This document shows positions 1-64,000 of a stretch of 64,000 nt of DNA, piece after piece (the stretch's first letter is position 1; every line of letters begins with the position of its first letter). Made by a program: the position numbers and the translations under genes. The notes below the pieces were generated by a model. It was not told the DNA's origin. It did not search any database and saw only the letters and a list, made by a program, of their open reading frames with translations. The stretch is from contig CAXXLQ010000001.1 of the NCBI GenBank assembly GCA_963668695.2, positions 1 through 64,000 on the forward strand. Reading direction: 5' to 3'. Origin of the DNA: Vicinamibacteria bacterium (lineage in GTDB: Bacteria > Acidobacteriota > Vicinamibacteria > Marinacidobacterales > Marinacidobacteraceae).

Positions 1-426
1 GTCACCGGTCTGCCGACCGTGGAGCTCTATGCCTCGTCCAGCGCGGTCGACACCGACTGGACAGTGACGCTAACCGACGTGTTCCCGGACGGCTACTCGC
101 TGACGCTCCGTCAGAACATCCTGCGCGCGCGCTATCGGGAAGGCGACGAGGCGCCGGTCCTGATGACCCCCGGCGAGGTCTACAAGTTCGCCATCGAGAT
201 GTATCCCATCTCGAACCTCTTCAAGGCGGGCCACCGCATCCGGTTGACGGTGTCGAGCAGCTCGTTCCCGAAGTGGTATCCCAACGGGAACACCGGCAGG
301 GAGATGGACGAGGACATGCCGGTGGTGGTTGCGGAGAACAGCATCTATCACGATGCCGAGCATCCTTCGAAGGTCATCCTGCCCATCATTCCCGCGGGAT
401 CGTCGTCGGACGGGGCGCGGCGGTAA
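1..426 (+). CDS. CocE/NonD family hydrolase, C-terminal domain (5' part outside the window)
   Basis: Frame open from base 1; motifs VELYASSSAVDTDWTVTLTDVFPDG and FKAGHRIRLTVSSSSFP are typical of the PepX_C/CocE C-terminal domain. Confidence 0.85.
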   Translation, partial: VTGLPTVELYASSSAVDTDWTVTLTDVFPDGYSLTLRQNILRARYREGDEAPVLMTPGEVYKFAIEMYPISNLFKAGHRIRLTVSSSSFPKWYPNGNTGREMDEDMPVVVAENSIYHDAEHPSKVILPIIPAGSSSDGARR

Positions 427-440
427 CGCGGTAACGCCGA

Positions 441-1478
441 CTAGGGGACTGGCGCGCCGACGCGATCGTTGCGCGCCAGGACCCGGCCGTCGGGCCCGAA
501 TCGCGAAGGGCACCGAGCGGTTGTCGGGGTCCCAAAGGTCAGGGTGGGTCTGCACCTGGAGATGAAGGTGCGGCATCGTCGTGTTCCCCGAGTTTCCGGC
601 GAGCGCCAGCGGATCTCCCTTCCGGACCCGGTCGCCTTCGCTGACCCGGAGCGTCCCGTGCCGGAGATGCGCCAGAACGACGAAGAAACCGGTGTCGAGT
701 TCGATGACGATGACGTTCCCCGCCGCGTCGGCGAGCTCGGTCACGAAGTTCGCGCCGCCTGCGTCTTCCATCTCGTCGCGGGCGACGACCACCGTGCCGT
801 CGCGGGCGACACCAGCGGCTGCTCCCAGCTATGGACCGTCGCATTCGCATCGCCCGGATCGCCGGTGAAAATCCGGCCGTCTTCCAACCGGACGAGATCG
901 AGGGCGAACCGCTGGTTGTAGGCCGCGAGATGGTGGCTCTGCAGGGGACTGTTACCACCCTGCAACACGAGCCACTCCCCCGCGAACGGGGGAGCGATCT
1001 GTAGTGCGGCGGCCGGTCCCCCGACAAAGGCGCGACCAAGATCGAATGCCAGGACCAGGGCGCCCGCCGCCATGACGAGGGTGGCCCCGGCGTTCGTCCG
1101 GCGCGGGACGAGGAAGGATGCCGCGACCCGAAGCAGGCCGACGACGATCATCCCGGCGAGCAGGGTGGTCAACTCCGCCGACCGGGGGAAAACCGCGATG
1201 CACGCGACGGCGGCCGCCGCCCAGAAGCTCGCCCGCCCCACCGCCTGGACGAAGTAGGGCCGATTCTCGGATCCACGAAGTCCCCGCAGCAGCCCCGGAT
1301 GAAGGCGCCCCTTCCGCGCCCACCAGATTCGGCTCGCGATCGCCCAGACGGAGCCGAGCAGCAGCACGAGCGCGAGCGCCTGGTGGCTGTAGAGACCAAC
1401 GAAACGGAGGGAAAACAGGGCCCCGAGACCCAGCGCCGTCAGCAGGGTCGTGACGACCCGGTAAGCGTGCTTCCTCAT
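441..1478 (-). pseudogene. Membrane-anchored M23 family peptidase with two apparent frameshifts (~800 and ~500)
   Basis: ORF 741..1478 has TM helices then RFALDL...VSPA; ORF 70..792 continues GNVIVIEL...LAHL...GNSGNTTMPHLHLQ (M23 HxH); a third frame ends FGPDGRVLARND...TAG at 441. Could be sequencing errors. Confidence 0.7.
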
Positions 1479-1556
1479 CCGGTCAGCGGATCATGAGCGA
1501 AGCGTCGGCGACGGCCACCGCCAGCCGAGGAAGCCGGCGGTGGGGTACAGGAGTAC

Positions 1557-2114
1557 CTACGGCCAGAGCCAGCCGAAGACGCCCCCGGTGAGCAGCGCGT
1601 AGACCAAGCCGTCCGCCATCGTGCGCAGCGTGTAACCACAGCTCCGTCCCCACCAGATGGAAGCCTGCAGGATGGCGAGCGAATACCCGGCGAAGCTGAC
1701 CGCGGCGACCACCCGGAACACGTCGCCGTACGCCGCCCCGATTCCGAGGGTCATCCCCGCCACGTAGGCGGCGAAGCCCCCGACGACCAGCGAATAGCCG
1801 AACCACATCCCGAGGCTTTTGCCCATATTCATGGGTTCGTTCGGAAGCACGGTCAGGATCGCCACCGGTCCCTCCTTGGTCTTCTGGATGAATTCGGGGG
1901 ACGCCATTTCTTTCGCGTCCGCGCCGTGGGGCATCGCGTAGTCGCCGGGCGGGATCTGGAACGGCCGCAGCGCGTCGGCGACCCGGCGCTCGTCGGGAAT
2001 CGCCCCCATGTCCTTCTTGTGGAAGCCCAGCATCATGTGGATCACCGAACTGGCGATGAACACGAGGGCGGCCGCGATGAGGATCGGCAGCCAGAGGGAG
2101 AGGACGGTCATCAT
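1557..2114 (-). CDS. Hypothetical integral membrane protein
   Basis: 185 aa, about 4 hydrophobic helices, GGAG RBS upstream. Confidence 0.75.
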   Translation of the reverse strand: MMTVLSLWLPILIAAALVFIASSVIHMMLGFHKKDMGAIPDERRVADALRPFQIPPGDYAMPHGADAKEMASPEFIQKTKEGPVAILTVLPNEPMNMGKSLGMWFGYSLVVGGFAAYVAGMTLGIGAAYGDVFRVVAAVSFAGYSLAILQASIWWGRSCGYTLRTMADGLVYALLTGGVFGWLWP

Positions 2115-2293
2115 GGGGGGGGTCTCCTGGCGGGTGAGGCGCTTGTGTCTGCGGGGATTACGACCGCAGTTTCTTGGGGTTGCGGATCATGTCACCGGCG
2201 TTTCGGCCATTCCTACTGGTCCGATCAACCGGGGCAAGCTCAGAGGCTGGCGCTCCGCTGTCGCGCGCCGTCCGGGTTGTCGGCGGTGCCTTA

Positions 2294-2510
2294 GCAGCCT
2301 GTGGTGGAACCCGGGTGAGCGCCGAGCCCGGTGAGGCCCAGTTCTCCCGGTGGGGGCCCGGCTGACAAGGCGCGTGAGGGAGGAATACCTGGTGTATTTC
2401 GACCGAAACGCAACGCAGAACGGAGCGAAGCGGAGTGGTTCAGCCGGGATGGATCGCCGGGCGAGCCCCCACCGGGAGAACTGGGCCGCCTGGGTTTCAC
2501 CACAGGCTGC
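2294..2510. mobile_element. MITE copy 1 (217 bp)
   Basis: Terminal inverted repeats GCAGCCTGTGGTGGAACC / GGTTTCACCACAGGCTGC, flanked by TA on both sides; homologous to 12713..12948 and 44300..44622. Confidence 0.85.
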
Positions 2511-3610
2511 TAGCCCCGCGAAGCCCGCTGGGCGCGCAGCCGCGCAACCACCAGCGGCCGGGCGATCTCGTTGAAGGCGAGCAGGAGTGCGTCGAGCTGC
2601 ATCCGCTTGTTGCCGTAGGAGCGGTACATGTTGCGGTCGGTCTCCTCGACGAGGAGCAGCGCCTCCGCGAAAGCGCTCCCGGGCGCGAGTTCGGCGATCT
2701 TCCGCAGGTGTCCGGCATCGCCGGAGACCGCCGCGCTCTCGGAACAAAGAGCCGCCAGATCGCGAAGGGTGGCGCGGAGCAGCACCAGAACGGTCTGCAG
2801 TTCATCGATGTGGCCCGCCTTCCGGCTGCGGGGAGAGGCCTTCATGAGTCGTTCGGTCAGCGCCGTCCGCGCCGGCGGCGCGATGCCCCGGCCGACGATC
2901 ACGGCCATCCGTTCGGCCTCCTCGGCGAGCGGCAACAGCCGGTCGCGCGGCAGCGCGAGCGCCCGCGCGAGGTCGCCGCGGGCGGCGGCCGCGGCGACCA
3001 CCGCTTCTTCCGGCGGGTAGTCGTGCGCCTCCTGCAGCCGCGCGGCGACCGCCGGCGTGGTGGGCGCCGCGAAGCGCCAGCGCTGGCAGCGGGAGACGAT
3101 CGTGGGGAGGAGCGCCGCCTCCCGGGTGGCGCAAAGAATCAGCCCGAGCCACGGATGCGGCTCTTCGAGCGTCTTGAGGAGCGCGTTGGCGGCCGGGGGG
3201 TTCATGGTGTCCGCGGCCTCGATCACCAGGACGCGCCGCCGCCCTTCGAAGGGATGGGTTCGCACCGCGGCGATCGCCTGGCGGACCTCGTCCACCCGGA
3301 TCGGCTTGCCGCTCTCGGGCCTCAGGATCCGAACATCCGGGTAGGGCCCGCCCGCCGGACCGGTCCCGCGGCCGGCCTCTCCGCCCGTGCGGAACGCCGA
3401 GTCCGTCCCCACGATGCGTTGGTGGAGCACGCGGGTGGCCTCGGACTCCGGGTCCCGGTCGGAACTGTTCACGATGGCCGAGAGCGCGATCGCCGCCTCC
3501 ACCGTGGGGGCGCCGGAAGGCCCGCTCAGCAGGAGGCTTTGCGGCAGCCGGCCGCTCGCGGCAAGCCCGGCCAACCGCGGGAACGGCGCGGGGATCGGAA
3601 ACCCGGACAC
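2510..3610 (-). CDS. holB: DNA polymerase III delta' subunit
   Basis: PDVRIL, IRVDEVR, VIEAADTMNPPAANALLKTLEEP, LLPTIVSRCQ; directly downstream of tmk. Confidence 0.9.
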   Translation of the reverse strand: MSGFPIPAPFPRLAGLAASGRLPQSLLLSGPSGAPTVEAAIALSAIVNSSDRDPESEATRVLHQRIVGTDSAFRTGGEAGRGTGPAGGPYPDVRILRPESGKPIRVDEVRQAIAAVRTHPFEGRRRVLVIEAADTMNPPAANALLKTLEEPHPWLGLILCATREAALLPTIVSRCQRWRFAAPTTPAVAARLQEAHDYPPEEAVVAAAAARGDLARALALPRDRLLPLAEEAERMAVIVGRGIAPPARTALTERLMKASPRSRKAGHIDELQTVLVLLRATLRDLAALCSESAAVSGDAGHLRKIAELAPGSAFAEALLLVEETDRNMYRSYGNKRMQLDALLLAFNEIARPLVVARLRAQRASRG

Positions 3611-3614
3611 CGCG

Positions 3615-4262
3615 TCAGCCCTTCCTTTCCGATCGGGCGGCGACCGTTGCCCAGGCCGCCTCGAACACTTCGTCGGGGCTCTGATACCCCCGGATCACGA
3701 CGACCCGCTCCGGTTCCTCGCGCGCGATCCGGAGGAAACTCTCGCGGACGTGGTGGTGGAACCGCTCGGCCTCCTGCTCGATCCGGTCGGTTCCCTTGAG
3801 GCGCGCGAAACCGGCGGCGACCGGCAGATCCAGCACCAGCGTGAGGTGCGGGCGGAAGCCTCCGGTGACCGCCTGGTCCACCGCCAGGATCTGTTCCACC
3901 GGCAGACCCCGGCCCCCGCCCTGGTAAGCGATCGTCGAATCGGTGAAGCGATCGGAGATCACCACCTCGCCCCGGAGGAGCGCCGGGCGGATCACCTCGG
4001 CGATGTTCTGCGCCCGGGCCGCGAAAAAGAGCGCGAGTTCGGTTTCGGGGGCGAGCGGTCCGCCGGTGTGCAGCAGCAGTTGCCGGATGACTTTCCCGGC
4101 GGCGGTGCCGCCCGGTTCGCGGGTCAGCGTGACCCGGCGCCCTTCGCGGCGCAGCCGCGTGCCGAGACGCTGGGCCAACGTGGACTTCCCGGCGCCATCA
4201 ACCCCCTCGACGGTCAGGAACAGCGCCGAATCCGGGAGCCCGGATCCCGCGTTTCCCGACAA
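3615..4262 (-). CDS. tmk: Thymidylate kinase
   Basis: EGVDGAGKST P-loop, TREPGGT, DRFTDSTIAYQGGGRG. Confidence 0.95.
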   Translation of the reverse strand: MSGNAGSGLPDSALFLTVEGVDGAGKSTLAQRLGTRLRREGRRVTLTREPGGTAAGKVIRQLLLHTGGPLAPETELALFFAARAQNIAEVIRPALLRGEVVISDRFTDSTIAYQGGGRGLPVEQILAVDQAVTGGFRPHLTLVLDLPVAAGFARLKGTDRIEQEAERFHHHVRESFLRIAREEPERVVVIRGYQSPDEVFEAAWATVAARSERKG

Positions 4263-4323
4263 ATTCGAAGAAAAGCTCGAAACGGGCTTACGACCGGGCC
4301 GGTGGGGCGGCTACCGGCCAGCC

Positions 4324-4848
4324 CTACCGGAACGTGGGGTTGAAGATCGGGACGTTCGAGCCGCACATCCGCTCGCGCGCGGAGCGTTCCCAGACCTCCC
4401 GCGGCACCGAGGGTCCCTCGGTCTCGCAGTGCGCCTCGAACGCGGCAGTCAGGTTGGCCGCGACCATGTCCGGAGCCATCCGTTCGATGTGCCGCCGTTC
4501 GAGCATGTGGATCAACTGGCCGTCCTTGAAGAGCGCGATGGCCGGGGACGACGGCGGGACGTCGGTCATGTAGCCGCGGGCGCGGTCGGTCGCATCGCGG
4601 TCCACCCCGGCGAAGACCGTCCCCATCTGGTCCGGGATCCGGGTGTGCTGGAGCGCCATGGTGACGCCGGGCCGTGCGGAGCCGGCGGCGCAGCCGCAGA
4701 CCGAGTTGACCACCACGAGGGCGGTTCCGGGCTTCGCCAGCATCTCGTCCACGTCTTCGGCATGATGGAGCGGCGTCACCCGGCAGTCGGAGAGTTCCTC
4801 CCACATGGGGCGAACGGCGTCGGGGTCATAGAGAGGGGGAAGCGGCAT
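4324..4848 (-). CDS. BrxA/BrxB (YphP/YqiW) family bacilliredoxin
   Basis: VVNSVCGCAAGSARPG, TVFAGVD, PPSSPAIALFKDG signature. Confidence 0.9.
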   Translation of the reverse strand: MPLPPLYDPDAVRPMWEELSDCRVTPLHHAEDVDEMLAKPGTALVVVNSVCGCAAGSARPGVTMALQHTRIPDQMGTVFAGVDRDATDRARGYMTDVPPSSPAIALFKDGQLIHMLERRHIERMAPDMVAANLTAAFEAHCETEGPSVPREVWERSARERMCGSNVPIFNPTFR

Positions 4849-4905
4849 GTGGAATCTCCTGGGGAAATCTCCTGGGTGGGCGCAACCCGGAAGGATACCG
4901 TCCGC

Positions 4906-6846
4906 TCAGTTACCGGCGGCGGCCGGCTCGCCGAGCGAGAACGCGACCAGTTTGTTGCCGGTGCCGCGTCCCACGGCGACCACCACGAACTGGACTCCCT
5001 CGGGGGATTCGTAGGTCATGGGGTTCGCGTAGGAACTGGCTCCGAGCGGGTGGGCCCACAGCTCTTCACCGGTGGTCTTGTCGATGGCGAAGAGGTGGTC
5101 GGCGCCTCCCGTGAAGAAGACGAGCCCGCCTCCGGTGACCATGGGTCCCGGGGCGCCCACGACCCCGAGCCGCTCGTCCCCGATTTCCACGCCCGCGAGC
5201 GCCTGGTGATCGCGGACGAGCGGGTTGTTGCCCGCGGGGACCTGGAAGAGGTGCTCCCCGGTGTTCAGATCGATCGCGGTGATCGTGCCGTACGGCGGCT
5301 TGTTGATCGGCAGCCCGTTCGGGAGGTTCAGCGACCGGCGGGCCCGGTCCAGCCCGTAGCGGCCTTCGGTCTGGTCGGGGTTGGCTTCGGTGATGGCGAG
5401 CAGCGCGGGGAACTCGTTGGCCTTGATGTAGATCACTCCGGTTTCGGGATCGGCCGCCGCTCCGCCCCAGTTCGCACCGCCGAGGATGCCGGGACTGGCG
5501 ATCGTCCCTTCGATCGAGGGCGGGTTGTAGAGGCCCCCCATCCGGTACTTACGGACGATTTCGAGCGCCTCCTCCCGGAGCTCCGGGGTGAACGCGATCA
5601 CGTCCTCCTCGGTGAAACCCTGTTTCGCGAAGGGTGCCGGGCGGGTGGGGAAGGGCTGGGTCGCGGCCGTCCGCTCGCCGGGGACATCGCTTGCCGGGAC
5701 CGCGCGGTCCTCGATGGGCCAGACCGGTTCGCCGGTCACCCGGTCGAAGACATAGACGAACCCGGTCTTCGCCGGGGCCGCGACCGCGTCGATCTCCCGG
5801 CCGTCCACGTTGATGGTGAGCAGGGTGGGCGCTGCCGGCAGGTCGTAGTCCCACAGACCGTGGCGCACGGTCTGGAAGTGCCAGACCCGCTCGCCGGTCG
5901 AGGCGTCGAGACAGACGATGGCCTCGGCGTAGAGGTTGTCACCGAGGCGCATCCCCCCGTAGTAGTCGTTGCTCGGCGTCCCTACCGGCAGGTAGATCAG
6001 ACCCCGTTCGGCGTCGAGCGACATGGGCGCCCAGACGTTCGTGTGCCCCACCCGGTCCCAGGATCCGTCCTCCCAGGTGTCGTTTCCGAACTCGCCGGGC
6101 TGCGGGATCAGGTTGAAGGACCAGACCAGCTCGCCGGTACGGGTGCTGAACGCCTGCACGTTGCCCGGCGGATCGCGTTCGTAGACGAAGCGGTCCCAGA
6201 CGCCGTTCCCGAGGATCACCAGGTCCTCGAAGACGACCGGAGGCGAGGTCTGGGTGTAGTGGAGGCGGTTGATGGGCCACAGGAGTTGCGCCGTGAGGTC
6301 GATCTCGCCGCCGTCCCCGAACGAGGGATCGGGTTCCCCGGTGACGGTATCGATGGAGATGAGCCGCCAGCGGCTGTTCAGGAAGACCCGCCGCTTGCCG
6401 TCACCGTCCTCCCAGAGCGCGACCCCCCGGTGGACGAATCCGGTGCCGTTCGGGACCTGCCCCCACTCGGTGATCCGGGGGTCGTAGGTCCACTCGACTT
6501 CGCCGGTGTCCGGGTTCAGGGCGACGACTTTGTTATAGGCGGTGCTGACGTACATGACCCCGTCACGGACGACCGGGGTGTTCTCGAAACTGCCCGGGCG
6601 CACGGGGTTGTCGGGGACGGGCAGCCGGGGCCCGCTGAGCGGACCCTCGCCGGTATCCCACTCCCAGGCGAACTTCAGGTTGGCCACGTTCTCCCGATTC
6701 ACCTGGGCGAGCGGGGAGTAGTGCATCGACCCCGGGTCGCCACCCCAACTCGGCCATTCGACGCGGGCGGCGGCGCCGGGAGCCTCCTGGGCGGAGGATT
6801 CGGCCGCGAAGGCGGCGAGGAACAAAAGGACGGCGAGTCGGGTCAT
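4906..6846 (-). CDS. PQQ-dependent dehydrogenase (glucose/quinate type), secreted
   Basis: Signal peptide; HYSPLAQVN, HRGVALW, HGLWDYDLPAAP, GGANWGG, PPYGTITAIDL, ANPMTY. Confidence 0.9.
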   Translation of the reverse strand: MTRLAVLLFLAAFAAESSAQEAPGAAARVEWPSWGGDPGSMHYSPLAQVNRENVANLKFAWEWDTGEGPLSGPRLPVPDNPVRPGSFENTPVVRDGVMYVSTAYNKVVALNPDTGEVEWTYDPRITEWGQVPNGTGFVHRGVALWEDGDGKRRVFLNSRWRLISIDTVTGEPDPSFGDGGEIDLTAQLLWPINRLHYTQTSPPVVFEDLVILGNGVWDRFVYERDPPGNVQAFSTRTGELVWSFNLIPQPGEFGNDTWEDGSWDRVGHTNVWAPMSLDAERGLIYLPVGTPSNDYYGGMRLGDNLYAEAIVCLDASTGERVWHFQTVRHGLWDYDLPAAPTLLTINVDGREIDAVAAPAKTGFVYVFDRVTGEPVWPIEDRAVPASDVPGERTAATQPFPTRPAPFAKQGFTEEDVIAFTPELREEALEIVRKYRMGGLYNPPSIEGTIASPGILGGANWGGAAADPETGVIYIKANEFPALLAITEANPDQTEGRYGLDRARRSLNLPNGLPINKPPYGTITAIDLNTGEHLFQVPAGNNPLVRDHQALAGVEIGDERLGVVGAPGPMVTGGGLVFFTGGADHLFAIDKTTGEELWAHPLGASSYANPMTYESPEGVQFVVVAVGRGTGNKLVAFSLGEPAAAGN

Positions 6847-6893
6847 GAGGGTGGATTATCGGGGAGGGGTTGGCCCGTTCGACGAGATCTGCA

Positions 6894-7304
6894 TCAGCTC
6901 TCCTCTGGAGGCGCAAGCAATCGCAGCGACGGAAAATAGGTCCGGTAGCGGCGCGCGTCCCTGGTGATGAGTGTCAGATCGGCCACGACCGCGTGGGCCC
7001 CGATGTAGAAGTCAGGCAGCGGGGACCGCCGTCTCCCGCCCGCTCGCCGGTAGCGCTCGTAGGCGCGCGATGCCGGAAACGCGGCGTCATACGGCAGCGA
7101 CCGCCTCTCGATGTCGAGCTGTTGCAACCAGCGATCCAGGGCTTGGGCATCGGCGAAATCGAGCGCCACCTCCGCGTAGATGATCGGGTTGATGGAGACG
7201 TTTCCTTCCGCGAGGGCGTCTTCCAGCACGCGTTCCGACCAATCCCGCCACGTCGTGTCGTTCGTGGAGATGTCGAGCAAGACGTTTGCGTCCGCGAGGA
7301 ACAC
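6894..7304 (-). CDS. VapC-type PIN domain toxin
   Basis: LADANVLLD...IIYAE...PLPDFYIGAHA...LITRD. Confidence 0.9.
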   Translation of the reverse strand: MFLADANVLLDISTNDTTWRDWSERVLEDALAEGNVSINPIIYAEVALDFADAQALDRWLQQLDIERRSLPYDAAFPASRAYERYRRAGGRRRSPLPDFYIGAHAVVADLTLITRDARRYRTYFPSLRLLAPPEES

Positions 7305-7535
7305 TCAGTCCTCTCCCCGCGTCATTCGCATGATGTCGTCCGTGGTCCGGTTGCCTGTTCCGGCTCCCCGAGCCCGGCGAATGCGCTCCCGGACCAGCCC
7401 GCGGCGGCTCAATCGGGAGCGCAGGACAACGCAGTCCTCACCGGCCTCGAAGATCACTTCCGTGTTGGGGAGGAGGCCGTATGCCTGCCGGAGCCGCTGC
7501 GGGATCGTGACCTGTCCTTTTTCCGTAATTTTCAT
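7305..7535 (-). CDS. AbrB/MazE-type antitoxin (VapB)
   Basis: MKITEKGQVTIPQRLR motif; abuts the PIN toxin; true start is ATG 7535, not the extended ORF. Confidence 0.85.
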   Translation of the reverse strand: MKITEKGQVTIPQRLRQAYGLLPNTEVIFEAGEDCVVLRSRLSRRGLVRERIRRARGAGTGNRTTDDIMRMTRGED

Positions 7536-7663
7536 GGTAAGAAAGTCTAACCGCGACAGTCTTACCAACGCTGCGGGGAAGGCAGGGGAACGCCGACCCC
7601 CGGCCAGTTGCTGTGAAAATGCAGTCGCCCGGGACGCCGACAACCCGGATGGCGCGCAGGCAA

Positions 7664-7727
7664 GGGAACGCCGGCCAGTCCTCCCGGTGGGGGCCTTCAG
7701 ACCGGCACCGCGCGGGAGCGCGAAACC
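7664..7727 (+). repeat. REP-like double hairpin interrupted by the 20-bp motif (7675..7694)
   Basis: GGGAACGCCGG[20-mer]CTTCAGACCGGCA, compared with intact copies at 20987 and 42995. Confidence 0.75.
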
Positions 7728-7923
7728 AGCGCCGATGACGTTGCGCCATGGCAAGTTGACGGCCGCGTCTTTTTCATGACGGGCGAGGGTGTGCAGGAGG
7801 ACCCGATCATGAGGGTTTCTCCCCGTGGGGGCCGGCACAGCCCGCCGCGGGTGGGCGGAGCGCGAGTTCCTTCCTCTCCTGATGGCGCCGGCTGCGTTTC
7901 GTCCCGAGAGCCATCATTCCCGC

Positions 7924-8561
7924 ATGAAACAGCTCCAGGAAGACTTGTGGCAGAGCACGATCCACCGTGCCGGCATGCTCAACACCCACGCCTATTTCCT
8001 CGAACGTCCGGCCGGCAACATCCTCTTCTACAACACCGGCGACGAAGACGATCTGCGGCACATCTCCGAGCGGGGCGGCATTGCCTGGCAGCTCCTCACC
8101 CACCGGGATGAGGCCGGTCCGTCTCAAGCGCGGATCAGAGACCGGTTCGGGTGCAAACTCGGCTGCAGCGCCATCGAGGCCCCGTTCGTCGGGGTGCACG
8201 GCGAGCCCGATGTGCTGTTCGGTCCGAGCGACAACCGGATCGAGGATGTGGCGATCATCCATACACCGGGGCACACGGATGGCAGCATCTGTTTCCTCTA
8301 CAGGTCGCCGCACGGCAAGTCGTATCTCTTCAGCGGCGACACGATCTTCCAATGGGACGGAGAGTGGTCCACATTGGTGCTCCCCCATTCCGGCGGCAGC
8401 GCGGCTGATCTGGCTCGAAGCCTGTCGAAGCTCAAGGAGATCGGTCCGGACATCGTGATGAGCAGCGGTTTCGTCGGCGAGGTGGCGTACCGGGAGGTGA
8501 CGCGCGAGGAGTGGACGGCGTCCTCGACGACAGGATCGCCGGCCTCGGTGCTGCCCCGTGA
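7924..8561 (+). CDS. Metallo-beta-lactamase fold hydrolase; probable frameshift near 8520
   Basis: LLTHRDEAG, HTPGHTDGS, LFSGDT motifs; an alternative frame gives VLDDRIAGLGAAP-stop at 8561, while the called ORF runs on into the next gene. Confidence 0.75.
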
Positions 8562-8660
8562 AGCGGCCCAACGCAGGATGCCGCGGGCCCCTGGCGGATG
8601 CCTGCGCGTCGAGGGTTGCGCCGCTTGCCGCCTCGTCTACCGCCACCTAAGATCGCCGGA

Positions 8661-9641
8661 ATGGAAGGGATGGGACCGAAGGGCGCGGCGCTGCTCGAGC
8701 GGCAGGGCGACGACCCCCCGCTCTCCGAGTTGGAGTTTCCCGGCTGCTACCTGCGGCCGATGACGTTCTCGGAATACGAGGACCACGAAGGCCGCGTCGA
8801 GTTCTTCGACTCCCGCGCCGGCCTCGCCTGCCTGGCGAGCGAGGCGGCGCATTTCGCGCACGAGATGCCGCTGCGCATGCTGGGGCCGCTGCTGGAACGG
8901 ATCGCCCAGATGCGGGGATCGCCGATCGTCTTCTGCGGCCAGGCTGAGATCCGGCGGGTGCTTACTGGCTCCGAGGGAACGCGCCACATCCAGCCGGACG
9001 AGATGGTGTTCCTGGACCCGGCTCGGCTGGACCGGATGGCTTCGCCGTATTTGAACGCAGGGGAGGACCCGTATCCCGACGTGGTGGTGGAGGTGGACAG
9101 CACGACGGATGTGCGGAGGAATCGGCTGAAGCTGTATGAGGCTTGGGGGTTTCCGGAGGTCTGGGTGGAGGTACCGGACGCGTATGCGCCGAGCCGACCT
9201 GCGGGACTCCAATCGGGGCTCCGGATTTACTTGCTGGAAGGGGGTCGGTACGCGCCGTCGGAGGCGAGCCGAGCGTTTCCGGGCTGGCGGGCGGCGGAGA
9301 TCCACGGTGCGCTGAACGAGCGGGTCATCTCGGAAGAGACCTCGGAGATCCTGTCGCGGGTGGGCCGTGCGCTGGGCGAACGGGAGGGCACGGGGCCGGA
9401 CGACGACCCCCTGCTCCGCGAGCAGCGCGCCGAGGGACGCGCGCAAGGCGCCGGCAGGATGGCCCGCGCGCTCCTCCGGCAGCGGGGCGTCGCGGTCCCT
9501 GCCGACTTCCCTGCCGACTTTCCCGCCGGGCGTCACCTCAGCGCCCTCCGTTCGACGCCCGAAGACCGGCTCCTTTCCGCCGCGTCCACTGCGGTGAACT
9601 TCGCCGACTTCCTCTCCCGGCTCGACTCCCCCGAACACTGA
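8661..9641 (+). CDS. Uma2 (DUF820) family putative endonuclease
   Basis: QPDEMVF...PDVVVEVDST...LYEAWGFPEVW motif. Confidence 0.8.
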   Translation: MEGMGPKGAALLERQGDDPPLSELEFPGCYLRPMTFSEYEDHEGRVEFFDSRAGLACLASEAAHFAHEMPLRMLGPLLERIAQMRGSPIVFCGQAEIRRVLTGSEGTRHIQPDEMVFLDPARLDRMASPYLNAGEDPYPDVVVEVDSTTDVRRNRLKLYEAWGFPEVWVEVPDAYAPSRPAGLQSGLRIYLLEGGRYAPSEASRAFPGWRAAEIHGALNERVISEETSEILSRVGRALGEREGTGPDDDPLLREQRAEGRAQGAGRMARALLRQRGVAVPADFPADFPAGRHLSALRSTPEDRLLSAASTAVNFADFLSRLDSPEH

Positions 9642-9781
9642 CCCGCCGCTCGCAACGCCGAAAGCGGATTGCGGGGGTTCTGGCGTCCGCACCACCACGA
9701 CCCGACCGGCGCTGGGGCCTGTTGGTAACCTGATGGTCGGAGGAAGCGTTCACCAACCGGGTACCTGGCATCTGCGAGCCG

Positions 9782-10198
9782 TTGAAGGACAGGTCCACTC
9801 GGCGCGCGTGCATCGTTGTGGGTCGGCTTGATGCGATTGAGCACGAAAGCGGCAAGTTTGAACTCGTCCTCGATCAGGGAGGAGGGCTTACCGGACGGTT
9901 GGACCCGGACGCCTCGGATAGCCAGGTGCTTTCGTCTCTCCAAGGCCAACAGGTCACGGTCATGGGCGCCATTCGCTTTGCGCCGGCTGGACAGCTCCAG
10001 TTTGTCGAGGCTCGGCGAATGACCACTCGAGTCTCCGGCGACGATGTCTTCGGCGAGTTGCCGTCCACAGACGCGGGCAAGCCCTGGGGTGCGCTCCCCG
10101 GTCCCTCTCCGTCGGACGACTACGCGAGACCCCGTGATCTCGTGGGCGCTTGGCCCGGTGACGAGCCGGTGGAAGAGTTGCTGGCCCTTCTCGACTGA
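9782..10198 (+). CDS. Hypothetical protein (start uncertain)
   Basis: 138-aa ORF with protein-like composition, ending GAWPGDEPVEELLALLD. Confidence 0.5.
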   Translation: MKDRSTRRACIVVGRLDAIEHESGKFELVLDQGGGLTGRLDPDASDSQVLSSLQGQQVTVMGAIRFAPAGQLQFVEARRMTTRVSGDDVFGELPSTDAGKPWGALPGPSPSDDYARPRDLVGAWPGDEPVEELLALLD

Positions 10199-10270
10199 GC
10201 GGCAACCCGAATGAAGGCTCGGGCGATTCGCCTCCTTTGACGCCTCGACCGTGGGTATAGTTGGGCGCCG

Positions 10271-11900
10271 ATGACGGATAGCGCGGGCCTGGAGCGAGAA
10301 CTCGGCGAGTTCTTCGGCGGGCTGAGTGCGGCAGTGGAGGCCGGGGAGGAGCGCCGCCTTGGACGTGAGGTGGGCATCCAACAGGAACTTGCGGAGTTCT
10401 TCGGCAAGCTGACTGCGGTCCGCGGAAACCGAGGACGAACGCCGCCGCGGGCTCGACGCAGGACTCCAGCGAGAACTCGACGAGTTCTTCGGCAGGTGAC
10501 TCCCGTTGTGCGAGCGGAAGGAACGGATGCAGAGCAACGTGGTGGACTTGAAGCGGGACCTCACGGGGATGTTCGACTTCTCGAACCGACGATTGCGGCA
10601 GCGACGGTGGCCATCAAGGTCATGGAGAACGCGCGCGGGAGGAGCAGGACCGCCGTACCGGTCGCAGGTTCTCCGCGTTCGACTTGGTCCGGACGCAGGA
10701 ACTGGACCTTTCCCGTATTTTCAGCGGGCTTCTCGACCCCCGGGCGCCATTCACAGGGAGATCTGTTTTTGTCGCTGTTGCTCGAAGAACTGAAGTGCGG
10801 CGTCGGGCAGTGCCGCCGAGTGCTGCGAGACTTCCAGCCCAACCTGCCGGGTGCGCCTGGAGTACCCGATTAGCGACCGACAAATTCTCCCCGGTGGAGC
10901 AATCGCTGGAAGCGTTGACATCGTCCTCGAGATGGAAGGCAACCGCTGGATCGGCATCGAAAACAAACCTTCGGCTGTGGACCAGCCGTGGCAAGTCGAC
11001 AGGTACCTGTTTGCGTTGGCGCACGAAGTCGAACAGCGCGGTGGAGGCGAAGAGCAGGTGCTCCTTCTCTATTGGAGCGGCGATGGGAGCGATCCAGATC
11101 TTCGAAACCTTCAGGAACTGACCTCCCCTGGGACGAGGAGAAGAAGAAAAGGCAAGAGCGGCTTAGGTCGCGTTGCCTTACGGTGCCCTATCGAAAGCGT
11201 TTCGGCGTCGCGTCTGTGGAAGGGTGGCTCAAGCGATGTCGGGTGGAGTGGAAGCCGATCGCGTCCGCGGTTTTCTTCGTGCCTTCTGAATACATTCAGG
11301 ACAATTTTGCTAATACAAACTCAATCTAGCTCTTATGAGGGGAGCATTCGATGACTATCGAAAAGACAAGAGAAACCATCATCAAGAAGTTCCTTCTTGA
11401 CAACGACGCCTATCTTGAGCTTGCCTTGGCAGTCGAAGGAGCCGTGGAATCGATCAGGAACGACACGCCGCAAGACTGTCGAACGAGACCAGTGCAGAAA
11501 TTGAGACTCTCGCACAGGCAACCGAGGGGAAATGGGTCACGATACCAAAGACAAGCGTGGCAATCCCTTGTTCTGGCATAGGCTCTACAAGAGTGCGGGA
11601 CCAAAAGAACCAGCGCTAACGCTGGGACGTCTGAGTACTCGGAATTTGCGTCTGGAAACACCTCCGCAAGAGAGCCTCTGGAACTTGAGATCGGCGTCGC
11701 AGGCTGGCCCAAGGAGGGTCATCCAATACGGAACGCAATGTGCAGGCTGTCTTCGACGACTTTGTTGGAAGGAATGACCCGAGCCTCTGGAGTGAAGTGA
11801 GAGTCTTGGACGGAGAGCGCTTCAATCCTACTAAGACTACGAGTCAAGTCAAGTATGTACTCTAGCCGGTATTTCGACGGTGACAGGGCATTCCTGAACG
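10271..11900 (+). pseudogene. PD-(D/E)XK nuclease superfamily gene, multiply frameshifted
   Basis: Pieces in different frames: ELDLSRIFSGLLDP, HSQGDLFLSLLLEEL, VDIVLE...IGIENKP...DQPWQVDRY...LLYWS; lower GC; 3' end approximate. Confidence 0.7.
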
Positions 11901-12000
11901 ACGACTCCGAAGAGTTCGGTAAGAGGGTCTTAGGCTTGGTCCGTCAACTCATGACGTGCCTCGACGAGGTGTAGTTGGCCGGGACGGGGCGTCTTGCGTG

Positions 12001-12051
12001 TTCTGCGCCGCGCTGCGCGCGGCGATGCCGACCGGAGGTCTGGCGGTCCCT
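12001..12051 (-). repeat. REP-like double hairpin
   Basis: Reverse strand GGGACCGCCAGACCTCCGGTCGGCATCGCCGCGCGCAGCGCGGCG, just downstream of the egtD remnant. Confidence 0.6.
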
Positions 12052-12074
12052 GACCGTCGGTCCCCTCCCGCGGA

Positions 12075-12710
12075 TCAGCAGCCGAACAGAAAGACGCTGA
12101 AGCGCTCCCCGGGGTCGCTCCAATGGTGCAGCGGACGCCAGGCGAAAGCGGCGAGGGCGAGAACTTCCTCGACGTCGTACTTGTAGGAGTTCTCGGTGTG
12201 GATCCGGTCGCCCGCGGCAAAGCGCAGGGTCTCGCCCGCTACCCGGACGGTCTGATCCACGGCGCTCACGAGCCACAGCTCGATGCGGCCGTGCCGCTCG
12301 TCGTAGAAGGCGCGGTGGATCCACTTCTCCGGGTTGAAGTCGCCGTCCGCGAGCGCGTTCACGTTGTTCAGAATGTTCCGGTTGAAGGCCGCTTTGAGCC
12401 CCTCGGGATCGTTGTAGGCGCGGTCGAGGACCCCCTTGTCCTTCTTCCGGTCCACCCCGAGCAGGAGGCGGGACCCCGGCCCGGCGGCGCGGCCCACCCG
12501 GGCGAGGAACTCCGCCGCTTCCTCGGGTTCGAAGTTTCCGAGCGACGAGCCGGCGTAGAAGATCGCGATGCGGCCGTGCTCGAAATCGAACGGCGGGAAA
12601 GCGAAGTCGCGCGAGAAGTCCACTGCCACCGGCAGCACCCGGAGGTCCGGAAAGTCGCGGCGGAGCGCGTCCGCCTGCCCGGCGAGCGCGCCCAGCACGA
12701 TGCGCGCTTG
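12075..12710 (-). pseudogene. 5'-truncated duplicate of egtD
   Basis: Near-identical to the 3' two-thirds of 14099..15037; has a 48-bp deletion between CGAGCG repeats; bounded by the MITE. Confidence 0.9.
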
Positions 12711-12712
12711 TA

Positions 12713-12948
12713 ACAGCCTGTGGTGAAACCCAGGCGGCCCAGTTCTCCCGGTGGGGGCTCGAGCGGCGATCCATCCCGGCTGAACCACTCCGCTTCGCTG
12801 CGTTCTGCGTTGCGTTTCGGTCGAAATACACCCGGGCCAGTTCTCCCGGTGGGGGCTCCTCCCTCACGCGCCTTGTCAGCCGGGCGCCTCGCCCCCACCG
12901 GGAGAACTGGCCGCTCTCGGCGCTCACCCGGGTTCCACCACAGGCTGT
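12713..12948. mobile_element. MITE copy 2 (236 bp, opposite orientation to copy 1)
   Basis: TA-ACAGCCTGTGGTGAAACC ... GGTTCCACCACAGGCTGT-TA. Confidence 0.85.
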
Positions 12949-12950
12949 TA

Positions 12951-13184
12951 GGCCCCGCAGGCGTCGGAGGCGCCGGCTGCCGCCGGCGGCGGATACGCCA
13001 AAGACCTCCTGGTACTCCGGACGAAGTGGGGAATACCCGGTCCCGTCCCGACCGGGCACGCCCTCTCGCGAGAGCACGAAGGTCTCGAAGAGCTATGCGG
13101 TGTGGCCGAGGCGCCGCTTCGCCGGATTCGCATCCGGCGTGGACCGCACCACGTAGTCCTCGATGGCGAGCGGCGCCACGAGCC
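12951..13184 (-). pseudogene. Internal fragment duplicate of egtB
   Basis: Matches ~16057..16325 (PEYQEVFGVSAAGG, APLAIEDYVV) with indels. Confidence 0.85.
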
Positions 13185-13191
13185 GCAGGGA

Positions 13192-13701
13192 TTACAGGTG
13201 GAGTTTCTCGAAGGTTTGCAGGGGCAGAAAGAGGCGGCGCGGCGCGGAAGGAAAGGGTTGGAAGCCATAGCGTTCGTAGAACGCGCGGGCCGCGTCGTTC
13301 TTCGCATCCACGACGACGGCGTATGCGGCGATCGTGGCGCCCGCACGGACGACGCGGCGGATCGCGTCGAGCAGCAAGGTTTCGCCGAGCCCGCGTCCCT
13401 GAAAGGTGCGAGAAACCGCCAGGCGGCCGATCACTACCGCGGGTACGGGGTAGTGCGGTAACCGTTTCGCGATGTCGGCCGGCAATTCGTCCTTCTCGAA
13501 GCTCGCCGCGCTGAGGGTGTAGTACCCGGCAACCTCGTCGGGCGTGTCGCCCACGGCGACGAACACCCGCGCCACGCGGCGACGCGTGTCTTGGGACGCC
13601 CTGCGACGGAGGTAGTCGTCAAGGGCTGGCTCGCCGCACGCGAAGGATTCGCGATCGTGGTGGGAGCCGAGGGGCTCGAGAATGAGCCTCGGCTCATTCA
13701 C
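13192..13701 (-). CDS. GNAT acetyltransferase toxin (TacT/AtaT-like)
   Basis: HDRESFACGEPALDDYL, VAGYYTLSA, IGRLAV...QGRGLG, VVDAKN...FYERYGF. Confidence 0.9.
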   Translation of the reverse strand: MNEPRLILEPLGSHHDRESFACGEPALDDYLRRRASQDTRRRVARVFVAVGDTPDEVAGYYTLSAASFEKDELPADIAKRLPHYPVPAVVIGRLAVSRTFQGRGLGETLLLDAIRRVVRAGATIAAYAVVVDAKNDAARAFYERYGFQPFPSAPRRLFLPLQTFEKLHL

Positions 13702-14008
13702 CGCCGCGCTCGCGGTAGCGGCGGGCTGCCGCCATCAACGTCGCGTTCGGCTCCGGCGGGTTGAGCAAGGCATCGTGGAAGGCGTCCCAGTCGGTCGCAG
13801 GGAGGACAATCCTCTCCTTTGACTCGATTACGCGCTCGGCAGCAGCGATCGCGCTGGACAGGACGAAGCGATTCACCGTCATCTCCTCGTAGGCCGCCGC
13901 CCGCTCCAGCGTGCGTTTGCTTCGCCCATCCAGCCTCAGGTGGACGCGGGCGTGCTTCACCCCGCCCGTTTCGGGTACGGGCCTGTCTGCTGGGTTCGCC
14001 AAGGGCAT
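13694..14008 (-). CDS. DUF1778 RHH antitoxin (TacA/AtaR-like)
   Basis: RVHLRL...LERAA...FVLSSA...DWDAFHDALLNPPEPN; overlaps the GNAT start. Confidence 0.9.
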   Translation of the reverse strand: MPLANPADRPVPETGGVKHARVHLRLDGRSKRTLERAAAYEEMTVNRFVLSSAIAAAERVIESKERIVLPATDWDAFHDALLNPPEPNATLMAAARRYRERGGE

Positions 14009-14098
14009 GGCGCCATTATGGCGTACAGATTGAGCAAGAACACGCTCTTCCCGCCATGGTCTCGCGACGGTTTTGCTGGTTCTCCGTCTCCGCTCGCC

Positions 14099-15037
14099 CT
14101 ACCGGCCGAACAGGAACACGGTGAACCGATCCGCGGGGTCGCTCCAGTGGTGTAGCGGACGCCAGGCGGGAGCGGCGAGGGCGAGGACTTCCTCGACCTC
14201 GTACTTGTAGGAGTTCTCGGTGTGGATCCGGTCGCCCGCGGCAAAGCGCAGGGTCTCGCCGGCTACCCGGACGGCCTGATCCACGGCGCTCACGAGCCAC
14301 AGCTCGATGCGGCCGCGCCCTTCGTCGTAGAAGGCGCGGTGGATCCACTTCTCCGGGTTGAAGTCGCCGTCCGCGAGTGCGTTCACGTTGTTCAGGATGT
14401 TCCGGTTGAAGGCCGCGTTGAGCCCCTCGGGATCGTTGTAGGCGCGGTCGAGGACCCCCTTGTCCTTCTTCCGGTCCACCCCGAGCAGGAGGCGGGACCC
14501 CGGCCCGGTGGCGCGGCCCACCCGGGCGAGAAACTCCGCCGCTTCCTCCGGTTCGAAGTTCCCGAGCGACGAGCCCGCGTAGAAGATCGCGATGCGGCCG
14601 TGCTCGAAATCGAATGGCGGGAAAGCGAAGTCGCGCGAGAAGTCCACGGCCACCGGCAGCACCCGGAGGTCCGGAAAGTCGCGGCGGAGCGCGTCCGCCT
14701 GCCCGGCGAGCGTCTCCTCCGAGATATCAAGCGGCACGTACGCGCCCGGCGCGTCGAGCGCGCCCAGCACGATGCGCGCTTTCCGGGCGCTCCCGCTGGC
14801 AAGCTCGGCGAGCACGGCGCGCGACCCGATCCCCGCGGCGATCTCCGCGCGCCGCGCCTCGAGGATCCCGATCTCGGTCGCGGTCAGGTAGTACTCGGGC
14901 AACCGGGTGATCCGGTCGAAGAGGTCCGATCCCACCCGGTCGTAGAAGAACTTGGGCGAAATCGACGGCGGATCGCCCAGCAGCCCTTGCCGGATCTCGG
15001 CAAAGGCAGCCGTCCGGGCGAGGGCCAGGTCCGCCAC
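14099..15037 (-). CDS. egtD: L-histidine N(alpha)-methyltransferase
   Basis: PKFFYD...GSDLFDRITRLPEYY, GSSLGNF, AYNDPEG, IHTENSYKY. Confidence 0.92.
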   Translation of the reverse strand: MADLALARTAAFAEIRQGLLGDPPSISPKFFYDRVGSDLFDRITRLPEYYLTATEIGILEARRAEIAAGIGSRAVLAELASGSARKARIVLGALDAPGAYVPLDISEETLAGQADALRRDFPDLRVLPVAVDFSRDFAFPPFDFEHGRIAIFYAGSSLGNFEPEEAAEFLARVGRATGPGSRLLLGVDRKKDKGVLDRAYNDPEGLNAAFNRNILNNVNALADGDFNPEKWIHRAFYDEGRGRIELWLVSAVDQAVRVAGETLRFAAGDRIHTENSYKYEVEEVLALAAPAWRPLHHWSDPADRFTVFLFGR

Positions 15038-15049
15038 CGGTCGCTCGGG

Positions 15050-16417
15050 CTACCCGTCGCGGGCGATCCGGACCCCCGCCGCGTGCCAGCGGGCGTCCGG
15101 CCGGAGGACATGGCGGTAGGTGGCGCGGAGGTGGGAAGCCGGGGTGAAGCAGGACCCGCCGCGGAGCACCATCCGGCCGGACATGGACTTGCCGCTCGAT
15201 TGGCCGAAGACCCCCGACGGCCGGAACCGCGGATAGGGGAGATAGGCGCTCGCCGTCCACTCCCAGGCGTCCCCGAAGAGCTGGCTGGGGCCCGACCTAC
15301 CACCGGGGCCGGGGCCGGATCCCCCCGGACGGGTTGCTCTCGGCGCGGGTGACGGGCGCAGGCCGCCGTTTTCGAGGAACGTCCCCGCGACCGGCCGGTC
15401 CGCCGCCGCCGACTCCCACTCGAACTCGGTGGGCAGCCGGGCTTCCCGCCAGCGCGCGAAGGCGTCGGCTTCGAAGTAGCTCACGTGAATCACCGGGGCA
15501 TCAAGGGCGAGCGGCAATAGCCCGCCGAGCGAGAACTCGGCGAAACGGTCGTCGCCCTGCCGGACCCAGTAGAGCGGCGCATCCCAGTCGCCCGCCACCT
15601 TGGCGTCCCACCCGTCCGAAAGCCACAGCGAGGCCTCGCGGTAGCCGCCCTCCGCGACGAACTCGAGGTACTCCCCGTTCGTGATCAACCGGGAGGCGAG
15701 CTGGAACGGCTCCAACAGCCGCTCGTGGCGGGGCCTCTCGTTGTCGTAGGCGAACTCCGCTCCCGGGTGGCCGAAGGGCAGGGTGCCTCCGGCGAACGAA
15801 ACGAAACGGAGCGGCGACGCTTCTCCCCCGCGCGTCTCGTCCGCCGCCTGGCGGTACGCCGGGTAGAGCGGGTTCAGCGAGAACAGGTGCTTCAGGTCGA
15901 TCAGCAGCCGTTCCTGGTGCTGCTGTTCGTGGTGCAGTCCGAGCAGCACGATCTCCCGGATCTCGTCGGGAAGCTCACCTTCGAGGAGTTCGGCCACCCC
16001 GTCGTCCACCTGGTGCCGGTAGTCGAAGACCTCGGCCACCGTCGGCCGTGACAGGAGGCCCCGCACGCGTCGGAGGTGCCGGCCGCCGCCTGCGGCAGAT
16101 ACGCCGAAGACCTCCTGGTACTCCGGATGCGGTGGGGAATACCCAGTCCCGTCCCGACCGAGCACGCCCTCCCGCGCGGGCACGCCCTCCCGCGCGAGCA
16201 CGCCCTCCCGCGCGAGCACAAAGGTCTCGAAGAACCACGAGGTGTGGCCGAGGTGCCACTTCGCCGGGCTCGCCCCCGGCATGGACCCCACCACGTAGTC
16301 CTCGATGGCGAGCGGCGCCGCGAGCTCCGTGGTCTGCCGCCGGATCCGGCGAAACGCCTCAAGCAACTCGGAACGAGTCTCGGAAAGCGTCCCGGAAGGA
16401 GTCCCGGCAGGAGTCAT
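15050..16417 (-). CDS. egtB: Ergothioneine sulfoxide synthase-like protein (DinB_2 + FGE-sulfatase), divergent active site
   Basis: SPAKWHLGHTSWFFE, RGLLSRPT, LHHEQQHQE, WEWTAS, VLRGGS; adjacent to egtD; start chosen to avoid overlap with the upstream gene. Confidence 0.85.
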   Translation of the reverse strand: MTPAGTPSGTLSETRSELLEAFRRIRRQTTELAAPLAIEDYVVGSMPGASPAKWHLGHTSWFFETFVLAREGVLAREGVPAREGVLGRDGTGYSPPHPEYQEVFGVSAAGGGRHLRRVRGLLSRPTVAEVFDYRHQVDDGVAELLEGELPDEIREIVLLGLHHEQQHQERLLIDLKHLFSLNPLYPAYRQAADETRGGEASPLRFVSFAGGTLPFGHPGAEFAYDNERPRHERLLEPFQLASRLITNGEYLEFVAEGGYREASLWLSDGWDAKVAGDWDAPLYWVRQGDDRFAEFSLGGLLPLALDAPVIHVSYFEADAFARWREARLPTEFEWESAAADRPVAGTFLENGGLRPSPAPRATRPGGSGPGPGGRSGPSQLFGDAWEWTASAYLPYPRFRPSGVFGQSSGKSMSGRMVLRGGSCFTPASHLRATYRHVLRPDARWHAAGVRIARDG

Positions 16418-16436
16418 GCCGCCCGCGGTTCCCCCG

Positions 16437-17666
16437 TCAGCCGGACGCCGCGCTCGCGGCCGCCGGGGCCACCCGGACTCCTTCGGCCACGCTGTCACCG
16501 GGATACACGATGACCTGATCGCCGACCTCCAGCCCGCTGAGGACCTGTGCTTCCCGCTGGTTGCGCTCCCCGATCTCGACCGCCCGCTCGCTGGCCATTT
16601 CGTCTTGCACGACGAAGACGGCCCAGTTCGCTCCCCGGCGGAAAAGCGCCCCGACGGGCACCTTCACCTGATCCTCCTGCTCCCAGACCACGACCCGGGT
16701 TTCGACCCGGTAGGCGTCGCCCAGGCTGGACCGCGCCGCGTAGGGCTCCTCGAGTTCCATGACCACGTTGACGCGCTGCTCCTCGACGCCGAGGGCCGAG
16801 ATCTTGGTGAAACCCGAGGGTTCGACCCGCAGGACCCGGCCGCGGAGCGGGCGGTCGCCGCCCCAGCGGTCGATAAGCGCGGACTGTCCGGCGCGCATCC
16901 GCACCGCATCGTTCGAGAGGTAGTCGGTCACGACTTCGAGTTCCCGCGGGTCCCCGACCTCGAGGAGCGGCTCGCCGGCAGGAACCACCGCCTCGCTCTC
17001 GCGAACCCGCCGCAGCACGACGCCGTCCACCGGCGAGAAGATCTGGATCGCTTCCGGATTCCCCGTCCCGGCGTCACCGGGGCGGAAACGGAAGCGCTGC
17101 ACCCGGGCCCGGGCGACCGCCAGCTTGCCGCGCGCATCGCGGACCGCGAATTCGGCCGCCTCCAGCGCTTCCTGGCGGGTGTCGAGCTCGAGCTGCGCGA
17201 TCTCGAGCTGCTCTTCGGAGGTGACACCCTCTTCCTGGAGGCGGCGCAGGCGGTTCAGCGTGGATTCGGCGAACGCGCGCTCCTGCGCGGCCTGCTCATG
17301 GAGCGCCTCGGCCTGACCCACCATGGCTTCCGCGGCTTCGACTGCGGCCTGGGCTTCCGCTCGCTGGCGGGGGTCGAGAGGCACCGGGGACGCGGGCAGG
17401 AACGAGGCGAGCACGCTCTCTCCGGCCAGCACCCGATCACCCGGTTCGAGCTCGATGCGGAGCACGCGCCCGGCCACCGGCGCCGAAATCTCGAACCGGT
17501 CCCGGACCCGGGTTTCGCCCTCTTCGTCGAGCGTCACCGAGAGCGTCCCGCGCACCACCGAGGCCATGTCCACCGGCACCGGGCGGGGCCGTGAGGCGAG
17601 CGCGATCAGCGCCACGACCACCACCAAGGCTCCGCCCCAGAGGATGAGCCGCCGTCTCTTCTTCAT
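16437..17666 (-). CDS. HlyD-family membrane fusion protein of an ABC exporter
   Basis: N-terminal TM, ISAPVAGRV, RVEPSGFTKISALGVEEQRV. Confidence 0.9.
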   Translation of the reverse strand: MKKRRRLILWGGALVVVVALIALASRPRPVPVDMASVVRGTLSVTLDEEGETRVRDRFEISAPVAGRVLRIELEPGDRVLAGESVLASFLPASPVPLDPRQRAEAQAAVEAAEAMVGQAEALHEQAAQERAFAESTLNRLRRLQEEGVTSEEQLEIAQLELDTRQEALEAAEFAVRDARGKLAVARARVQRFRFRPGDAGTGNPEAIQIFSPVDGVVLRRVRESEAVVPAGEPLLEVGDPRELEVVTDYLSNDAVRMRAGQSALIDRWGGDRPLRGRVLRVEPSGFTKISALGVEEQRVNVVMELEEPYAARSSLGDAYRVETRVVVWEQEDQVKVPVGALFRRGANWAVFVVQDEMASERAVEIGERNQREAQVLSGLEVGDQVIVYPGDSVAEGVRVAPAAASAASG

Positions 17667-17670
17667 GCCT

Positions 17671-20037
17671 TTACTCCCGGGTCTTCAGGACCTCGACCAG
17701 ATCGAGGCGGTTCAATTTATGGCGAACCACGAGCGCGGACAGCCCCATCGCGGCGACCACCGCGCCGGACGCCAGCGCGAAGGTGCTCGCCTCGGCGACC
17801 ATCGGAAGCCGGAACAGTTCCGTTTCGAAGGCGGCCAGCATCCCGGCGAGCATCGAGTAGCCGAGTCCCAGTCCGACCGGGATCGCCACCGCCGTCAGGA
17901 TCCCGAGTTCCCCGAACAGCACGACGCCGATTTCCGAGCGCGTGAAGCCCATCACCCGCATGCTGGCGAGTTCGCGGCTGCTCTCCGATAGCGAGATGCG
18001 GGCGGTGTTGTAGATCACGCCGAACGCGATGATAAGCGCGAACAGGAGGTTGATCGCCATCGTGGAGTTCATGTTTTCGGCCACGAAGGTGTCGAAGTTC
18101 TCGAGCATCGCGTGCCGGAGCGCCACTCCGGCAACCACCGGCATCCCCTTGAGCGCCTTATAGACCTCCTCGCGTTCTGCCGGATCGATGCCGAGGGCGG
18201 CCCCGCTCATGTTGGCGGTGTCGCCGAGGAAGCGCTGGAGCGCGTCGGGCTCCAGATAGGCGGACATGCCCATCAGGTCGTCCACGAGTCCCCCGACCGC
18301 CATGTCGGCCACCGGCCGGGTCCCCTGGAGCGCTTCCACCCGGATCGTCTCCCCGGGTGTCACGTCGAGAACCTCGGCGAGCTTTCGCGACAGAATGAGT
18401 CCGGCCCGGTCGAACTGCACCGGCCGGTAGTCGGATCCCACCACCCGCTGGAGGCGGGCGTCAGCCTGAAACGCCTGAATCGCGACCTGCCGCTGCCGGC
18501 TTCCGTTCCGGAGGCGCACGGCAGCTCCGTTCTTGGCTTCCACCTCGAGGACGCCGGGGACCGAGGCGAGCTCGTAGTAGGCGGCGCGCCCCTCCGGTTC
18601 GACGAAGGTCACGGTGACGTCCTGACGCTGGACCACGTTGAACTGGATCTCCATGAACTCCGCGAACGAGTCCATGGAGGCGCTCGCCATCACCGTGATG
18701 GCGGCGGAAAAGGCGATCCCCACGATCGACATCGCGGCCCGGAGCGGCCGGCGCGACAGGTTCCGAAGGACCATGCGGAGCGGCTGGGAGAGGAAGCGTC
18801 GGAGCCCCAGCCGCTCGAGCAGGGATACCCGGAACTTCTCGGGTGCGGCGGGGCGCATCGCCTCCGCGGGCGGCAGGCGCACCACGCTCCTCACCGCGGC
18901 GGCCGCTCCCAGGACGGCGGCCGCCCCGCAGGCGAACAGAGTCGCGAGGAGGCTTGACCAGTTCCAGTGGGCCACCAGCGCGGGGAACGTGTAGTACTCC
19001 AGATAGAGCGACAGCATCCCGCCGCTCATGAGCGCCCCCAGCCCGATTCCGAGTGCGCCCCCAATGACCGAGACCAGCAGCGCCCACTGGATGTAGTGCA
19101 GCCCGAGGCGCAGGTTGGAGTAGCCGATCGCCTTGAGTACCGCGATCTGTTCCCGCTGGACCGCGATCAACCGCCTCAGAACCACGTTCAACAGGAACGC
19201 GGCGATTCCCAGGAAGATCGTGGGCAACACCACCGCCATGCCGCGGAGCCCCGTGATCTCGTTCTGCAGGTACCAGTTGGAGACCTGCAGCGCCCGGGGG
19301 ATCGCTCCCAGGCCGCCGTAGGGCTCGATGAGGCGGTCCAGTTCGGCGATCGCCGGCGCGGCGGATGCGCCCTCGGCGAGGGACAGCGAAATGTCGTTGA
19401 AACCACCCTCCATGTCGAAGGCGGTGGCGAGATGCCGGCGCGTCAGCCAGAACAGCCCGAAGCGCTTCGGGTCCGGAAACAGGTCGCCGCCCGAGATGGC
19501 ATAGACGTACTCCGGCGAGAGAACGGTTCCCACGATCTCCAGCGGTTGGCGGCGGCCGTTGATCACGGCGGCCACCTCGTCGCCGAGTGCGAGGCCGTGC
19601 GCCTTTGCGAACCGCTCGTTCACGAGCGCTTCCTCGCCGCGTCCCGGGTCGGGCCAGCGGCCGCTCCGCAGGACCACATTGTTCAGAACCGGGCGGCCGG
19701 TGTCCGGCACCGAGATCAGGCGGCCGTTCACCGGCTCGGTCATCCCGGGCACATCGAGCGTGACGCCGACCACCACGCGGGTGGACACCTTTTCCACGCC
19801 GGGCAGCTCTTCGAAGCTCTCGGCGAGCCACCGGGGCGCCCGTTTGGTGCCGGCGAAGACGTCGGCAAACTCGGTCTGGGCGTAGTAGCGGTCGCGGGTG
19901 GATTCCAGCGAATCGAAGCAGATCAGCGACGCCACCAGGAGTGCGATGCCCGCCGCCACCACGACCGAGATGGCGAGCGCCATCGAGCGGACCCGCCACA
20001 GGTCGCGCAGCAGCTTCCGGTCGAGTGCGCGGATCAT
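17671..20037 (-). CDS. FtsX/MacB-type ABC permease
   Basis: LDRKLLRDL start; [12 protein letters not shown] and [10 protein letters not shown] FtsX motifs. Confidence 0.9.
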
Positions 20038-20047
20038 GCTCGGTCCC

Positions 20048-20827
20048 TCACCACTGGACGGTCGAGGCGGCGGCCCGCGTCCCGTTGACCCGCTGCTGGG
20101 AAATCCGGCCGTCGGCCAGCGAGATGACCCGGTCGGCGATCGTCGCGATCGCCGCGTTGTGGGTGATGATCGCGGTGGTGGCGCCGTATTCGCGGTTCAC
20201 CAGCTCGAGCGCTTCGAGCACCTGGATCCCGGTGGTGATGTCGAGCGCCCCCGTCGGTTCGTCGCAGAGCAGGATGTCGGGCCGCTTTGCGATGGCCCGC
20301 GCGATGGCCACCCGCTGCTGCTCGCCCCCCGACATCTGCGAGGGGAAGTGGTCGCTCCGGTCCGATAGCCCGACGATGTCGAGCGCTTCCGCCGCGGGGA
20401 GCGGGTCGTCGGAGATCTCGGTCACGAGTTCCACGTTCTCGCGCGCGGTGAGCGAGGGGATCAGGTTGTAGAACTGGAACACGAACCCCACCCGGCGCCG
20501 CCGGTACTGGGTCAGCTCCCCTTCGTCCGCCCGGGTGAGATCCTGGCCCCGGTAGAGCACCTGCCCGGAGGTGGGGACGTCGAGTCCCCCGAGGATGTTC
20601 AGGAGCGTGGACTTGCCGCTTCCTGAAGGTCCGAGCAGGACGGTGAACCCGCCGACCTCCAGGTCGACGCTCACGCCGCGGAGCGCGTGCACCTGGACCT
20701 CGCCCATCTGGTACACCTTGGTGACGTCCCGCATGGAAACGGCCAGGGAGGCGTTCGGGGAGCCGTTCGGAGAGCCGCTTGGGGAGCCGCTCGGGGCGGC
20801 GGCGGTTCCGTTGCTGCTTCCGTTCAA
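20048..20827 (-). CDS. ABC transporter ATP-binding protein (LolD/MacB-like); start uncertain
   Basis: [33 protein letters not shown]. Confidence 0.92.
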
Positions 20828-20884
20828 TTCGGCGCTCTGTTCGTTCGGCTACCTATACGGTGCGCAGCGTACCCCGTTCCGCCA

Positions 20885-21031
20885 GGGAGCGCCGGTCTTC
20901 AGGCCCCCACCGGGAGAACTGGCCGGCATCGCCCGCGCAGCGGGCGAAACTCCCATCGCTAACCGAGAAGAAGCGCGGGGACGGCAAGGAGCGCCGGTCT
21001 TCAGACCGGCATCGCGCGGGAGCGCGAAACC
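20885..21031 (+). repeat. Two REP-like elements; the first carries the 20-bp motif (20903..20922)
   Basis: GGAGCGCCGGTCTTCAG[20-mer]CCGGCATCG and intact GGAGCGCCGGTCTTCAGACCGGCATCG. Confidence 0.8.
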
Positions 21032-21168
21032 GGCCCCGATGATGCTGCGCCCTGTCGACGTGACTGCCGCACCCTCTCCCAGCACTGGATGGCACGACGA
21101 CTTGCCGCTTCCTCGTACGGCGCTGGCGTGGGAGCACCCACGCCGCGGCGCCTCCGGGACAGGATCAG

Positions 21169-21690
21169 TCAGTTCGTGAGCAGGTAGCCGAGGACCACCA
21201 GCCACACCGTCAGCGAGATTCCGAGAGCGCCCCAGATCAGCCGCATTTCCCGCCTGATCCCGTCCAACTTGACGTCGACAACCTCATTCACCCTCTGGAC
21301 CTCAGCCGTCAGGGCGTCCAGTTTGCGTTCCTGCGCGTCGAACCGCTGCTCCAGCGCGTCGAACCGTTGCTCCAGTGTGTCGAACCGCCGTTCCAGCGCG
21401 GCGAACCGCCGTTCCTGTTCGGCGAAGAACTGGCGCATCTCCACCAGGATCGGCTGAACCTGCGTGGCGACGGCCTCGGAAACCATGGACTGCGTCCCTT
21501 CCTCTGCATTGTAGGCGACCATCGCGTCGGCGCCGGCGTCCACGAGGGCGCGGAAGAGGGCGCCCTTAACTCCTGGTTTTCGAACGGTTTCGGGTGGCTG
21601 GGGTTCAGGCTTCGGCGGTTGGGGTGGCGGGGAAACCTCGTCGGGCGGTTTGCGCGCGGCCTCTGCCTTGGTCTGCGCAGCGTGCGGCAT
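21169..21690 (-). CDS. Coiled-coil protein with heptad repeats and C-terminal membrane anchor (DUF1640-like)
   Basis: ERRFAAL/ERRFDTL/EQRFDAL/EQRFDAQ heptads; terminal TM; GGAG RBS. Confidence 0.65.
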   Translation of the reverse strand: MPHAAQTKAEAARKPPDEVSPPPQPPKPEPQPPETVRKPGVKGALFRALVDAGADAMVAYNAEEGTQSMVSEAVATQVQPILVEMRQFFAEQERRFAALERRFDTLEQRFDALEQRFDAQERKLDALTAEVQRVNEVVDVKLDGIRREMRLIWGALGISLTVWLVVLGYLLTN

Positions 21691-21884
21691 GGGGAACTCC
21701 TCCGGGGATATGCGGCCAACCGGAAGACCCGATGTCCTCCCCTACCCCCATAGACGAAATTCCGGCCCGTTTCTTCTCACCTGCCGCGGTGATGTTGAAA
21801 ACTCGGCGTGAGGCCGCCGCATCCCAGCGGACGAGGCACGGGGCCCATGCGTCGCGCTGCGCTCAGTCGGAGTGCCGGACCTAA

Positions 21885-23075
21885 CTAAGATCGCCAGTCC
21901 GCGCCGGGAATGAATCGGGTCATGAAACCCTCGAAGAGCGGGACGGTGAAGGCGGTGTCCCCGTGGCTGGGACTCCACACCATCCCCTGAGCGATCAGTT
22001 TGCTGCGGGTCGGACCGAGGGCGGTAACCGGCCTGCCGAGGACTCGTGCGATATCACCCGACCGATGCGGACCCTCGCCCAGGGCGGCCATGGCCCGGAG
22101 GTACTGGAGCTGGGACCGCGTCAACTGGTCAACTCGAACCCGGAAGAATCCCGTGTCGAGCGCCGTCTCCGCTTGTGCGGACGCCCGCTCCACATCAGCG
22201 AGACCGATGGGCGACTCGTCGGCGGCATCCCAGGCGTGTTTGCCCCACTCCTGGAGGAAATAGGGATAACCACGCGTCTCTTCGAAGATCCTGAGCAAGG
22301 CTTCCTCCGTGACTCCCACTCCCTGATCCAATACGGGCTTCTCGATCGCGCGTCGGGCCGCCTCCTGATTCAGCCTTCCGACAGACGGAAAGTCGAACAA
22401 GCGCTCCGCGTAGGACTTCGCCTGTCCGGTAAGGGCTCGCAGTTGCGGTAGTCCGGCGCCTACCAGCGTGACGGGTGCCTCTTCCTGGTTCGCAAAGTGG
22501 AGGGCTGTGATGAGGGCGGCAAGTTCGTCCTCCTTCACGTACTGCAGTTCGTCCAGAAACAGGACCAGGGCCGTTTCTGCCTTTTTCGCCGCCGCTCCGG
22601 CCGCCAGCAGGAGCGCCGTCAGGTCCTGTTCGAGATCGCCGTTATCGGCGAGCCCCGGCTCCGGATCGAAGTCGAGGCCGACCTGAATGTCCTGGTACTG
22701 CACCTTGAGAGAGCTCGCGAAGCCCGCCAGCCCCCGAAGCGCCCGTCCGGCTAGATCCTTCGCCGTGTCGTTCCACGAGAGTCTCAGCAGCGCCTTCCGA
22801 AGCTGAGGTGCCAGGATAGCGGGCAAGGAACGTGTCCTCACTGCTTCGACATAGACCGTCTGGAGCCCGGCCGCCTCCGCTTCCTTCCGCATCCGGACGA
22901 GCAGCACGGTTTTGCCAACGCCCCGCAAACCAACCATCACGACGCTCTTGGCCGGACGCGCGATACGGATCCTCCCGAGGGCGATCCGCACGCTTTCCCG
23001 GAGTTCGTCCCGTCCGGCCAACTCCGGGGGTGGGGTCCCGGCGCCCGGTGCGAAAGGGTTGGCAATCGGATCCAT
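21885..23075 (-). CDS. AAA family ATPase with probable C-terminal winged helix
   Basis: NPFAPGAGTPPPELAGR, GLRGVGKT (Walker A), LFLDELQ (Walker B), GYPYFLQ. Confidence 0.88.
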   Translation of the reverse strand: MDPIANPFAPGAGTPPPELAGRDELRESVRIALGRIRIARPAKSVVMVGLRGVGKTVLLVRMRKEAEAAGLQTVYVEAVRTRSLPAILAPQLRKALLRLSWNDTAKDLAGRALRGLAGFASSLKVQYQDIQVGLDFDPEPGLADNGDLEQDLTALLLAAGAAAKKAETALVLFLDELQYVKEDELAALITALHFANQEEAPVTLVGAGLPQLRALTGQAKSYAERLFDFPSVGRLNQEAARRAIEKPVLDQGVGVTEEALLRIFEETRGYPYFLQEWGKHAWDAADESPIGLADVERASAQAETALDTGFFRVRVDQLTRSQLQYLRAMAALGEGPHRSGDIARVLGRPVTALGPTRSKLIAQGMVWSPSHGDTAFTVPLFEGFMTRFIPGADWRS

Positions 23076-23272
23076 GGATTGGGACGGCTCCTTTGGCGAA
23101 TTATATCGATCTTAGCCAGATTATCCGATTTTGATAAGACGGCTAATATCGCTATAAATCCGGATCGACCACGCCATCCGATCTCCATCGTGGTGTCCAC
23201 TCCGGGTATTCACCAGCTCACGAGGTCGCATTTCCCCTGATACGGTTCGTCACGAGACAGTAGAAAAACACC

Positions 23273-24439
23273 GTGGAGATCGCTGGTCCTCGGCAGGAAG
23301 TACCGCGCGAGCCGGTCGGACAGGTGCTGACGTACGAGGGACACTCCAAGATGGCGTTGGTGGACCTCGGCAGCGATGCCAGTGACGCATTGCGAGCGTC
23401 CTGGTCCACGGCTCGCCCGTTCCAATCCGGCGGAGTCATCGAGAGCGCCTGGCTGCTGCCGCTACTCGGCGCCGGAAGCACCACGGCGTCCTCCTTGCTC
23501 GCCGGCAACGTGTTTCTGGCGACCGCCAATCCGGCGACGCTCATGGCCATCGGTTCGGGGCTCGGATCGGCCGTCATGGGGGCGGGAGGAATCGTCGCGC
23601 AGGCACCGTTTGTCGCCGCCAGCAGCGCCCTGATACCGGTCGTGGCGCCGGTGATGCTCTTCACGACCGTTTCGTCGGTAGTGATGGGTGCGCGCCTCGA
23701 CCGGGTGCAGAGGAGTCTCGGAAGGCTTTACGACGCTGTGGAGAGCGTGCGTGGCCTCCTGGACGCCGATGACCATGCGCGGTTCGAGACGGCCGCGGAA
23801 CAACTCGAAGAAATCCAGTCCGAATTCGAGGACCAGCAGCGATTCCCGGAAGATGCGGACATCAAGCTCGCGCTGGTCAAGAACGAAGTCAAACAGTTGC
23901 GGCAGAAGTACGGACGACTGTTGACGGGAAACATCGATTCGGAGGACTCCGCCCGGTCGGCGGTGTCGGATCTCAATCGGTTCTTCCTCGCCAGCCTCCA
24001 TGACATTCAGGCCGACCTGCTCCGGCTGTATCTGGCGCTCCAGAGCGATCCGGAGTTCGTGGAACTCCGCCAGGCGCGACTCCGCCAAAAGATCGAGCGG
24101 TACGGCGAGGACTTCCGACAGATCCTGAGCGACGACCGGCTTGGGGCCTTTCACCGGAAACTGAAAGAAGACCTGGCGAAGTCAAAGTGGCGATGGCTGC
24201 CTGGCGGCTGGCGCATTCCCCTCGGCGGCGGACTGGCCGCAACGACCCGGAACGTCCGGGCCATCCGCAAGGATTTCCATTCGATTCGGGCGCGTATCAA
24301 GCGGTGGATTGATGCGTTTGAGTCGTCGGCGGGTCCGTCGCACGAACACTCGGTCGTCATCTACCGGGAGCCAGCCGGCGAGCGCACGCTAAGGGCCGTT
24401 CACACGCGCGACATTCGACTGCAACTGGCGGCTGCGTAG
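23273..24439 (+). CDS. Hypothetical protein: Gly/Ala-rich hydrophobic segment followed by coiled-coil helices
   Basis: 388-aa ORF, protein-like composition, no recognised family motif. Confidence 0.7.
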   Translation: MEIAGPRQEVPREPVGQVLTYEGHSKMALVDLGSDASDALRASWSTARPFQSGGVIESAWLLPLLGAGSTTASSLLAGNVFLATANPATLMAIGSGLGSAVMGAGGIVAQAPFVAASSALIPVVAPVMLFTTVSSVVMGARLDRVQRSLGRLYDAVESVRGLLDADDHARFETAAEQLEEIQSEFEDQQRFPEDADIKLALVKNEVKQLRQKYGRLLTGNIDSEDSARSAVSDLNRFFLASLHDIQADLLRLYLALQSDPEFVELRQARLRQKIERYGEDFRQILSDDRLGAFHRKLKEDLAKSKWRWLPGGWRIPLGGGLAATTRNVRAIRKDFHSIRARIKRWIDAFESSAGPSHEHSVVIYREPAGERTLRAVHTRDIRLQLAAA

Positions 24440-24489
24440 GCGTTACGGACGCTGCCCCGCCCTCGCGGGGATTCGCGGCGTCATGTTTT

Positions 24490-24534
24490 CGCCTGCCTCC
24501 GGCGGGCGATGCCGACCTGGAGGTCGGCGGTCCC
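24490..24534 (-). repeat. REP-like double hairpin
   Basis: Reverse strand GGGACCGCCGACCTCCAGGTCGGCATCGCCCGCCGGAGGCAGGCG, just downstream of the RND remnant. Confidence 0.65.
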
Positions 24535-24571
24535 TTGCTTCCGCGCCGCGATCGCTACCGGCGTCCCGGCG

Positions 24572-25551
24572 TCAGGGGACCGTCACTGGTTCCGTCGCCG
24601 GTGCGGCGGAGACGACCTTCTCCCCGCTCAGCCGCCACACCCGGCGTGCCCGTGCCGCCAGATCGTCGAGCAGCGTAATAGAAGAAGGGCAGGATGACGA
24701 GGGTCAGAACGGTGGAGGCGGCGAGTCCGCCGATCACCGCCCGTGCCAGCGGGAAGTAATAGAGACCGTCGAGCCCGGTCCGTCCGACCGCCATCGGGAG
24801 GAGGGCGAGCATGGTGGCGCCGGCGGTCATCAGGATCGGCCGGAGCCGGTCGCGTCCGCCGACGAGCAGCGCCTCGCTGCGGTCCATTCCTTCGCGGCGC
24901 AGCTTGTTCACGTGGTCGATCAGCACGATCCCGTTCTTGACCACGATCCCCATCAGGATGAGCATCCCGATCTGGGCCATGAGGTTGAAGGGGCTGTTCG
25001 TGAAGAGCAGCGTCCAGCTCGCGCCCCAGAGCGCGTACGGGATCGAAATCAGGATCGCGAGGGGGTGGATCAGCGATTCGAACTGGGCGGCCATCACGAT
25101 GTAGATCAGTAGCAGCGCCAGCAGGTAGTTCACCGCCATGGTCTGGAGATCGGTGTCCTGCCGGCTGATCCGGTCCCCGAAGGACCACGAATAACCCGCG
25201 GGGAGGGCCATGGCGTCCAGTTCCTCCTCGATCGCGGCGCGGGCGTCGTCCCACTCCTCGCCCTCGTAGGCGGCGCGGAGCGTCGCCACCGCCTTCCGGT
25301 CCACCCGCCGGATCGCCCGGCTGCGTTCGACGATCTCGAAGTCGGCCAGATCGCCGAGCAGGATCGGGACGCCGCCGTCGGACATCAGCGTGAAGTTTTC
25401 GAGGTCCTCCACCCGGGAGACGTCCTTTTGGGACATCGTGAGGAGCACCTCGGCCTCCCGGTCCTCGGTCTGGAAACGCCGGAGCGGCCGGCCCCCGAGC
25501 GTGAAGCCGAAGATCTCGGCGAGGTCCCGCGGGGTGATGCCGAGGCGGGCG
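24572..25551 (-). pseudogene. 3'-terminal ~1 kb duplicate of the RND gene at 34849..38022
   Basis: Near-identical to 34948..35878; +1 frameshift near 24678; carries the tail APATEPVTVP-stop. Confidence 0.9.
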
Positions 25552-25672
25552 ACCCGCTCGGTCTTCCCGGCTCCGCGGACGCCGAACTTGAGCACCCTCT
25601 TCGTGGGGCGGCCGATCCGGATCCTTGCGGAGAAACACTCGCGCACTTTCCCAAGATTCGTCTTCCCCCACC

Positions 25673-25700
25673 TTGACATGCGCAGTCTCGTATGGACACT
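25673..25700 (+). promoter_or_regulatory. Possible sigma70 promoter of the DUF262 gene
   Basis: TTGACA-16 bp-GACACT, then GGAGG RBS ahead of ATG 25735. Confidence 0.35.
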
Positions 25701-25734
25701 CACGACACAACGACAGTGGAGGATCACGTTTCGC

Positions 25735-27621
25735 ATGAATAACACGGTGTCCCTGCAGGATCTTTTTCACGACCGGATCTTTCGCATTCCCGACTACCAA
25801 CGCGGGTACGCGTGGGAGGAACAGCAGGTCCTAGAGTTCCTCGAAGATCTGGAGCTGCTGTCGTCTTCAGGCCGCCACTACACGGGCACGATCATCCTCC
25901 ATCCACAGCCGGACGACGAGTACATGGACAGCGAAGGGAACTCGTACGTTGGTAACCATGTTGTGGACGGACAGCAGAGGCTCACAACCATCGTTCTCTT
26001 GCTGAACGAGATGGGTAGGATGCTGGGCGCCCACGAGTCAACGCGAGGCATCGCTGAAGGCATCAAGAAGAACTATGTCAAGGCTCGGAATGTCGCAGGC
26101 CAGTCCTTGCGCAAACTGAGGCTCAACCAAGAAGATACGGACACCTTTTTTCAGACGGGCGTCCTGCCGGAGGTTCCATCTGTCACCGGGCCGCCCAATG
26201 CGCCCTCGCGACGGCTCGTCGACGCGAAGAGGACAATCGGCAAATTCCTCACGAGCGGGGGAAACGACGTGACGGATCGACCGGAGTGGGTTGTTGATCT
26301 CCACAAGAAGGTGACGAAATGTCTCCATTTCAACCTCTACGAAATCGAGGCGGCAGAGGAGGTTGGCGTGATTTTCGAGGTGACAAACGACCGTGGAAAA
26401 CCGCTGAGCAATCTGGAGAAAGTCAAGAACTACTTGCTCTACACCGCATCGTCCCTTGGCATTGGCAAGGAAGAGTTCGTCAAGTCCGTCAACAGTGCCT
26501 GGGCGGAAATCCTGACCAAACTGATGAACGCGGGCCTCAGCGCTCCTGCCGAGGAAGACAGGTTGCTACGCGCGCACTGGCTGATGGCCTATGACCCACA
26601 TTCAAGGTATTGGCAAGGGAGCAAGAGCATCAAGACTAGGTTCGGTCTGCGCAAATACAAAGATAGGCCCCAGGAGCTCCTCGCGGACCTGACCGCCTAC
26701 GTTGCGGGACTCCGCGAGGCCTGCACCTGCTTCTGTGATGTCCTTAGGCCGGATCGGAACGACGCATTCAGTGCTTTGAAGGATGAGCCCGCCCTCCGCA
26801 GCAAGGTCGTATTGTGGAGTTCGAGGCTTGTTCGAACGGGAACGGTCGCGACTTTTCTACCGCTTCTCATGGCTGCTCGAAAGCGCTCGACGGCCAAGCC
26901 GCAGCAATACTGTGACATTGTGCAGCTTTGTGAACGGTTCGCCTTCAGAATCTATCGTGTAGCTAGGCACAGGAGCAACTATCTTCAGTCTGATCTATTC
27001 AGCCTTGGCAATGCACTGTATTGGGGCACAAGGATTTTTGAGGACATTGGGCGTGGAATCAAGCAAATGATGACTTGGGACGCCGATAGTTTCGAGCAGT
27101 TTACTGACGCTAGACAGCCGAAGATCTGGATCGGATCCAGCTACCTTAAATACTTCCTCTACGAATACGAAATACACTTGGCATCGAAGAGGGGAAAATC
27201 GCCTACGTTCCCGTGGAAGGATTTTGCTTATCAAGAAACGATCGAACATATTCTCCCGCAAACGATTGAGAATCAACCCTACTGGCGCGACCGATTCACC
27301 GATGAGGAGCATCATAGGTATCTTCACGACATCGGCAATCTGACTCTGACCAACTACAACCCATCACTTGGCAACAAGCCATTCCCGGAGAAACGTGGGA
27401 GGAGCGACCAAGAGTCGCCCTGCTACGCGAACTCGGGTCTGTTTCAGGAATTGGACCTGACCAACTGGAGAGACTGGACGCCTGGCGCGATTGACGAACG
27501 TCGTGCCCGCCTGCTCAACTGGGCCGAAGATCGCTGGCGCGTGGATTTGCACGAGGTTCCCCGCGATGCCTATCAAGATGTCCCGATGGACGAGGACCTG
27601 GGAGAAGACGATATCGGCTAA
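25735..27621 (+). CDS. DUF262-DUF1524 (GmrSD-like, Type IV modification-dependent) restriction nuclease
   Basis: IPDYQRGYAW, VVDGQQRLTT, FEVTNDRGKPL, then EHILPQ...IGNLTL...N (HNH-like). Confidence 0.9.
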   Translation: MNNTVSLQDLFHDRIFRIPDYQRGYAWEEQQVLEFLEDLELLSSSGRHYTGTIILHPQPDDEYMDSEGNSYVGNHVVDGQQRLTTIVLLLNEMGRMLGAHESTRGIAEGIKKNYVKARNVAGQSLRKLRLNQEDTDTFFQTGVLPEVPSVTGPPNAPSRRLVDAKRTIGKFLTSGGNDVTDRPEWVVDLHKKVTKCLHFNLYEIEAAEEVGVIFEVTNDRGKPLSNLEKVKNYLLYTASSLGIGKEEFVKSVNSAWAEILTKLMNAGLSAPAEEDRLLRAHWLMAYDPHSRYWQGSKSIKTRFGLRKYKDRPQELLADLTAYVAGLREACTCFCDVLRPDRNDAFSALKDEPALRSKVVLWSSRLVRTGTVATFLPLLMAARKRSTAKPQQYCDIVQLCERFAFRIYRVARHRSNYLQSDLFSLGNALYWGTRIFEDIGRGIKQMMTWDADSFEQFTDARQPKIWIGSSYLKYFLYEYEIHLASKRGKSPTFPWKDFAYQETIEHILPQTIENQPYWRDRFTDEEHHRYLHDIGNLTLTNYNPSLGNKPFPEKRGRSDQESPCYANSGLFQELDLTNWRDWTPGAIDERRARLLNWAEDRWRVDLHEVPRDAYQDVPMDEDLGEDDIG

Positions 27622-27749
27622 GCCGTCGTGCTTTACGCCGGTGAGCGACATGCCGTTCGCCCGCCTGCGGCGGACAATGCCGGCCAGAATGCCGGCGGTC
27701 CCCAACGGTCACGAGACCGCGATCGGTTGAGTTGCCGCGGAGGCTGCCG

Positions 27750-28190
27750 GCGTCTCACCGCTGAGCGGCCGGATCCGCCGCGCCTTAGCGCCAGATCGTC
27801 GAGTAGTGTGTAGAAGAAGGGCAGGATGACCGGGGTGAGCACAGTGGAGGCGGCGCGTCCGCCGATGACGGTCCGAGCGAGCCGGAAGTAGTCGAGCCCG
27901 TCGAGTCCAGTCCGCCCGATTCCGGTCGGGACGAGGGCGGGCATGGTGGCGTCGGCGGTCATCGGGATCGGTCTCGGCCGCCTTCAGGCAGTGCTTCCGT
28001 GCGTTCCCTGCCCGCACGGCGGAGCTTGTTGACCTGGTCGATCACAGCACAATCCCGTTCTTCACCGCGCTTCCCATCAGGATGAGCATTCCGATCTGGG
28101 CCCTCAGGTTGAAGGGGCTGCTCGTGGCGAGCAGCATCCAGAATGTGCCCCAAGGCGCGTAGGGGATCGAAATCAGGATCGCGAGGGGAT
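27750..28190 (-). pseudogene. Older, degenerate duplicate of the RND 3' end
   Basis: GRTGLDGLDYFRLARTVIGG...LPFFYTLLDDLA with many substitutions and frameshifts. Confidence 0.85.
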
Positions 28191-28252
28191 CGAGCGGCTC
28201 GTTTCACAAACGGCGGGCAGCGCGCCGTCGCCGCATATGTGGTGGCTGAGCG

Positions 28253-31200
28253 CTACAGACCTACTATCGACCCGATGTACGAGTCCCTATCCTCTTCTTG
28301 AAAGACGACGTGTCGATTCTGCATCTCACTCTTCTTCATTCCCCAGAGCTCGGTCATCTCCGCGGAAGGAGTGTTCGAGACTATGAACGACTCCAGGCTC
28401 ACCGACGAGCCCTCGAGGCGTTGTTCTATCTCCTTGATGGTCCTGAAGAACCTGACCTTCGGATCGTGAGGTCCGAGATTTCGGATACCCTTGGGGTCCA
28501 CGAAAATGACCTGCTGCTGTCCACCGGAGAGCAGCCATAGGATGAAGTCGGGGTGGAAGTTGCCGGCTTCAAAGAAGCCGACACCACGGCCCTTGCTCAA
28601 GTTTCGCAACAGATAAAGATCGCGGGTCTTGAAGAAGTCTGGATGCCCGTCGTGGAATTCCTTCAGGTCCTCAACGAACTGCCTCTCTCCCTTGTTCAGC
28701 GGTGCCGGACTGACCTCGATGATGTGTGTGTCGAGACAGAGCAACGGCTGGTACAAATGATTTCCGAAGCAGATGGCCTTCATTCCTCGGAATTCCCAGG
28801 GCCTTAGCTCTCCTTTCTGGATGGCTGCCTTGAGTTCTTCGAGCTTGGCGACGACTTCGTCCTGTGACTCGTCGATGAGAATGCGGTAGCCCTCATCCGA
28901 CGACTCCTTCACACCGAGGAAGTTCGGGTCGTCGCCTTCCAAGTCGCGGTATTCGAGGTGAGGAAGCTCCCACTCGTGCCGGCGGAAGGTGTAGTAGCGC
29001 TCGATGTACTTCTTGAGCAGAGCCAACGCGATCTCCTCCCAGAGGCGCACCTTCTCGTATGCGTCGGCAACCAGCTCTTCTTCGGGAATCTGCAAGCGAT
29101 ACCAGCTCTGGTCCTCGAGCACGGCCTCGACTCCCTGCCGTGAGAGATTGAGGTTGTGCCAACCACGTTCGGCCTTGAATCTCTCGAGATCAAAATACAG
29201 GAGGTCAAGATCGAGAAACGCCACGTGCTGGGGCGTCAGATGGGTCTCGTTCAGCGCGGCATCGTCATTGCCGTGAACCAAATCGCCCGATGTCATCGCC
29301 TGGATCTTCGGATACCAGTTGAGCAGCACCTGGTTTCGCTGGAGGTAGGCCGTGCTCGGATCGAGCGCGGGGTTCGGCGGCGCGAGCGTGGGGACGGGCG
29401 CGAGCCTGCGGAACGCATCGCCGAACTCAGTGCTGACGCCATTGATGGTCTTCTTGAGCCGGATCGTCTTGAGCTTCTGAGTCCCCAAGTTCTTGATCAC
29501 CGGCAGCAGAAACTTGATGCGGTCGTCGTTGGTCGGCAGACCCTCCTCCTCAAGGAAGTCCCGGAACTGTGCCATGTAGTCGGCCCGGATGCCGAAAATG
29601 CCGAGCGTCTCAAGCAGAGAGATGTGTTTCGGCCGCTCGGGACCTTCGGGGGGGTGCGTCTTGCCACTGCGCTTGAGACTCATCTCGTAGCCTTTGAGAC
29701 GCACGCCTCGCCCGAAGAGTTGGATGATCTGCGCCCCTTCCCCCTTGCCTACGTTCAGAAGGCCCATCGTCGAGACGCGCCAGCTGCTCCAGCCTTCGGT
29801 AAACTTCTTTGAGCCGATGAGGATGTGCACTGTGGAGTCCGGCTGGTTGATCTCGTGGAAGAGCGACCCAGAGAATTCACGGTCGCCCGTGGCAATGCCC
29901 GTCGCCTCGCACAATTTCACGAGCTTGACGTCGTCGCCCACGTTGATGACGCCGAAGGCATCGTTCTCCGCGCCGAGCCGCAAGGCCACTTCCCCAGTCA
30001 CGCCTCTTAAATTCTCGACATAGAGCTGGCCGCCGCCGGGGGCGTTGAAGAGCATCGCAAGCGTTTGGTCGAAGATCTCTTCCGGTGAGAGTTCGCAGGT
30101 ATTGAGATATTTGAAGCGCCCCGAGCACAGGTCCTTTCCTGTTGCGGTGAGGAGGCCTTGATTGAGAATCTGGCTGATGCGATTGATGCTGCCCTGGCGA
30201 TCGGTCACATAGCGGGCAAGGAACTGCAAGATCTGCACAATATCCGAAGCATCTTGCGCAGCCAGACCTTTGACGACTCGCCCTCCGACAAAGATCCAAA
30301 GAGGTTTCTCGACGTTGAAAGGCCGGAGCGCCCTGCATTGCTCGAGGTAGAGCCGCTGCTGCTGGAAGAACGAGAGCAGACAGGCCACCAGGTACAGCTC
30401 CAGATGGCTCTTCTGCGTTCCGTCATCAAGATTGAGGATCTGATAGTCCTTGCCGAAACCATCTCGGTAGAAATACCGGTACGAGTAGTCGCACAGCGTG
30501 CTCTTGGCGTACACATCTGTTAGCTTGGGGCTGGACTTGACTGCTTGCCCGAAGGTGGCCGAATACTCGAACGAGAACCCTTTCTCGCAGAGAGCATTGC
30601 GGTAGCGCATCCACGCGCCCTTGTCTCCTCCGGTTGCGCCGCGGTGTCCCTCATCTACGAGAACCAGGTTGTTCCCCTCGAAAGCGTCGATAGCGATGGT
30701 CCGATCACCCATCTCGTCGCGTAACCGAGTGACTTCGATGATCTCTACCGCGTCCCCACTGAACAGTCCACCGCCGTCCTTGTTGAACAATCCAGCCGGG
30801 AGTCCCGCCGCCTCGAACTCCCGCAGGTGCTGCTGCGAGAGCCCTTCGTTCGGGGTCAGCAGGAGGACACGGTTCAGCTCGCGCTGGCGACCATGTCGGG
30901 CTAGGGCATGCCGGTACTGCAGGATGTTGGCGTGCATCAGCAGCGTCTTACCGCTGCCCGTGGCCATCCAGAACGCGAGCTTGTTGAGCTGCGGCCACGC
31001 CTCTGCACCTTCGTCGAACGGTGCGATTCGGTCGGTCTCGGCTTTGTCGGCGTTGTAAGCGGCCGTCTGAGCGTTCAGTGCCGCGAGCAGGGTCCCGGGG
31101 TCGCGGAAGTAGCGCTCGAGATATATCTCACTGAAGAGCAGCGTCAGGTATTGGAAATACTTCCAGACGATCGGCTGGTCGCCGCGGGTGATCCGCCGTT

Positions 31201-31468
31201 CGTTCAGTCGCTGCGTGTGCTTGACGACGTTTTGGTCGTATTCCACCAAGAGCTCGGCGGGCAGTTGAGCTCGTTTGGACAGATGTGCTGTGAGCGCGTG
31301 GTGAAAACGGTGGTTGTTGTTCTCATCCAGCCCTTCCAGCTCTTCGTGGCACAGGTGCTCTGCCAAGTCCTCGAACCGCTTCACACCGAAGAGCGACAGC
31401 ACCCACTGGTTCAGCACGAGCTTGTGGGCAAACGGCGCCCGCGGCCGGTTGTTGGCGCGGGCCATCAC
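28253..31468 (-). CDS. res: Type III restriction endonuclease Res subunit
   Basis: [30 protein letters not shown]; C-terminal FHPDFILW...FVDPKG nuclease motif. Confidence 0.9.
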
Positions 31469-34400
31469 GCCACTCCTGTGTCGAACATCAGGCGATGGAA
31501 ATCATCTTCAATGAGCCGCACCTTCCACAGATCGTCGGAAATCTTGAGATTCGCGAGGTTGTTGCCGCCGTTGATGTAAATGAGGTCCAACTCGCTGCCT
31601 TGGGCCGAGTAACCTTGCCTGGTGAACCATTCGTCAAGAACGAGATTATCCTGCTCCGGCTCATCGCTGAGCTTGCGCCAAATGATGAGCGTCTGGCGAC
31701 CGTCGGGAATTGCACCGGTGACCGTTCGGAACCAGTACGGGCTCCCCTCCTCCTGCTTGACGCGGCCCTTTAGGCGTAGGCGCTTCTCTGTGTCACGTTC
31801 GAACGCGGCGCTGAACGTCTGTGGTGCGCCGATGTGCCGAACCGTGAGGCCGATTAGCCAGTTGAACGTCTCAAGCAGGTCGACGCAGACCTCGCGGCCT
31901 TCGTTCGATCCCGGCCGCTTGATCTTGAGCTTGTATGCAGTGGGGTCGGCAAATGCCTGCGTGTTGAGCAGGCTGCCACGGGTCTCGACATCAAGCATGT
32001 AACGCAGGAGGTACTGCTCTCTGAAGCCGCCCGGGCCTTGCGCGTCGCTGGCGTCGAGAAGAAGCTGCTGCCTGTCGGTGCGGCGGATCTCCAGGTTGTT
32101 GAGAACGTCTTCATAGGATTCGAGTCGGACAATTTTGACAATGCGCGGACTGTGCGCTGTTTCCTCTGGCGTCGCTAGGCGCCCCAGGTTGCCGTCCTTC
32201 CACTCTGGCGCGAAGGTGACCTTCTTGATCCGCGGCAACAGCACCGTGTCGAAGTAGTCACCCATCTCAGCCAGAATGAACTTGCGCCGTCGGCGTTCCT
32301 CCCGGTTGAGATTTATGACCGCATGGCCCGTCGTTCCGGAGCCCGCGAAAAAGTCTAGAACATAGGCCCCAGCGGCCAGGTCGACCGCAAAAATGGCATC
32401 CTCGACCGTGTGCACCGACTTCGGATACGAGAACGGATTCTGCGTTCCGATGATGTCCCGCAGTAGATTGGAGCCAAATGTGCCAGCGTTGTAGCGCCGG
32501 TCGATCCAGTTGCTGAACAAGGCCGCTTTGCGTTCTCGCGCTTGAATCAACTGATAGATCGTGTTGCCTTCCGTACAGCTTAGTTTGCCCTGGGCTACCA
32601 GTTGCTGGCAAGATTCGTATGAACGTCGCCAAACGCGCTCATTCCCGTTAGCGCCTATCGGATAGATCCTAAGTTGCCCTTCGGCGGTTGGCCCTGTCGG
32701 ATAATCGTTCTGTACCAAAGGTGGCGGAGCCTCGATTCCCACCACCTTTCGCGATCGTGGATCGATCAAGATCGCATAGAAGCTATTCGGCCGACCGTAG
32801 CGGAAATTGCTTCTTGCCGTTCCGCTTCGCTTGAATGGTCGGAACTCAACATCGGCATCGACCATCCTTCCAGCGAGAGTGCGGTCGGAAGAAGCGGCGA
32901 AACACGCGACCATATACTCATGGGTGTGCGATAGCGTCTTCGCCTTTCCACCCTGCGGGTGGTGGTTGACGATAATCATCTCACGACGCAACGATGAGTG
33001 TTCGCTATCGACAAGCTTAGCTAAATTCGCCATCTCGAAGTCGTCGATCGCTATGAATAAAACAGGATCAGCCGCCAATATCTTGGGTACCAACGCCAGC
33101 CGACTGGCCATTAGTGTTAGCCATGATGATCGAAGATAGTTGTTCTTGTATGGAATCTCGGAATCACCGGTGTTGTAGGGGGGATCGATATAGACACACT
33201 CCACTCGGCCTTGATATCGGCGTTGCATGAGAACTAAGGACTGGAAGTTGTCGCCGTGAAAGAGAATGCCGTCGGTCGGGTCGTCCAGGTTGTCGAAGGT
33301 GGCAAGAAGCTCTGCGACAAAGGTCGGATGAAAGTGCCGCGTATCCAAGACTAATGTAGGGTGGGCTCTTAAGAACGCGGCGGTGATGTGTCCGCTGTAG
33401 CCGGGCGTGGTCAGATCGGGCTTGATGCTGGTAATCCCAAAGAGCTCTACCCACTCCTTGTGCTGCGCTTCATTGGAGGCAATGTCAGGGTAGAACCCCT
33501 CGGGGATGATGCCGATTGCTATGCAGTAGTGCGTTGCGACCACGAACTTCTTCTTCAACCAAAGTTTTTTCTGGAAGTTTTCGAGCTGCGCAAGGAAATC
33601 GATAATCTTCCCCGCTATCTTGCGGATGACCTGGATCTTGGATAGGTACTCTTCGACGCGCGCCACCGACTCGTTCTCTACATCGTCCAGATGCATAACT
33701 TCGTTCTTGATGTAGAAGTCCAATTCGCGACGTAGGAAGGTCCCGAGATCCTTGTGGATGAAGAAATCGAAGGTGTTGCGGGCGGTGTAGCGGCGCAAGT
33801 GCGCCTCGAGTCGCGTGTAGTCCGCGCGCCTGCCGCCCGCCATTTCGTGCGGCTTGCAGAGTTCGCTGATCCACTCGTCGAGTCTGGTGCCGGTTGTGGT
33901 CAGCACGCGCCGGGAGGCAAGTGCGCTCAGGTACTTCTGGGCGGGGGGCTTTTTCTTGGCATCGCGGTCGACATCAGACCAATCGGCGAGCGTCGGCGGG
34001 CGGTACTCGAACCGAATGACGAGTTCTCTGCCCTGGTCGCCGATTTCGTCGGTGAGGAAGTCATGGCCAGAGACGCCGGGGGGTGAGAGGACGAACATGC
34101 GGTCCTTGCCCTGGGCAACCTGGACGTTGCCGTGTTCGTCCTCAACCGCATCCGTGAGGCGGAAGTGCACCCGCATCGGGTTCGTCGCATCTTCCGGCGT
34201 GAGACAAAATGAGTAGTCGCGCAGGTACTGGCTCGTCTTGATGTAGTGCTGGTCCTTGTTGGCCCAGTGCAGCGTCACTTCCTGGCCCTCGTAGGGGATC
34301 GCGTAGACGCCTGCCTTGTACACGGGCTTCGCGAGGAAATCACCGTCGGAGTAGTAGCGACTGAAGAAGCGAAACAGGTGGTCGTACACGTCGCTCTCCA

Positions 34401-34716
34401 GCGCGCCGATGTCCACCGCGTCGCTCGTGAGCCGTGTACGAAGGCCTTTGACTTTTCGCGATGTCTCCGGGTCCACGCCGAGATCCTCCGCCTGACCGAT
34501 GGCGGTGACCAAGTCCTTCTCGATCGCGGCCTTGTCGGCAGTCTTGTATCGACGGAAGGCATCCCGCACTTGAGACAGGAGATCCTCTTCGAGGAACTGC
34601 GACACTTCGACACTCTTGGCGTGCATCACGCGGTAGAGACCGAAGTCCAAGTCGGGCTGGTCGAGCTGGAACAGCTCCTTCAGCTTGTCCCTCAGCTTCT
34701 CGTACTTGTGACTCAT
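31465..34716 (-). CDS. mod: Type III RM adenine methyltransferase Mod subunit
   Basis: YIDPPYNTG (motif IV) before [12 protein letters not shown] (motif I); 4-bp overlap with res. Confidence 0.9.
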
Positions 34717-34848
34717 GTGGACTCTTTTTCCTTGTTCAGGGTCTTCCGGCGCGGCCCGCCTCGAATTACCGGATGGCAGCCTCGCCTTCTCTTCGCGTGA
34801 CCTCGCCGACTGGGGACGGGCGTGCCGGACGCCCGTTTCGGGACTTTG

Positions 34849-37800
34849 TCAAGCGGCCGGACTTCTCCAAAGTTCTCGGACTCGGCCGGCCTGCGCGTAG
34901 CCCGGCCGTGAGTGAACCCGTGCGGTATACGCCCCCCATGCCTGCCGCTCCCCGCTCAGTTGCCACACCCGGCGCGCCCGCGCCGCCAGATCGTCGAGCA
35001 GGGTGTAGAAGAAGGGCAGGATGACTAGCGTGAGGACGGTGGAGGCGGCGAGTCCGCCGATCACCGCCCGCGCCAGCGGGAAGTAGTAGAGACCGTCGAG
35101 CCCGGTCCGTCCGACCGCCATCGGGAAGAGGGCGAGCATGGTGGCGCCGGCGGTCATCAGGATCGGCCGCAGCCGGTCGCGTCCGCCGACGAGCAGCGCC
35201 TCGCTGCGGTCCATGCCTTCGCGGCGCAGCTTGTTCACGTGGTCGATCAGCACGATCCCGTTCTTGACCACGATCCCCATCAGGATGAGCATCCCGATCT
35301 GAGCCATGAGGTTGAAGGGGCTGTCCGTGAAGAGCAGCGTCCAGCTCGCGCCCCAGAGCGCGTACGGGATCGAAATCAGGATCGCGAGGGGGTGGATCAG
35401 CGATTCGAACTGGGCGGCCATCACGATGTAGATCAGGAGCAGCGCGAGCAGGTAGTTCACCGCCATGGTCTGGAGATCGGTGTCCTGCCGGGTGATCCGG
35501 TCCCCGAAGGACCACGAATAGCCCGCGGGGAGGGCCATGGCGTCCAGTTCCTCCTCGATCGCGGCGCGGGCGTCGTCCCACTCCTCGCCCTCGTAGGCGG
35601 CGCGGAGCGTCGCCACCGCCTTCCGGTCCACCCGCCGGATCGCCCGGCTGCGTTCCACGATCTCGAAGTCGGCCAGATCGCCGAGCAGGATCGGGACGCC
35701 GCCGTCGGACATCAGCGTGAAGTTTTCAAGGTCCTCCACCCGGGAGACGTCCTTTTGGGACATCGTGAGGAGCACCTCGGCCTCCCGGTCCTCGGTCTGG
35801 AAACGCCGGAGCGGCCGCCCCCCGAGCGTGAAGCCGAAGATCTCGGCGAGGTCCTGCGGGGTGATGCCGAGGCGGGCGGCCTCCTCGACCCGCGGCCGCA
35901 CCACGACTTCCTTCCGGGGAGTGTCCTCGGTGCTCCGGATATCGGCGACGCCCCCGACGCCCGCTATCCGCGTCTCGGCGCGCTTCGCGAACTCAGCGAG
36001 CCTTTCGGAGTCCTCCCCGTAGAACCGGACCCGGAAGAACATGCTGTCCCCGCCGGTTTCCTGATCGTCGTCGCCGAACACGATCCGGGTGCCGGGAAGG
36101 ACGGGGAGGGCCTCCTTGACCCGTTCCTTCATTTTCTTCCCCTCGGCGTCCGAGATGTGCTCCTTCCCGAACGAGATCACGGTCTGCGCCTCGTTCTCGG
36201 CGAAGAAGCTGTACACCGACTCGATCCCGAGCTCCTCCCGGAGTCCGGCGAGTTCGCGTTCGACGGCCAACACCGCGATCCGGGAGTCCTCTTTGTAGTG
36301 GAAGTCCGAGAACTCGTAGGCGAGGAAGATCCGGTTCCGGTTGAGCCCGGAGAACATCGCGGTGGAGAGGCCGAGGAAGAAGGGCAGGATCGCGGTGGCC
36401 AGGAAGGCGACCGCGATTCCCGCGGTGACCCAGCGGCGGCGCAGGGTGAACCGCAGGACTCGCTGGTAGAGATCGCCGAGGCGCTCCGTCCAGCGCGGCG
36501 CCACCGACGGCTTCCGGGCGAGGAGACGCGAGCTCACCAGCGGAATCAGGGTGAGCGAGATGAACAGGGAGCAGAAGATGGTCAGCGAGATGGCGAGGCC
36601 GATCTCACCGAGCCAGATGGACATCTGGTTCTTCGATCCCACCACCGCGGGGAGGAACACCACCGCGGTGGTGACCGTAGAGGCGATCACCGCCCCGGAG
36701 ACCGCCTGGGCGCCCGAGATGGCCGCCAGCTTCGCCGGGATGCCCCGGCCGTGCTCCCGGACCACGGACTCGAGGACCACGATGGCGTCGTCCACCAGGA
36801 GACCGATGCCCAGCATCATTCCCATCATCGAGAGCACGTTCAGCGAACGGCCGGCGAAGTAGAGGACGATCGCGGTCGCGATGATGGACATCGGGATCGT
36901 CAGGCTGACGATCGAGGTGGTGTCCACCCGCCGGAGGAACAAGAACAGGACCAAAACTGCGAGGAGCGCGCCGAGCAGTCCCTCGGTCCGGATGCCCGAC
37001 AGTCCCGAAGTGATCTCCTCCGCCTGGTCCTCCCAGACGAAGAGGTTGATGCCGTTGAGCGCCGGATCGGCGGCGATCTCCGCCTCGATCAGCTCGGTGA
37101 CCGCAGTGGCCACCTCGACCGTGTTCGCCTCGGCGCTCTTGTAGACGGTCAACCCGATCGCGATCTCGTCATCCAGATGCCGTCCGAAGGGAATCGGCGG
37201 CTCCTGGTAGGTCACCTCGGCGACGTCGGCAACGGTGAGACCCCGGTCGTTCAGCGGCAGGCCGCCGATCTCGTCGATCGCGGACAGCGCACCGAATCCG
37301 CGCACCGGCGTCACCACGCCGTCCGCCCGGATGCGTCCGAGCGACACGTTGCGGTTCATTCCGGAAACGCGCTCGGTGACCTCGCCGAGGTCCACCCGGT
37401 GGGCCGCGAGCCGGTCGAGGCGCAGGTTGATCCGCACCTCCCGCGGCTCGACGCCGTCAAGGTCCACGCGGGCCACCCCCGGAACCCGGCGGATGGGGTC
37501 GGCGATCCGCCGTTCCAGGCGGTCGTAGTTCGCGGACAGGTCCATTCCGGGCGCCGAGATGCGGGCCTCGACGATCGGGATCTGCGTCGTCGAGAAGGTG
37601 TTGACGTAGATCTCCTTCACGTCGGAAGGAAGATCCCGGCGCGCGTCTTCGACGGCCTCGAAGACCTTGGCGCGGGCCACGTCCACCGTTTCGCCCCAGG
37701 TGAACTCAAGTTGGAGGTCGGCGCGGTCGGCGGTGGCGGTCGAGTTGATTCGGCGGGCGCCGGGGATGGTGGCGAGCGCCTCCTCGAGCGGCTGGACGAT

Positions 37801-38022
37801 CTCCCGTTCGATCTGCCGGGGGCTCGCGTTCGGATACGGAACGGTTACGAAGACGCCGGGGAAGTCCACGTCCGGCAGATAGGTGAGCGGGATGCGGGTA
37901 AACGAGATGCCGCCGAGCACCAATAGGCTCAGCAGCACCATCGCGGTGGTGACGGGCCGGTTGACGGCCAGGCGGGGAAGGCTCATTCCGTCAAGAAAGA
38001 AGCGCCGGTCTCCGACCGGCAT
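34849..38022 (-). CDS. AcrB/AcrD/AcrF family RND permease 2
   Basis: RPVTTAM, GLLVDDAIVV, GIVVKNGIVL, RLRPILMT; start may be MSLPRL at 37986. Confidence 0.93.
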   Translation of the reverse strand: MPVGDRRFFLDGMSLPRLAVNRPVTTAMVLLSLLVLGGISFTRIPLTYLPDVDFPGVFVTVPYPNASPRQIEREIVQPLEEALATIPGARRINSTATADRADLQLEFTWGETVDVARAKVFEAVEDARRDLPSDVKEIYVNTFSTTQIPIVEARISAPGMDLSANYDRLERRIADPIRRVPGVARVDLDGVEPREVRINLRLDRLAAHRVDLGEVTERVSGMNRNVSLGRIRADGVVTPVRGFGALSAIDEIGGLPLNDRGLTVADVAEVTYQEPPIPFGRHLDDEIAIGLTVYKSAEANTVEVATAVTELIEAEIAADPALNGINLFVWEDQAEEITSGLSGIRTEGLLGALLAVLVLFLFLRRVDTTSIVSLTIPMSIIATAIVLYFAGRSLNVLSMMGMMLGIGLLVDDAIVVLESVVREHGRGIPAKLAAISGAQAVSGAVIASTVTTAVVFLPAVVGSKNQMSIWLGEIGLAISLTIFCSLFISLTLIPLVSSRLLARKPSVAPRWTERLGDLYQRVLRFTLRRRWVTAGIAVAFLATAILPFFLGLSTAMFSGLNRNRIFLAYEFSDFHYKEDSRIAVLAVERELAGLREELGIESVYSFFAENEAQTVISFGKEHISDAEGKKMKERVKEALPVLPGTRIVFGDDDQETGGDSMFFRVRFYGEDSERLAEFAKRAETRIAGVGGVADIRSTEDTPRKEVVVRPRVEEAARLGITPQDLAEIFGFTLGGRPLRRFQTEDREAEVLLTMSQKDVSRVEDLENFTLMSDGGVPILLGDLADFEIVERSRAIRRVDRKAVATLRAAYEGEEWDDARAAIEEELDAMALPAGYSWSFGDRITRQDTDLQTMAVNYLLALLLIYIVMAAQFESLIHPLAILISIPYALWGASWTLLFTDSPFNLMAQIGMLILMGIVVKNGIVLIDHVNKLRREGMDRSEALLVGGRDRLRPILMTAGATMLALFPMAVGRTGLDGLYYFPLARAVIGGLAASTVLTLVILPFFYTLLDDLAARARRVWQLSGERQAWGAYTARVHSRPGYAQAGRVRELWRSPAA

Positions 38023-38076
38023 CGCTGCCCGGCAGGGCAGCGAAACTCCCGCTTCTCCATCGCTGCAAGACGCGAC

Positions 38077-41000
38077 TCACTCCGCAAACCTCTTCCGGTC
38101 GAACACCGCGTACGCCGTCGGAATCACCACCAGCGTCAGCAGGGTCGAGACCGCCAGTCCGCCGATGACCGTGATCGCCATCGGGCCCCGGATCTCGGCT
38201 CCTTCGCCGAGTCCGAGCGCCATCGGGGCCAGCGCCAGGATCGTCGTGAGGGTGGTCATCAGGATCGGCCGCAGCCGGATCTCCCCGGCGGCGACGATGG
38301 CCTCCGCCTTCGCCATCCCGTCCCGCCGCAGCCGGTTGATGCAGTCCACCAGCACGATGGCGTTTTTGACCACGATGCCGGCCAGCATGACCACCCCGAT
38401 GAGCACGATCACGCTGATCGTGGATCCCGAGAGCAGGAGCGCCCAGACCACCCCGATCGCCCCGAGCGGGATCGTGAAGAGGATCAGGAACGGATGCAGC
38501 AGCGACTCGAACTGGCTCGCCATCACGAAGTAGACGAGAAAGATGGCGAGGCCGATGGCGAGCGCCAGGCTCGCGAAGGAACGCTCCATCTCCTCGCTCT
38601 GTCCCCCGAAGCGGGTGGAGACCCCCGGGGCGAGCCCCAGCCCGGCGACGGCGGTCTCGATGGCCTCGGTGGCGCTGGCCAGGTCCACCCCGTCGAGGTT
38701 GCCCGAGACCACCACCGCGGGGCGCTGGCCGACCCGGCGGAGTTCGGCCGGTCCCTCGCTGAGCTCGGCGTTCCCGAGCGCGCGGAGCGGCACCGGGCGC
38801 GCTCCCTCGGAGTACACGATGAGTTCGGGCACCGCGGCGGTGTGCGAGCGGAGGTTCTCGCTGCCCCGCACCACGATGTCGATCCGCCGGTCGCCCTCGT
38901 CGAGCCGGGTGGCGACCTCGCCGCGGAGCTTGGAGCGAAGCCCTTCGGACGCCTGGTCCACCGTGAGTCCGAGGCTCGCCAGGCGATCGGCGGCGAATCG
39001 GACCCGGATCTCCGGACTCCCCGCCTCGGCGGTCGAACGCACGTCGGCGAGCCCGGGGACCCCGGCGACGGCCGCCTGCACCCGGCGGGCGCTCGGCACC
39101 AGCAGCGAGCGGTCCTCGGAAAAGACCTCGACCTCGACGGGCTGGCGGACGCTGAAGTAGGACGGCCGGCCGAACTCGTAGCGGATCCCCGGCCGCTCCG
39201 CGAGACCGGCCCGGACCCTCTCGATCGCGGCCGCCTCGGCCTCCTTGTCACCCCGGTCCGCCATGACGACCTGGACCCGGCCCTGGTGCTCGGCGCGTCC
39301 CGAGCCGCCCGCGAAGCCGCCTCCGGCGGCGGTGCCCGCTTCGGTGGTCACCCGGAGCACCCCCGGGAGGTCGAGCGCGGCGGTGCCCACACCGTCCACC
39401 ACCGCATCGGTCGCGGTCACTGCGGATCCCTCCGGGAGGTGGACGTCGAAGTGGAACTCGCCCTGGGAGAGCGCCGGAATGAGTTCGACGCCGATGGCGG
39501 TTCTTCCGACGGCGAGCGATCCGGCGAAGAGCCCGGTCGCCAGCGCGAAGACGGTCACCGGGTGGCGGAGGGCGGCGCGCAGCACCGGCGGATAGGCGCG
39601 CGTGACCGCGGTCTCGGCCGCTCTAAAGGCCCACAGCAGCGGCCGCAGCGGAAGGATGATTACGCGCCCGACCTTGCGAAAACCCGTGCGGACCGCGCCC
39701 AGCGCCCGGACGGTGATCGTCGCCTTGGCCTCCCCGGTGGAACCGGGAGCGGCTCCGCCCCGGCTGGCGAGGACCGGGATGAGCGCCAGCGAGAAGCCCA
39801 GCGAGGCGAGGATGGAGATGGAGACGGTGAGCGCCTGGTCGTGGAAGAGCTGTCCGGCGACTCCTTCCACGAAGACGATGGGCAGGAACACCGCGACGGT
39901 GGTCAGGGTCGAGGCGATCACCGGGCCCGCGACCTCCACCGTGCCGGCGATCGCCGCATCCCGCCAGTTCTCCCGGTGGGGGCCGGGCTCGCCCCCGTGG
40001 CGCCGGCGGTGGATCGCCTCCAGCACCACGATGGAGTCGTCGAGCAGCATGCCCACCCCGAGCGCGAGCCCGCCGAGCGACATGATGTTCAGCGAAAGCC
40101 CCATCTGCTGCATCACGAAGAAGGTGGCGATCACCGAGACGGGAATGGCCATCGCGACCACCGCCGTCGCCCGCCGTTCGCGGAGAAACAGCGCGATCAC
40201 CAGGATGGCGAGCAGGCCCCCCTCCCAGGCGTTGCGCACCACCTCCGAGATGGCGCCTTCGATGAACTGCGACTGGTCGAAGAGGACGGCCAGCGACACC
40301 CCGGCGGGAACCGAGTCCTCCACCGCTTCGAGCTGGGCCCGGATGCCTTCGGCCACCCGCACCGTGTTCGCGTCTCCCTCCTTGAAGATCCTGACCTCGA
40401 CGCCCTCGGCGCCGCCCTGCCGCAGGATCACTTCCTGATCCTTGAACCCGGAACGGACCTCCGCCACGTCGGCGAGCCTCACGAGGCGCCCGCTGGCGTC
40501 CTTCACGATCACGGCGTCAATGCGGTCCAGCGTGTCCAGCTCGTTCAGCGTCCGGACCAGATAACGGGCCTCGTCCTCGTACACGCTGCCGCTGGCCAGG
40601 TTCACGTTGTTGTCGGCCAGCGCCGTCCGGACCTCCGCGACGGTGATGTCGTAGGCGCCAAGCCGGCCCTCGTCCACATCCACCTGGATCTCCCGGACCA
40701 GGCCGCCCTCGATCCGGACCGCGGCGACCCCGTCCACCGCGTCGAGGTCCTTCTTGAGGTCCTCTTCCGTCCATTGCCGGATACCGGAGAGCGGCAGTCC
40801 CCCGGAGACGCCGATCCGGAAGATGGCGTCCGACGCGGGGTCGAAGCGCAGGAGCCGGGGCCGCTCGGCGTCTTCCGGAAGGAGGACGCCATCGAGCTTT
40901 TCCCGCACGTCGAGCCCGGCGAAGTCCATGTTCGTGTCCCAGACGAACTCCAGCGTGACCTCGGACACCCCGGCGCGGGAACGGGAAGTAACCCGGCGGA

Positions 41001-41232
41001 GCCCGGGAACGACCGAGGCCGCCTCCTCGATGGGGCGCGTGACCAGCGTTTCGACCTCGATGGGCGCCGCGCCCGCCATTCGGGTCTCGACCGTCAGGGT
41101 GGGATAGGAGATCTCCGGCAGCAGATTGACCGGCAGCCGGCCGAGGGCCACGAACCCGAACACGCAGGTGGCCACGGTGAACATGGCGACGGTCACCGGC
41201 CGCCGGATGCAGGAAGTGATCAGGGATTTCAC
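38077..41232 (-). CDS. AcrB/AcrD/AcrF family RND permease 1
   Basis: RRPVTVAM, GMLLDDSIVV, GIVVKNAIVL, RLRPILMT. Confidence 0.93.
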   Translation of the reverse strand: MKSLITSCIRRPVTVAMFTVATCVFGFVALGRLPVNLLPEISYPTLTVETRMAGAAPIEVETLVTRPIEEAASVVPGLRRVTSRSRAGVSEVTLEFVWDTNMDFAGLDVREKLDGVLLPEDAERPRLLRFDPASDAIFRIGVSGGLPLSGIRQWTEEDLKKDLDAVDGVAAVRIEGGLVREIQVDVDEGRLGAYDITVAEVRTALADNNVNLASGSVYEDEARYLVRTLNELDTLDRIDAVIVKDASGRLVRLADVAEVRSGFKDQEVILRQGGAEGVEVRIFKEGDANTVRVAEGIRAQLEAVEDSVPAGVSLAVLFDQSQFIEGAISEVVRNAWEGGLLAILVIALFLRERRATAVVAMAIPVSVIATFFVMQQMGLSLNIMSLGGLALGVGMLLDDSIVVLEAIHRRRHGGEPGPHRENWRDAAIAGTVEVAGPVIASTLTTVAVFLPIVFVEGVAGQLFHDQALTVSISILASLGFSLALIPVLASRGGAAPGSTGEAKATITVRALGAVRTGFRKVGRVIILPLRPLLWAFRAAETAVTRAYPPVLRAALRHPVTVFALATGLFAGSLAVGRTAIGVELIPALSQGEFHFDVHLPEGSAVTATDAVVDGVGTAALDLPGVLRVTTEAGTAAGGGFAGGSGRAEHQGRVQVVMADRGDKEAEAAAIERVRAGLAERPGIRYEFGRPSYFSVRQPVEVEVFSEDRSLLVPSARRVQAAVAGVPGLADVRSTAEAGSPEIRVRFAADRLASLGLTVDQASEGLRSKLRGEVATRLDEGDRRIDIVVRGSENLRSHTAAVPELIVYSEGARPVPLRALGNAELSEGPAELRRVGQRPAVVVSGNLDGVDLASATEAIETAVAGLGLAPGVSTRFGGQSEEMERSFASLALAIGLAIFLVYFVMASQFESLLHPFLILFTIPLGAIGVVWALLLSGSTISVIVLIGVVMLAGIVVKNAIVLVDCINRLRRDGMAKAEAIVAAGEIRLRPILMTTLTTILALAPMALGLGEGAEIRGPMAITVIGGLAVSTLLTLVVIPTAYAVFDRKRFAE

Positions 41233-41277
41233 GGGGCTGATTTCACGGGGTTGGCAGTCCGGAATCCGTCCGGTGAA

Positions 41278-42372
41278 TCAGTTGCCGTTCAGGATTTGGA
41301 CCAAGTCGCCCGGGGTCAGCGCGCCGTGGCCGGCAACCACCACGCGCGCTCCCGCCTCGAGCCCGTCCAGCAGTTCGATGAGCGCCCCCTCGGGGCTCTC
41401 CATCTCGATCCCTACGGTCACTTCGCGCCGCACCGCGCGGCCGTCCTCGACCACGAAGACGTGGGCGCCGCCCTCGCTCTGGATGATCGCCCGCTTCGGA
41501 ACCAGCACTGCGTTCTCACGCCGGCCGGTCTCGATGACCACGCGGGCGAAGGAGCCGGGACGGATGACCGCCCCCGCCGGGCGCGGAAGCGCGACGGTCA
41601 CCTTCACGGTGCCGGTGTTGCGGTCCACCACCGGGCTGACCTCCCGGACCCGTCCCACCAGGCCGCTCCCGCTCGCGTCCGACTCCCGCCGGACCACCGC
41701 CGGCAGACCCGGCGCCAGACCGATCACGTCCCGCTCCGGGACATAGAGCCGCGCCACCAGAGTGTCGAAGTCGGCCAGCGTCAGCAGGTGCTGCGCGGGC
41801 TCGAGCCGGCCGCCCTCGACCAGCAGGAGCTCGGTGACCTTGCCCGCGAAGGGAGCGCGGATCTCGGTCCGTTCCAGCTCCAGCCGAGCGGTTTCCAGTT
41901 CCGAGGCGGCGAGGTCGCGATCGAAGCGCGCCTTCTCGTAGTCCCACTCGGAGACCAGGTCCTGTTCGAACGCCCGCTTCTGCCTCGAGAGTTCCGCATC
42001 GGCCCGCGAGAGCCGGAGATCGGCCTGCTGGAACGCGAGCCGGCGCTCGCGGGCGTCCACCCGGGCCAGCACGTCACCGGCGGCGACCGAATCGCCCTCG
42101 CGGACCCGGATCTCGGTGAGGACTCCGGAGGTCTCGGAGAACACCTGCGCGGTGCGTTCGGCCTCGACCGCCGAGGTGGTCGCGAGATGGAGGGTGACCG
42201 GGCCGAGCCGGGCTTCGGCGACGCTCACCGGCGTCCGGGTGGTCTCTTCGGCGCCCCCGGTGATATCGCCCGCCTCGCTCGCTTCGGTCCCGGACAGCAG
42301 CAAGGGGACGACGAGGCCCGCGCCGCCCAGGACCGCGGCTGCCGCCAGCACGACAAACAGTGTTCGCTTCAT
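41278..42372 (-). CDS. RND periplasmic adaptor (MFP)
   Basis: N-terminal TM, VREGDSVAAGDVLA, IRAPFAG, SPVVDRNTGTVKV. Confidence 0.92.
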   Translation of the reverse strand: MKRTLFVVLAAAAVLGGAGLVVPLLLSGTEASEAGDITGGAEETTRTPVSVAEARLGPVTLHLATTSAVEAERTAQVFSETSGVLTEIRVREGDSVAAGDVLARVDARERRLAFQQADLRLSRADAELSRQKRAFEQDLVSEWDYEKARFDRDLAASELETARLELERTEIRAPFAGKVTELLLVEGGRLEPAQHLLTLADFDTLVARLYVPERDVIGLAPGLPAVVRRESDASGSGLVGRVREVSPVVDRNTGTVKVTVALPRPAGAVIRPGSFARVVIETGRRENAVLVPKRAIIQSEGGAHVFVVEDGRAVRREVTVGIEMESPEGALIELLDGLEAGARVVVAGHGALTPGDLVQILNGN

Positions 42373-42531
42373 GGCTTCTCCTAACGGATCACCCGGGCCG
42401 GTGGTTCCGGACTTCGGGCTTTCACTAGGGAACTACGCGGCCGCGCCCCAAACTCTTCATCGCCGAATCCGCCCGGAACCGGGCCGGACCGTATGGACCG
42501 CCATCCCGGTTACTGCGAGAATGCCGGGAAT

Positions 42532-42606
42532 GCGCGGTTAGCTCAGCGGGAGAGCGCCTGCCTTACACGCAGGTGGTCGCAGGTTCAAATCCTGCACCGC
42601 GCACCA
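42532..42606 (+). tRNA. tRNA-Val(TAC), CCA encoded
   Basis: GCGCGGT/ACCGCGC acceptor stem, CCTGC-CTTACAC-GCAGG anticodon arm, GCAGG-TTCAAAT-CCTGC T arm. Confidence 0.95.
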
Positions 42607-42994
42607 CGCCGGCCCTGAGCGGGGTCGCCGTCCGGTTTCGTGCACGGTGCCACGGGGCTGATTTGGCAAGACCCCGCTCAGGGCCGGCCCGGCGCTTCGC
42701 GCCGGACTTCCGAAGTGCGGCGGGAGCCGCACGGAGACCCCGGAGCAGGAGGGTTGGAGGTCGGGGAACCCGACTCCCAACCGCTCCTGGCTCGGGAATC
42801 GCAACTCCCTTGCGCGCCTGCGGCGCACTGCGGCGAGTTTCGATTTTGCGCTGTCAATTTGTGAAAGGGGGGTGCCCCCCTTTCACACTTTCCCCCCGGT
42901 CATGCGGGCGGCGAACCTCCGGTTCGCCGCCATTTCGTTTTTTCGCTTGCTTGGCGCTCCGCCACCGCTACTCCGCCAGCCGGAATATGGGAGA

Positions 42995-43045
42995 GGGAAC
43001 GCCGGTCTTCAGACCGGCACCGCACGCCGCAGGCGTGCGAAACGC
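42995..43045 (+). repeat. REP-like double hairpin, intact
   Basis: GGGAACGCCGGTCTTCAGACCGGCACCGCACGCCGCAGGCGTGCG. Confidence 0.75.
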
Positions 43046-43243
43046 GTTCATCTGAGCATCCCTCAAGGCGCTCTACAGCGGGAACGCCTTCAAGAGACAC
43101 CGACTCTTACGTCTTTGGGAGAACCGCAGCCCACCAAACCCGGTGGAGGATCGCGCCGGCCCGGAAATGTCCACCCCCTCCGCTGACACCCCACAGGTGC
43201 GCCGCAGGCGTCTGATATCTGATAAGATATGACATCATACATG

Positions 43244-43666
43244 ATGCGATATGTGCTTGACACCAACATCATCGTCGCCGGTCTGCGCAGTCCGAAAGGC
43301 GCGTCGGCGGCGTTGACGGATCGCGCCCTGAGTGGAGCGTTCGTGCTGCTGCTGTCCGTAGCGCTCGTGCTGGAATACGAGGCCGTGTGCCGCGATCCGG
43401 CGCAGAGGATCGTGTCCGGGCTGAGCGAGGTCGAGGTGGAAGCCATCGTGAAAGCGCTGTGCGCCGTTGCGGAGCCGGTTGAAACCGGGTACCTCTGGCG
43501 GCCGCAGCTACACGATCCTGCGGATGAGATGGTGCTGGACGCCGCCATCAACGGCGGGGCCGACGCGCTGGTCACTTTCAACCGTCAGGACTTCGGTCAG
43601 GCGCCCGGACGCTTTGGCACCGCCCTGCTCTCGCCGCAGGACGCCTTGAGGAGACTCCCGTCATGA
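43244..43666 (+). CDS. PIN domain toxin (PIN_3-like)
   Basis: YVLDTNIIVAGLRS...LEYEAV...WRPQLHDPADEMVLDAA...LVTFN. Confidence 0.9.
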   Translation: MRYVLDTNIIVAGLRSPKGASAALTDRALSGAFVLLLSVALVLEYEAVCRDPAQRIVSGLSEVEVEAIVKALCAVAEPVETGYLWRPQLHDPADEMVLDAAINGGADALVTFNRQDFGQAPGRFGTALLSPQDALRRLPS

Positions 43667-43914
43667 AGAAGCAACTCAGCACCTATCCCCTGCGCCTGCC
43701 GGCGTCGCTGAAGGCGGCCGTTGCCGAGGTGAGCCGGGCCGACGGCACGAGCATCAACCAGTTCGTGGCGACGGCGGTGGCGGAGAAGCTGTCCGTCATG
43801 AAGACCGCCGAGTTCTTCACCGACCGCGCGGCCGGAGCGGAGATCGAGGTCGCGCGCCGACTGCTGCGGCGCGACGGTGGGCAGCCTCCGGCGCCCGAGG
43901 ACCGTATTCCGTAG
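43663..43914 (+). CDS. RHH/HicB-like antitoxin
   Basis: YPLRLPASLK...GTSINQFVATAVAEKL; ATGA overlap with the toxin. Confidence 0.88.
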   Translation: MKKQLSTYPLRLPASLKAAVAEVSRADGTSINQFVATAVAEKLSVMKTAEFFTDRAAGAEIEVARRLLRRDGGQPPAPEDRIP

Positions 43915-44003
43915 GGGCAGTAGCGGTCCCGCTTCGGTTCGGCCGGTCCTGATCCAGCCGTTTCGCCAGGCAGGAGCTCGCTTACTTGAGCTGACTCTTG
44001 GGG

Positions 44004-44979
44004 TCAGCGACGAATCTGACGCCCGAGGACGCTGAGGGCAGCAGCAGCAGCCGTCTTGTGGTCCTTGCGCCACGGCGTTCCCGCCTCTCGGCCGAACCGG
44101 GCGATGAGCGAGGTGACCTCGGATACGTCGACCCCCATTGCCTCGGCCGCCAGTACCGCCGGGTCCGTCCGGCGCGGGTACCTCCGGACCTCCATGCCGC
44201 GTTCGGATGCCGCGTTCGCATGCCGCGTTCGAATGCCGCGTTCGGCCGCCGCCTGGGCTAGGGACTCGCGGTACAGCATCCCGTCGGCGGCCAGGGTTAA
44301 CAGCCGGTGGTGAAACCCACGCGGCCCAGTTCTCCCGGTGGGGGCTCGGCCGGCGATCCATCCCGGCCAAACAGCCTGTGATGAAACCCACGCGGCCCAG
44401 TTCTCCCGGTGGGGCCTCGGCCGGCGATCCATCCCGGCTGACCGCGTCGCTTCGCGCCGCTCATCGTTGCGTTTCGGTCGAAATACACTCGGGCCAGTTC
44501 TCCCGGTGGGGGCTCCTCCCTCACGCGCCTTGTCAGCCGGACCCCCACCGGGAGAACTGGGCCTCGCCCCCACCGGGAGACTGGCCAGCCTCGGCGCTCA
44601 CGCGGGTTCCACCACAGGCTGTTAAAGGACGTGACCTCAGGACCTCCTCGAGCGAGTCGGGCAAGCTGTCATACGGACTCGCGGGCAGGATCAGCACCCG
44701 GGCCCGAAAGGTCGCGAGCATCGTCGAGATCGCCGCGCTCGCGTGTTCCGCTACCGATCGCCTCACCCGGTTCACGAGGTCGGTTGCCGCTCGGATGTCC
44801 AGCTCCAAGGCCTCGTGGTGGTAGGGCGCGCTCGGGAGACCCTTCGGGAGGCCCTTGTCGATCAGCTCGACGCGCCGGCGATCGAGGAAGACGGGAGCGG
44901 AGTCTGCTACCGCGAGGGTGACCAGCTCGGCCCGCGCGTAGTGGTCGGAGGCCCCGATGACGGGTTCGGCGACACTCAC
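44004..44979 (-). pseudogene. Hypothetical gene split by MITE copy 3
   Basis: Removing the MITE and one TA restores ...EEVLRSRPLTLAADGMLYRE...; motifs DRRRVEL, PYHH, PWRKDHK. Confidence 0.8.
44300..44622. mobile_element. MITE copy 3 (323 bp, left ~70 bp tandemly duplicated)
   Basis: TA-ACAGCCGGTGGTGAAACC ... GGTTCCACCACAGGCTGT-TA; empty site GGGTTAAAGG. Confidence 0.88.
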
Positions 44980-45249
44980 TGCTGACGACTGTAGCGGGGG
45001 CGGGTGGCAGGCGCTCCCTTGCTCGACAGCGCCTGCCGGAGGCGGGCGGGAGCCCGGGCGGGAGCTTGGTCCGGAACCCTCCGGAACGCGTTCGAAGCTA
45101 CCTAATTTTTCCGGTAATCTGTAGGGCGGTTTCCGAATTCCAAGTCGCCGGTCTGCGCAGTCCGAAAGGAACACCGGCACGGCAACCAGGGCCCAAGGAA
45201 CCAGGCGGCATGACCAACAACCCGAACCTTAACTCAATTGAAAGGAAGA

Positions 45250-47664
45250 ATGACAATGAGAATCACAACAGGAATAACACTAGCGCTGTTGATGTCCACA
45301 GCAGGGTGCGGGGGTGACGGCGAGGACGGTGGGGTCCTGTCTCCAACAGGACCCTCAGCAGTGAGTTCGCCAGCGACACGCATGTCGTCGAGCCCAATGG
45401 GGACGACGAACGCACAGGCGCACGGCGGGTTGGCAACCGCCCAACTCAACAACATGAAGTCAGCAAAGCCAGACACCCGGACGGTCGACTTCTCTAGTGT
45501 GAAGTGGGCGTGGAACGCCGCGAGAACACACCTGGAACCGGACAGCTTCCCGGACGCCAGGGTGCGGTCAGGATCCAATGTCTGGCGCCGGGACAGTGGC
45601 ACGGGGCTCATCCGCATCTTGAGCGACACTGACCTCAGTGGGATGAGCTTCAGCACCTCAGGGTCAAGCTGGCCTCTGAGCATGAGGCGGGCCGGGCTGT
45701 ATGTGTCTGATATCAGCGGCGACGACGTTGAGAGGATCCGAGCCGGCGGTGGCATCGGGGGCAGGGCCGACGAGCCCACAGCTATAAACTGCTGGGCCTC
45801 GGAGGCCGGTAAAGAGGTCACAGTCGACGCAGTCGGCGCCAGCATCGAGACGCCCGTCGAGGTCACGTGCAACAGGAGCATAGACCTACCCGACGACGAG
45901 GCCGTCGTAAAAACCGCCGCGGTGCCTTCGGCTAGCCCCGATTGGATCGATCTCATTCATAACCGATACGCCCTGAGGGTTCCTGCCGGACGTTCGGTTT
46001 ATGTCGATGTGATTCTTTACCCCGATGATAACGGAACGTCCGCGCGGGTCGGGAATGTGGTCTGGCCGCCGGTACCGCCGGGTGAGATGGCGTCCTTGAG
46101 CGCGCTCGTGGTACATCAACCTGGCAGAACCGTCGGTTCTGCCAATCCACCCATCATTCTGATCTGCCTCGAACCGAGTTCGTCTTTGCCGAAACGTCCA
46201 GGCCCGTGCCCTGACCGCGTAGAGGTTGGCAGTACCGTGAGCCTCAGAGCCATCGTGCTTCCGCTGCCCTCCGGCTATGTTACGGCAGAAGTGAATGGCA
46301 GCCTAAACGGCAAGATCGAATGTAGTGTCGGTAGGACAGCGAGAACCTGCGGTTGGCGTATATCGCAGCTGTCTGGATCTGGTACTCCAGGACGCTTCGT
46401 GAACGGCGATAGTGAGATCCTCACGTGGAAGGCTCCGTCTTCTCCAGGCAGCGTGACGATCGGGGCCAGATATCAGATCTATGTGCAGGGGGTTGGCGGT
46501 TTCTTCCCGATACCAGAACATTGGAGCGACAATAAGGGAGACGCCGCTGGTTCAAACACACTCACCTTCGACGTGATCGAACCCACTCCCCCACCGGACC
46601 TGCGTCCGCATCTTTCGTGCGACAACGGGGAGCCGCTCCCCACGGACAGCTCGCCCCGTCCGAACGACCCCCCCCGGATGGGATCTTGTGATTCGATTGA
46701 CGGCGCGGACGTCGAGGTCACCTTGACGGTCACAAGACCTAACGGGACCACGGTTTCCTCACTGCTCTACACTGTCGAGTGGGATGTGAGGGGTGGAGAG
46801 CACGCCATCAGCTCCTCACATCCAACCTCTACCACAAGCAGAGCGAACCATCTTCTGACCTGGTCGAGCACGGGACTCACGACTGGTGATCAAGGAGTCG
46901 TGACCGCCGCTGCGCGACCCAATGGCTACGACTACGCCTTCAACTCCACCCAGGTCACCATCATCGTGAAGGAGAGGGATCTGCCGCCGGTGGTGAGCGA
47001 GATCGCCTGCACTCCCAGGGTGACACCGCAGGGAGACAACCCCGCCGTCTGCACAGCAACGCTCGACGCTCCGGGCGGACAGGGGCACCTTGTCGATCTC
47101 AGTATCGACGCATCCGATCCCAACGATGATCCGCTGACGTACATCTGGAGGGCAGCCAACGGTAGCTTCAACGGCGGTGTACGCACTAACCAGACTACCT
47201 GGGACGCCGCTGGGCTCTCGCCGGGCCAGTACACCGTGACCGTGACTGTCGCTGAACGCATCACCGGTGGTCAGGAGCGGACCGTGAACGTGAATGTGGC
47301 GAGATACGCACCTCCTATCGCCTATGTCTGCACCCCCGACAGTGGGTGGGAGAACGGGACGCTGTTCCCGATGATCGGGGATCCGTACTGCGGTCAGTTC
47401 CACGACACCCATATCAGCAACTTCCGATGGTTCACGACGGAAGTCGGCGCACGTGGCGCTTCGGAGGTGACCTTGGTGGGAGGCGGGAACAGCATTTGCG
47501 GCGTGGCAGCGGGTGTGTGCAAGGAGAGAGAGGATCCGTGGAATTCGAGCTACGATCCAGACGATCCCAAGTACGACCCCAACGACGAGGCCTACAGCCC
47601 GAACTACGACGACGGGAACGGCAACGTCTACCAGTGGGTCAACGTATACCCGATAAATCCATAG
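45250..47664 (+). CDS. Large surface lipoprotein with Ig/PKD-like beta domains
   Basis: Lipobox TAG-C; DASDPNDDPLTYIW and PGQYTVTVTV motifs; Thr/Ser/Cys-rich; lower GC. Confidence 0.7.
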   Translation: MTMRITTGITLALLMSTAGCGGDGEDGGVLSPTGPSAVSSPATRMSSSPMGTTNAQAHGGLATAQLNNMKSAKPDTRTVDFSSVKWAWNAARTHLEPDSFPDARVRSGSNVWRRDSGTGLIRILSDTDLSGMSFSTSGSSWPLSMRRAGLYVSDISGDDVERIRAGGGIGGRADEPTAINCWASEAGKEVTVDAVGASIETPVEVTCNRSIDLPDDEAVVKTAAVPSASPDWIDLIHNRYALRVPAGRSVYVDVILYPDDNGTSARVGNVVWPPVPPGEMASLSALVVHQPGRTVGSANPPIILICLEPSSSLPKRPGPCPDRVEVGSTVSLRAIVLPLPSGYVTAEVNGSLNGKIECSVGRTARTCGWRISQLSGSGTPGRFVNGDSEILTWKAPSSPGSVTIGARYQIYVQGVGGFFPIPEHWSDNKGDAAGSNTLTFDVIEPTPPPDLRPHLSCDNGEPLPTDSSPRPNDPPRMGSCDSIDGADVEVTLTVTRPNGTTVSSLLYTVEWDVRGGEHAISSSHPTSTTSRANHLLTWSSTGLTTGDQGVVTAAARPNGYDYAFNSTQVTIIVKERDLPPVVSEIACTPRVTPQGDNPAVCTATLDAPGGQGHLVDLSIDASDPNDDPLTYIWRAANGSFNGGVRTNQTTWDAAGLSPGQYTVTVTVAERITGGQERTVNVNVARYAPPIAYVCTPDSGWENGTLFPMIGDPYCGQFHDTHISNFRWFTTEVGARGASEVTLVGGGNSICGVAAGVCKEREDPWNSSYDPDDPKYDPNDEAYSPNYDDGNGNVYQWVNVYPINP

Positions 47665-47844
47665 TAGAACCCTCGGCCGCCGGTAGCATTGTGCTCCCGG
47701 CGGCCATTCACGCGCCAACTGCATCGCGTGTCTGGTCGCGACCGAAACCAACATCCCGATTCATGTCGACAACACGCCGCGCGGTTCTCGATGCCGTCAC
47801 TGCGACCCGGCACCTTCGTGCTGCTCGGCCGTCGTTCCCCGGGG

Positions 47845-49184
47845 TTACAGGACCGTCACTGGTTCCGTCGCCGGCGCCGCACGGACCGTGTTCTCCCCGC
47901 TCAGTTGCCACACCCGGCGCGCCCGCGCCGCCAGATCGTCGAGCAGGGTGTAGAAGAACGGGAGGATCACCAGGGTGAGGACGGTGGAGGCGGCGAGTCC
48001 GCCGATCACCGCCCGCGCCAGCGGGAAGTAGTAGAGACCGTCGAGCCCGGTCCGTCCGACCGCCATCGGGAAGAGGGCGAGCATGGTGGCGCCGGCGGTC
48101 ATCAGGATCGGCCGCAGCCGGTCGCGTCCGCCGACGAGCAGCGCCTCGCTGCGGTCCATGCCTTCGCGGCGCAGCTTGTTCACGTGGTCGATCAGCACGA
48201 TCCCGTTCTTGACCACGATCCCCATCAGGATGAGCATCCCGATCTGAGCCATGAGGTTGAAGGGGCTGTCCGTGAAGAGCAGCGTCCAGCTCGCGCCCCA
48301 GAGCGCGTACGGGATCGAAATCAGGATCGCGAGGGGGTGGATCAGCGATTCGAACTGGGCGGCCATCACGATGTAGATCAGGAGCAGCGCGAGCAGGTAG
48401 TTCACCGCCATGGTCTGGAGATCGGTGTCCTGCCGGGTGATCCGGTCCCCGAAGGACCACGAATAGCCCGCGGGGAGGGCCATGGCGTCCAGTTCCTCCT
48501 CGATCGCGGCGCGGGCGTCGTCCCACTCCTCGCCCTCGTAGGCGGCGCGGAGCGTCGCCACCGCCTTCCGGTCCACCCGCCGGATCGCCCGGCTGCGTTC
48601 CACGATCTCGAAGTCGGCCAGATCGCCGAGCAGGATCGGGACGCCGCCGTCGGACATCAGCGTGAAGTTTTCAAGGTCCTCCACCCGGGAGACGTCCTTT
48701 TGGGACATCGTGAGGAGCACCTCGGCCTCCCGGTCCTCGGTCTGGAAACGCCGGAGCGGCCGCCCCCCGAGCGTGAAGCCGAAGATCTCGGCGAGGTCCT
48801 GCGGGGTGATGCCGAGGCGGGCGGCCTCCTCGACCCGCGGCCGCACCACGACTTCCTTCCGGGGAGTGTCCTCGGTGCTCCGGATATCGGCGACGCCCCC
48901 GACGCCCGCTATCCGCGTCTCGGCGCGCTTCGCGAACTCAGCGAGCCTTTCGGAGTCCTCCCCGTAGAACCGGCCTCCTCGATGGGGCGCGTGACCAGCG
49001 TTTCGACCTCGATGGGCGCCGCGCCCGCCATTCGGGTCTCGACCGTCAGGGTGGGATAGGAGATCTCCGGCAGCAGATTGACCGGCAGCCGGCCGAGGGC
49101 CACGAACCCGAACACGCAGGTGGCCACGGTGAACATGGCGACGGTCACCGGCCGCCGGATGCAGGAAGTGATCAGGGATTTCAC
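47845..49184 (-). pseudogene. Chimeric RND remnant: 5' end of permease 1 fused out of frame to the 3' end of permease 2
   Basis: Junction GTAGAACCGGCCTCCTCG at ~48970 joins sequence equivalent to 36027 and 41021 (~5 kb deletion). Confidence 0.9.
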
Positions 49185-49229
49185 GGGGCTGATTTCACGG
49201 GGTTGGCAGTCCGGAATCCGTCCGGTGAA

Positions 49230-50333
49230 TCAGTTGCCGTTCAGGATTTGGACCAAGTCGCCCGGGGTCAGCGCGCCGTGGCCGGCAACCACCACGCGCG
49301 CTCCCGCCTCGAGCCCGTCCAGCAGTTCGATGAGCGCCCCCTCGGGGCTCTCCATCTCGATCCCTACGGTCACTTCGCGCCGCACCGCGCGGCCGTCCTC
49401 GACCACGAAGACGTGGGCGCCGCCCTCGCTCTGGATGATCGCCCGCTTCGGAACCAGCACTGCGTTCTCACGCCGGCCGGTCTCGATGACCACGCGGGCG
49501 AAGGAGCCGGGACGGATGACCGCCCCCGCCGGGCGCGGAAGCGCGACGGTCACCTTCACGGTGCCGGTGTTGCGGTCCACCACCGGGCTGACCTCCCGGA
49601 CCCGTCCCACCAGGCCGCTCCCGCTCGCGTCCGACTCCCGCCGGACCACCGCCGGCAGACCCGGCGCCAGACCGATCACGTCCCGCTCCGGGACATAGAG
49701 CCGCGCCACCAGAGTGTCGAAGTCGGCCAGCGTCAGCAGGTGCTGCGCGGGCTCGAGCCGGCCGCCCTCGACCAGCAGGAGCTCGGTGACCTTGCCCGCG
49801 AAGGGAGCGCGGATCTCGGTCCGTTCCAGCTCCAGCCGAGCGGTTTCCAGTTCCGAGGCGGCGAGGTCGCGATCGAAGCGCGCCTTCTCGTAGTCCCACT
49901 CGGAGACCAGGTCCTGTTCGAACGCCCGCTTCTGCCTCGAGAGTTCCGCATCGGCCCGCGAGAGCCGGAGATCGGCCTGCTGGAACGCGAGCCGGCGCTC
50001 GCGGGCGTCCACCCGGGCCAGCACGTCACCGGCGGCGACCGAATCGCCCTCGCGGACCCGGATCTCGGTGAGGACTCCGGAGGTCTCGGAGAACACCTGC
50101 GCGGTGCGTTCGGCCTCGACCGCCGAGGTGGTGGCGAGATGGAGGGTCACCGGGCCGAGCCGGGCTTCGGCGACGCTCACCGGCGTCCGGGCCGCTTCTT
50201 CAGCGGCGGTATCGATCTCGCGGGCCTCGCTGACCTCGGTCAGGGACGGGAGGACGAAGGCACCCAGCCCGGCTATTCCAAGGACGGTGGCGCCGACCAG
50301 CCAAATCAGGGACTTGCGCTTCATGTCCCTCAC
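49230..50333 (-). CDS. Second copy of the RND MFP with a different N-terminus
   Basis: Protein identical to 41278..42372 from RTPVSVAEAR onward; first ~48 aa diverged. Confidence 0.9.
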   Translation of the reverse strand: MRDMKRKSLIWLVGATVLGIAGLGAFVLPSLTEVSEAREIDTAAEEAARTPVSVAEARLGPVTLHLATTSAVEAERTAQVFSETSGVLTEIRVREGDSVAAGDVLARVDARERRLAFQQADLRLSRADAELSRQKRAFEQDLVSEWDYEKARFDRDLAASELETARLELERTEIRAPFAGKVTELLLVEGGRLEPAQHLLTLADFDTLVARLYVPERDVIGLAPGLPAVVRRESDASGSGLVGRVREVSPVVDRNTGTVKVTVALPRPAGAVIRPGSFARVVIETGRRENAVLVPKRAIIQSEGGAHVFVVEDGRAVRREVTVGIEMESPEGALIELLDGLEAGARVVVAGHGALTPGDLVQILNGN

Positions 50334-50397
50334 TAACGGATATTGCGGCTCCGAGGTTCCGGCTTACTGCGACAATGTCGGGCGCCCGTTCGGACAT

Positions 50398-50469
50398 GCG
50401 CGGTTAGCTCAGTGGGAGAGCGCCTGCCTTACACGCAGGTGGTCGCAGGTTCAAATCCTGCACCGCGCA
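50398..50469 (+). tRNA. tRNA-Val(TAC), second copy, CCA not encoded
   Basis: Same as 42532 copy except one D-loop base; followed by CTG instead of CCA. Confidence 0.9.
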
Positions 50470-50899
50470 CTGAGCGGTCCGGAAAGGGGGCGCGTAGATC
50501 GGTTTCTCGTAGCGAGGTGAAGAGAGACTCGATCGGAGCGCCCCCTTTCCGGACCGCCCGGCGCTTCGCGCCGGTCCGCTGTGACAGCATCCTAAACCGT
50601 TGATTTATCTTGCGATTACAAGTTATCTCGAAAACCGAATATCACGTCTGGCATCACAGCCGCGATGGGCGGGCGCGTCTGGGTCGAAGGGAGTAGCCGC
50701 AGGAACGCAGATCACCTTCGAAAGGCTGCCCGACAGGGCCGCGAAGGCGCTTCTGGCCGACTGGGAACACCCGAAGGGCTTCCAACGCGAACCCCGGGTC
50801 GGCGTCTTCCAGAGACAGAAGACGAAGTGGACCAATCGGCCAAGGCGGGACGGAAACGAGGGACTACTTTGGATCCGCCGTGTGAGTTGAAACCGACCC

Positions 50900-51700
50900 T
50901 TAACCCACTGCTGATCGGGGTACCCAGATCGCGTCGTTGGGCAGTTGCCCAAGCGCCTCACGCTCATCTCTAGCAAGACTCGCGACCCACGCGCTCAGGA
51001 AGGCATCCAGTTTGTCATGGCTGGAGCCGTAACCCTGTTTCTGGAGACGGTGCTTTAGATCATCGGTGGATTCCCACCCTGTCAACCGACACACGGCATT
51101 CAATCGACTCTGGAAGCCAGCTGCCGAAGATTTCTTGGGCTTAGCTGCTTTGAGCCGAACAGAAATGGCATGTGGATGCGTCTCAAGAAACTCGGTCTCA
51201 GCGAAGGCAGCCGTCAGTGCTCGCCAGATCTGAAATCCCGCGAGCATCCAGAGTCGGTTCGCACTAGGCAGATAGCTCGTTTCTCCTCCTTTACACAGAT
51301 GCTCCCTGGCTCTCCGTCGGATCTCTTTGAACTCAGTGCGAGAGGGCGTAACGAAGAAAGCAATGCCGTGCTTACGTAGTTCTTCCTCCGACTCCCTCAG
51401 CCCGCGATCCTCCGACCGATAATCCCGCGGTGCATCAATCGCGATTCGAACGATTTCAAGCTTCCGGCACTGCGCAACCTCCGCAAGGAATTCTGCCGTC
51501 TGCTTGGCAAATTGGGCCGTTTCTTTCTCCCACAGGATCGCGGCGTTACCAGGGCCGAGTGGTGATTTCAGGTCTCGAAGCTCTAGCGGAACTAGGCGGT
51601 TGTGCTCACGAACGCATGCCGACACCGGTACGCGTTTGTTCCGGGATACCGACACATCAATCCCAACATACGCCTCCCGGACGGACGATCCAATGTGCAA
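50900..51700 (-). CDS. DUF429 family predicted nuclease (RNase H-like); start approximate
   Basis: YVGIDV, IAIDAP, ETHPH, DKLDAFLSA, IWVP motifs; lower GC. Confidence 0.75.
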   Translation of the reverse strand: MHIGSSVREAYVGIDVSVSRNKRVPVSACVREHNRLVPLELRDLKSPLGPGNAAILWEKETAQFAKQTAEFLAEVAQCRKLEIVRIAIDAPRDYRSEDRGLRESEEELRKHGIAFFVTPSRTEFKEIRRRAREHLCKGGETSYLPSANRLWMLAGFQIWRALTAAFAETEFLETHPHAISVRLKAAKPKKSSAAGFQSRLNAVCRLTGWESTDDLKHRLQKQGYGSSHDKLDAFLSAWVASLARDEREALGQLPNDAIWVPRSAVG

Positions 51701-51884
51701 AGAACGCGCACGAAACGGCACACCGGGAGTATGGAATGGGTCGAACGGTCTGTCCACCACCGGCTGGTCCGCCCGCGTGACGCGGCAGGCGACCACAACG
51801 GTGCTGGTGTCCCGCGCGGCAATGAAGGGGCTGCCGGCAGGACCGAACCGGCGAACGCGGTACACTCGATTGCATCAGCAACCG

Positions 51885-53030
51885 GTGACCGCATGGGCTC
51901 GCACCGCCGCCGTCCTTCTGCTAGCGGGCTGCGGCACAGGGACAGACGGCGCGCCCGTCACACCTCCAGCTACGCCCACTGCTCCCTCCCCCGAGCCCGT
52001 CGCACCACCGGCGCCTGTCCTCCAAGCCTGGGTGTCGGTCTACTCGGTCCCAAGCCCCTATTCAGGCAACTACACCGAGGGCATGTGGATTCGGCTGATT
52101 GCGGAGTTCGAGGAACCGGTCAGGGTGAACGGCTCGCCCCGGCTGGCAATCAAGATCGGGGAGGCGATTCGCCATGCCGACTTCTCACCGTACGAACTGG
52201 GACATCGCTACTCCACTCCCGAACACCGTGTTCGGGGAGACTACCTGCCACGGTTCGATTATCTAGTTCGTGCGGATGACATTGACAACGACGGGTTCAG
52301 CATCGGGGTGGACGCCTTTGACTTCACCGGAGGGGCTCTTCTGAACGAGGCAGGCGTGGAGGTCGAGGTCGAGATCTACTCCGTCACACCCACCGAATCC
52401 GATGATGGGTTTGCCGAGCCTGGGTTGGATCTCGGTTCTCACCCGGTGGACGGGATGCCACGCCTGAGGAGATGCACGGACGAACTGGAACGCGCCCGAG
52501 GTGGCCAAGCCATTTTGATCGAAGAGTGGGACGGTACCCCGTTCCTCTTCTATTTCAGCCTTGTGGGGCTGCCCGAGGCTGAGCGGGCGGATGCAGAGCG
52601 TGTATTGGAAGCGGCGGAACGGCTATCGGACCGGATCAAAGACCAGATCGGCTATTCGATCCTTGAAGTCGGAGGCTGGTCCACCGATCCGTTGGTTGAC
52701 TTCAATAGCGACTGTGACTGGCGCCAGCCGAGAAAGATCTTCGCGATGGTGGTGCCTGGCCCGGAGGGACCAGCGCGTGCGAAGCGAAGATGTGGCATTT
52801 GGGCGAGCGAGGGCACTGACTTGGATTTCGGCGCGGGAACCGTCTCGCACGAACTCTTCCACCTTTTCGGTTTCGAGCATCACCCAGAAAACTGGCGATC
52901 CCCGGGGCAATACGACTCTGGCGTGTTCATGTCCAACCGTCTCAGTGGCGTGTACGTGGACGAGGAGGATGTTGGCGTCAGCTTTGAGGACGTGGATGCG
53001 CTACGGTGCATCTTTCCCAAGGCGGGATAA
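51885..53030 (+). CDS. Lipoprotein with Ig-like domain and metzincin zinc protease motif
   Basis: LAG-C lipobox, Pro-rich linker, HELFHLFGFEH (HExxHxxGxxH) with a downstream Met (VFMS). Confidence 0.75.
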   Translation: MTAWARTAAVLLLAGCGTGTDGAPVTPPATPTAPSPEPVAPPAPVLQAWVSVYSVPSPYSGNYTEGMWIRLIAEFEEPVRVNGSPRLAIKIGEAIRHADFSPYELGHRYSTPEHRVRGDYLPRFDYLVRADDIDNDGFSIGVDAFDFTGGALLNEAGVEVEVEIYSVTPTESDDGFAEPGLDLGSHPVDGMPRLRRCTDELERARGGQAILIEEWDGTPFLFYFSLVGLPEAERADAERVLEAAERLSDRIKDQIGYSILEVGGWSTDPLVDFNSDCDWRQPRKIFAMVVPGPEGPARAKRRCGIWASEGTDLDFGAGTVSHELFHLFGFEHHPENWRSPGQYDSGVFMSNRLSGVYVDEEDVGVSFEDVDALRCIFPKAG

Positions 53031-54455
53031 GGAATAGCCCGTCTCTCCCGAGGGCCTGAGGGCACTCGGGCGGTTTCAGGGCGCGGCCGATTTCATAGTG
53101 CCGCACCCGCCATCGTGGAGTCCGGCCAGGACGGGTTCGAGTCCGGAGAGTGGTCGTTCGCGGTGCTACCGGATTCCGCTTTGCCGGAGAACCGCCGACG
53201 GATCTGGTTCACGGCCCGCCCTGTCAATTGGACGACCGAACCTGTCCGCTCCCAGAGGCGCACTCCACACAGTGTGAAGTCGCACTGGTCATCTTTGACC
53301 AGGTGACCTCACCGCCGGCTGGCGGTTCAGTCTTCTTCGGGCACTTCTCCCTCTTCGGGGGCGCCGGCGAAATCGAGTTCGACCAAGACCCCATTGCCCT
53401 CCGAGATTTCCTTGAAATGGGCTACGACAGCTTGGAAGAGATCACCCATGAGAGGATGGTTTTTGTCTAGATCGGCCGCATCACACGTGGCCGCCCAGAA
53501 ATCTCCCGTCTGCCGCCACACGTGCACCGTGAAGCGCAGCGTCAAAGCACCGGGGCAACGGCTCTGAGTATCTGGATGGGTCATGGGGCCTCCGAGGGGA
53601 AGGTGGGCTATGGCTACAGCCCAAGTGGCAGGAATCCTACCTGCGGAATCGAAATCGTGGCCCGGTTCCCGCGGGCCCTTTGACTAGTCCTACCGCCCCT
53701 AATCGTCCGTGGTTCGCCTGCGCGCCCCAACGCGCTGAAGAGCGGTACGCTGGACTTCCTAGGTCCGCTACGAGTGCGCCGCGTCTGTCGCGTCGGCTCC
53801 CGCCAGGAATCCGTCCTCCGTGGGGCCACCCTCGGGGCCAATATTGCAGTAGCGGAAGTCAACACCCCCTTCCGCTACTACTTTCGCTACCCCGTTCTCG
53901 CTACCGTGTTTCACGAATCCCGTTGGCAGCACTACGTTCGCTCGCATCCTCCCAAACCGGACTCTCCGCTTTTGCGCGGAGAGTGGGGCTGGGAGCGACC
54001 CCCCTCCGATCGTACGATCTACAGCCCCGGAGTCCGGACTTATGCAAGCCCTTCTGCTACGGGTCCGGGGTCGCTCCCAGCCCGCGCCTGCGGCGCGATC
54101 GATCCCTGCGGGAAGGCTACGAACCCGCCTGCGCGGCGGGTGAAGGAGGCGGCCGGCGACGTCTCCGGCCGCCGCGTGGTCCTCGCTGCCGACACAGGCA
54201 TCGAGCCACCGCTCACCGAGGCGCTCAGGACCTCGTGGCCCGGCTCCAAGGCATTTTGGAGCCAGTGGGCCTGCGCCTCGCCGAAGGCGTCCTGGTCCGC
54301 CCGCGTGATGCGGGCGCCGACCACAACGGTGCGCCGCTCCGCCAGGAGCGCACCGGTGCGGGGGTCCGGGGGCAGAGCCCCCGTCCGTCCGTTGCTCCGG
54401 CAGCGGCGCGAGAGGCCGGGGGTTCGAAGGGGGGCGCAGCATCCCCTCGCCAGAG

Positions 54456-54487
54456 CACAGTGTGGACACACTGTGTAGGCTGGCTTA
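54456..54487 (+). other. Putative oriT (ColE1/MOBP-type nic site)
   Basis: Perfect inverted repeat CACAGTGTG-GA-CACACTGTG followed by TAGGCTGG^CTTA; ColE1 nic context is GTGTATACTGG^CTTA. Confidence 0.55.
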
Positions 54488-54807
54488 CGCTCAAGTGGCC
54501 TGCCGGCTCTGATGCTCCGGTGATCGTCTTCGGTGGTATTGGTCGAGAGTTATGCAGAACATTCCTTTGCGGCTGGCGGTGCCGGGGGCCCGCCCGGATG
54601 CTTGCGGCGGTGCTCTTCGGCCTCTCGGCACAGGTCTCGCGCTACGCGTTCCGCCGCGTCAGGCGTAAGAAGGGTGCTGTAGCGCAAGCCTGATTTGGTG
54701 CTCTTGAGTTCGAGCCATACTCCCTCCGGTCGGTAGTGAGCGCCGGGGCATTTTGGAACGGGCATGTGCGAAATCGGAACCTCGGCGGCGGAGTCTACAA
54801 TCGCTCC

Positions 54808-55830
54808 TTAGGGCAACGCCTCGCCACACGAGCGGCAGGCCAGCGACTGGCCCCCTGAATAAGCCCCACAGGAGGGGCACGCCTCCGCTTTCAAACTCAG
54901 CGCGTGGACCAGCGCTAGCGGGAATGGCACCAAGGCCGCGTAAGAAGAGATCAGCGACATTCCGAGCGGCAATAGGCCACCGTAAGCCCACCAAGCCCAG
55001 AAGGATCTCCCCTTTTTCCGGGCAATCCTGCCCGGAATGATGCCTAACACGGGGCAGAGGAGCAGGCCCACCAGAAGCACGAGCGCCATCGTTTCGCGCC
55101 TTTCGCGCCGGACAATTGCGGGATCTAGCGGAGCGGCAAGTTGCTCGGTGCGCGCCTGAAGAGCGGCCCACGCTTCCGGTGCCGCCTGCTCCAACTTCGC
55201 CGCCGCCGCGTCCGCCGCGTCCGAAGCCGCGATGGACGCCAGCATCGCTGGCGAGAGCGATGCCGTAAAGGCCTCCTCAGTTGCGCTGACCAAGACGTCA
55301 AATTCGGCCTGCGCGGCAGCGGTCACTCTGTCGGCATCGGCATCGGCCGCCTCGAACTCCCTGCGAGTCCTGTTCGCAGCCGCCTCGGCCTCCCGGATTA
55401 CGAATCGGGCGGCGTTCCCAACCCCGATCCCATGTCCGGAGCGTTCGAACCGAAGATCGTCCTTCCTCTCATTCCAGGTGTGAACGTAGTTTTGCTGCGC
55501 CGCCTGTGCCACTTGGAGTTTCTCGTTCCGGAGTTCTACTGCAGCCTGAATTCGCGCGTTCAGTTCGTCTTCGGCCTCGGCCATCTCCCTCTCGAGTGCG
55601 TCGGCCCCCTGCCGTGCCAAGAACCGCTCCTTGTCAGGCACAGCCTGGGAGGCGATTTCCAGTGCCTCGTTCGCCGCCTTCCAGGCCGCGTATTCCAATG
55701 GCGCTGCTGTCTCCAGCACGCGCTCCGCGGCTCGCAACTCCGAGCCTCCACAGCCGGAAAGCGCGAGTGGGAGCGCCAGCGCGAGCAACAGCCGTGCCCC
55801 GGCGGACGCGCGGAGGATTCTCGGAGTCAA
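54808..55830 (-). CDS. Lipoprotein-signal coiled-coil membrane protein with C-terminal zinc ribbon
   Basis: LSG-C lipobox, Ala-rich helices, TM segments, CPSC...CRSC. Confidence 0.7.
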   Translation of the reverse strand: MTPRILRASAGARLLLALALPLALSGCGGSELRAAERVLETAAPLEYAAWKAANEALEIASQAVPDKERFLARQGADALEREMAEAEDELNARIQAAVELRNEKLQVAQAAQQNYVHTWNERKDDLRFERSGHGIGVGNAARFVIREAEAAANRTRREFEAADADADRVTAAAQAEFDVLVSATEEAFTASLSPAMLASIAASDAADAAAAKLEQAAPEAWAALQARTEQLAAPLDPAIVRRERRETMALVLLVGLLLCPVLGIIPGRIARKKGRSFWAWWAYGGLLPLGMSLISSYAALVPFPLALVHALSLKAEACPSCGAYSGGQSLACRSCGEALP

Positions 55831-56050
55831 TTCGCCCTCCTGCCGGTCACTGACCGGGCGGGAGGGGCTATCAGCCCAGAAGGCGCACTAACCGCTTGAA
55901 CCGGGGCGACGGTCGCAGCCGAAAAAGGATCGCCTGGCCCGGAATCCTCCAGCGCGCGGAGCGCCGCCAGCGGGGCTCGGAACGCAGCGGCGGCCGCCCG
56001 CCGCGCTGCCGAGAGAGGGGCGCGGCAACCGCCAGACGTCGCCGATGAGA

Positions 56051-56926
56051 TTATCGAGACAACCAATGCTCTGCAGCCCCTACGCTCGCATAATGCCAGC
56101 TGCTTGCGGCGCTCAGTAGGCGTTCAAGAAGTAGTTTCTCGAATGCAGCGCGATCGGCTACGGTCCCTTCCGCTACAGCCTCCGTCCACCTTGAGCTGCG
56201 GTTCCAGATTCCGTTGAATTCGTCCGCACGCAGTGCGGGGTTCAGCATCGCATCCGCGTAGCGATCCAAGGCGTTGACAAAGTAGCCGTGGGTATTCCTC
56301 ACTTGCGCCGCCTCCGCCTCCCTCCGAGCCGCGCTTGCCATCGTCCTTGCCAGATCGTCGGCCGTCGCCTCCGCCTCCCTCCGAGCGGCGTTCGCCGTCT
56401 GTATCGCTATGTCAAGTGCCACCATTGCCGCATCAGCAACGCCAGTGGCGGAATCCAAACCGTCAATCGCTGACGAGCGGTCGGGACACCCGCTCGAAGA
56501 ATCCTGGGCGTCCGGCCGGGATTCGGCCACGGAGAAGATTGCCACGGCCGCCTCGGCCGCCTTCGAAACGGCCAACAAGGCGGCAATGAACGGGTCCCCG
56601 ACATTGCCGGTGCGAACCGCATCCGATAGGACCTCGTCCGTGATTTCGCGGTAGCCTGGACCGCTTCCGGCTCTTCCCGAATTTCCCCCCACTACTACCG
56701 ATATCGCGCGCCGGAATTCATCACAACTACTAACGGTCCTTTCCGCCGCAACGCGGTGTATTGCCTCTGTATAGACACCGACAGAGCGCACCATCGAAGC
56801 GGCAGCGACCAGCGCCCTTGTAGCCCGCACCTCGGCTTGCGCGGCGGCAACGGCGGGGTGATCTTGTGCCGCCGCGGGCACCGGCAACAGGGCAAGCGCA
56901 ACGAGAATCGAAACCGTTTGGACCAT
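56051..56926 (-). CDS. Secreted Ala-rich hypothetical protein
   Basis: Signal peptide ending AAA-Q; AARREAEA repeated twice; AAGGA RBS. Confidence 0.6.
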   Translation of the reverse strand: MVQTVSILVALALLPVPAAAQDHPAVAAAQAEVRATRALVAAASMVRSVGVYTEAIHRVAAERTVSSCDEFRRAISVVVGGNSGRAGSGPGYREITDEVLSDAVRTGNVGDPFIAALLAVSKAAEAAVAIFSVAESRPDAQDSSSGCPDRSSAIDGLDSATGVADAAMVALDIAIQTANAARREAEATADDLARTMASAARREAEAAQVRNTHGYFVNALDRYADAMLNPALRADEFNGIWNRSSRWTEAVAEGTVADRAAFEKLLLERLLSAASSWHYASVGAAEHWLSR

Positions 56927-57194
56927 GTGGGGTTTTCCTTCTGGTTGGCAGGACGGCGTCCGATCCCCGGAGCTGCGGTGGGGCCCCGGTGCGCCAGCCG
57001 CAGCGGGCGGCTCCGCGTCCCGCATAGGCTACCAAGGGTCTAGGGATCCGCTCGCGCATCACCTGTGCACCGTCCTTATCGGCGCGAGGTAATCCGCCTC
57101 AGCTGGCGGCTCGTCGTCGCCATCCTTCCGGGCTTTCTGGATCGTGCTCAGAAACGGTTCGGGTGGCCGGGATGGCGGAATCAGAAGCCCGTGC

Positions 57195-58100
57195 CTAATC
57201 CGCCAGAAACGCGCTCCACGCCTCCATGAGCGCCCGTCGCCGCTCGAACAGGTCCGAGCGCCGGTAGGCGGCCTCCACGCGGTCCCGGTTCACGTGCGCC
57301 AGTGCCAGCTCGCAGACCTCCCTGGGCGTCTCGGTGCACTCCGCCGCCCAGTCCCGGAAGCTCGACCGGAACCCGTGCGGCACCGCTTGGATCCCGAGGT
57401 CCCGGACCATCTTCGTGATCGTCGCATCAGAGAGCCGCCGGCCCCGGGGCGAGGGGAACACCAGCCCCGTGCCGTCCGCGAGCGCCTGCGCCTCCCTCAG
57501 CACCGCCAGCGCCCCCTCGGAGAGGGGAACCCGGTGCTCGCGGCCCATCTTCATCCGTTCCGCCGGAATGCGCCACTCCCGCGCCTCGATGTCGATCTCC
57601 TTCCACCGCGCGCCGCGCATCTCGCTGCCTCGGCACGCCGTCAGCACCAGGAACTCGAACGCCAGCACGGTCGCGGGATAAGCCCCGGACCCGCGCACCG
57701 TAGCGATGGCCCCGGCAACCTCCGCATAGGGAAGCGCCCGGTGATGCTGCGGCCGGACCTCGTTCCGGGGCCGCGCCGCGCCGATGGCCTCCCCGGCCGG
57801 GTTGTCCTCCCGGTAGCCCTGCGCCACCGCCCACCGCATCACCGCGGCGATCCGGTGCCGCACCTGCCGGGCCGTGGCCCGCTTCTCGTTCCAGATGGGA
57901 AGCAATACCGCCATCACGTCCGCCGTGTGGATCCGGTCCACCGGTCTCCCGCGCAACCTCGGCATCGCGTGGTCTCGCAGCGTCGCCCGCCACAACTTCT
58001 CGGAGCGTCCGCCGTCCTTCCATCCGGTCCGGTGCATCGCGATGACCTTCTCGGCGGCTTGGTCGAAGGTGGGGACTGTGCGCTTGCCTCCGGTGACCAG
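57195..58100 (-). pseudogene. P4-like tyrosine integrase lacking its N-terminal arm-binding domain
   Basis: PTFDQAA core-binding start; catalytic residues TACR, MK, HGFR, LAH, AAY intact; 5' end replaced by an antitoxin fragment. Confidence 0.85.
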
Positions 58101-58107
58101 CTCCCCG

Positions 58108-58324
58108 GCCGGCGTCGCTGAAGGCGGCCGTTGCCGAGGTGAGCCGGGCCGACGGCACGAGCATCAACCAGTTTGTGACGACGGCGGTGGCGGAGAAACT
58201 CTCCGCCCTGAAGACCGCCGAGTTCTTCAACGACCGCGCGACCGGGGCGGACATCGAGGCGGCGCGCCGGCTGCTGCAGCGCGACGGCGGGCAGCCTCCG
58301 GCGCCCGAGGACCGGATTGCGTAG
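58108..58324 (+). pseudogene. 5'-truncated duplicate of the antitoxin at 43663..43914
   Basis: Identical to 43698 onward for ~65 bp, then diverged; ends PAPEDRIA-stop. Confidence 0.88.
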
Positions 58325-58520
58325 GGGCGACGCCGTTTCGGTTCGAATACGAACGACGCACCACTGATTGTCCTGCCGACTCCGTCCGTCGTGACCGAGC
58401 CGCGGCACCAACTCGGCGCGGCCTAGCGTCATCAGCGCTGATTTCGCGCTCCCGCGCGATGCCGGCCAGAGGCCGGCGCTCCAAGCCGTCCCCGCGATCC
58501 TGAGTCAGCAGCTCTGCGCG

Positions 58521-58569
58521 ATTCGCGGCGCTCCGCGCCGCGGTGCCGGTGTGAACACCGGCGCTCCCC
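58521..58569 (-). repeat. REP-like double hairpin
   Basis: Reverse strand GGGAGCGCCGGTGTTCACACCGGCACCGCGGCGCGGAGCGCCGCG. Confidence 0.7.
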
Positions 58570-58627
58570 GGCCGTCCCGGTCGCCGTGCCGACCGGAATT
58601 CCACCCCCGGTCGCGTTGGGAATGGAC

Positions 58628-58653
58628 GGAACCTTCCCGGTACACTGCTCGTT
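58628..58653 (+). promoter_or_regulatory. Putative ECF-sigma promoter
   Basis: GGAACC-16 bp-CGTT, conserved upstream of both DUF5916 genes. Confidence 0.5.
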
Positions 58654-58688
58654 CATCTTCAATTCTGGAGACTGGGACGCTGGAGGTC

Positions 58689-61106
58689 ATGCACCGTCAT
58701 TCGCTGATCCACAAGGTGTTCTGGAGGACCGTCGAGGCGGCCGTTTTGTTGCTGGTCGGCGCGTTCCTGGGCGCCGGCAGCGCGACCGCCGCCCAGGACG
58801 GCTCGGCTACTCCACCCACGGACCGCCGGGTTCAGGATGATCAGGACGACCTCGGGCTGTCTTCCCGTGGTTCCGGCAGGCTCGCCGACAGCCAGCAGGC
58901 GCTTGACTCGACGATGGAAAGCCGCATTCTCGGGCCGCCCGCCCCCGCGGCGGGAGAAGCCGTCAGCCGTGACGCCGACGGCCGGGTAACCCTCCGCGCC
59001 TTCCGGCTCGCCGAGCCGCTCACCGTGGACGGGATCCTCGACGACCCGGTCTACGACCAGGTGCCCGCAGCCGAGGGGTTTGTCCAGCAAGAGCCCGACG
59101 AAGGTGCGGCCGCCTCGGAGGGCACCCGCATCTGGGTGCTCTACGACACGGACAGCCTCTACATCGCCGCCGAACTCGAAGAAGACCATCCGGAGCGCCT
59201 GATGGCCAACGAGATGCGCCGCGACGCGCGGAACATCGACTGGGGCGACAGCTTCTCGGTCATCATCGACACCTTCTACGACCGCCGGAACGGCGTCCTC
59301 TTCCACACGAACGTGCTGGGCGCCCTGTTCGACGCGCAGGTGACCGACGAACGAAACGTAAACGCCGACTGGAACACGGTCTGGTGGGTGAAGAGCCACC
59401 TTCTCGACGACAGGTACACCGTGGAGATCCGAATCCCGTTCCGCTCGCTGCGTTATGCGGCCGGCGGCGCCCAGCTCTGGGGGATCAACTTCCGCCGCCG
59501 CATCAAGCACCGAAACGAACAGGCCTTCTTCACCCCGACGCCCCAGGCCTACAGCCGCGACGGATTGACCCGTCTCTCCAACGCGGCGACGCTCGTTGGC
59601 CTCGAGGCGCCCCCCGGCTCGCGAAGAATGGAACTGAAGCCGTACGCGATCGGATCCCAGAGCCACGTTCCCCTGCGGGACATCGACAACGAGTGGTCCG
59701 GCGATATCGGCGCCGACTTCAAGTTCGGCGTCACCGACGGGCTTACCGCCGACATCACCTGGAATACCGACTTCGCGCAGGTCGAGGACGACGAGACCCA
59801 GATCAACCTGAGCCGCTTCAGTCTCTTCTTCCCGGAAAAGCGCGAGTTCTTCCTCGAGGGGCAGGGGGTCTTCGACTTCGGCGGCCGGCAAACCCGCGCC
59901 CGCGCCTTCGGAGGCGGCTCCAACGATGCTCCCATCCCGTTCTTCAGCCGGTCGATCGGCATCTCGGGCGGCAGCGCGGTGCCGATTCTCGGGGGCGCCC
60001 GCCTCCACGGCCGCGCCGGCGCCTACCAGATGGGGCTCATGAACATCCAGGCCGGCGACGTGCCCGGCCTCGACGTGGAGTCCACGAACTTCAGCGCCTT
60101 CCGGATGAAGCGGGACATCTTCTCGCGCTCCAACATCGGGGTGATCGCCACCCATCGGAGCCTGAACGCCGCCGGCACCGGTTCCAACTCGCTCTACGGC
60201 GTGGACGGAGTCTTCAACCCGACCGATCACATCCGGATCAACACCTTCTACATGGCGACCAGCGAGCCCGGGGTGGACACCGGCCATCAGGCTGCCAGCT
60301 ACCTGGGCCAGTTCCGCTACGACACCGACCTGATCGATGTCACCGCCGAACGCCTCTACCTCGGCGAGGACTTCAATCCCGGGATGGGTTTCCTCCGCCG
60401 GAGCGACTTCACGAAGAACGGCGCTTCGTTCCAGTTCTCGCCGCGCCCCCGCGGCATCAAGGCGATCCGCCAGTTCGAGTTCAAGGTGGACGCGAACAAC
60501 TACGACCGTCCCGACGGCGAGATGGAGACGCGGGAATACAAGTTCGAGGCGAGGGCCGTTCTGGAGAGCAGCGACCGCATCTTCCTCGACCACACCGTGA
60601 CCGAAGAGCGTCTGCTCGGGGGGTTCGACCTCTCCAGCGAGGTCGGAGTGCCCGCCGGCAACTACCGTTTCGCCCGCACCGGGGTACGGTTGAGAATGGG
60701 ATCCCACCGCCCGTTATCGGGCTTTTTGCGTTACGAGTTCGGCGATTTCTTCGGGGGGAGCCGGCAGGAAGTGAGTTACATGGGACGCGCCGAGCTCACC
60801 CAGCGCTTTTCCGTCGAGCCGAACGTCAGCCTGAACTGGATCACCGTCCCCCAGGGTGACGTGCGGGCGACCGTGAGCTATCTCCGCGCGACGTACACCG
60901 TCTCGCCCCGCAGCTTCCTGGGCGCGCTCGTCCAGTACAACTCGGCGGCGCAACTGATGTCCGCGAACGTCCGTTTCCGCTGGGAATACTCGCCCGGTAG
61001 CGACCTGTTCGTGGTCTTCAGCACGAACCGCGACGGGGATGACGGGCTCTCCGGGCTCAGCGACCGGACGCTCGTCGTCAAGTTCACCCGCCTGTTCCGC
61101 TTCTGA
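58689..61106 (+). CDS. CBM9-like + DUF5916 outer-membrane protein, paralogue 1
   Basis: Signal peptide, VDGILDDPVY, IDTFYDRRNG, NTDFAQVEDD, FFPEKREFFLEG, C-terminal F. Confidence 0.88.
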   Translation: MHRHSLIHKVFWRTVEAAVLLLVGAFLGAGSATAAQDGSATPPTDRRVQDDQDDLGLSSRGSGRLADSQQALDSTMESRILGPPAPAAGEAVSRDADGRVTLRAFRLAEPLTVDGILDDPVYDQVPAAEGFVQQEPDEGAAASEGTRIWVLYDTDSLYIAAELEEDHPERLMANEMRRDARNIDWGDSFSVIIDTFYDRRNGVLFHTNVLGALFDAQVTDERNVNADWNTVWWVKSHLLDDRYTVEIRIPFRSLRYAAGGAQLWGINFRRRIKHRNEQAFFTPTPQAYSRDGLTRLSNAATLVGLEAPPGSRRMELKPYAIGSQSHVPLRDIDNEWSGDIGADFKFGVTDGLTADITWNTDFAQVEDDETQINLSRFSLFFPEKREFFLEGQGVFDFGGRQTRARAFGGGSNDAPIPFFSRSIGISGGSAVPILGGARLHGRAGAYQMGLMNIQAGDVPGLDVESTNFSAFRMKRDIFSRSNIGVIATHRSLNAAGTGSNSLYGVDGVFNPTDHIRINTFYMATSEPGVDTGHQAASYLGQFRYDTDLIDVTAERLYLGEDFNPGMGFLRRSDFTKNGASFQFSPRPRGIKAIRQFEFKVDANNYDRPDGEMETREYKFEARAVLESSDRIFLDHTVTEERLLGGFDLSSEVGVPAGNYRFARTGVRLRMGSHRPLSGFLRYEFGDFFGGSRQEVSYMGRAELTQRFSVEPNVSLNWITVPQGDVRATVSYLRATYTVSPRSFLGALVQYNSAAQLMSANVRFRWEYSPGSDLFVVFSTNRDGDDGLSGLSDRTLVVKFTRLFRF

Positions 61107-61250
61107 AAGGGACTTCGGACCGGCTCCCGGGTTCCGCCGCCCCTCCCCCACGTCTCTCCCCGGTTCCGCGTCACGCCTCGTTCGGGAGAAGGGCTCGTTT
61201 TGCGGCGAGCCCAGGATCTCCGCTACCCCCGGAGGACGCTCGGAATGGAC

Positions 61251-61276
61251 GGAACCTTTCCGGTAGTCTGTTCGTT
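61251..61276 (+). promoter_or_regulatory. Putative ECF-sigma promoter, second copy
   Basis: GGAACC-16 bp-CGTT; spacer diverged, boxes conserved. Confidence 0.5.
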
Positions 61277-61312
61277 GGTCTTCGAATTCCAATTGTCTGA
61301 TCGTCGGCTCCC

Positions 61313-63754
61313 GTGATTCGCTTTTCCTCGAGTGCCCGCAAGGCGTGGCGAGCCTCCGCTGCGGGGTTTTTCTTCCTGCTGGCTGGCGGTTCACTCGTTG
61401 CCGCGGGCGCCGAACGCACGCCGGCGGAACCCGCCCCGCACCCCTCGGACCGGCGGGTCCAGAACACTCAGGACACGCAGGACGATCAGGACGATCAGGA
61501 TGACCTTGCCCTTTCGCCCCGCGGCGCGGGTCGGCTCGCCGAACCGCAGCAGGCGCCCGTCAGCTCGGCGATGGCCGAGCGGATCCTCGGCCCGCCCGCT
61601 CCCGCGGCGGGAGAAGCGGTTAGCCGCGACGCCGGCGGCCGGGTAACGCTCCGCGCGTTCCGGCTCGCCGAGCCGCTCACCGTGGACGGGGTGCTCGATG
61701 ACCCGGTGTACGACCAGGTCCCGGCGGCAGAAGGATTCCTGCAGCAGGAACCCGACGAGGGTGCTCCGGTGTCGGAGTCCACGCGCGTCTGGGTGCTCTA
61801 CGACGCGGACAGCCTCTACATCGCCGCCGAGCTGGAAGAGGACCACCCGGAGCGGCTGACGGCCGGCGAGATGCGTCGGGACCACCGAAACGTCGGCTGG
61901 AACGACAGCTTCTCGGTCATCCTCGACACCTTCTATGACCGGCGGAACGGCTTCTTGTTCCACACGAACTCCCTCGGCGCCCTGTTCGATGGCCAGGTGA
62001 CCGACGAGCGGAACACGAACAGCGATTGGAACACCGTGTGGTGGGTGAAGACTCGCCAGCTGGAGGACGGGTGGACGGTGGAGATCCGGATCCCGTTCCG
62101 CTCGCTCCGCTACGCGGCCGGCGGACCCCAGCTCTGGGGGATCAACTTCCGCCGCCTCATCAAGCACCGCAACGAACAGGTGTTCTTTACTCCGACGCCC
62201 CAGTCGTACAGCCGGAACGGACTGCTGCGGCTCTCCAACGCCGCGACGCTCGTCGGTCTCGAGGCGCCCGCCGGATCCAGGCGGATGGAACTGAAGCCGT
62301 ACGCGATCGGCTCGCAGAGCCACGTTCCCCTGAACGACGTGCTTAACGACTGGTCGGGCGACATCGGCGGCGACTTCAAGTTCGGCGTCACCGACGGGCT
62401 CACCGCCGACGTGACCTGGAACACCGACTTCGCGCAGGTCGAAGACGACGAGAGCCAGGTCAACCTGAGCCGCTTCAGCCTGTTCTACCCGGAAAAGCGC
62501 GAGTTCTTCCTCGAGGGCCAGGGGGTCTTCGACTTTGGCGGCCGGCAGTCGCGCGGCTTCGGAGGCGGCTCCGACGCTCCCATCCCGTTCTTCAGCCGGA
62601 CGATCGGCATCTCGGGCGGCAGCGCGGTTCCGATTCTCGGGGGCGGCCGGCTTCACGGCCGCACCGGCGCCTACACGATGGGCCTCATGAACATCCAGAC
62701 CGGGGAAGTGGGCGGCCTTGATGTGGAGAGCACGAACTTCAGCGCCGTCCGGGTGAAGCGGGACATCCTTTCGCGCTCCAACATCGGGGTGATCGCCACC
62801 CACCGGAACGTCGGCGCCGGCGGCTCCGGGGCGAATTCGCTCTACGGGGTGGACGGCAACTTCGCCCCGACCGACAACATCCGCATCAACACCTTCTACA
62901 TGGCGACGACCGAGCCCGGAGTCGAGAACGGGCACCAGGCCGCCACCTATATGGGCCAGTTCCGCTACGACACCGATCTGATCGATGTCACTGCCGAGCG
63001 TCTCTATCTCGGTGAGGACTTCAACCCGGGGATGGGCTTCGTCCGCCGCCGGGATTTCACGAAGAACGCCGGAAGCCTCCAGTTCTCGCCGCGCCCCCGC
63101 GGCATCAAGGCCATCCGCCAGTTCGAGTTCAAGGCCGGCGCGAAGAACTACGACCGCCCCGACGGTGAGATGGAGACCCGCGAGTACCAGGTCGACGCGC
63201 GAATCGTCTTCGAGAGCAGCGATCGCCTCATGTTCGACCACAGCGTGACCGAAGAGCGGCTCCTCGAGGGTTTCGACCTCTCGAGTGACGTTGGAATCCC
63301 CGCCGGCAACTATCGGTTCTCCCGGACCGGGGTAAGGGTGCGGATGGGATCCCATCGCTCCTTCTCGGGCATGTTCCGCTACGAGTTCGGTGACTTCTTC
63401 GGGGGCACCCGGCAACAGGTGAGTTATTGGGGACGCGCCGAGATGAACCAGCGCTTTTCCATCGAGCCGAACATCAGCCTCAACTGGATCGAGGTGCCCG
63501 GCGGCGAGGTACGGGCGCAGGTCAGCCGGCTCCGCGCCAGCTACACCGTCTCGCCCCGGAGTTTCCTGGGTGCGCTCGTCCAGTACAACTCGGCGGCGCA
63601 GCTACTTTCCGCGAACGTGCGTTTCCGCTGGGAGTATTCACCGGGCAGCGATCTCTTTGTCGTCTTCAGCACGAACCGCGACGGGGATGACGGGTTGGCG
63701 GGGCTCAGCGACCGGACGCTCGTCGTCAAGTTCACCCGTTTGTTCCGGTTTTAG
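61313..63754 (+). CDS. CBM9-like + DUF5916 outer-membrane protein, paralogue 2
   Basis: Colinear with and highly similar to paralogue 1. Confidence 0.88.
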   Translation: MIRFSSSARKAWRASAAGFFFLLAGGSLVAAGAERTPAEPAPHPSDRRVQNTQDTQDDQDDQDDLALSPRGAGRLAEPQQAPVSSAMAERILGPPAPAAGEAVSRDAGGRVTLRAFRLAEPLTVDGVLDDPVYDQVPAAEGFLQQEPDEGAPVSESTRVWVLYDADSLYIAAELEEDHPERLTAGEMRRDHRNVGWNDSFSVILDTFYDRRNGFLFHTNSLGALFDGQVTDERNTNSDWNTVWWVKTRQLEDGWTVEIRIPFRSLRYAAGGPQLWGINFRRLIKHRNEQVFFTPTPQSYSRNGLLRLSNAATLVGLEAPAGSRRMELKPYAIGSQSHVPLNDVLNDWSGDIGGDFKFGVTDGLTADVTWNTDFAQVEDDESQVNLSRFSLFYPEKREFFLEGQGVFDFGGRQSRGFGGGSDAPIPFFSRTIGISGGSAVPILGGGRLHGRTGAYTMGLMNIQTGEVGGLDVESTNFSAVRVKRDILSRSNIGVIATHRNVGAGGSGANSLYGVDGNFAPTDNIRINTFYMATTEPGVENGHQAATYMGQFRYDTDLIDVTAERLYLGEDFNPGMGFVRRRDFTKNAGSLQFSPRPRGIKAIRQFEFKAGAKNYDRPDGEMETREYQVDARIVFESSDRLMFDHSVTEERLLEGFDLSSDVGIPAGNYRFSRTGVRVRMGSHRSFSGMFRYEFGDFFGGTRQQVSYWGRAEMNQRFSIEPNISLNWIEVPGGEVRAQVSRLRASYTVSPRSFLGALVQYNSAAQLLSANVRFRWEYSPGSDLFVVFSTNRDGDDGLAGLSDRTLVVKFTRLFRF

Positions 63755-63863
63755 CAGCCCCTAGACAAGGTCGCGCGGCCCAGTTGCTGGGTAAACGCAG
63801 GTCCGACGTGCACCCACAATCTGGACGGCCGAGCCCTCGACAGAGCAGATGGCGCGCAGGCCC

Positions 63864-63910
63864 GGGAACGCCGGTGTTCACACCGGCACAGCGGCCCGCA
63901 GGGCCGCGGC
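63864..63910 (+). repeat. REP-like double hairpin
   Basis: GGGAACGCCGGTGTTCACACCGGCACAGCGGCCCGCAGGGCCGC. Confidence 0.7.
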
Positions 63911-64000
63911 GGTGCAGACCCCAACCGTCGGGATGGCTTCCTTCTCGGCGCGTGCCCCTCAAGGGCAGGATGGCGCGCGACAGCGGGCCCCCACCGGGAG

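Follow-up and report, generated by a model that had tools for sequence, protein, structure and literature searches.

How a unit of only 20 bases comes to be dispersed through a genome is the question raised by the stretch of DNA analysed here (the window, 64,000 nucleotides), which belongs to a sponge-associated bacterium of Vicinamibacteria and carries the sequence CCAGTTCTCCCGGTGGGGGC many times over. Mobile DNA is thought to need either an enzyme gene of its own or ends that a transposase can hold, and the smallest accepted elements, MITEs and REPINs, measure 50-300 bases and have inverted ends. To our knowledge, the only earlier report of self-inserting units of about 20 bases concerns Nostocaceae; these small dispersed repeats (SDR1-8), reportedly described by Elhai et al. 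in 2008 (Genome Res 18:1484), are said to be units of ~20-27 bases in hundreds of dispersed copies, too small to encode anything, found inside other repeats and variably present at orthologous sites. Literature searches returned nothing under 'Marinacidobacterium' and nothing relevant on repeats of sponge Acidobacteria or on short insertions without duplication. Based on the results presented below, it is probable, at roughly two chances in three, that the 20-mer is a very small non-autonomous mobile insertion module of the same kind as the Nostocaceae repeats.

The 20-base unit and its copies

With up to 3 mismatches allowed, 12 copies of the 20-mer were found in the window, against 0.03 expected from dinucleotide shuffling, and none of 100 dinucleotide shuffles of the window reached 12. 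A thirteenth copy is shortened by a 1-base deletion, and the contig contains in full a fourteenth that runs across the window edge; the claim of an earlier note on this DNA that at least 14 copies occur in both orientations thus holds. In the whole source genome (G000; 4 contigs, 91.7% complete), 962 exact copies and 1,601 copies with at most 2 mismatches were detected, and the total is about 1,500. The count against a null model that had been proposed as a check gave 895 exact 20-mers on the non-redundant 3.76 Mb chromosome, compared with 1.3e-4 expected under a third-order Markov model, and the control pattern, the 20-mer read backwards, had no match in the genome. The unit has sharp ends, with a position logo of 1,600 copies at about 2 bits inside and below 0.9 bit outside positions -2 to +19. 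The top unit from an unbiased 14-mer assembly (count 1,273) is exactly the 20-mer, and the insert is 18-21 bases long. Terminal inverted repeats are absent from the unit, whose ends, CCAGTT.. and ..GGGGGC, are not complementary, and no hairpin was found in it: the folding energy of the 22-mer is -1.9 kcal/mol (z = +0.63) and is equalled or bettered by 150 of 200 shuffles.

Three of the host sequences in the window are copies of one TA-flanked MITE. MITE copy 1 (2292..2512; terminal inverted repeat TAGCAGCCTGTGGTG) holds exact 20-mers in slot D, after GAGGC (2338..2357, plus strand), and in slot B, adjoining the left inverted repeat (2465..2484, minus strand), and its central slot A is empty, reading GGTATTCC on the other strand. 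In MITE copy 2 (12711..12950), slots B (12739..12758, plus), A (12837..12856, plus) and C (12891..12910, minus; before GAGG on the motif strand) are filled, and the copies in the central slot A and slot C form a 22-bp perfect stem. The left end of MITE copy 3 (44298..44624) is tandemly duplicated (71 bases), and five 20-mers are present: in slot B of the first (44326..44345, plus) and the second duplicated left end (44397..44416, plus, 1 mismatch), in slot A (44494..44513, plus), in slot D (44541..44560, minus, 1 mismatch) and in slot C (44566..44584, minus). The last of these is the copy with the 1-base deletion, which escapes a mismatch-only search and was found by reading the sequence. The layout first described for these MITEs was confirmed in full, namely 2, 3 and 5 motifs; GAGG followed by a motif in copy 1, preceded by one in copy 2 and flanked by motifs on both sides in copy 3; and a central site that copies 2 and 3 have filled but copy 1 has not.

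The REP-like hairpin GCCGG-T-CTTCAG-A-CCGGC was likewise found intact at two places, 20993..21010 (GCCGGTCTTCAGACCGGC, the target state) and 43001..43018. As had been noted, its T is replaced by the 20-mer (T5C variant) in the left arm at 7675..7694 (plus), and in the right arm, at 20903..20922 (minus), the reverse 20-mer takes the place of its A (T on the other strand). Another copy, at 39964..39983 (plus), lies inside a gene on the minus strand (38077..41232) with a 1051-aa product, which we take from its translation to be an RND-type efflux transporter (permease). The copy at the window edge (63987..64000, minus) adjoins a GCCGGCC..GGCCGGC hairpin in the contig. An Rfam search of the window returned two tRNAs only. 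RNA contigs from one metatranscriptome cover parts of the window.

Genome-wide, the ~1,500 copies are distributed equally over both strands, and convergent pairs, which form 22-bp stems, are frequent. Predicted coding sequences, called with a home-made codon-usage caller, hold 26 of 1,600 copies though the chromosome is 81% coding, and 98% of the copies lie outside predicted genes. The replichore strand bias raised as a check was not found among copies outside the main MITE slots (164 vs 194). There are 229 flank contexts, the 40 largest of which hold 1,384 copies and are mostly MITE slots and REP-like arms; about three quarters of all copies occupy fixed slots of the one MITE, and most others lie in REP-like hairpins. 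T5C and other sequence variants of the 20-mer recur in several host types. Viral contigs gave no exact match.

Insertion junctions and turnover of copies

By comparing filled and empty sites, the mode of entry can be described. The unit enters in a single orientation, directly 3' of GG, mostly of CCGG, and on either strand of this palindrome. In orthologous comparisons, one and the same CCGG was found in use in both orientations. Typical targets are GCCGG^T in REP-like hairpins and several slots of the MITE. A target-site duplication was not found in any of the filled/empty pairs, whether paralogous, orthologous or at the gene site. The junctions bear out the flank of GG or GGC, the missing duplication and the missing inverted repeats that had been described; the proposed loss of about 1-2 nt needs correction, in that bases are indeed lost but 1-3 target bases are replaced, the stable quantity being the net gain of +18 or +19. 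The unit also inserts at its own 3' end, producing 18-base tandem arrays, and at its own internal CCGG^T, producing nested copies; in at least 5 nested copies, at loci of one other genus, a complete unit stands at CCGG^T and the 3' half of the older copy is kept. On the other hand, the junctions are not uniform. Apart from the variable number of replaced bases, an extra G or C is sometimes present on the 5' side, the last base is C, T or G, and in a few cases the left flank, nearly always GG or GGC, is CCCG (the gene), ATCC (slot F) or AGCG or AACG (slot E). A site-specific enzyme would be expected to work more neatly, and such heterogeneity is in keeping with sloppy repair.

Filled and empty alleles coexist, as the earlier note had stated, and they do so at the paralogous, orthologous and haplotig levels. 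In alignments of ~1 Mb with three related genomes (G001, G004 and G008), dozens of sites hold the 20-mer in only one of the two species aligned, and orthologous REP-like hairpins carry the 20-mer in place of T. The clearest orthologous case is the RND gene, in which the source genome and G001 (2 of 8 congeneric species) have exactly 18 additional bases, in frame, encoding GPHRENW in place of A. The insertion is absent from G003, G004, G008, G009, G010 and G014, and these six outgroup species polarise it as derived. At the strain level, haplotig alignments (263 kb) showed 184 shared sites and 7 clean motif indels of 15-19 bases, although these differences come from one long-read metagenome assembly and may include some assembly noise; deletions were seen among them as well, one of 19 bases, flanked by GCC, and one partial, of 15 bases. 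Insertion and loss are both ongoing at the species and strain levels. That the motif might be an artefact of adapters, polishing or assembly can be given practically no weight: the assembly does contain redundant haplotigs, but nothing else in favour of this view was found, the genic copy is covered without a gap by contigs of three independent studies, one of them a 2019 sponge metagenome, and short-read as well as long-read assemblies of many species contain the motif, as do MAGs from many projects and technologies.

The 20-mer is confined to one family of Vicinamibacteria, where its copy number ranges from 1 to ~1,500 and the identical sequence is present in at least 5 genera. Between complete genomes of a single genus, copy numbers differ about 100-fold (1,497 in G000 and 11 in G010). 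Exact copies make up 962 of the 1,601 copies with at most 2 mismatches in G000, 4 of 16 in G010 and 1 of 12 in G012; by this measure, the activity of the motif tracks its copy number, with low-copy genomes holding mostly decayed copies.

This distribution bears on the idea that the 20-mer is a selected signal, whether a DNA-uptake sequence or the binding site of a protein with a nucleoid or regulatory role, and that it is maintained by selection or through bias in uptake and recombination. Known uptake sequences (Neisseria DUS, Pasteurellaceae USS) are 10-30-base motifs in ~1,000-2,000 copies, in both orientations, with inverted pairs, and are shared by related genera. The 20-mer resembles them in copy number, equal orientations without replichore bias, convergent pairs forming stems, and identity across genera. 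However, DNA uptake sequences arise by point mutation and recombination and have a similar density in the genes and spacers of related species, whereas the 20-mer arises as an insertion of 18-19 bases, is almost absent from genes, varies 100-fold in copy number within a genus and decays in low-copy genomes. Its orthologous sites turn over quickly, and neither its density nor its positions are uniform or conserved across species. A selected uptake or binding signal, one of the explanations first put forward, is thus quite improbable.

Carriers of the motif

The carrier MITE family comprises ~500 TA-flanked, intergenic copies. On the chromosome, the 20-mer fills 157 of 337 A slots, 152 of 211 B slots, 276 of 454 C and D slots taken together and 14 of 206 E slots, as well as 41 of 109 left arms of the REP-like hairpin. 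Among 35 strictly anchored MITEs, 15 different slot combinations were found. In a wider set of 524 slot-A sites, 262 are filled, and at 39 of 39 polymorphic flank columns both alleles are 36-64% filled. The base at -3 does count, since NCGG sites are filled in 253 of 432 cases and other sites in 9 of 92. Except for this base, the filled or empty state of the slots shows no linkage to flanking variants. Mismatches are absent from at least 144 of 156 flank-anchored slot-A copies, while neighbouring MITE columns are 3-6% diverged, a difference that may reflect either the youth or the homogeneity of the 20-mer.

In related genomes, the carrier MITE also occurs without the motif. Counts of a MITE marker and of the motif are 654 and 1,497 in G000, 108 and 11 in G010, 55 and 1 in G020, and 103 and 0 in G032, which belongs to another family; on these counts, the carrier MITE is older than the motif. 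The opposite view, in which the motif is an ancestral part of the MITE and REP sequences, multiplied with them and lost by deletion with no insertion of its own, would account for its fixed MITE slots, for the two deletions seen among haplotigs and for mini-MITEs that resemble deletions between two motif copies. It is nevertheless very improbable, being contradicted by the genomes that have the marker almost or entirely without the motif, by the derived insertion in the RND gene (6 of 8 species empty), by slot states unlinked to the MITE sequence background, by slot combinations that are near-combinatorial and by copies nested within copies.

Although the unit inserts alone, it is amplification of the carrier MITE and of the REP-like hairpins that has passively produced most of the ~1,500 copies. 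About three in four arose by hitch-hiking on one MITE family and on REP-like hairpins and do not represent separate insertions; the earlier description of an independently inserting element too short for a MITE or REP therefore stands for the unit and does not extend to most of its copies. In right-arm REP copies, the filled state accompanies a change from C to T at -3, and does so at an orthologous site too, which points to gene conversion between paralogues as a means by which some filled alleles spread. Many of the events counted in MITEs could thus be conversion rather than new insertion.

The candidate machinery and known systems

A search for the enzyme was made in the source genome and its relatives. 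RAYT was sought with the Y1_Tnp profile (PF01797), which had no match in G000 and, as a positive control, matched in 6 of 14 reference genomes. A reverse transcriptase (RVT_1) was found in none of G000, G004, G008 and G018 and is present mainly in motif-free families; a telomerase-like reading of the 18-base arrays was dropped on these grounds. Neither Vsr nor a C5-methylase gene is present in G000, and cutting at CCGG by this pair was rejected on that account. TnpB gave only a sub-threshold match of 21.7 bits. In G000, Cas1 belongs to a type I-E CRISPR locus of the usual kind, whose repeat is unrelated to the motif; the only array found (contig C4, ~3.2809-3.2831 Mb, 61-base period) has a different 29-base repeat, and the motif spacings are those of the MITE slots, so a CRISPR repeat reading was rejected. 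A patch written by RT, HUH or Cas1 activity, which had been offered as one candidate, accordingly finds no support.

Elements that might carry or leave the motif were also considered. An IS110-family element was rejected as a source, being present only once, within another REP-like hairpin, and having ends that bear no relation to the motif, and an IS630-like gene adjoining MITEs was rejected as having its own, different inverted repeats. The 3.3-3.7-kb loci around other DDE genes contain no motif except with unrelated neighbours, and none of the transposase loci inspected ends in the motif. No flank cluster of at least 5 copies extends past MITE or REP contexts, and among the first 60-80 of more than 1,200 repeat entries, no repeat of at least 450 bp resembles an insertion sequence. 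The candidate of a fixed footprint left by an excising element was rejected: among the repeats and loci inspected, no longer element is bounded by the motif, which is itself no composite of inverted ends. Template switching of the quasi-palindrome type, with slots A and D as partners, was rejected because the flanks of these slots are not inverted repeats.

The heterogeneous junctions raise the alternative that no dedicated machinery exists and that templated repair guided by microhomology spreads the motif. At a break or stalled fork, a 3' end in ..CGG would anneal beside an existing copy, a low-processivity polymerase (for example of the Ku/LigD pathway) would copy ~20 bases, and the end would rejoin its own partner with the loss of a few bases; the high copy number would make the motif its own preferred template. 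In line with this, 1-3 bases are lost without duplication, the GG or GGC of the left flank also precedes most donor copies, several host types share variants such as T5C, as if any copy could be the template, and the searches yielded no transposase-like candidate. G000 and 39 of 41 relatives have Ku, but it occurs equally in motif-free relatives and in G010 with its 11 copies and so does not discriminate. Moreover, the copied tract begins and ends at the same bases although the donor flanks differ, and no other abundant repeat fragment behaves likewise. The outer copy of a nested pair keeps its 3' half, whereas a homology-guided return would have erased its 9 identical bases. Finally, self-templating explains neither how the family started nor why the unit is letter-perfect across genera. 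We therefore regard repair of this kind as unlikely, though a good deal less so than the signal or ancestral readings.

Cut-and-patch by a factor other than RT, HUH or Cas1 remains the best reading of the sequences. As the junctions suggest, a nick or break would be made at a CGG-type site and then patched. A trans-acting factor may recognise the 18-20-base unit and perform or guide the reaction, which would explain a letter-perfect unit across at least 5 genera; this putative factor would be neither a RAYT/IS200 transposase nor a standard reverse transcriptase, TnpB or a Vsr/C5-methylase pair. Tentatively, and with the balance still against it, the family may encode an undescribed DNA-writing activity, in which a protein, either alone or together with a small template, would recognise CGG/CCGG-type sites and write a fixed 18-20-base sequence there without target duplication and without HUH/RAYT, reverse transcriptase, Cas1-Cas2 or TnpB; the cyanobacterial SDRs would in that case be the second example of a wider, overlooked class of micro-insertions.

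Among known systems, SDRs are a class defined by behaviour and not by mechanism, and the likeness of the 20-mer to them rests on behaviour. Like SDRs, it is dispersed in high copy number, is mobile at orthologous sites, lies inside MITE and REP sequences and in nested copies, and is confined to one lineage; its length is borderline, with a unit of 18-21 bases against a reported 21-27. Unlike SDR4-6, which reportedly share a predicted secondary structure, the unit is without a hairpin, and it occurs in Acidobacteriota (Vicinamibacteria) with an unrelated sequence. According to PMC4390886, SDR5 inserts between bases 3 and 4 of GCGATCGC (HIP1), and PMC5861425 places no SDR outside Nostocaceae. 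Precise insertion at a short palindromic site is common to SDR5 and the 20-mer, but the target of the latter lies beside CCGG and is not HIP1, 1-3 target bases are replaced, and G000 has no C5-methylase or Vsr to mark or cut the site.

Other small repeats are less similar. Neisserial dRS3 (NIME) is also a 20-bp unit that builds mosaic repeats from hundreds of intergenic copies; however, its ends are palindromic, it serves as an integration target for phages and insertion sequences, and it is not known to insert by itself. MITEs share with the 20-mer a non-autonomous, intergenic and amplified state, and one of them carries it, but the 20-mer is 5-10 times shorter and lacks terminal inverted repeats and target duplication. 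REP and REPIN units are imperfect palindromes that fold into hairpins, and their RAYT gene is typically flanked by the repeats. Similarly to the 20-mer, they are extragenic and non-autonomous, with hundreds of 20-40-base REP copies and convergent pairs as long hairpins. REP/REPIN are mobilised by RAYT, IS200-like Y1 HUH transposases (Bertels and Rainey 2011, PMC3116915), and a REP unit has a GTAG or CGTC head at one end (PMC3733652). The 20-mer, on the other hand, is not palindromic, has neither head at either end, shows no replication strand bias, inserts into and destroys REP-like hairpins, and is present in a genome in which no Y1_Tnp gene was found.

The present case lies in a phylum other than that of the SDRs and makes the question of mechanism testable, with a clear unit, an equally clear target whose weight is revealed by its natural variants, and a polarised gene insertion. 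Nested and tandem copies, strain turnover and related complete genomes with 1,500 and 11 copies provide a contrast for finding the factor. If a dedicated factor is indeed at work, it would write a defined 20-base tag at short sites and would be of interest as a tool. No cellular function would be required; the element would act as selfish DNA, with its hairpins, deletions and gene inserts as side effects. The 20-base unit also bears on genome evolution in sponge symbionts, where it builds 22-bp hairpins, promotes deletions between its copies and adds six codons to proteins.

Copy number and boundaries of the 20-base unit

The earlier note listed at least 14 window copies of a 20-base unit, which starts with CCAG and ends with GGGGGC, and these were recovered: 12 matches with three or fewer mismatches were found, versus 0.03 expected from shuffled sequences, and the other two copies are also real, the one at 44566-44584 bearing a 1-base deletion and the one cut by the window edge (63987) being complete in the contig. 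The genome as a whole (G000) holds 962 exact copies and 1,601 with up to two mismatches. The window opens a 144.5-kb contig in an assembly of 4.1 Mb with 67% G+C, and this contig is a haplotig, 99.4-99.9% identical to the chromosome contig (C4) at 304-421 kb, save for one 98.1% block (C1:1-64000 versus C4:304184-421223). Two further pairs are redundant: a 31-kb contig (C3) matches C4:3505-3538 kb, and one end of the chromosome contig (C4:13.6-148 kb) matches the other (C4:3783-3914 kb); overall, the haplotype copies show 97.6-99.9% identity to their counterparts, supply strain-level comparisons and probably account for the 9% 'contamination' figure. Because of this redundancy, counts are given where it matters for the non-redundant 3.76 Mb, in which 895 exact copies stand against 1.3e-4 expected under a third-order Markov model.

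A position logo of 1,600 copies stays near 2 bits at positions 0 to 19 and collapses beyond, the flank showing a preference for G at -2 and for G or C at -1. Blind assembly of 14-mers returned exactly the 20-mer as its commonest unit, the other high-copy units all being MITE-derived. The unit has no hairpin and, in agreement with the earlier note, lacks inverted ends. Rfam matches in the window are two tRNA genes only (42532-42603 and 50398-50469). Contigs from runs of three independent studies cross a genic copy of the motif without a gap, and the motif is present in many unrelated assemblies; these observations rule out an artefact. The runs holding this stretch include sponge metagenomes.

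With up to one mismatch allowed, 21 of the family's 27 other genomes carry the motif, against none of 173 genomes from 18 other families of the class; G033, flagged as unpublished, is one of the motif-free genomes. The motif is absent from a viral contig collection, and a match in a REP-like context on a 6-kb contig binned as 'Gammaproteobacteria' (L035, record JAKZVH010000183.1) probably reflects mis-binning of a contig that belongs to the acidobacterial family studied here. Within one genus, copy number in complete or near-complete genomes ranges from 11 (G010) to 1,497 (G000), and low-copy genomes carry mostly imperfect copies: the exact share among copies with up to two mismatches is 4/16 in G010 and 1/12 in G012, versus 962/1,601 in G000. 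No bias of the motif relative to replication or neighbouring genes was seen.

Carriers and anatomy of the insertion sites

Genes predicted by a home-made codon-usage caller, which called 81% of the chromosome coding, contain 26 of the 1,600 motif copies. Clustering by flank gave 229 contexts, the 40 largest of which account for 1,384 copies, and 162 are singletons, many of them diverged hairpin-family members. The majority of copies occupy about six fixed slots (A-F) of one TA-flanked MITE family, present in about 500 copies on C4, whose lengths step from about 180 bases, the motif-free length, to 280 bases; many further copies lie within the arms of hairpins from one REP-like family, or beside a second hairpin type (GCCGACC..GGTCGGC or GCCGGCC..GGCCGGC). 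Therefore, the bulk of the motif copy number is hitch-hiking on these carriers.

The MITE has the terminal repeat TA[AG]CAGCC[TG]GTGGTG[AG]AACCC, its left end is frequently tandemly duplicated with a 71-base period, and a 17-base marker of it is also found in other families of the order that are without the motif. Its three window copies (2292-2512, 12711-12950 and 44298-44624) hold two, three and five motifs at the places previously described. Mini-MITEs (L171 2069-2150, C4 about 668190-668275; also L151 in G010) comprise only the two terminal repeats, left and right, with a single motif copy between them, and look as if a full MITE had lost the DNA between its directly repeated motifs at slots B and C'. 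An IS630-like (DDE_3) transposase gene (L171 930-2070, C4 about 667050-668195), flanked by TA and by inverted repeats of its own, GTGTGGTGTCC, fills exactly the interval that separates a full MITE from a mini-MITE; since TGTGGTG is the only core that these repeats have in common with the MITE ends, its parentage of the MITE is uncertain. The REP-like composite repeat (window 20984-21040, 42990-43050 and 7664-7730, with many more sites on C4) consists of GGAGCGCCGGTCTTCAGACCGGCATCGC, a variable GC-rich hairpin and GAAAC, and no RAYT gene to multiply it was found in the G000 genome. Filled and empty forms of its hairpin coexist as the earlier note described: GCCGGTCTTCAGACCGGC is intact at 20993 and 43001, the T is replaced at 7675, and the T of the opposite strand is replaced at 20903.

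The orientation of the unit is fixed, the CCAG end always abutting the left flank. Across the 229 contexts, the upstream four-mers include CCGG (66), CGGC (35), CTGG (27) and GCGG (14); the flank ends in GG in most contexts, in agreement with the GG or GGC noted previously, and exceptions to this rule include CCCG in a gene, ATCC at slot F, and AGCG or AACG at slot E. A loss of about 1-2 nt without duplication had been proposed; the lack of duplication holds, and the number of bases replaced is 1-3, namely T, TAT (an extra G being added), GT or GC when a preceding C is kept, and CG in the genic copy, giving a net gain of 18 or 19 bases per event. Insertion occurs in either arm of the palindromic hairpin, always on the strand reading GCCGG^T, and at one MITE site a single CCGG is used from either side. 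Tandem arrays of up to five units have an 18-base period, a pattern that fits new units entering a resident copy at its GGGG^GC end by the same rule.

Independence of the unit from its carriers

Several lines of evidence indicate that the unit inserts on its own. On the chromosome, each slot is found both filled and empty: the motif fills slot A at 157 of 337 sites, slot B at 152 of 211, slots C and D at 276 of 454 (a single copy in 143, two copies in 94 and three in 39), slot E at 14 of 206, and the REP left arm at 41 of 109. Slot states combine freely across MITEs, with 15 combinations among 35 strictly anchored copies. Of 524 slot A sites, 262 are filled, and the filled state shows no linkage to any of 39 polymorphic flank columns, either allele being 36-64% filled; the base at -3 is decisive (NCGG 253/432 filled versus 9/92 for other sequences), and a C/T variant at -4 is neutral (61% versus 59%). 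At least 144 of 156 flank-anchored slot A copies in G000 are perfect, and the adjoining MITE columns are 3-6% diverged.

Syntenic alignments of about 1 Mb with three other species of the genus, at 95%, about 90% and about 89% identity, contain many orthologous sites that differ in filled or empty state, in both directions, including REP-like hairpins in unique surroundings. The RND efflux-transporter gene on the minus strand at 38077-41232 is longer by exactly 18 bases, in frame, in G000 and its closest relative, G001, where GPHRENW replaces A; the extra stretch is absent from six other species of the genus, which polarises the event as an insertion. Counts of the 17-base MITE marker versus the motif are 108 versus 11 in G010, 55 versus 1 in G020, 103 versus 0 in G032 (another family) and 654 versus 1,497 in G000; the MITE carrier is older than its passenger. 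In another genus, a complete unit lies at the internal CCGG^T of an older copy in at least five cases, with the 3' half of the outer copy preserved. This genus also has a sister micro-element, CCGGTTCTCCCGGTAGGGGC, with two bases changed (L008, L009, L020, L030, L042 and L057, record OZ246946.1), in the same kinds of MITE and REP site alongside the canonical unit and the nested copies.

The aligned haplotigs (263 kb, 2,047 mismatches) share 184 motif sites and show seven clean 15-19-base motif indels, as seen in one assembly only; one of these, a 19-base difference flanked by GCC in a REP arm, looks like a loss. Many of the filled and empty events in MITEs could be conversions rather than insertions, and gene conversion between paralogues probably contributes to spread within REPs, because a C-to-T change at -3 accompanies filled right arms, and does so at an orthologous site as well. 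Many tandem duplications of short tracts (12-57 bases, frequently a multiple of 3) also vary between species and haplotigs in genes and spacers (C4 323569, 338474, 402202, 407394 and others) and are unrelated to the motif.

Possible mechanism and comparison with known systems

The preferred reading, at a probability near two thirds, is that the discrete unit is inserted by cut-and-patch at CGG-type sites, where it would be written by a putative factor that recognises it. Cut-and-patch is favoured because the ends are invariant though donor flanks differ, the filled state depends on the -3 base without linkage at -4, one CCGG is used in both orientations, nested copies retain the outer 3' half, and the motif is letter-perfect across genera and decays in low-copy genomes. 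The chief alternative, in which break repair copies the unit from resident copies by microhomology priming, would account for the raggedness of the junctions and for no candidate enzyme having been found; it leaves the sharp ends, the nested structure and the specificity for this one sequence unexplained, and we regard it as rather unlikely.

Searches for machinery found no Y1_Tnp/RAYT, Vsr or C5-methylase in G000, no TnpB above threshold in G000, and no RVT_1 in G000, G004, G008 or G018. Cas1 was rejected as the writer, since it belongs to a type I-E CRISPR-Cas locus (G000:C4:3280870-3292650; 29-base repeats, 61-base period) whose repeat is unrelated to the motif; Cas1 alone was identified by family search, and the sizes of the genes beside the array fit cas2, cas1, cas6e, cas5e, cas7e, cse2, cse1 and cas3. 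The IS110 family usually lands in REP-like hairpins, and one such element (L169 1199-2985, C4 about 482100-483880) is inserted in a GCCGACCGGAGGTC|GGC hairpin and mimics this target with its right end, GAAGGTC; as a source it was discarded, being a single copy in a different hairpin with ends unrelated to the motif. Inspected loci around DDE transposase genes showed no connection to the motif, and Ku, present in G000 and 39 of 41 relatives irrespective of the motif, does not discriminate. A 23-kb tandem array (G000:C4:2803874-2826790; period about 351 bases, 90-94% unit identity) is probably a giant repetitive surface-protein gene.

By the defining tests of each class, the 20-mer is not a REP/REPIN, a MITE, an uptake sequence or a CRISPR repeat, and no published description of it was found in the main texts of the literature searched. 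Among known systems, the small dispersed repeats (SDR) of Nostocaceae come closest. SDR5 is reported to insert precisely into the palindrome GCGATCGC, after its third base and before its fourth (PMC4390886), and another report states that SDRs were not found outside Nostocaceae (PMC5861425). The 20-mer shares their behaviour; it differs from them in phylum, sequence and target, in having no hairpin and in the loss of target bases.
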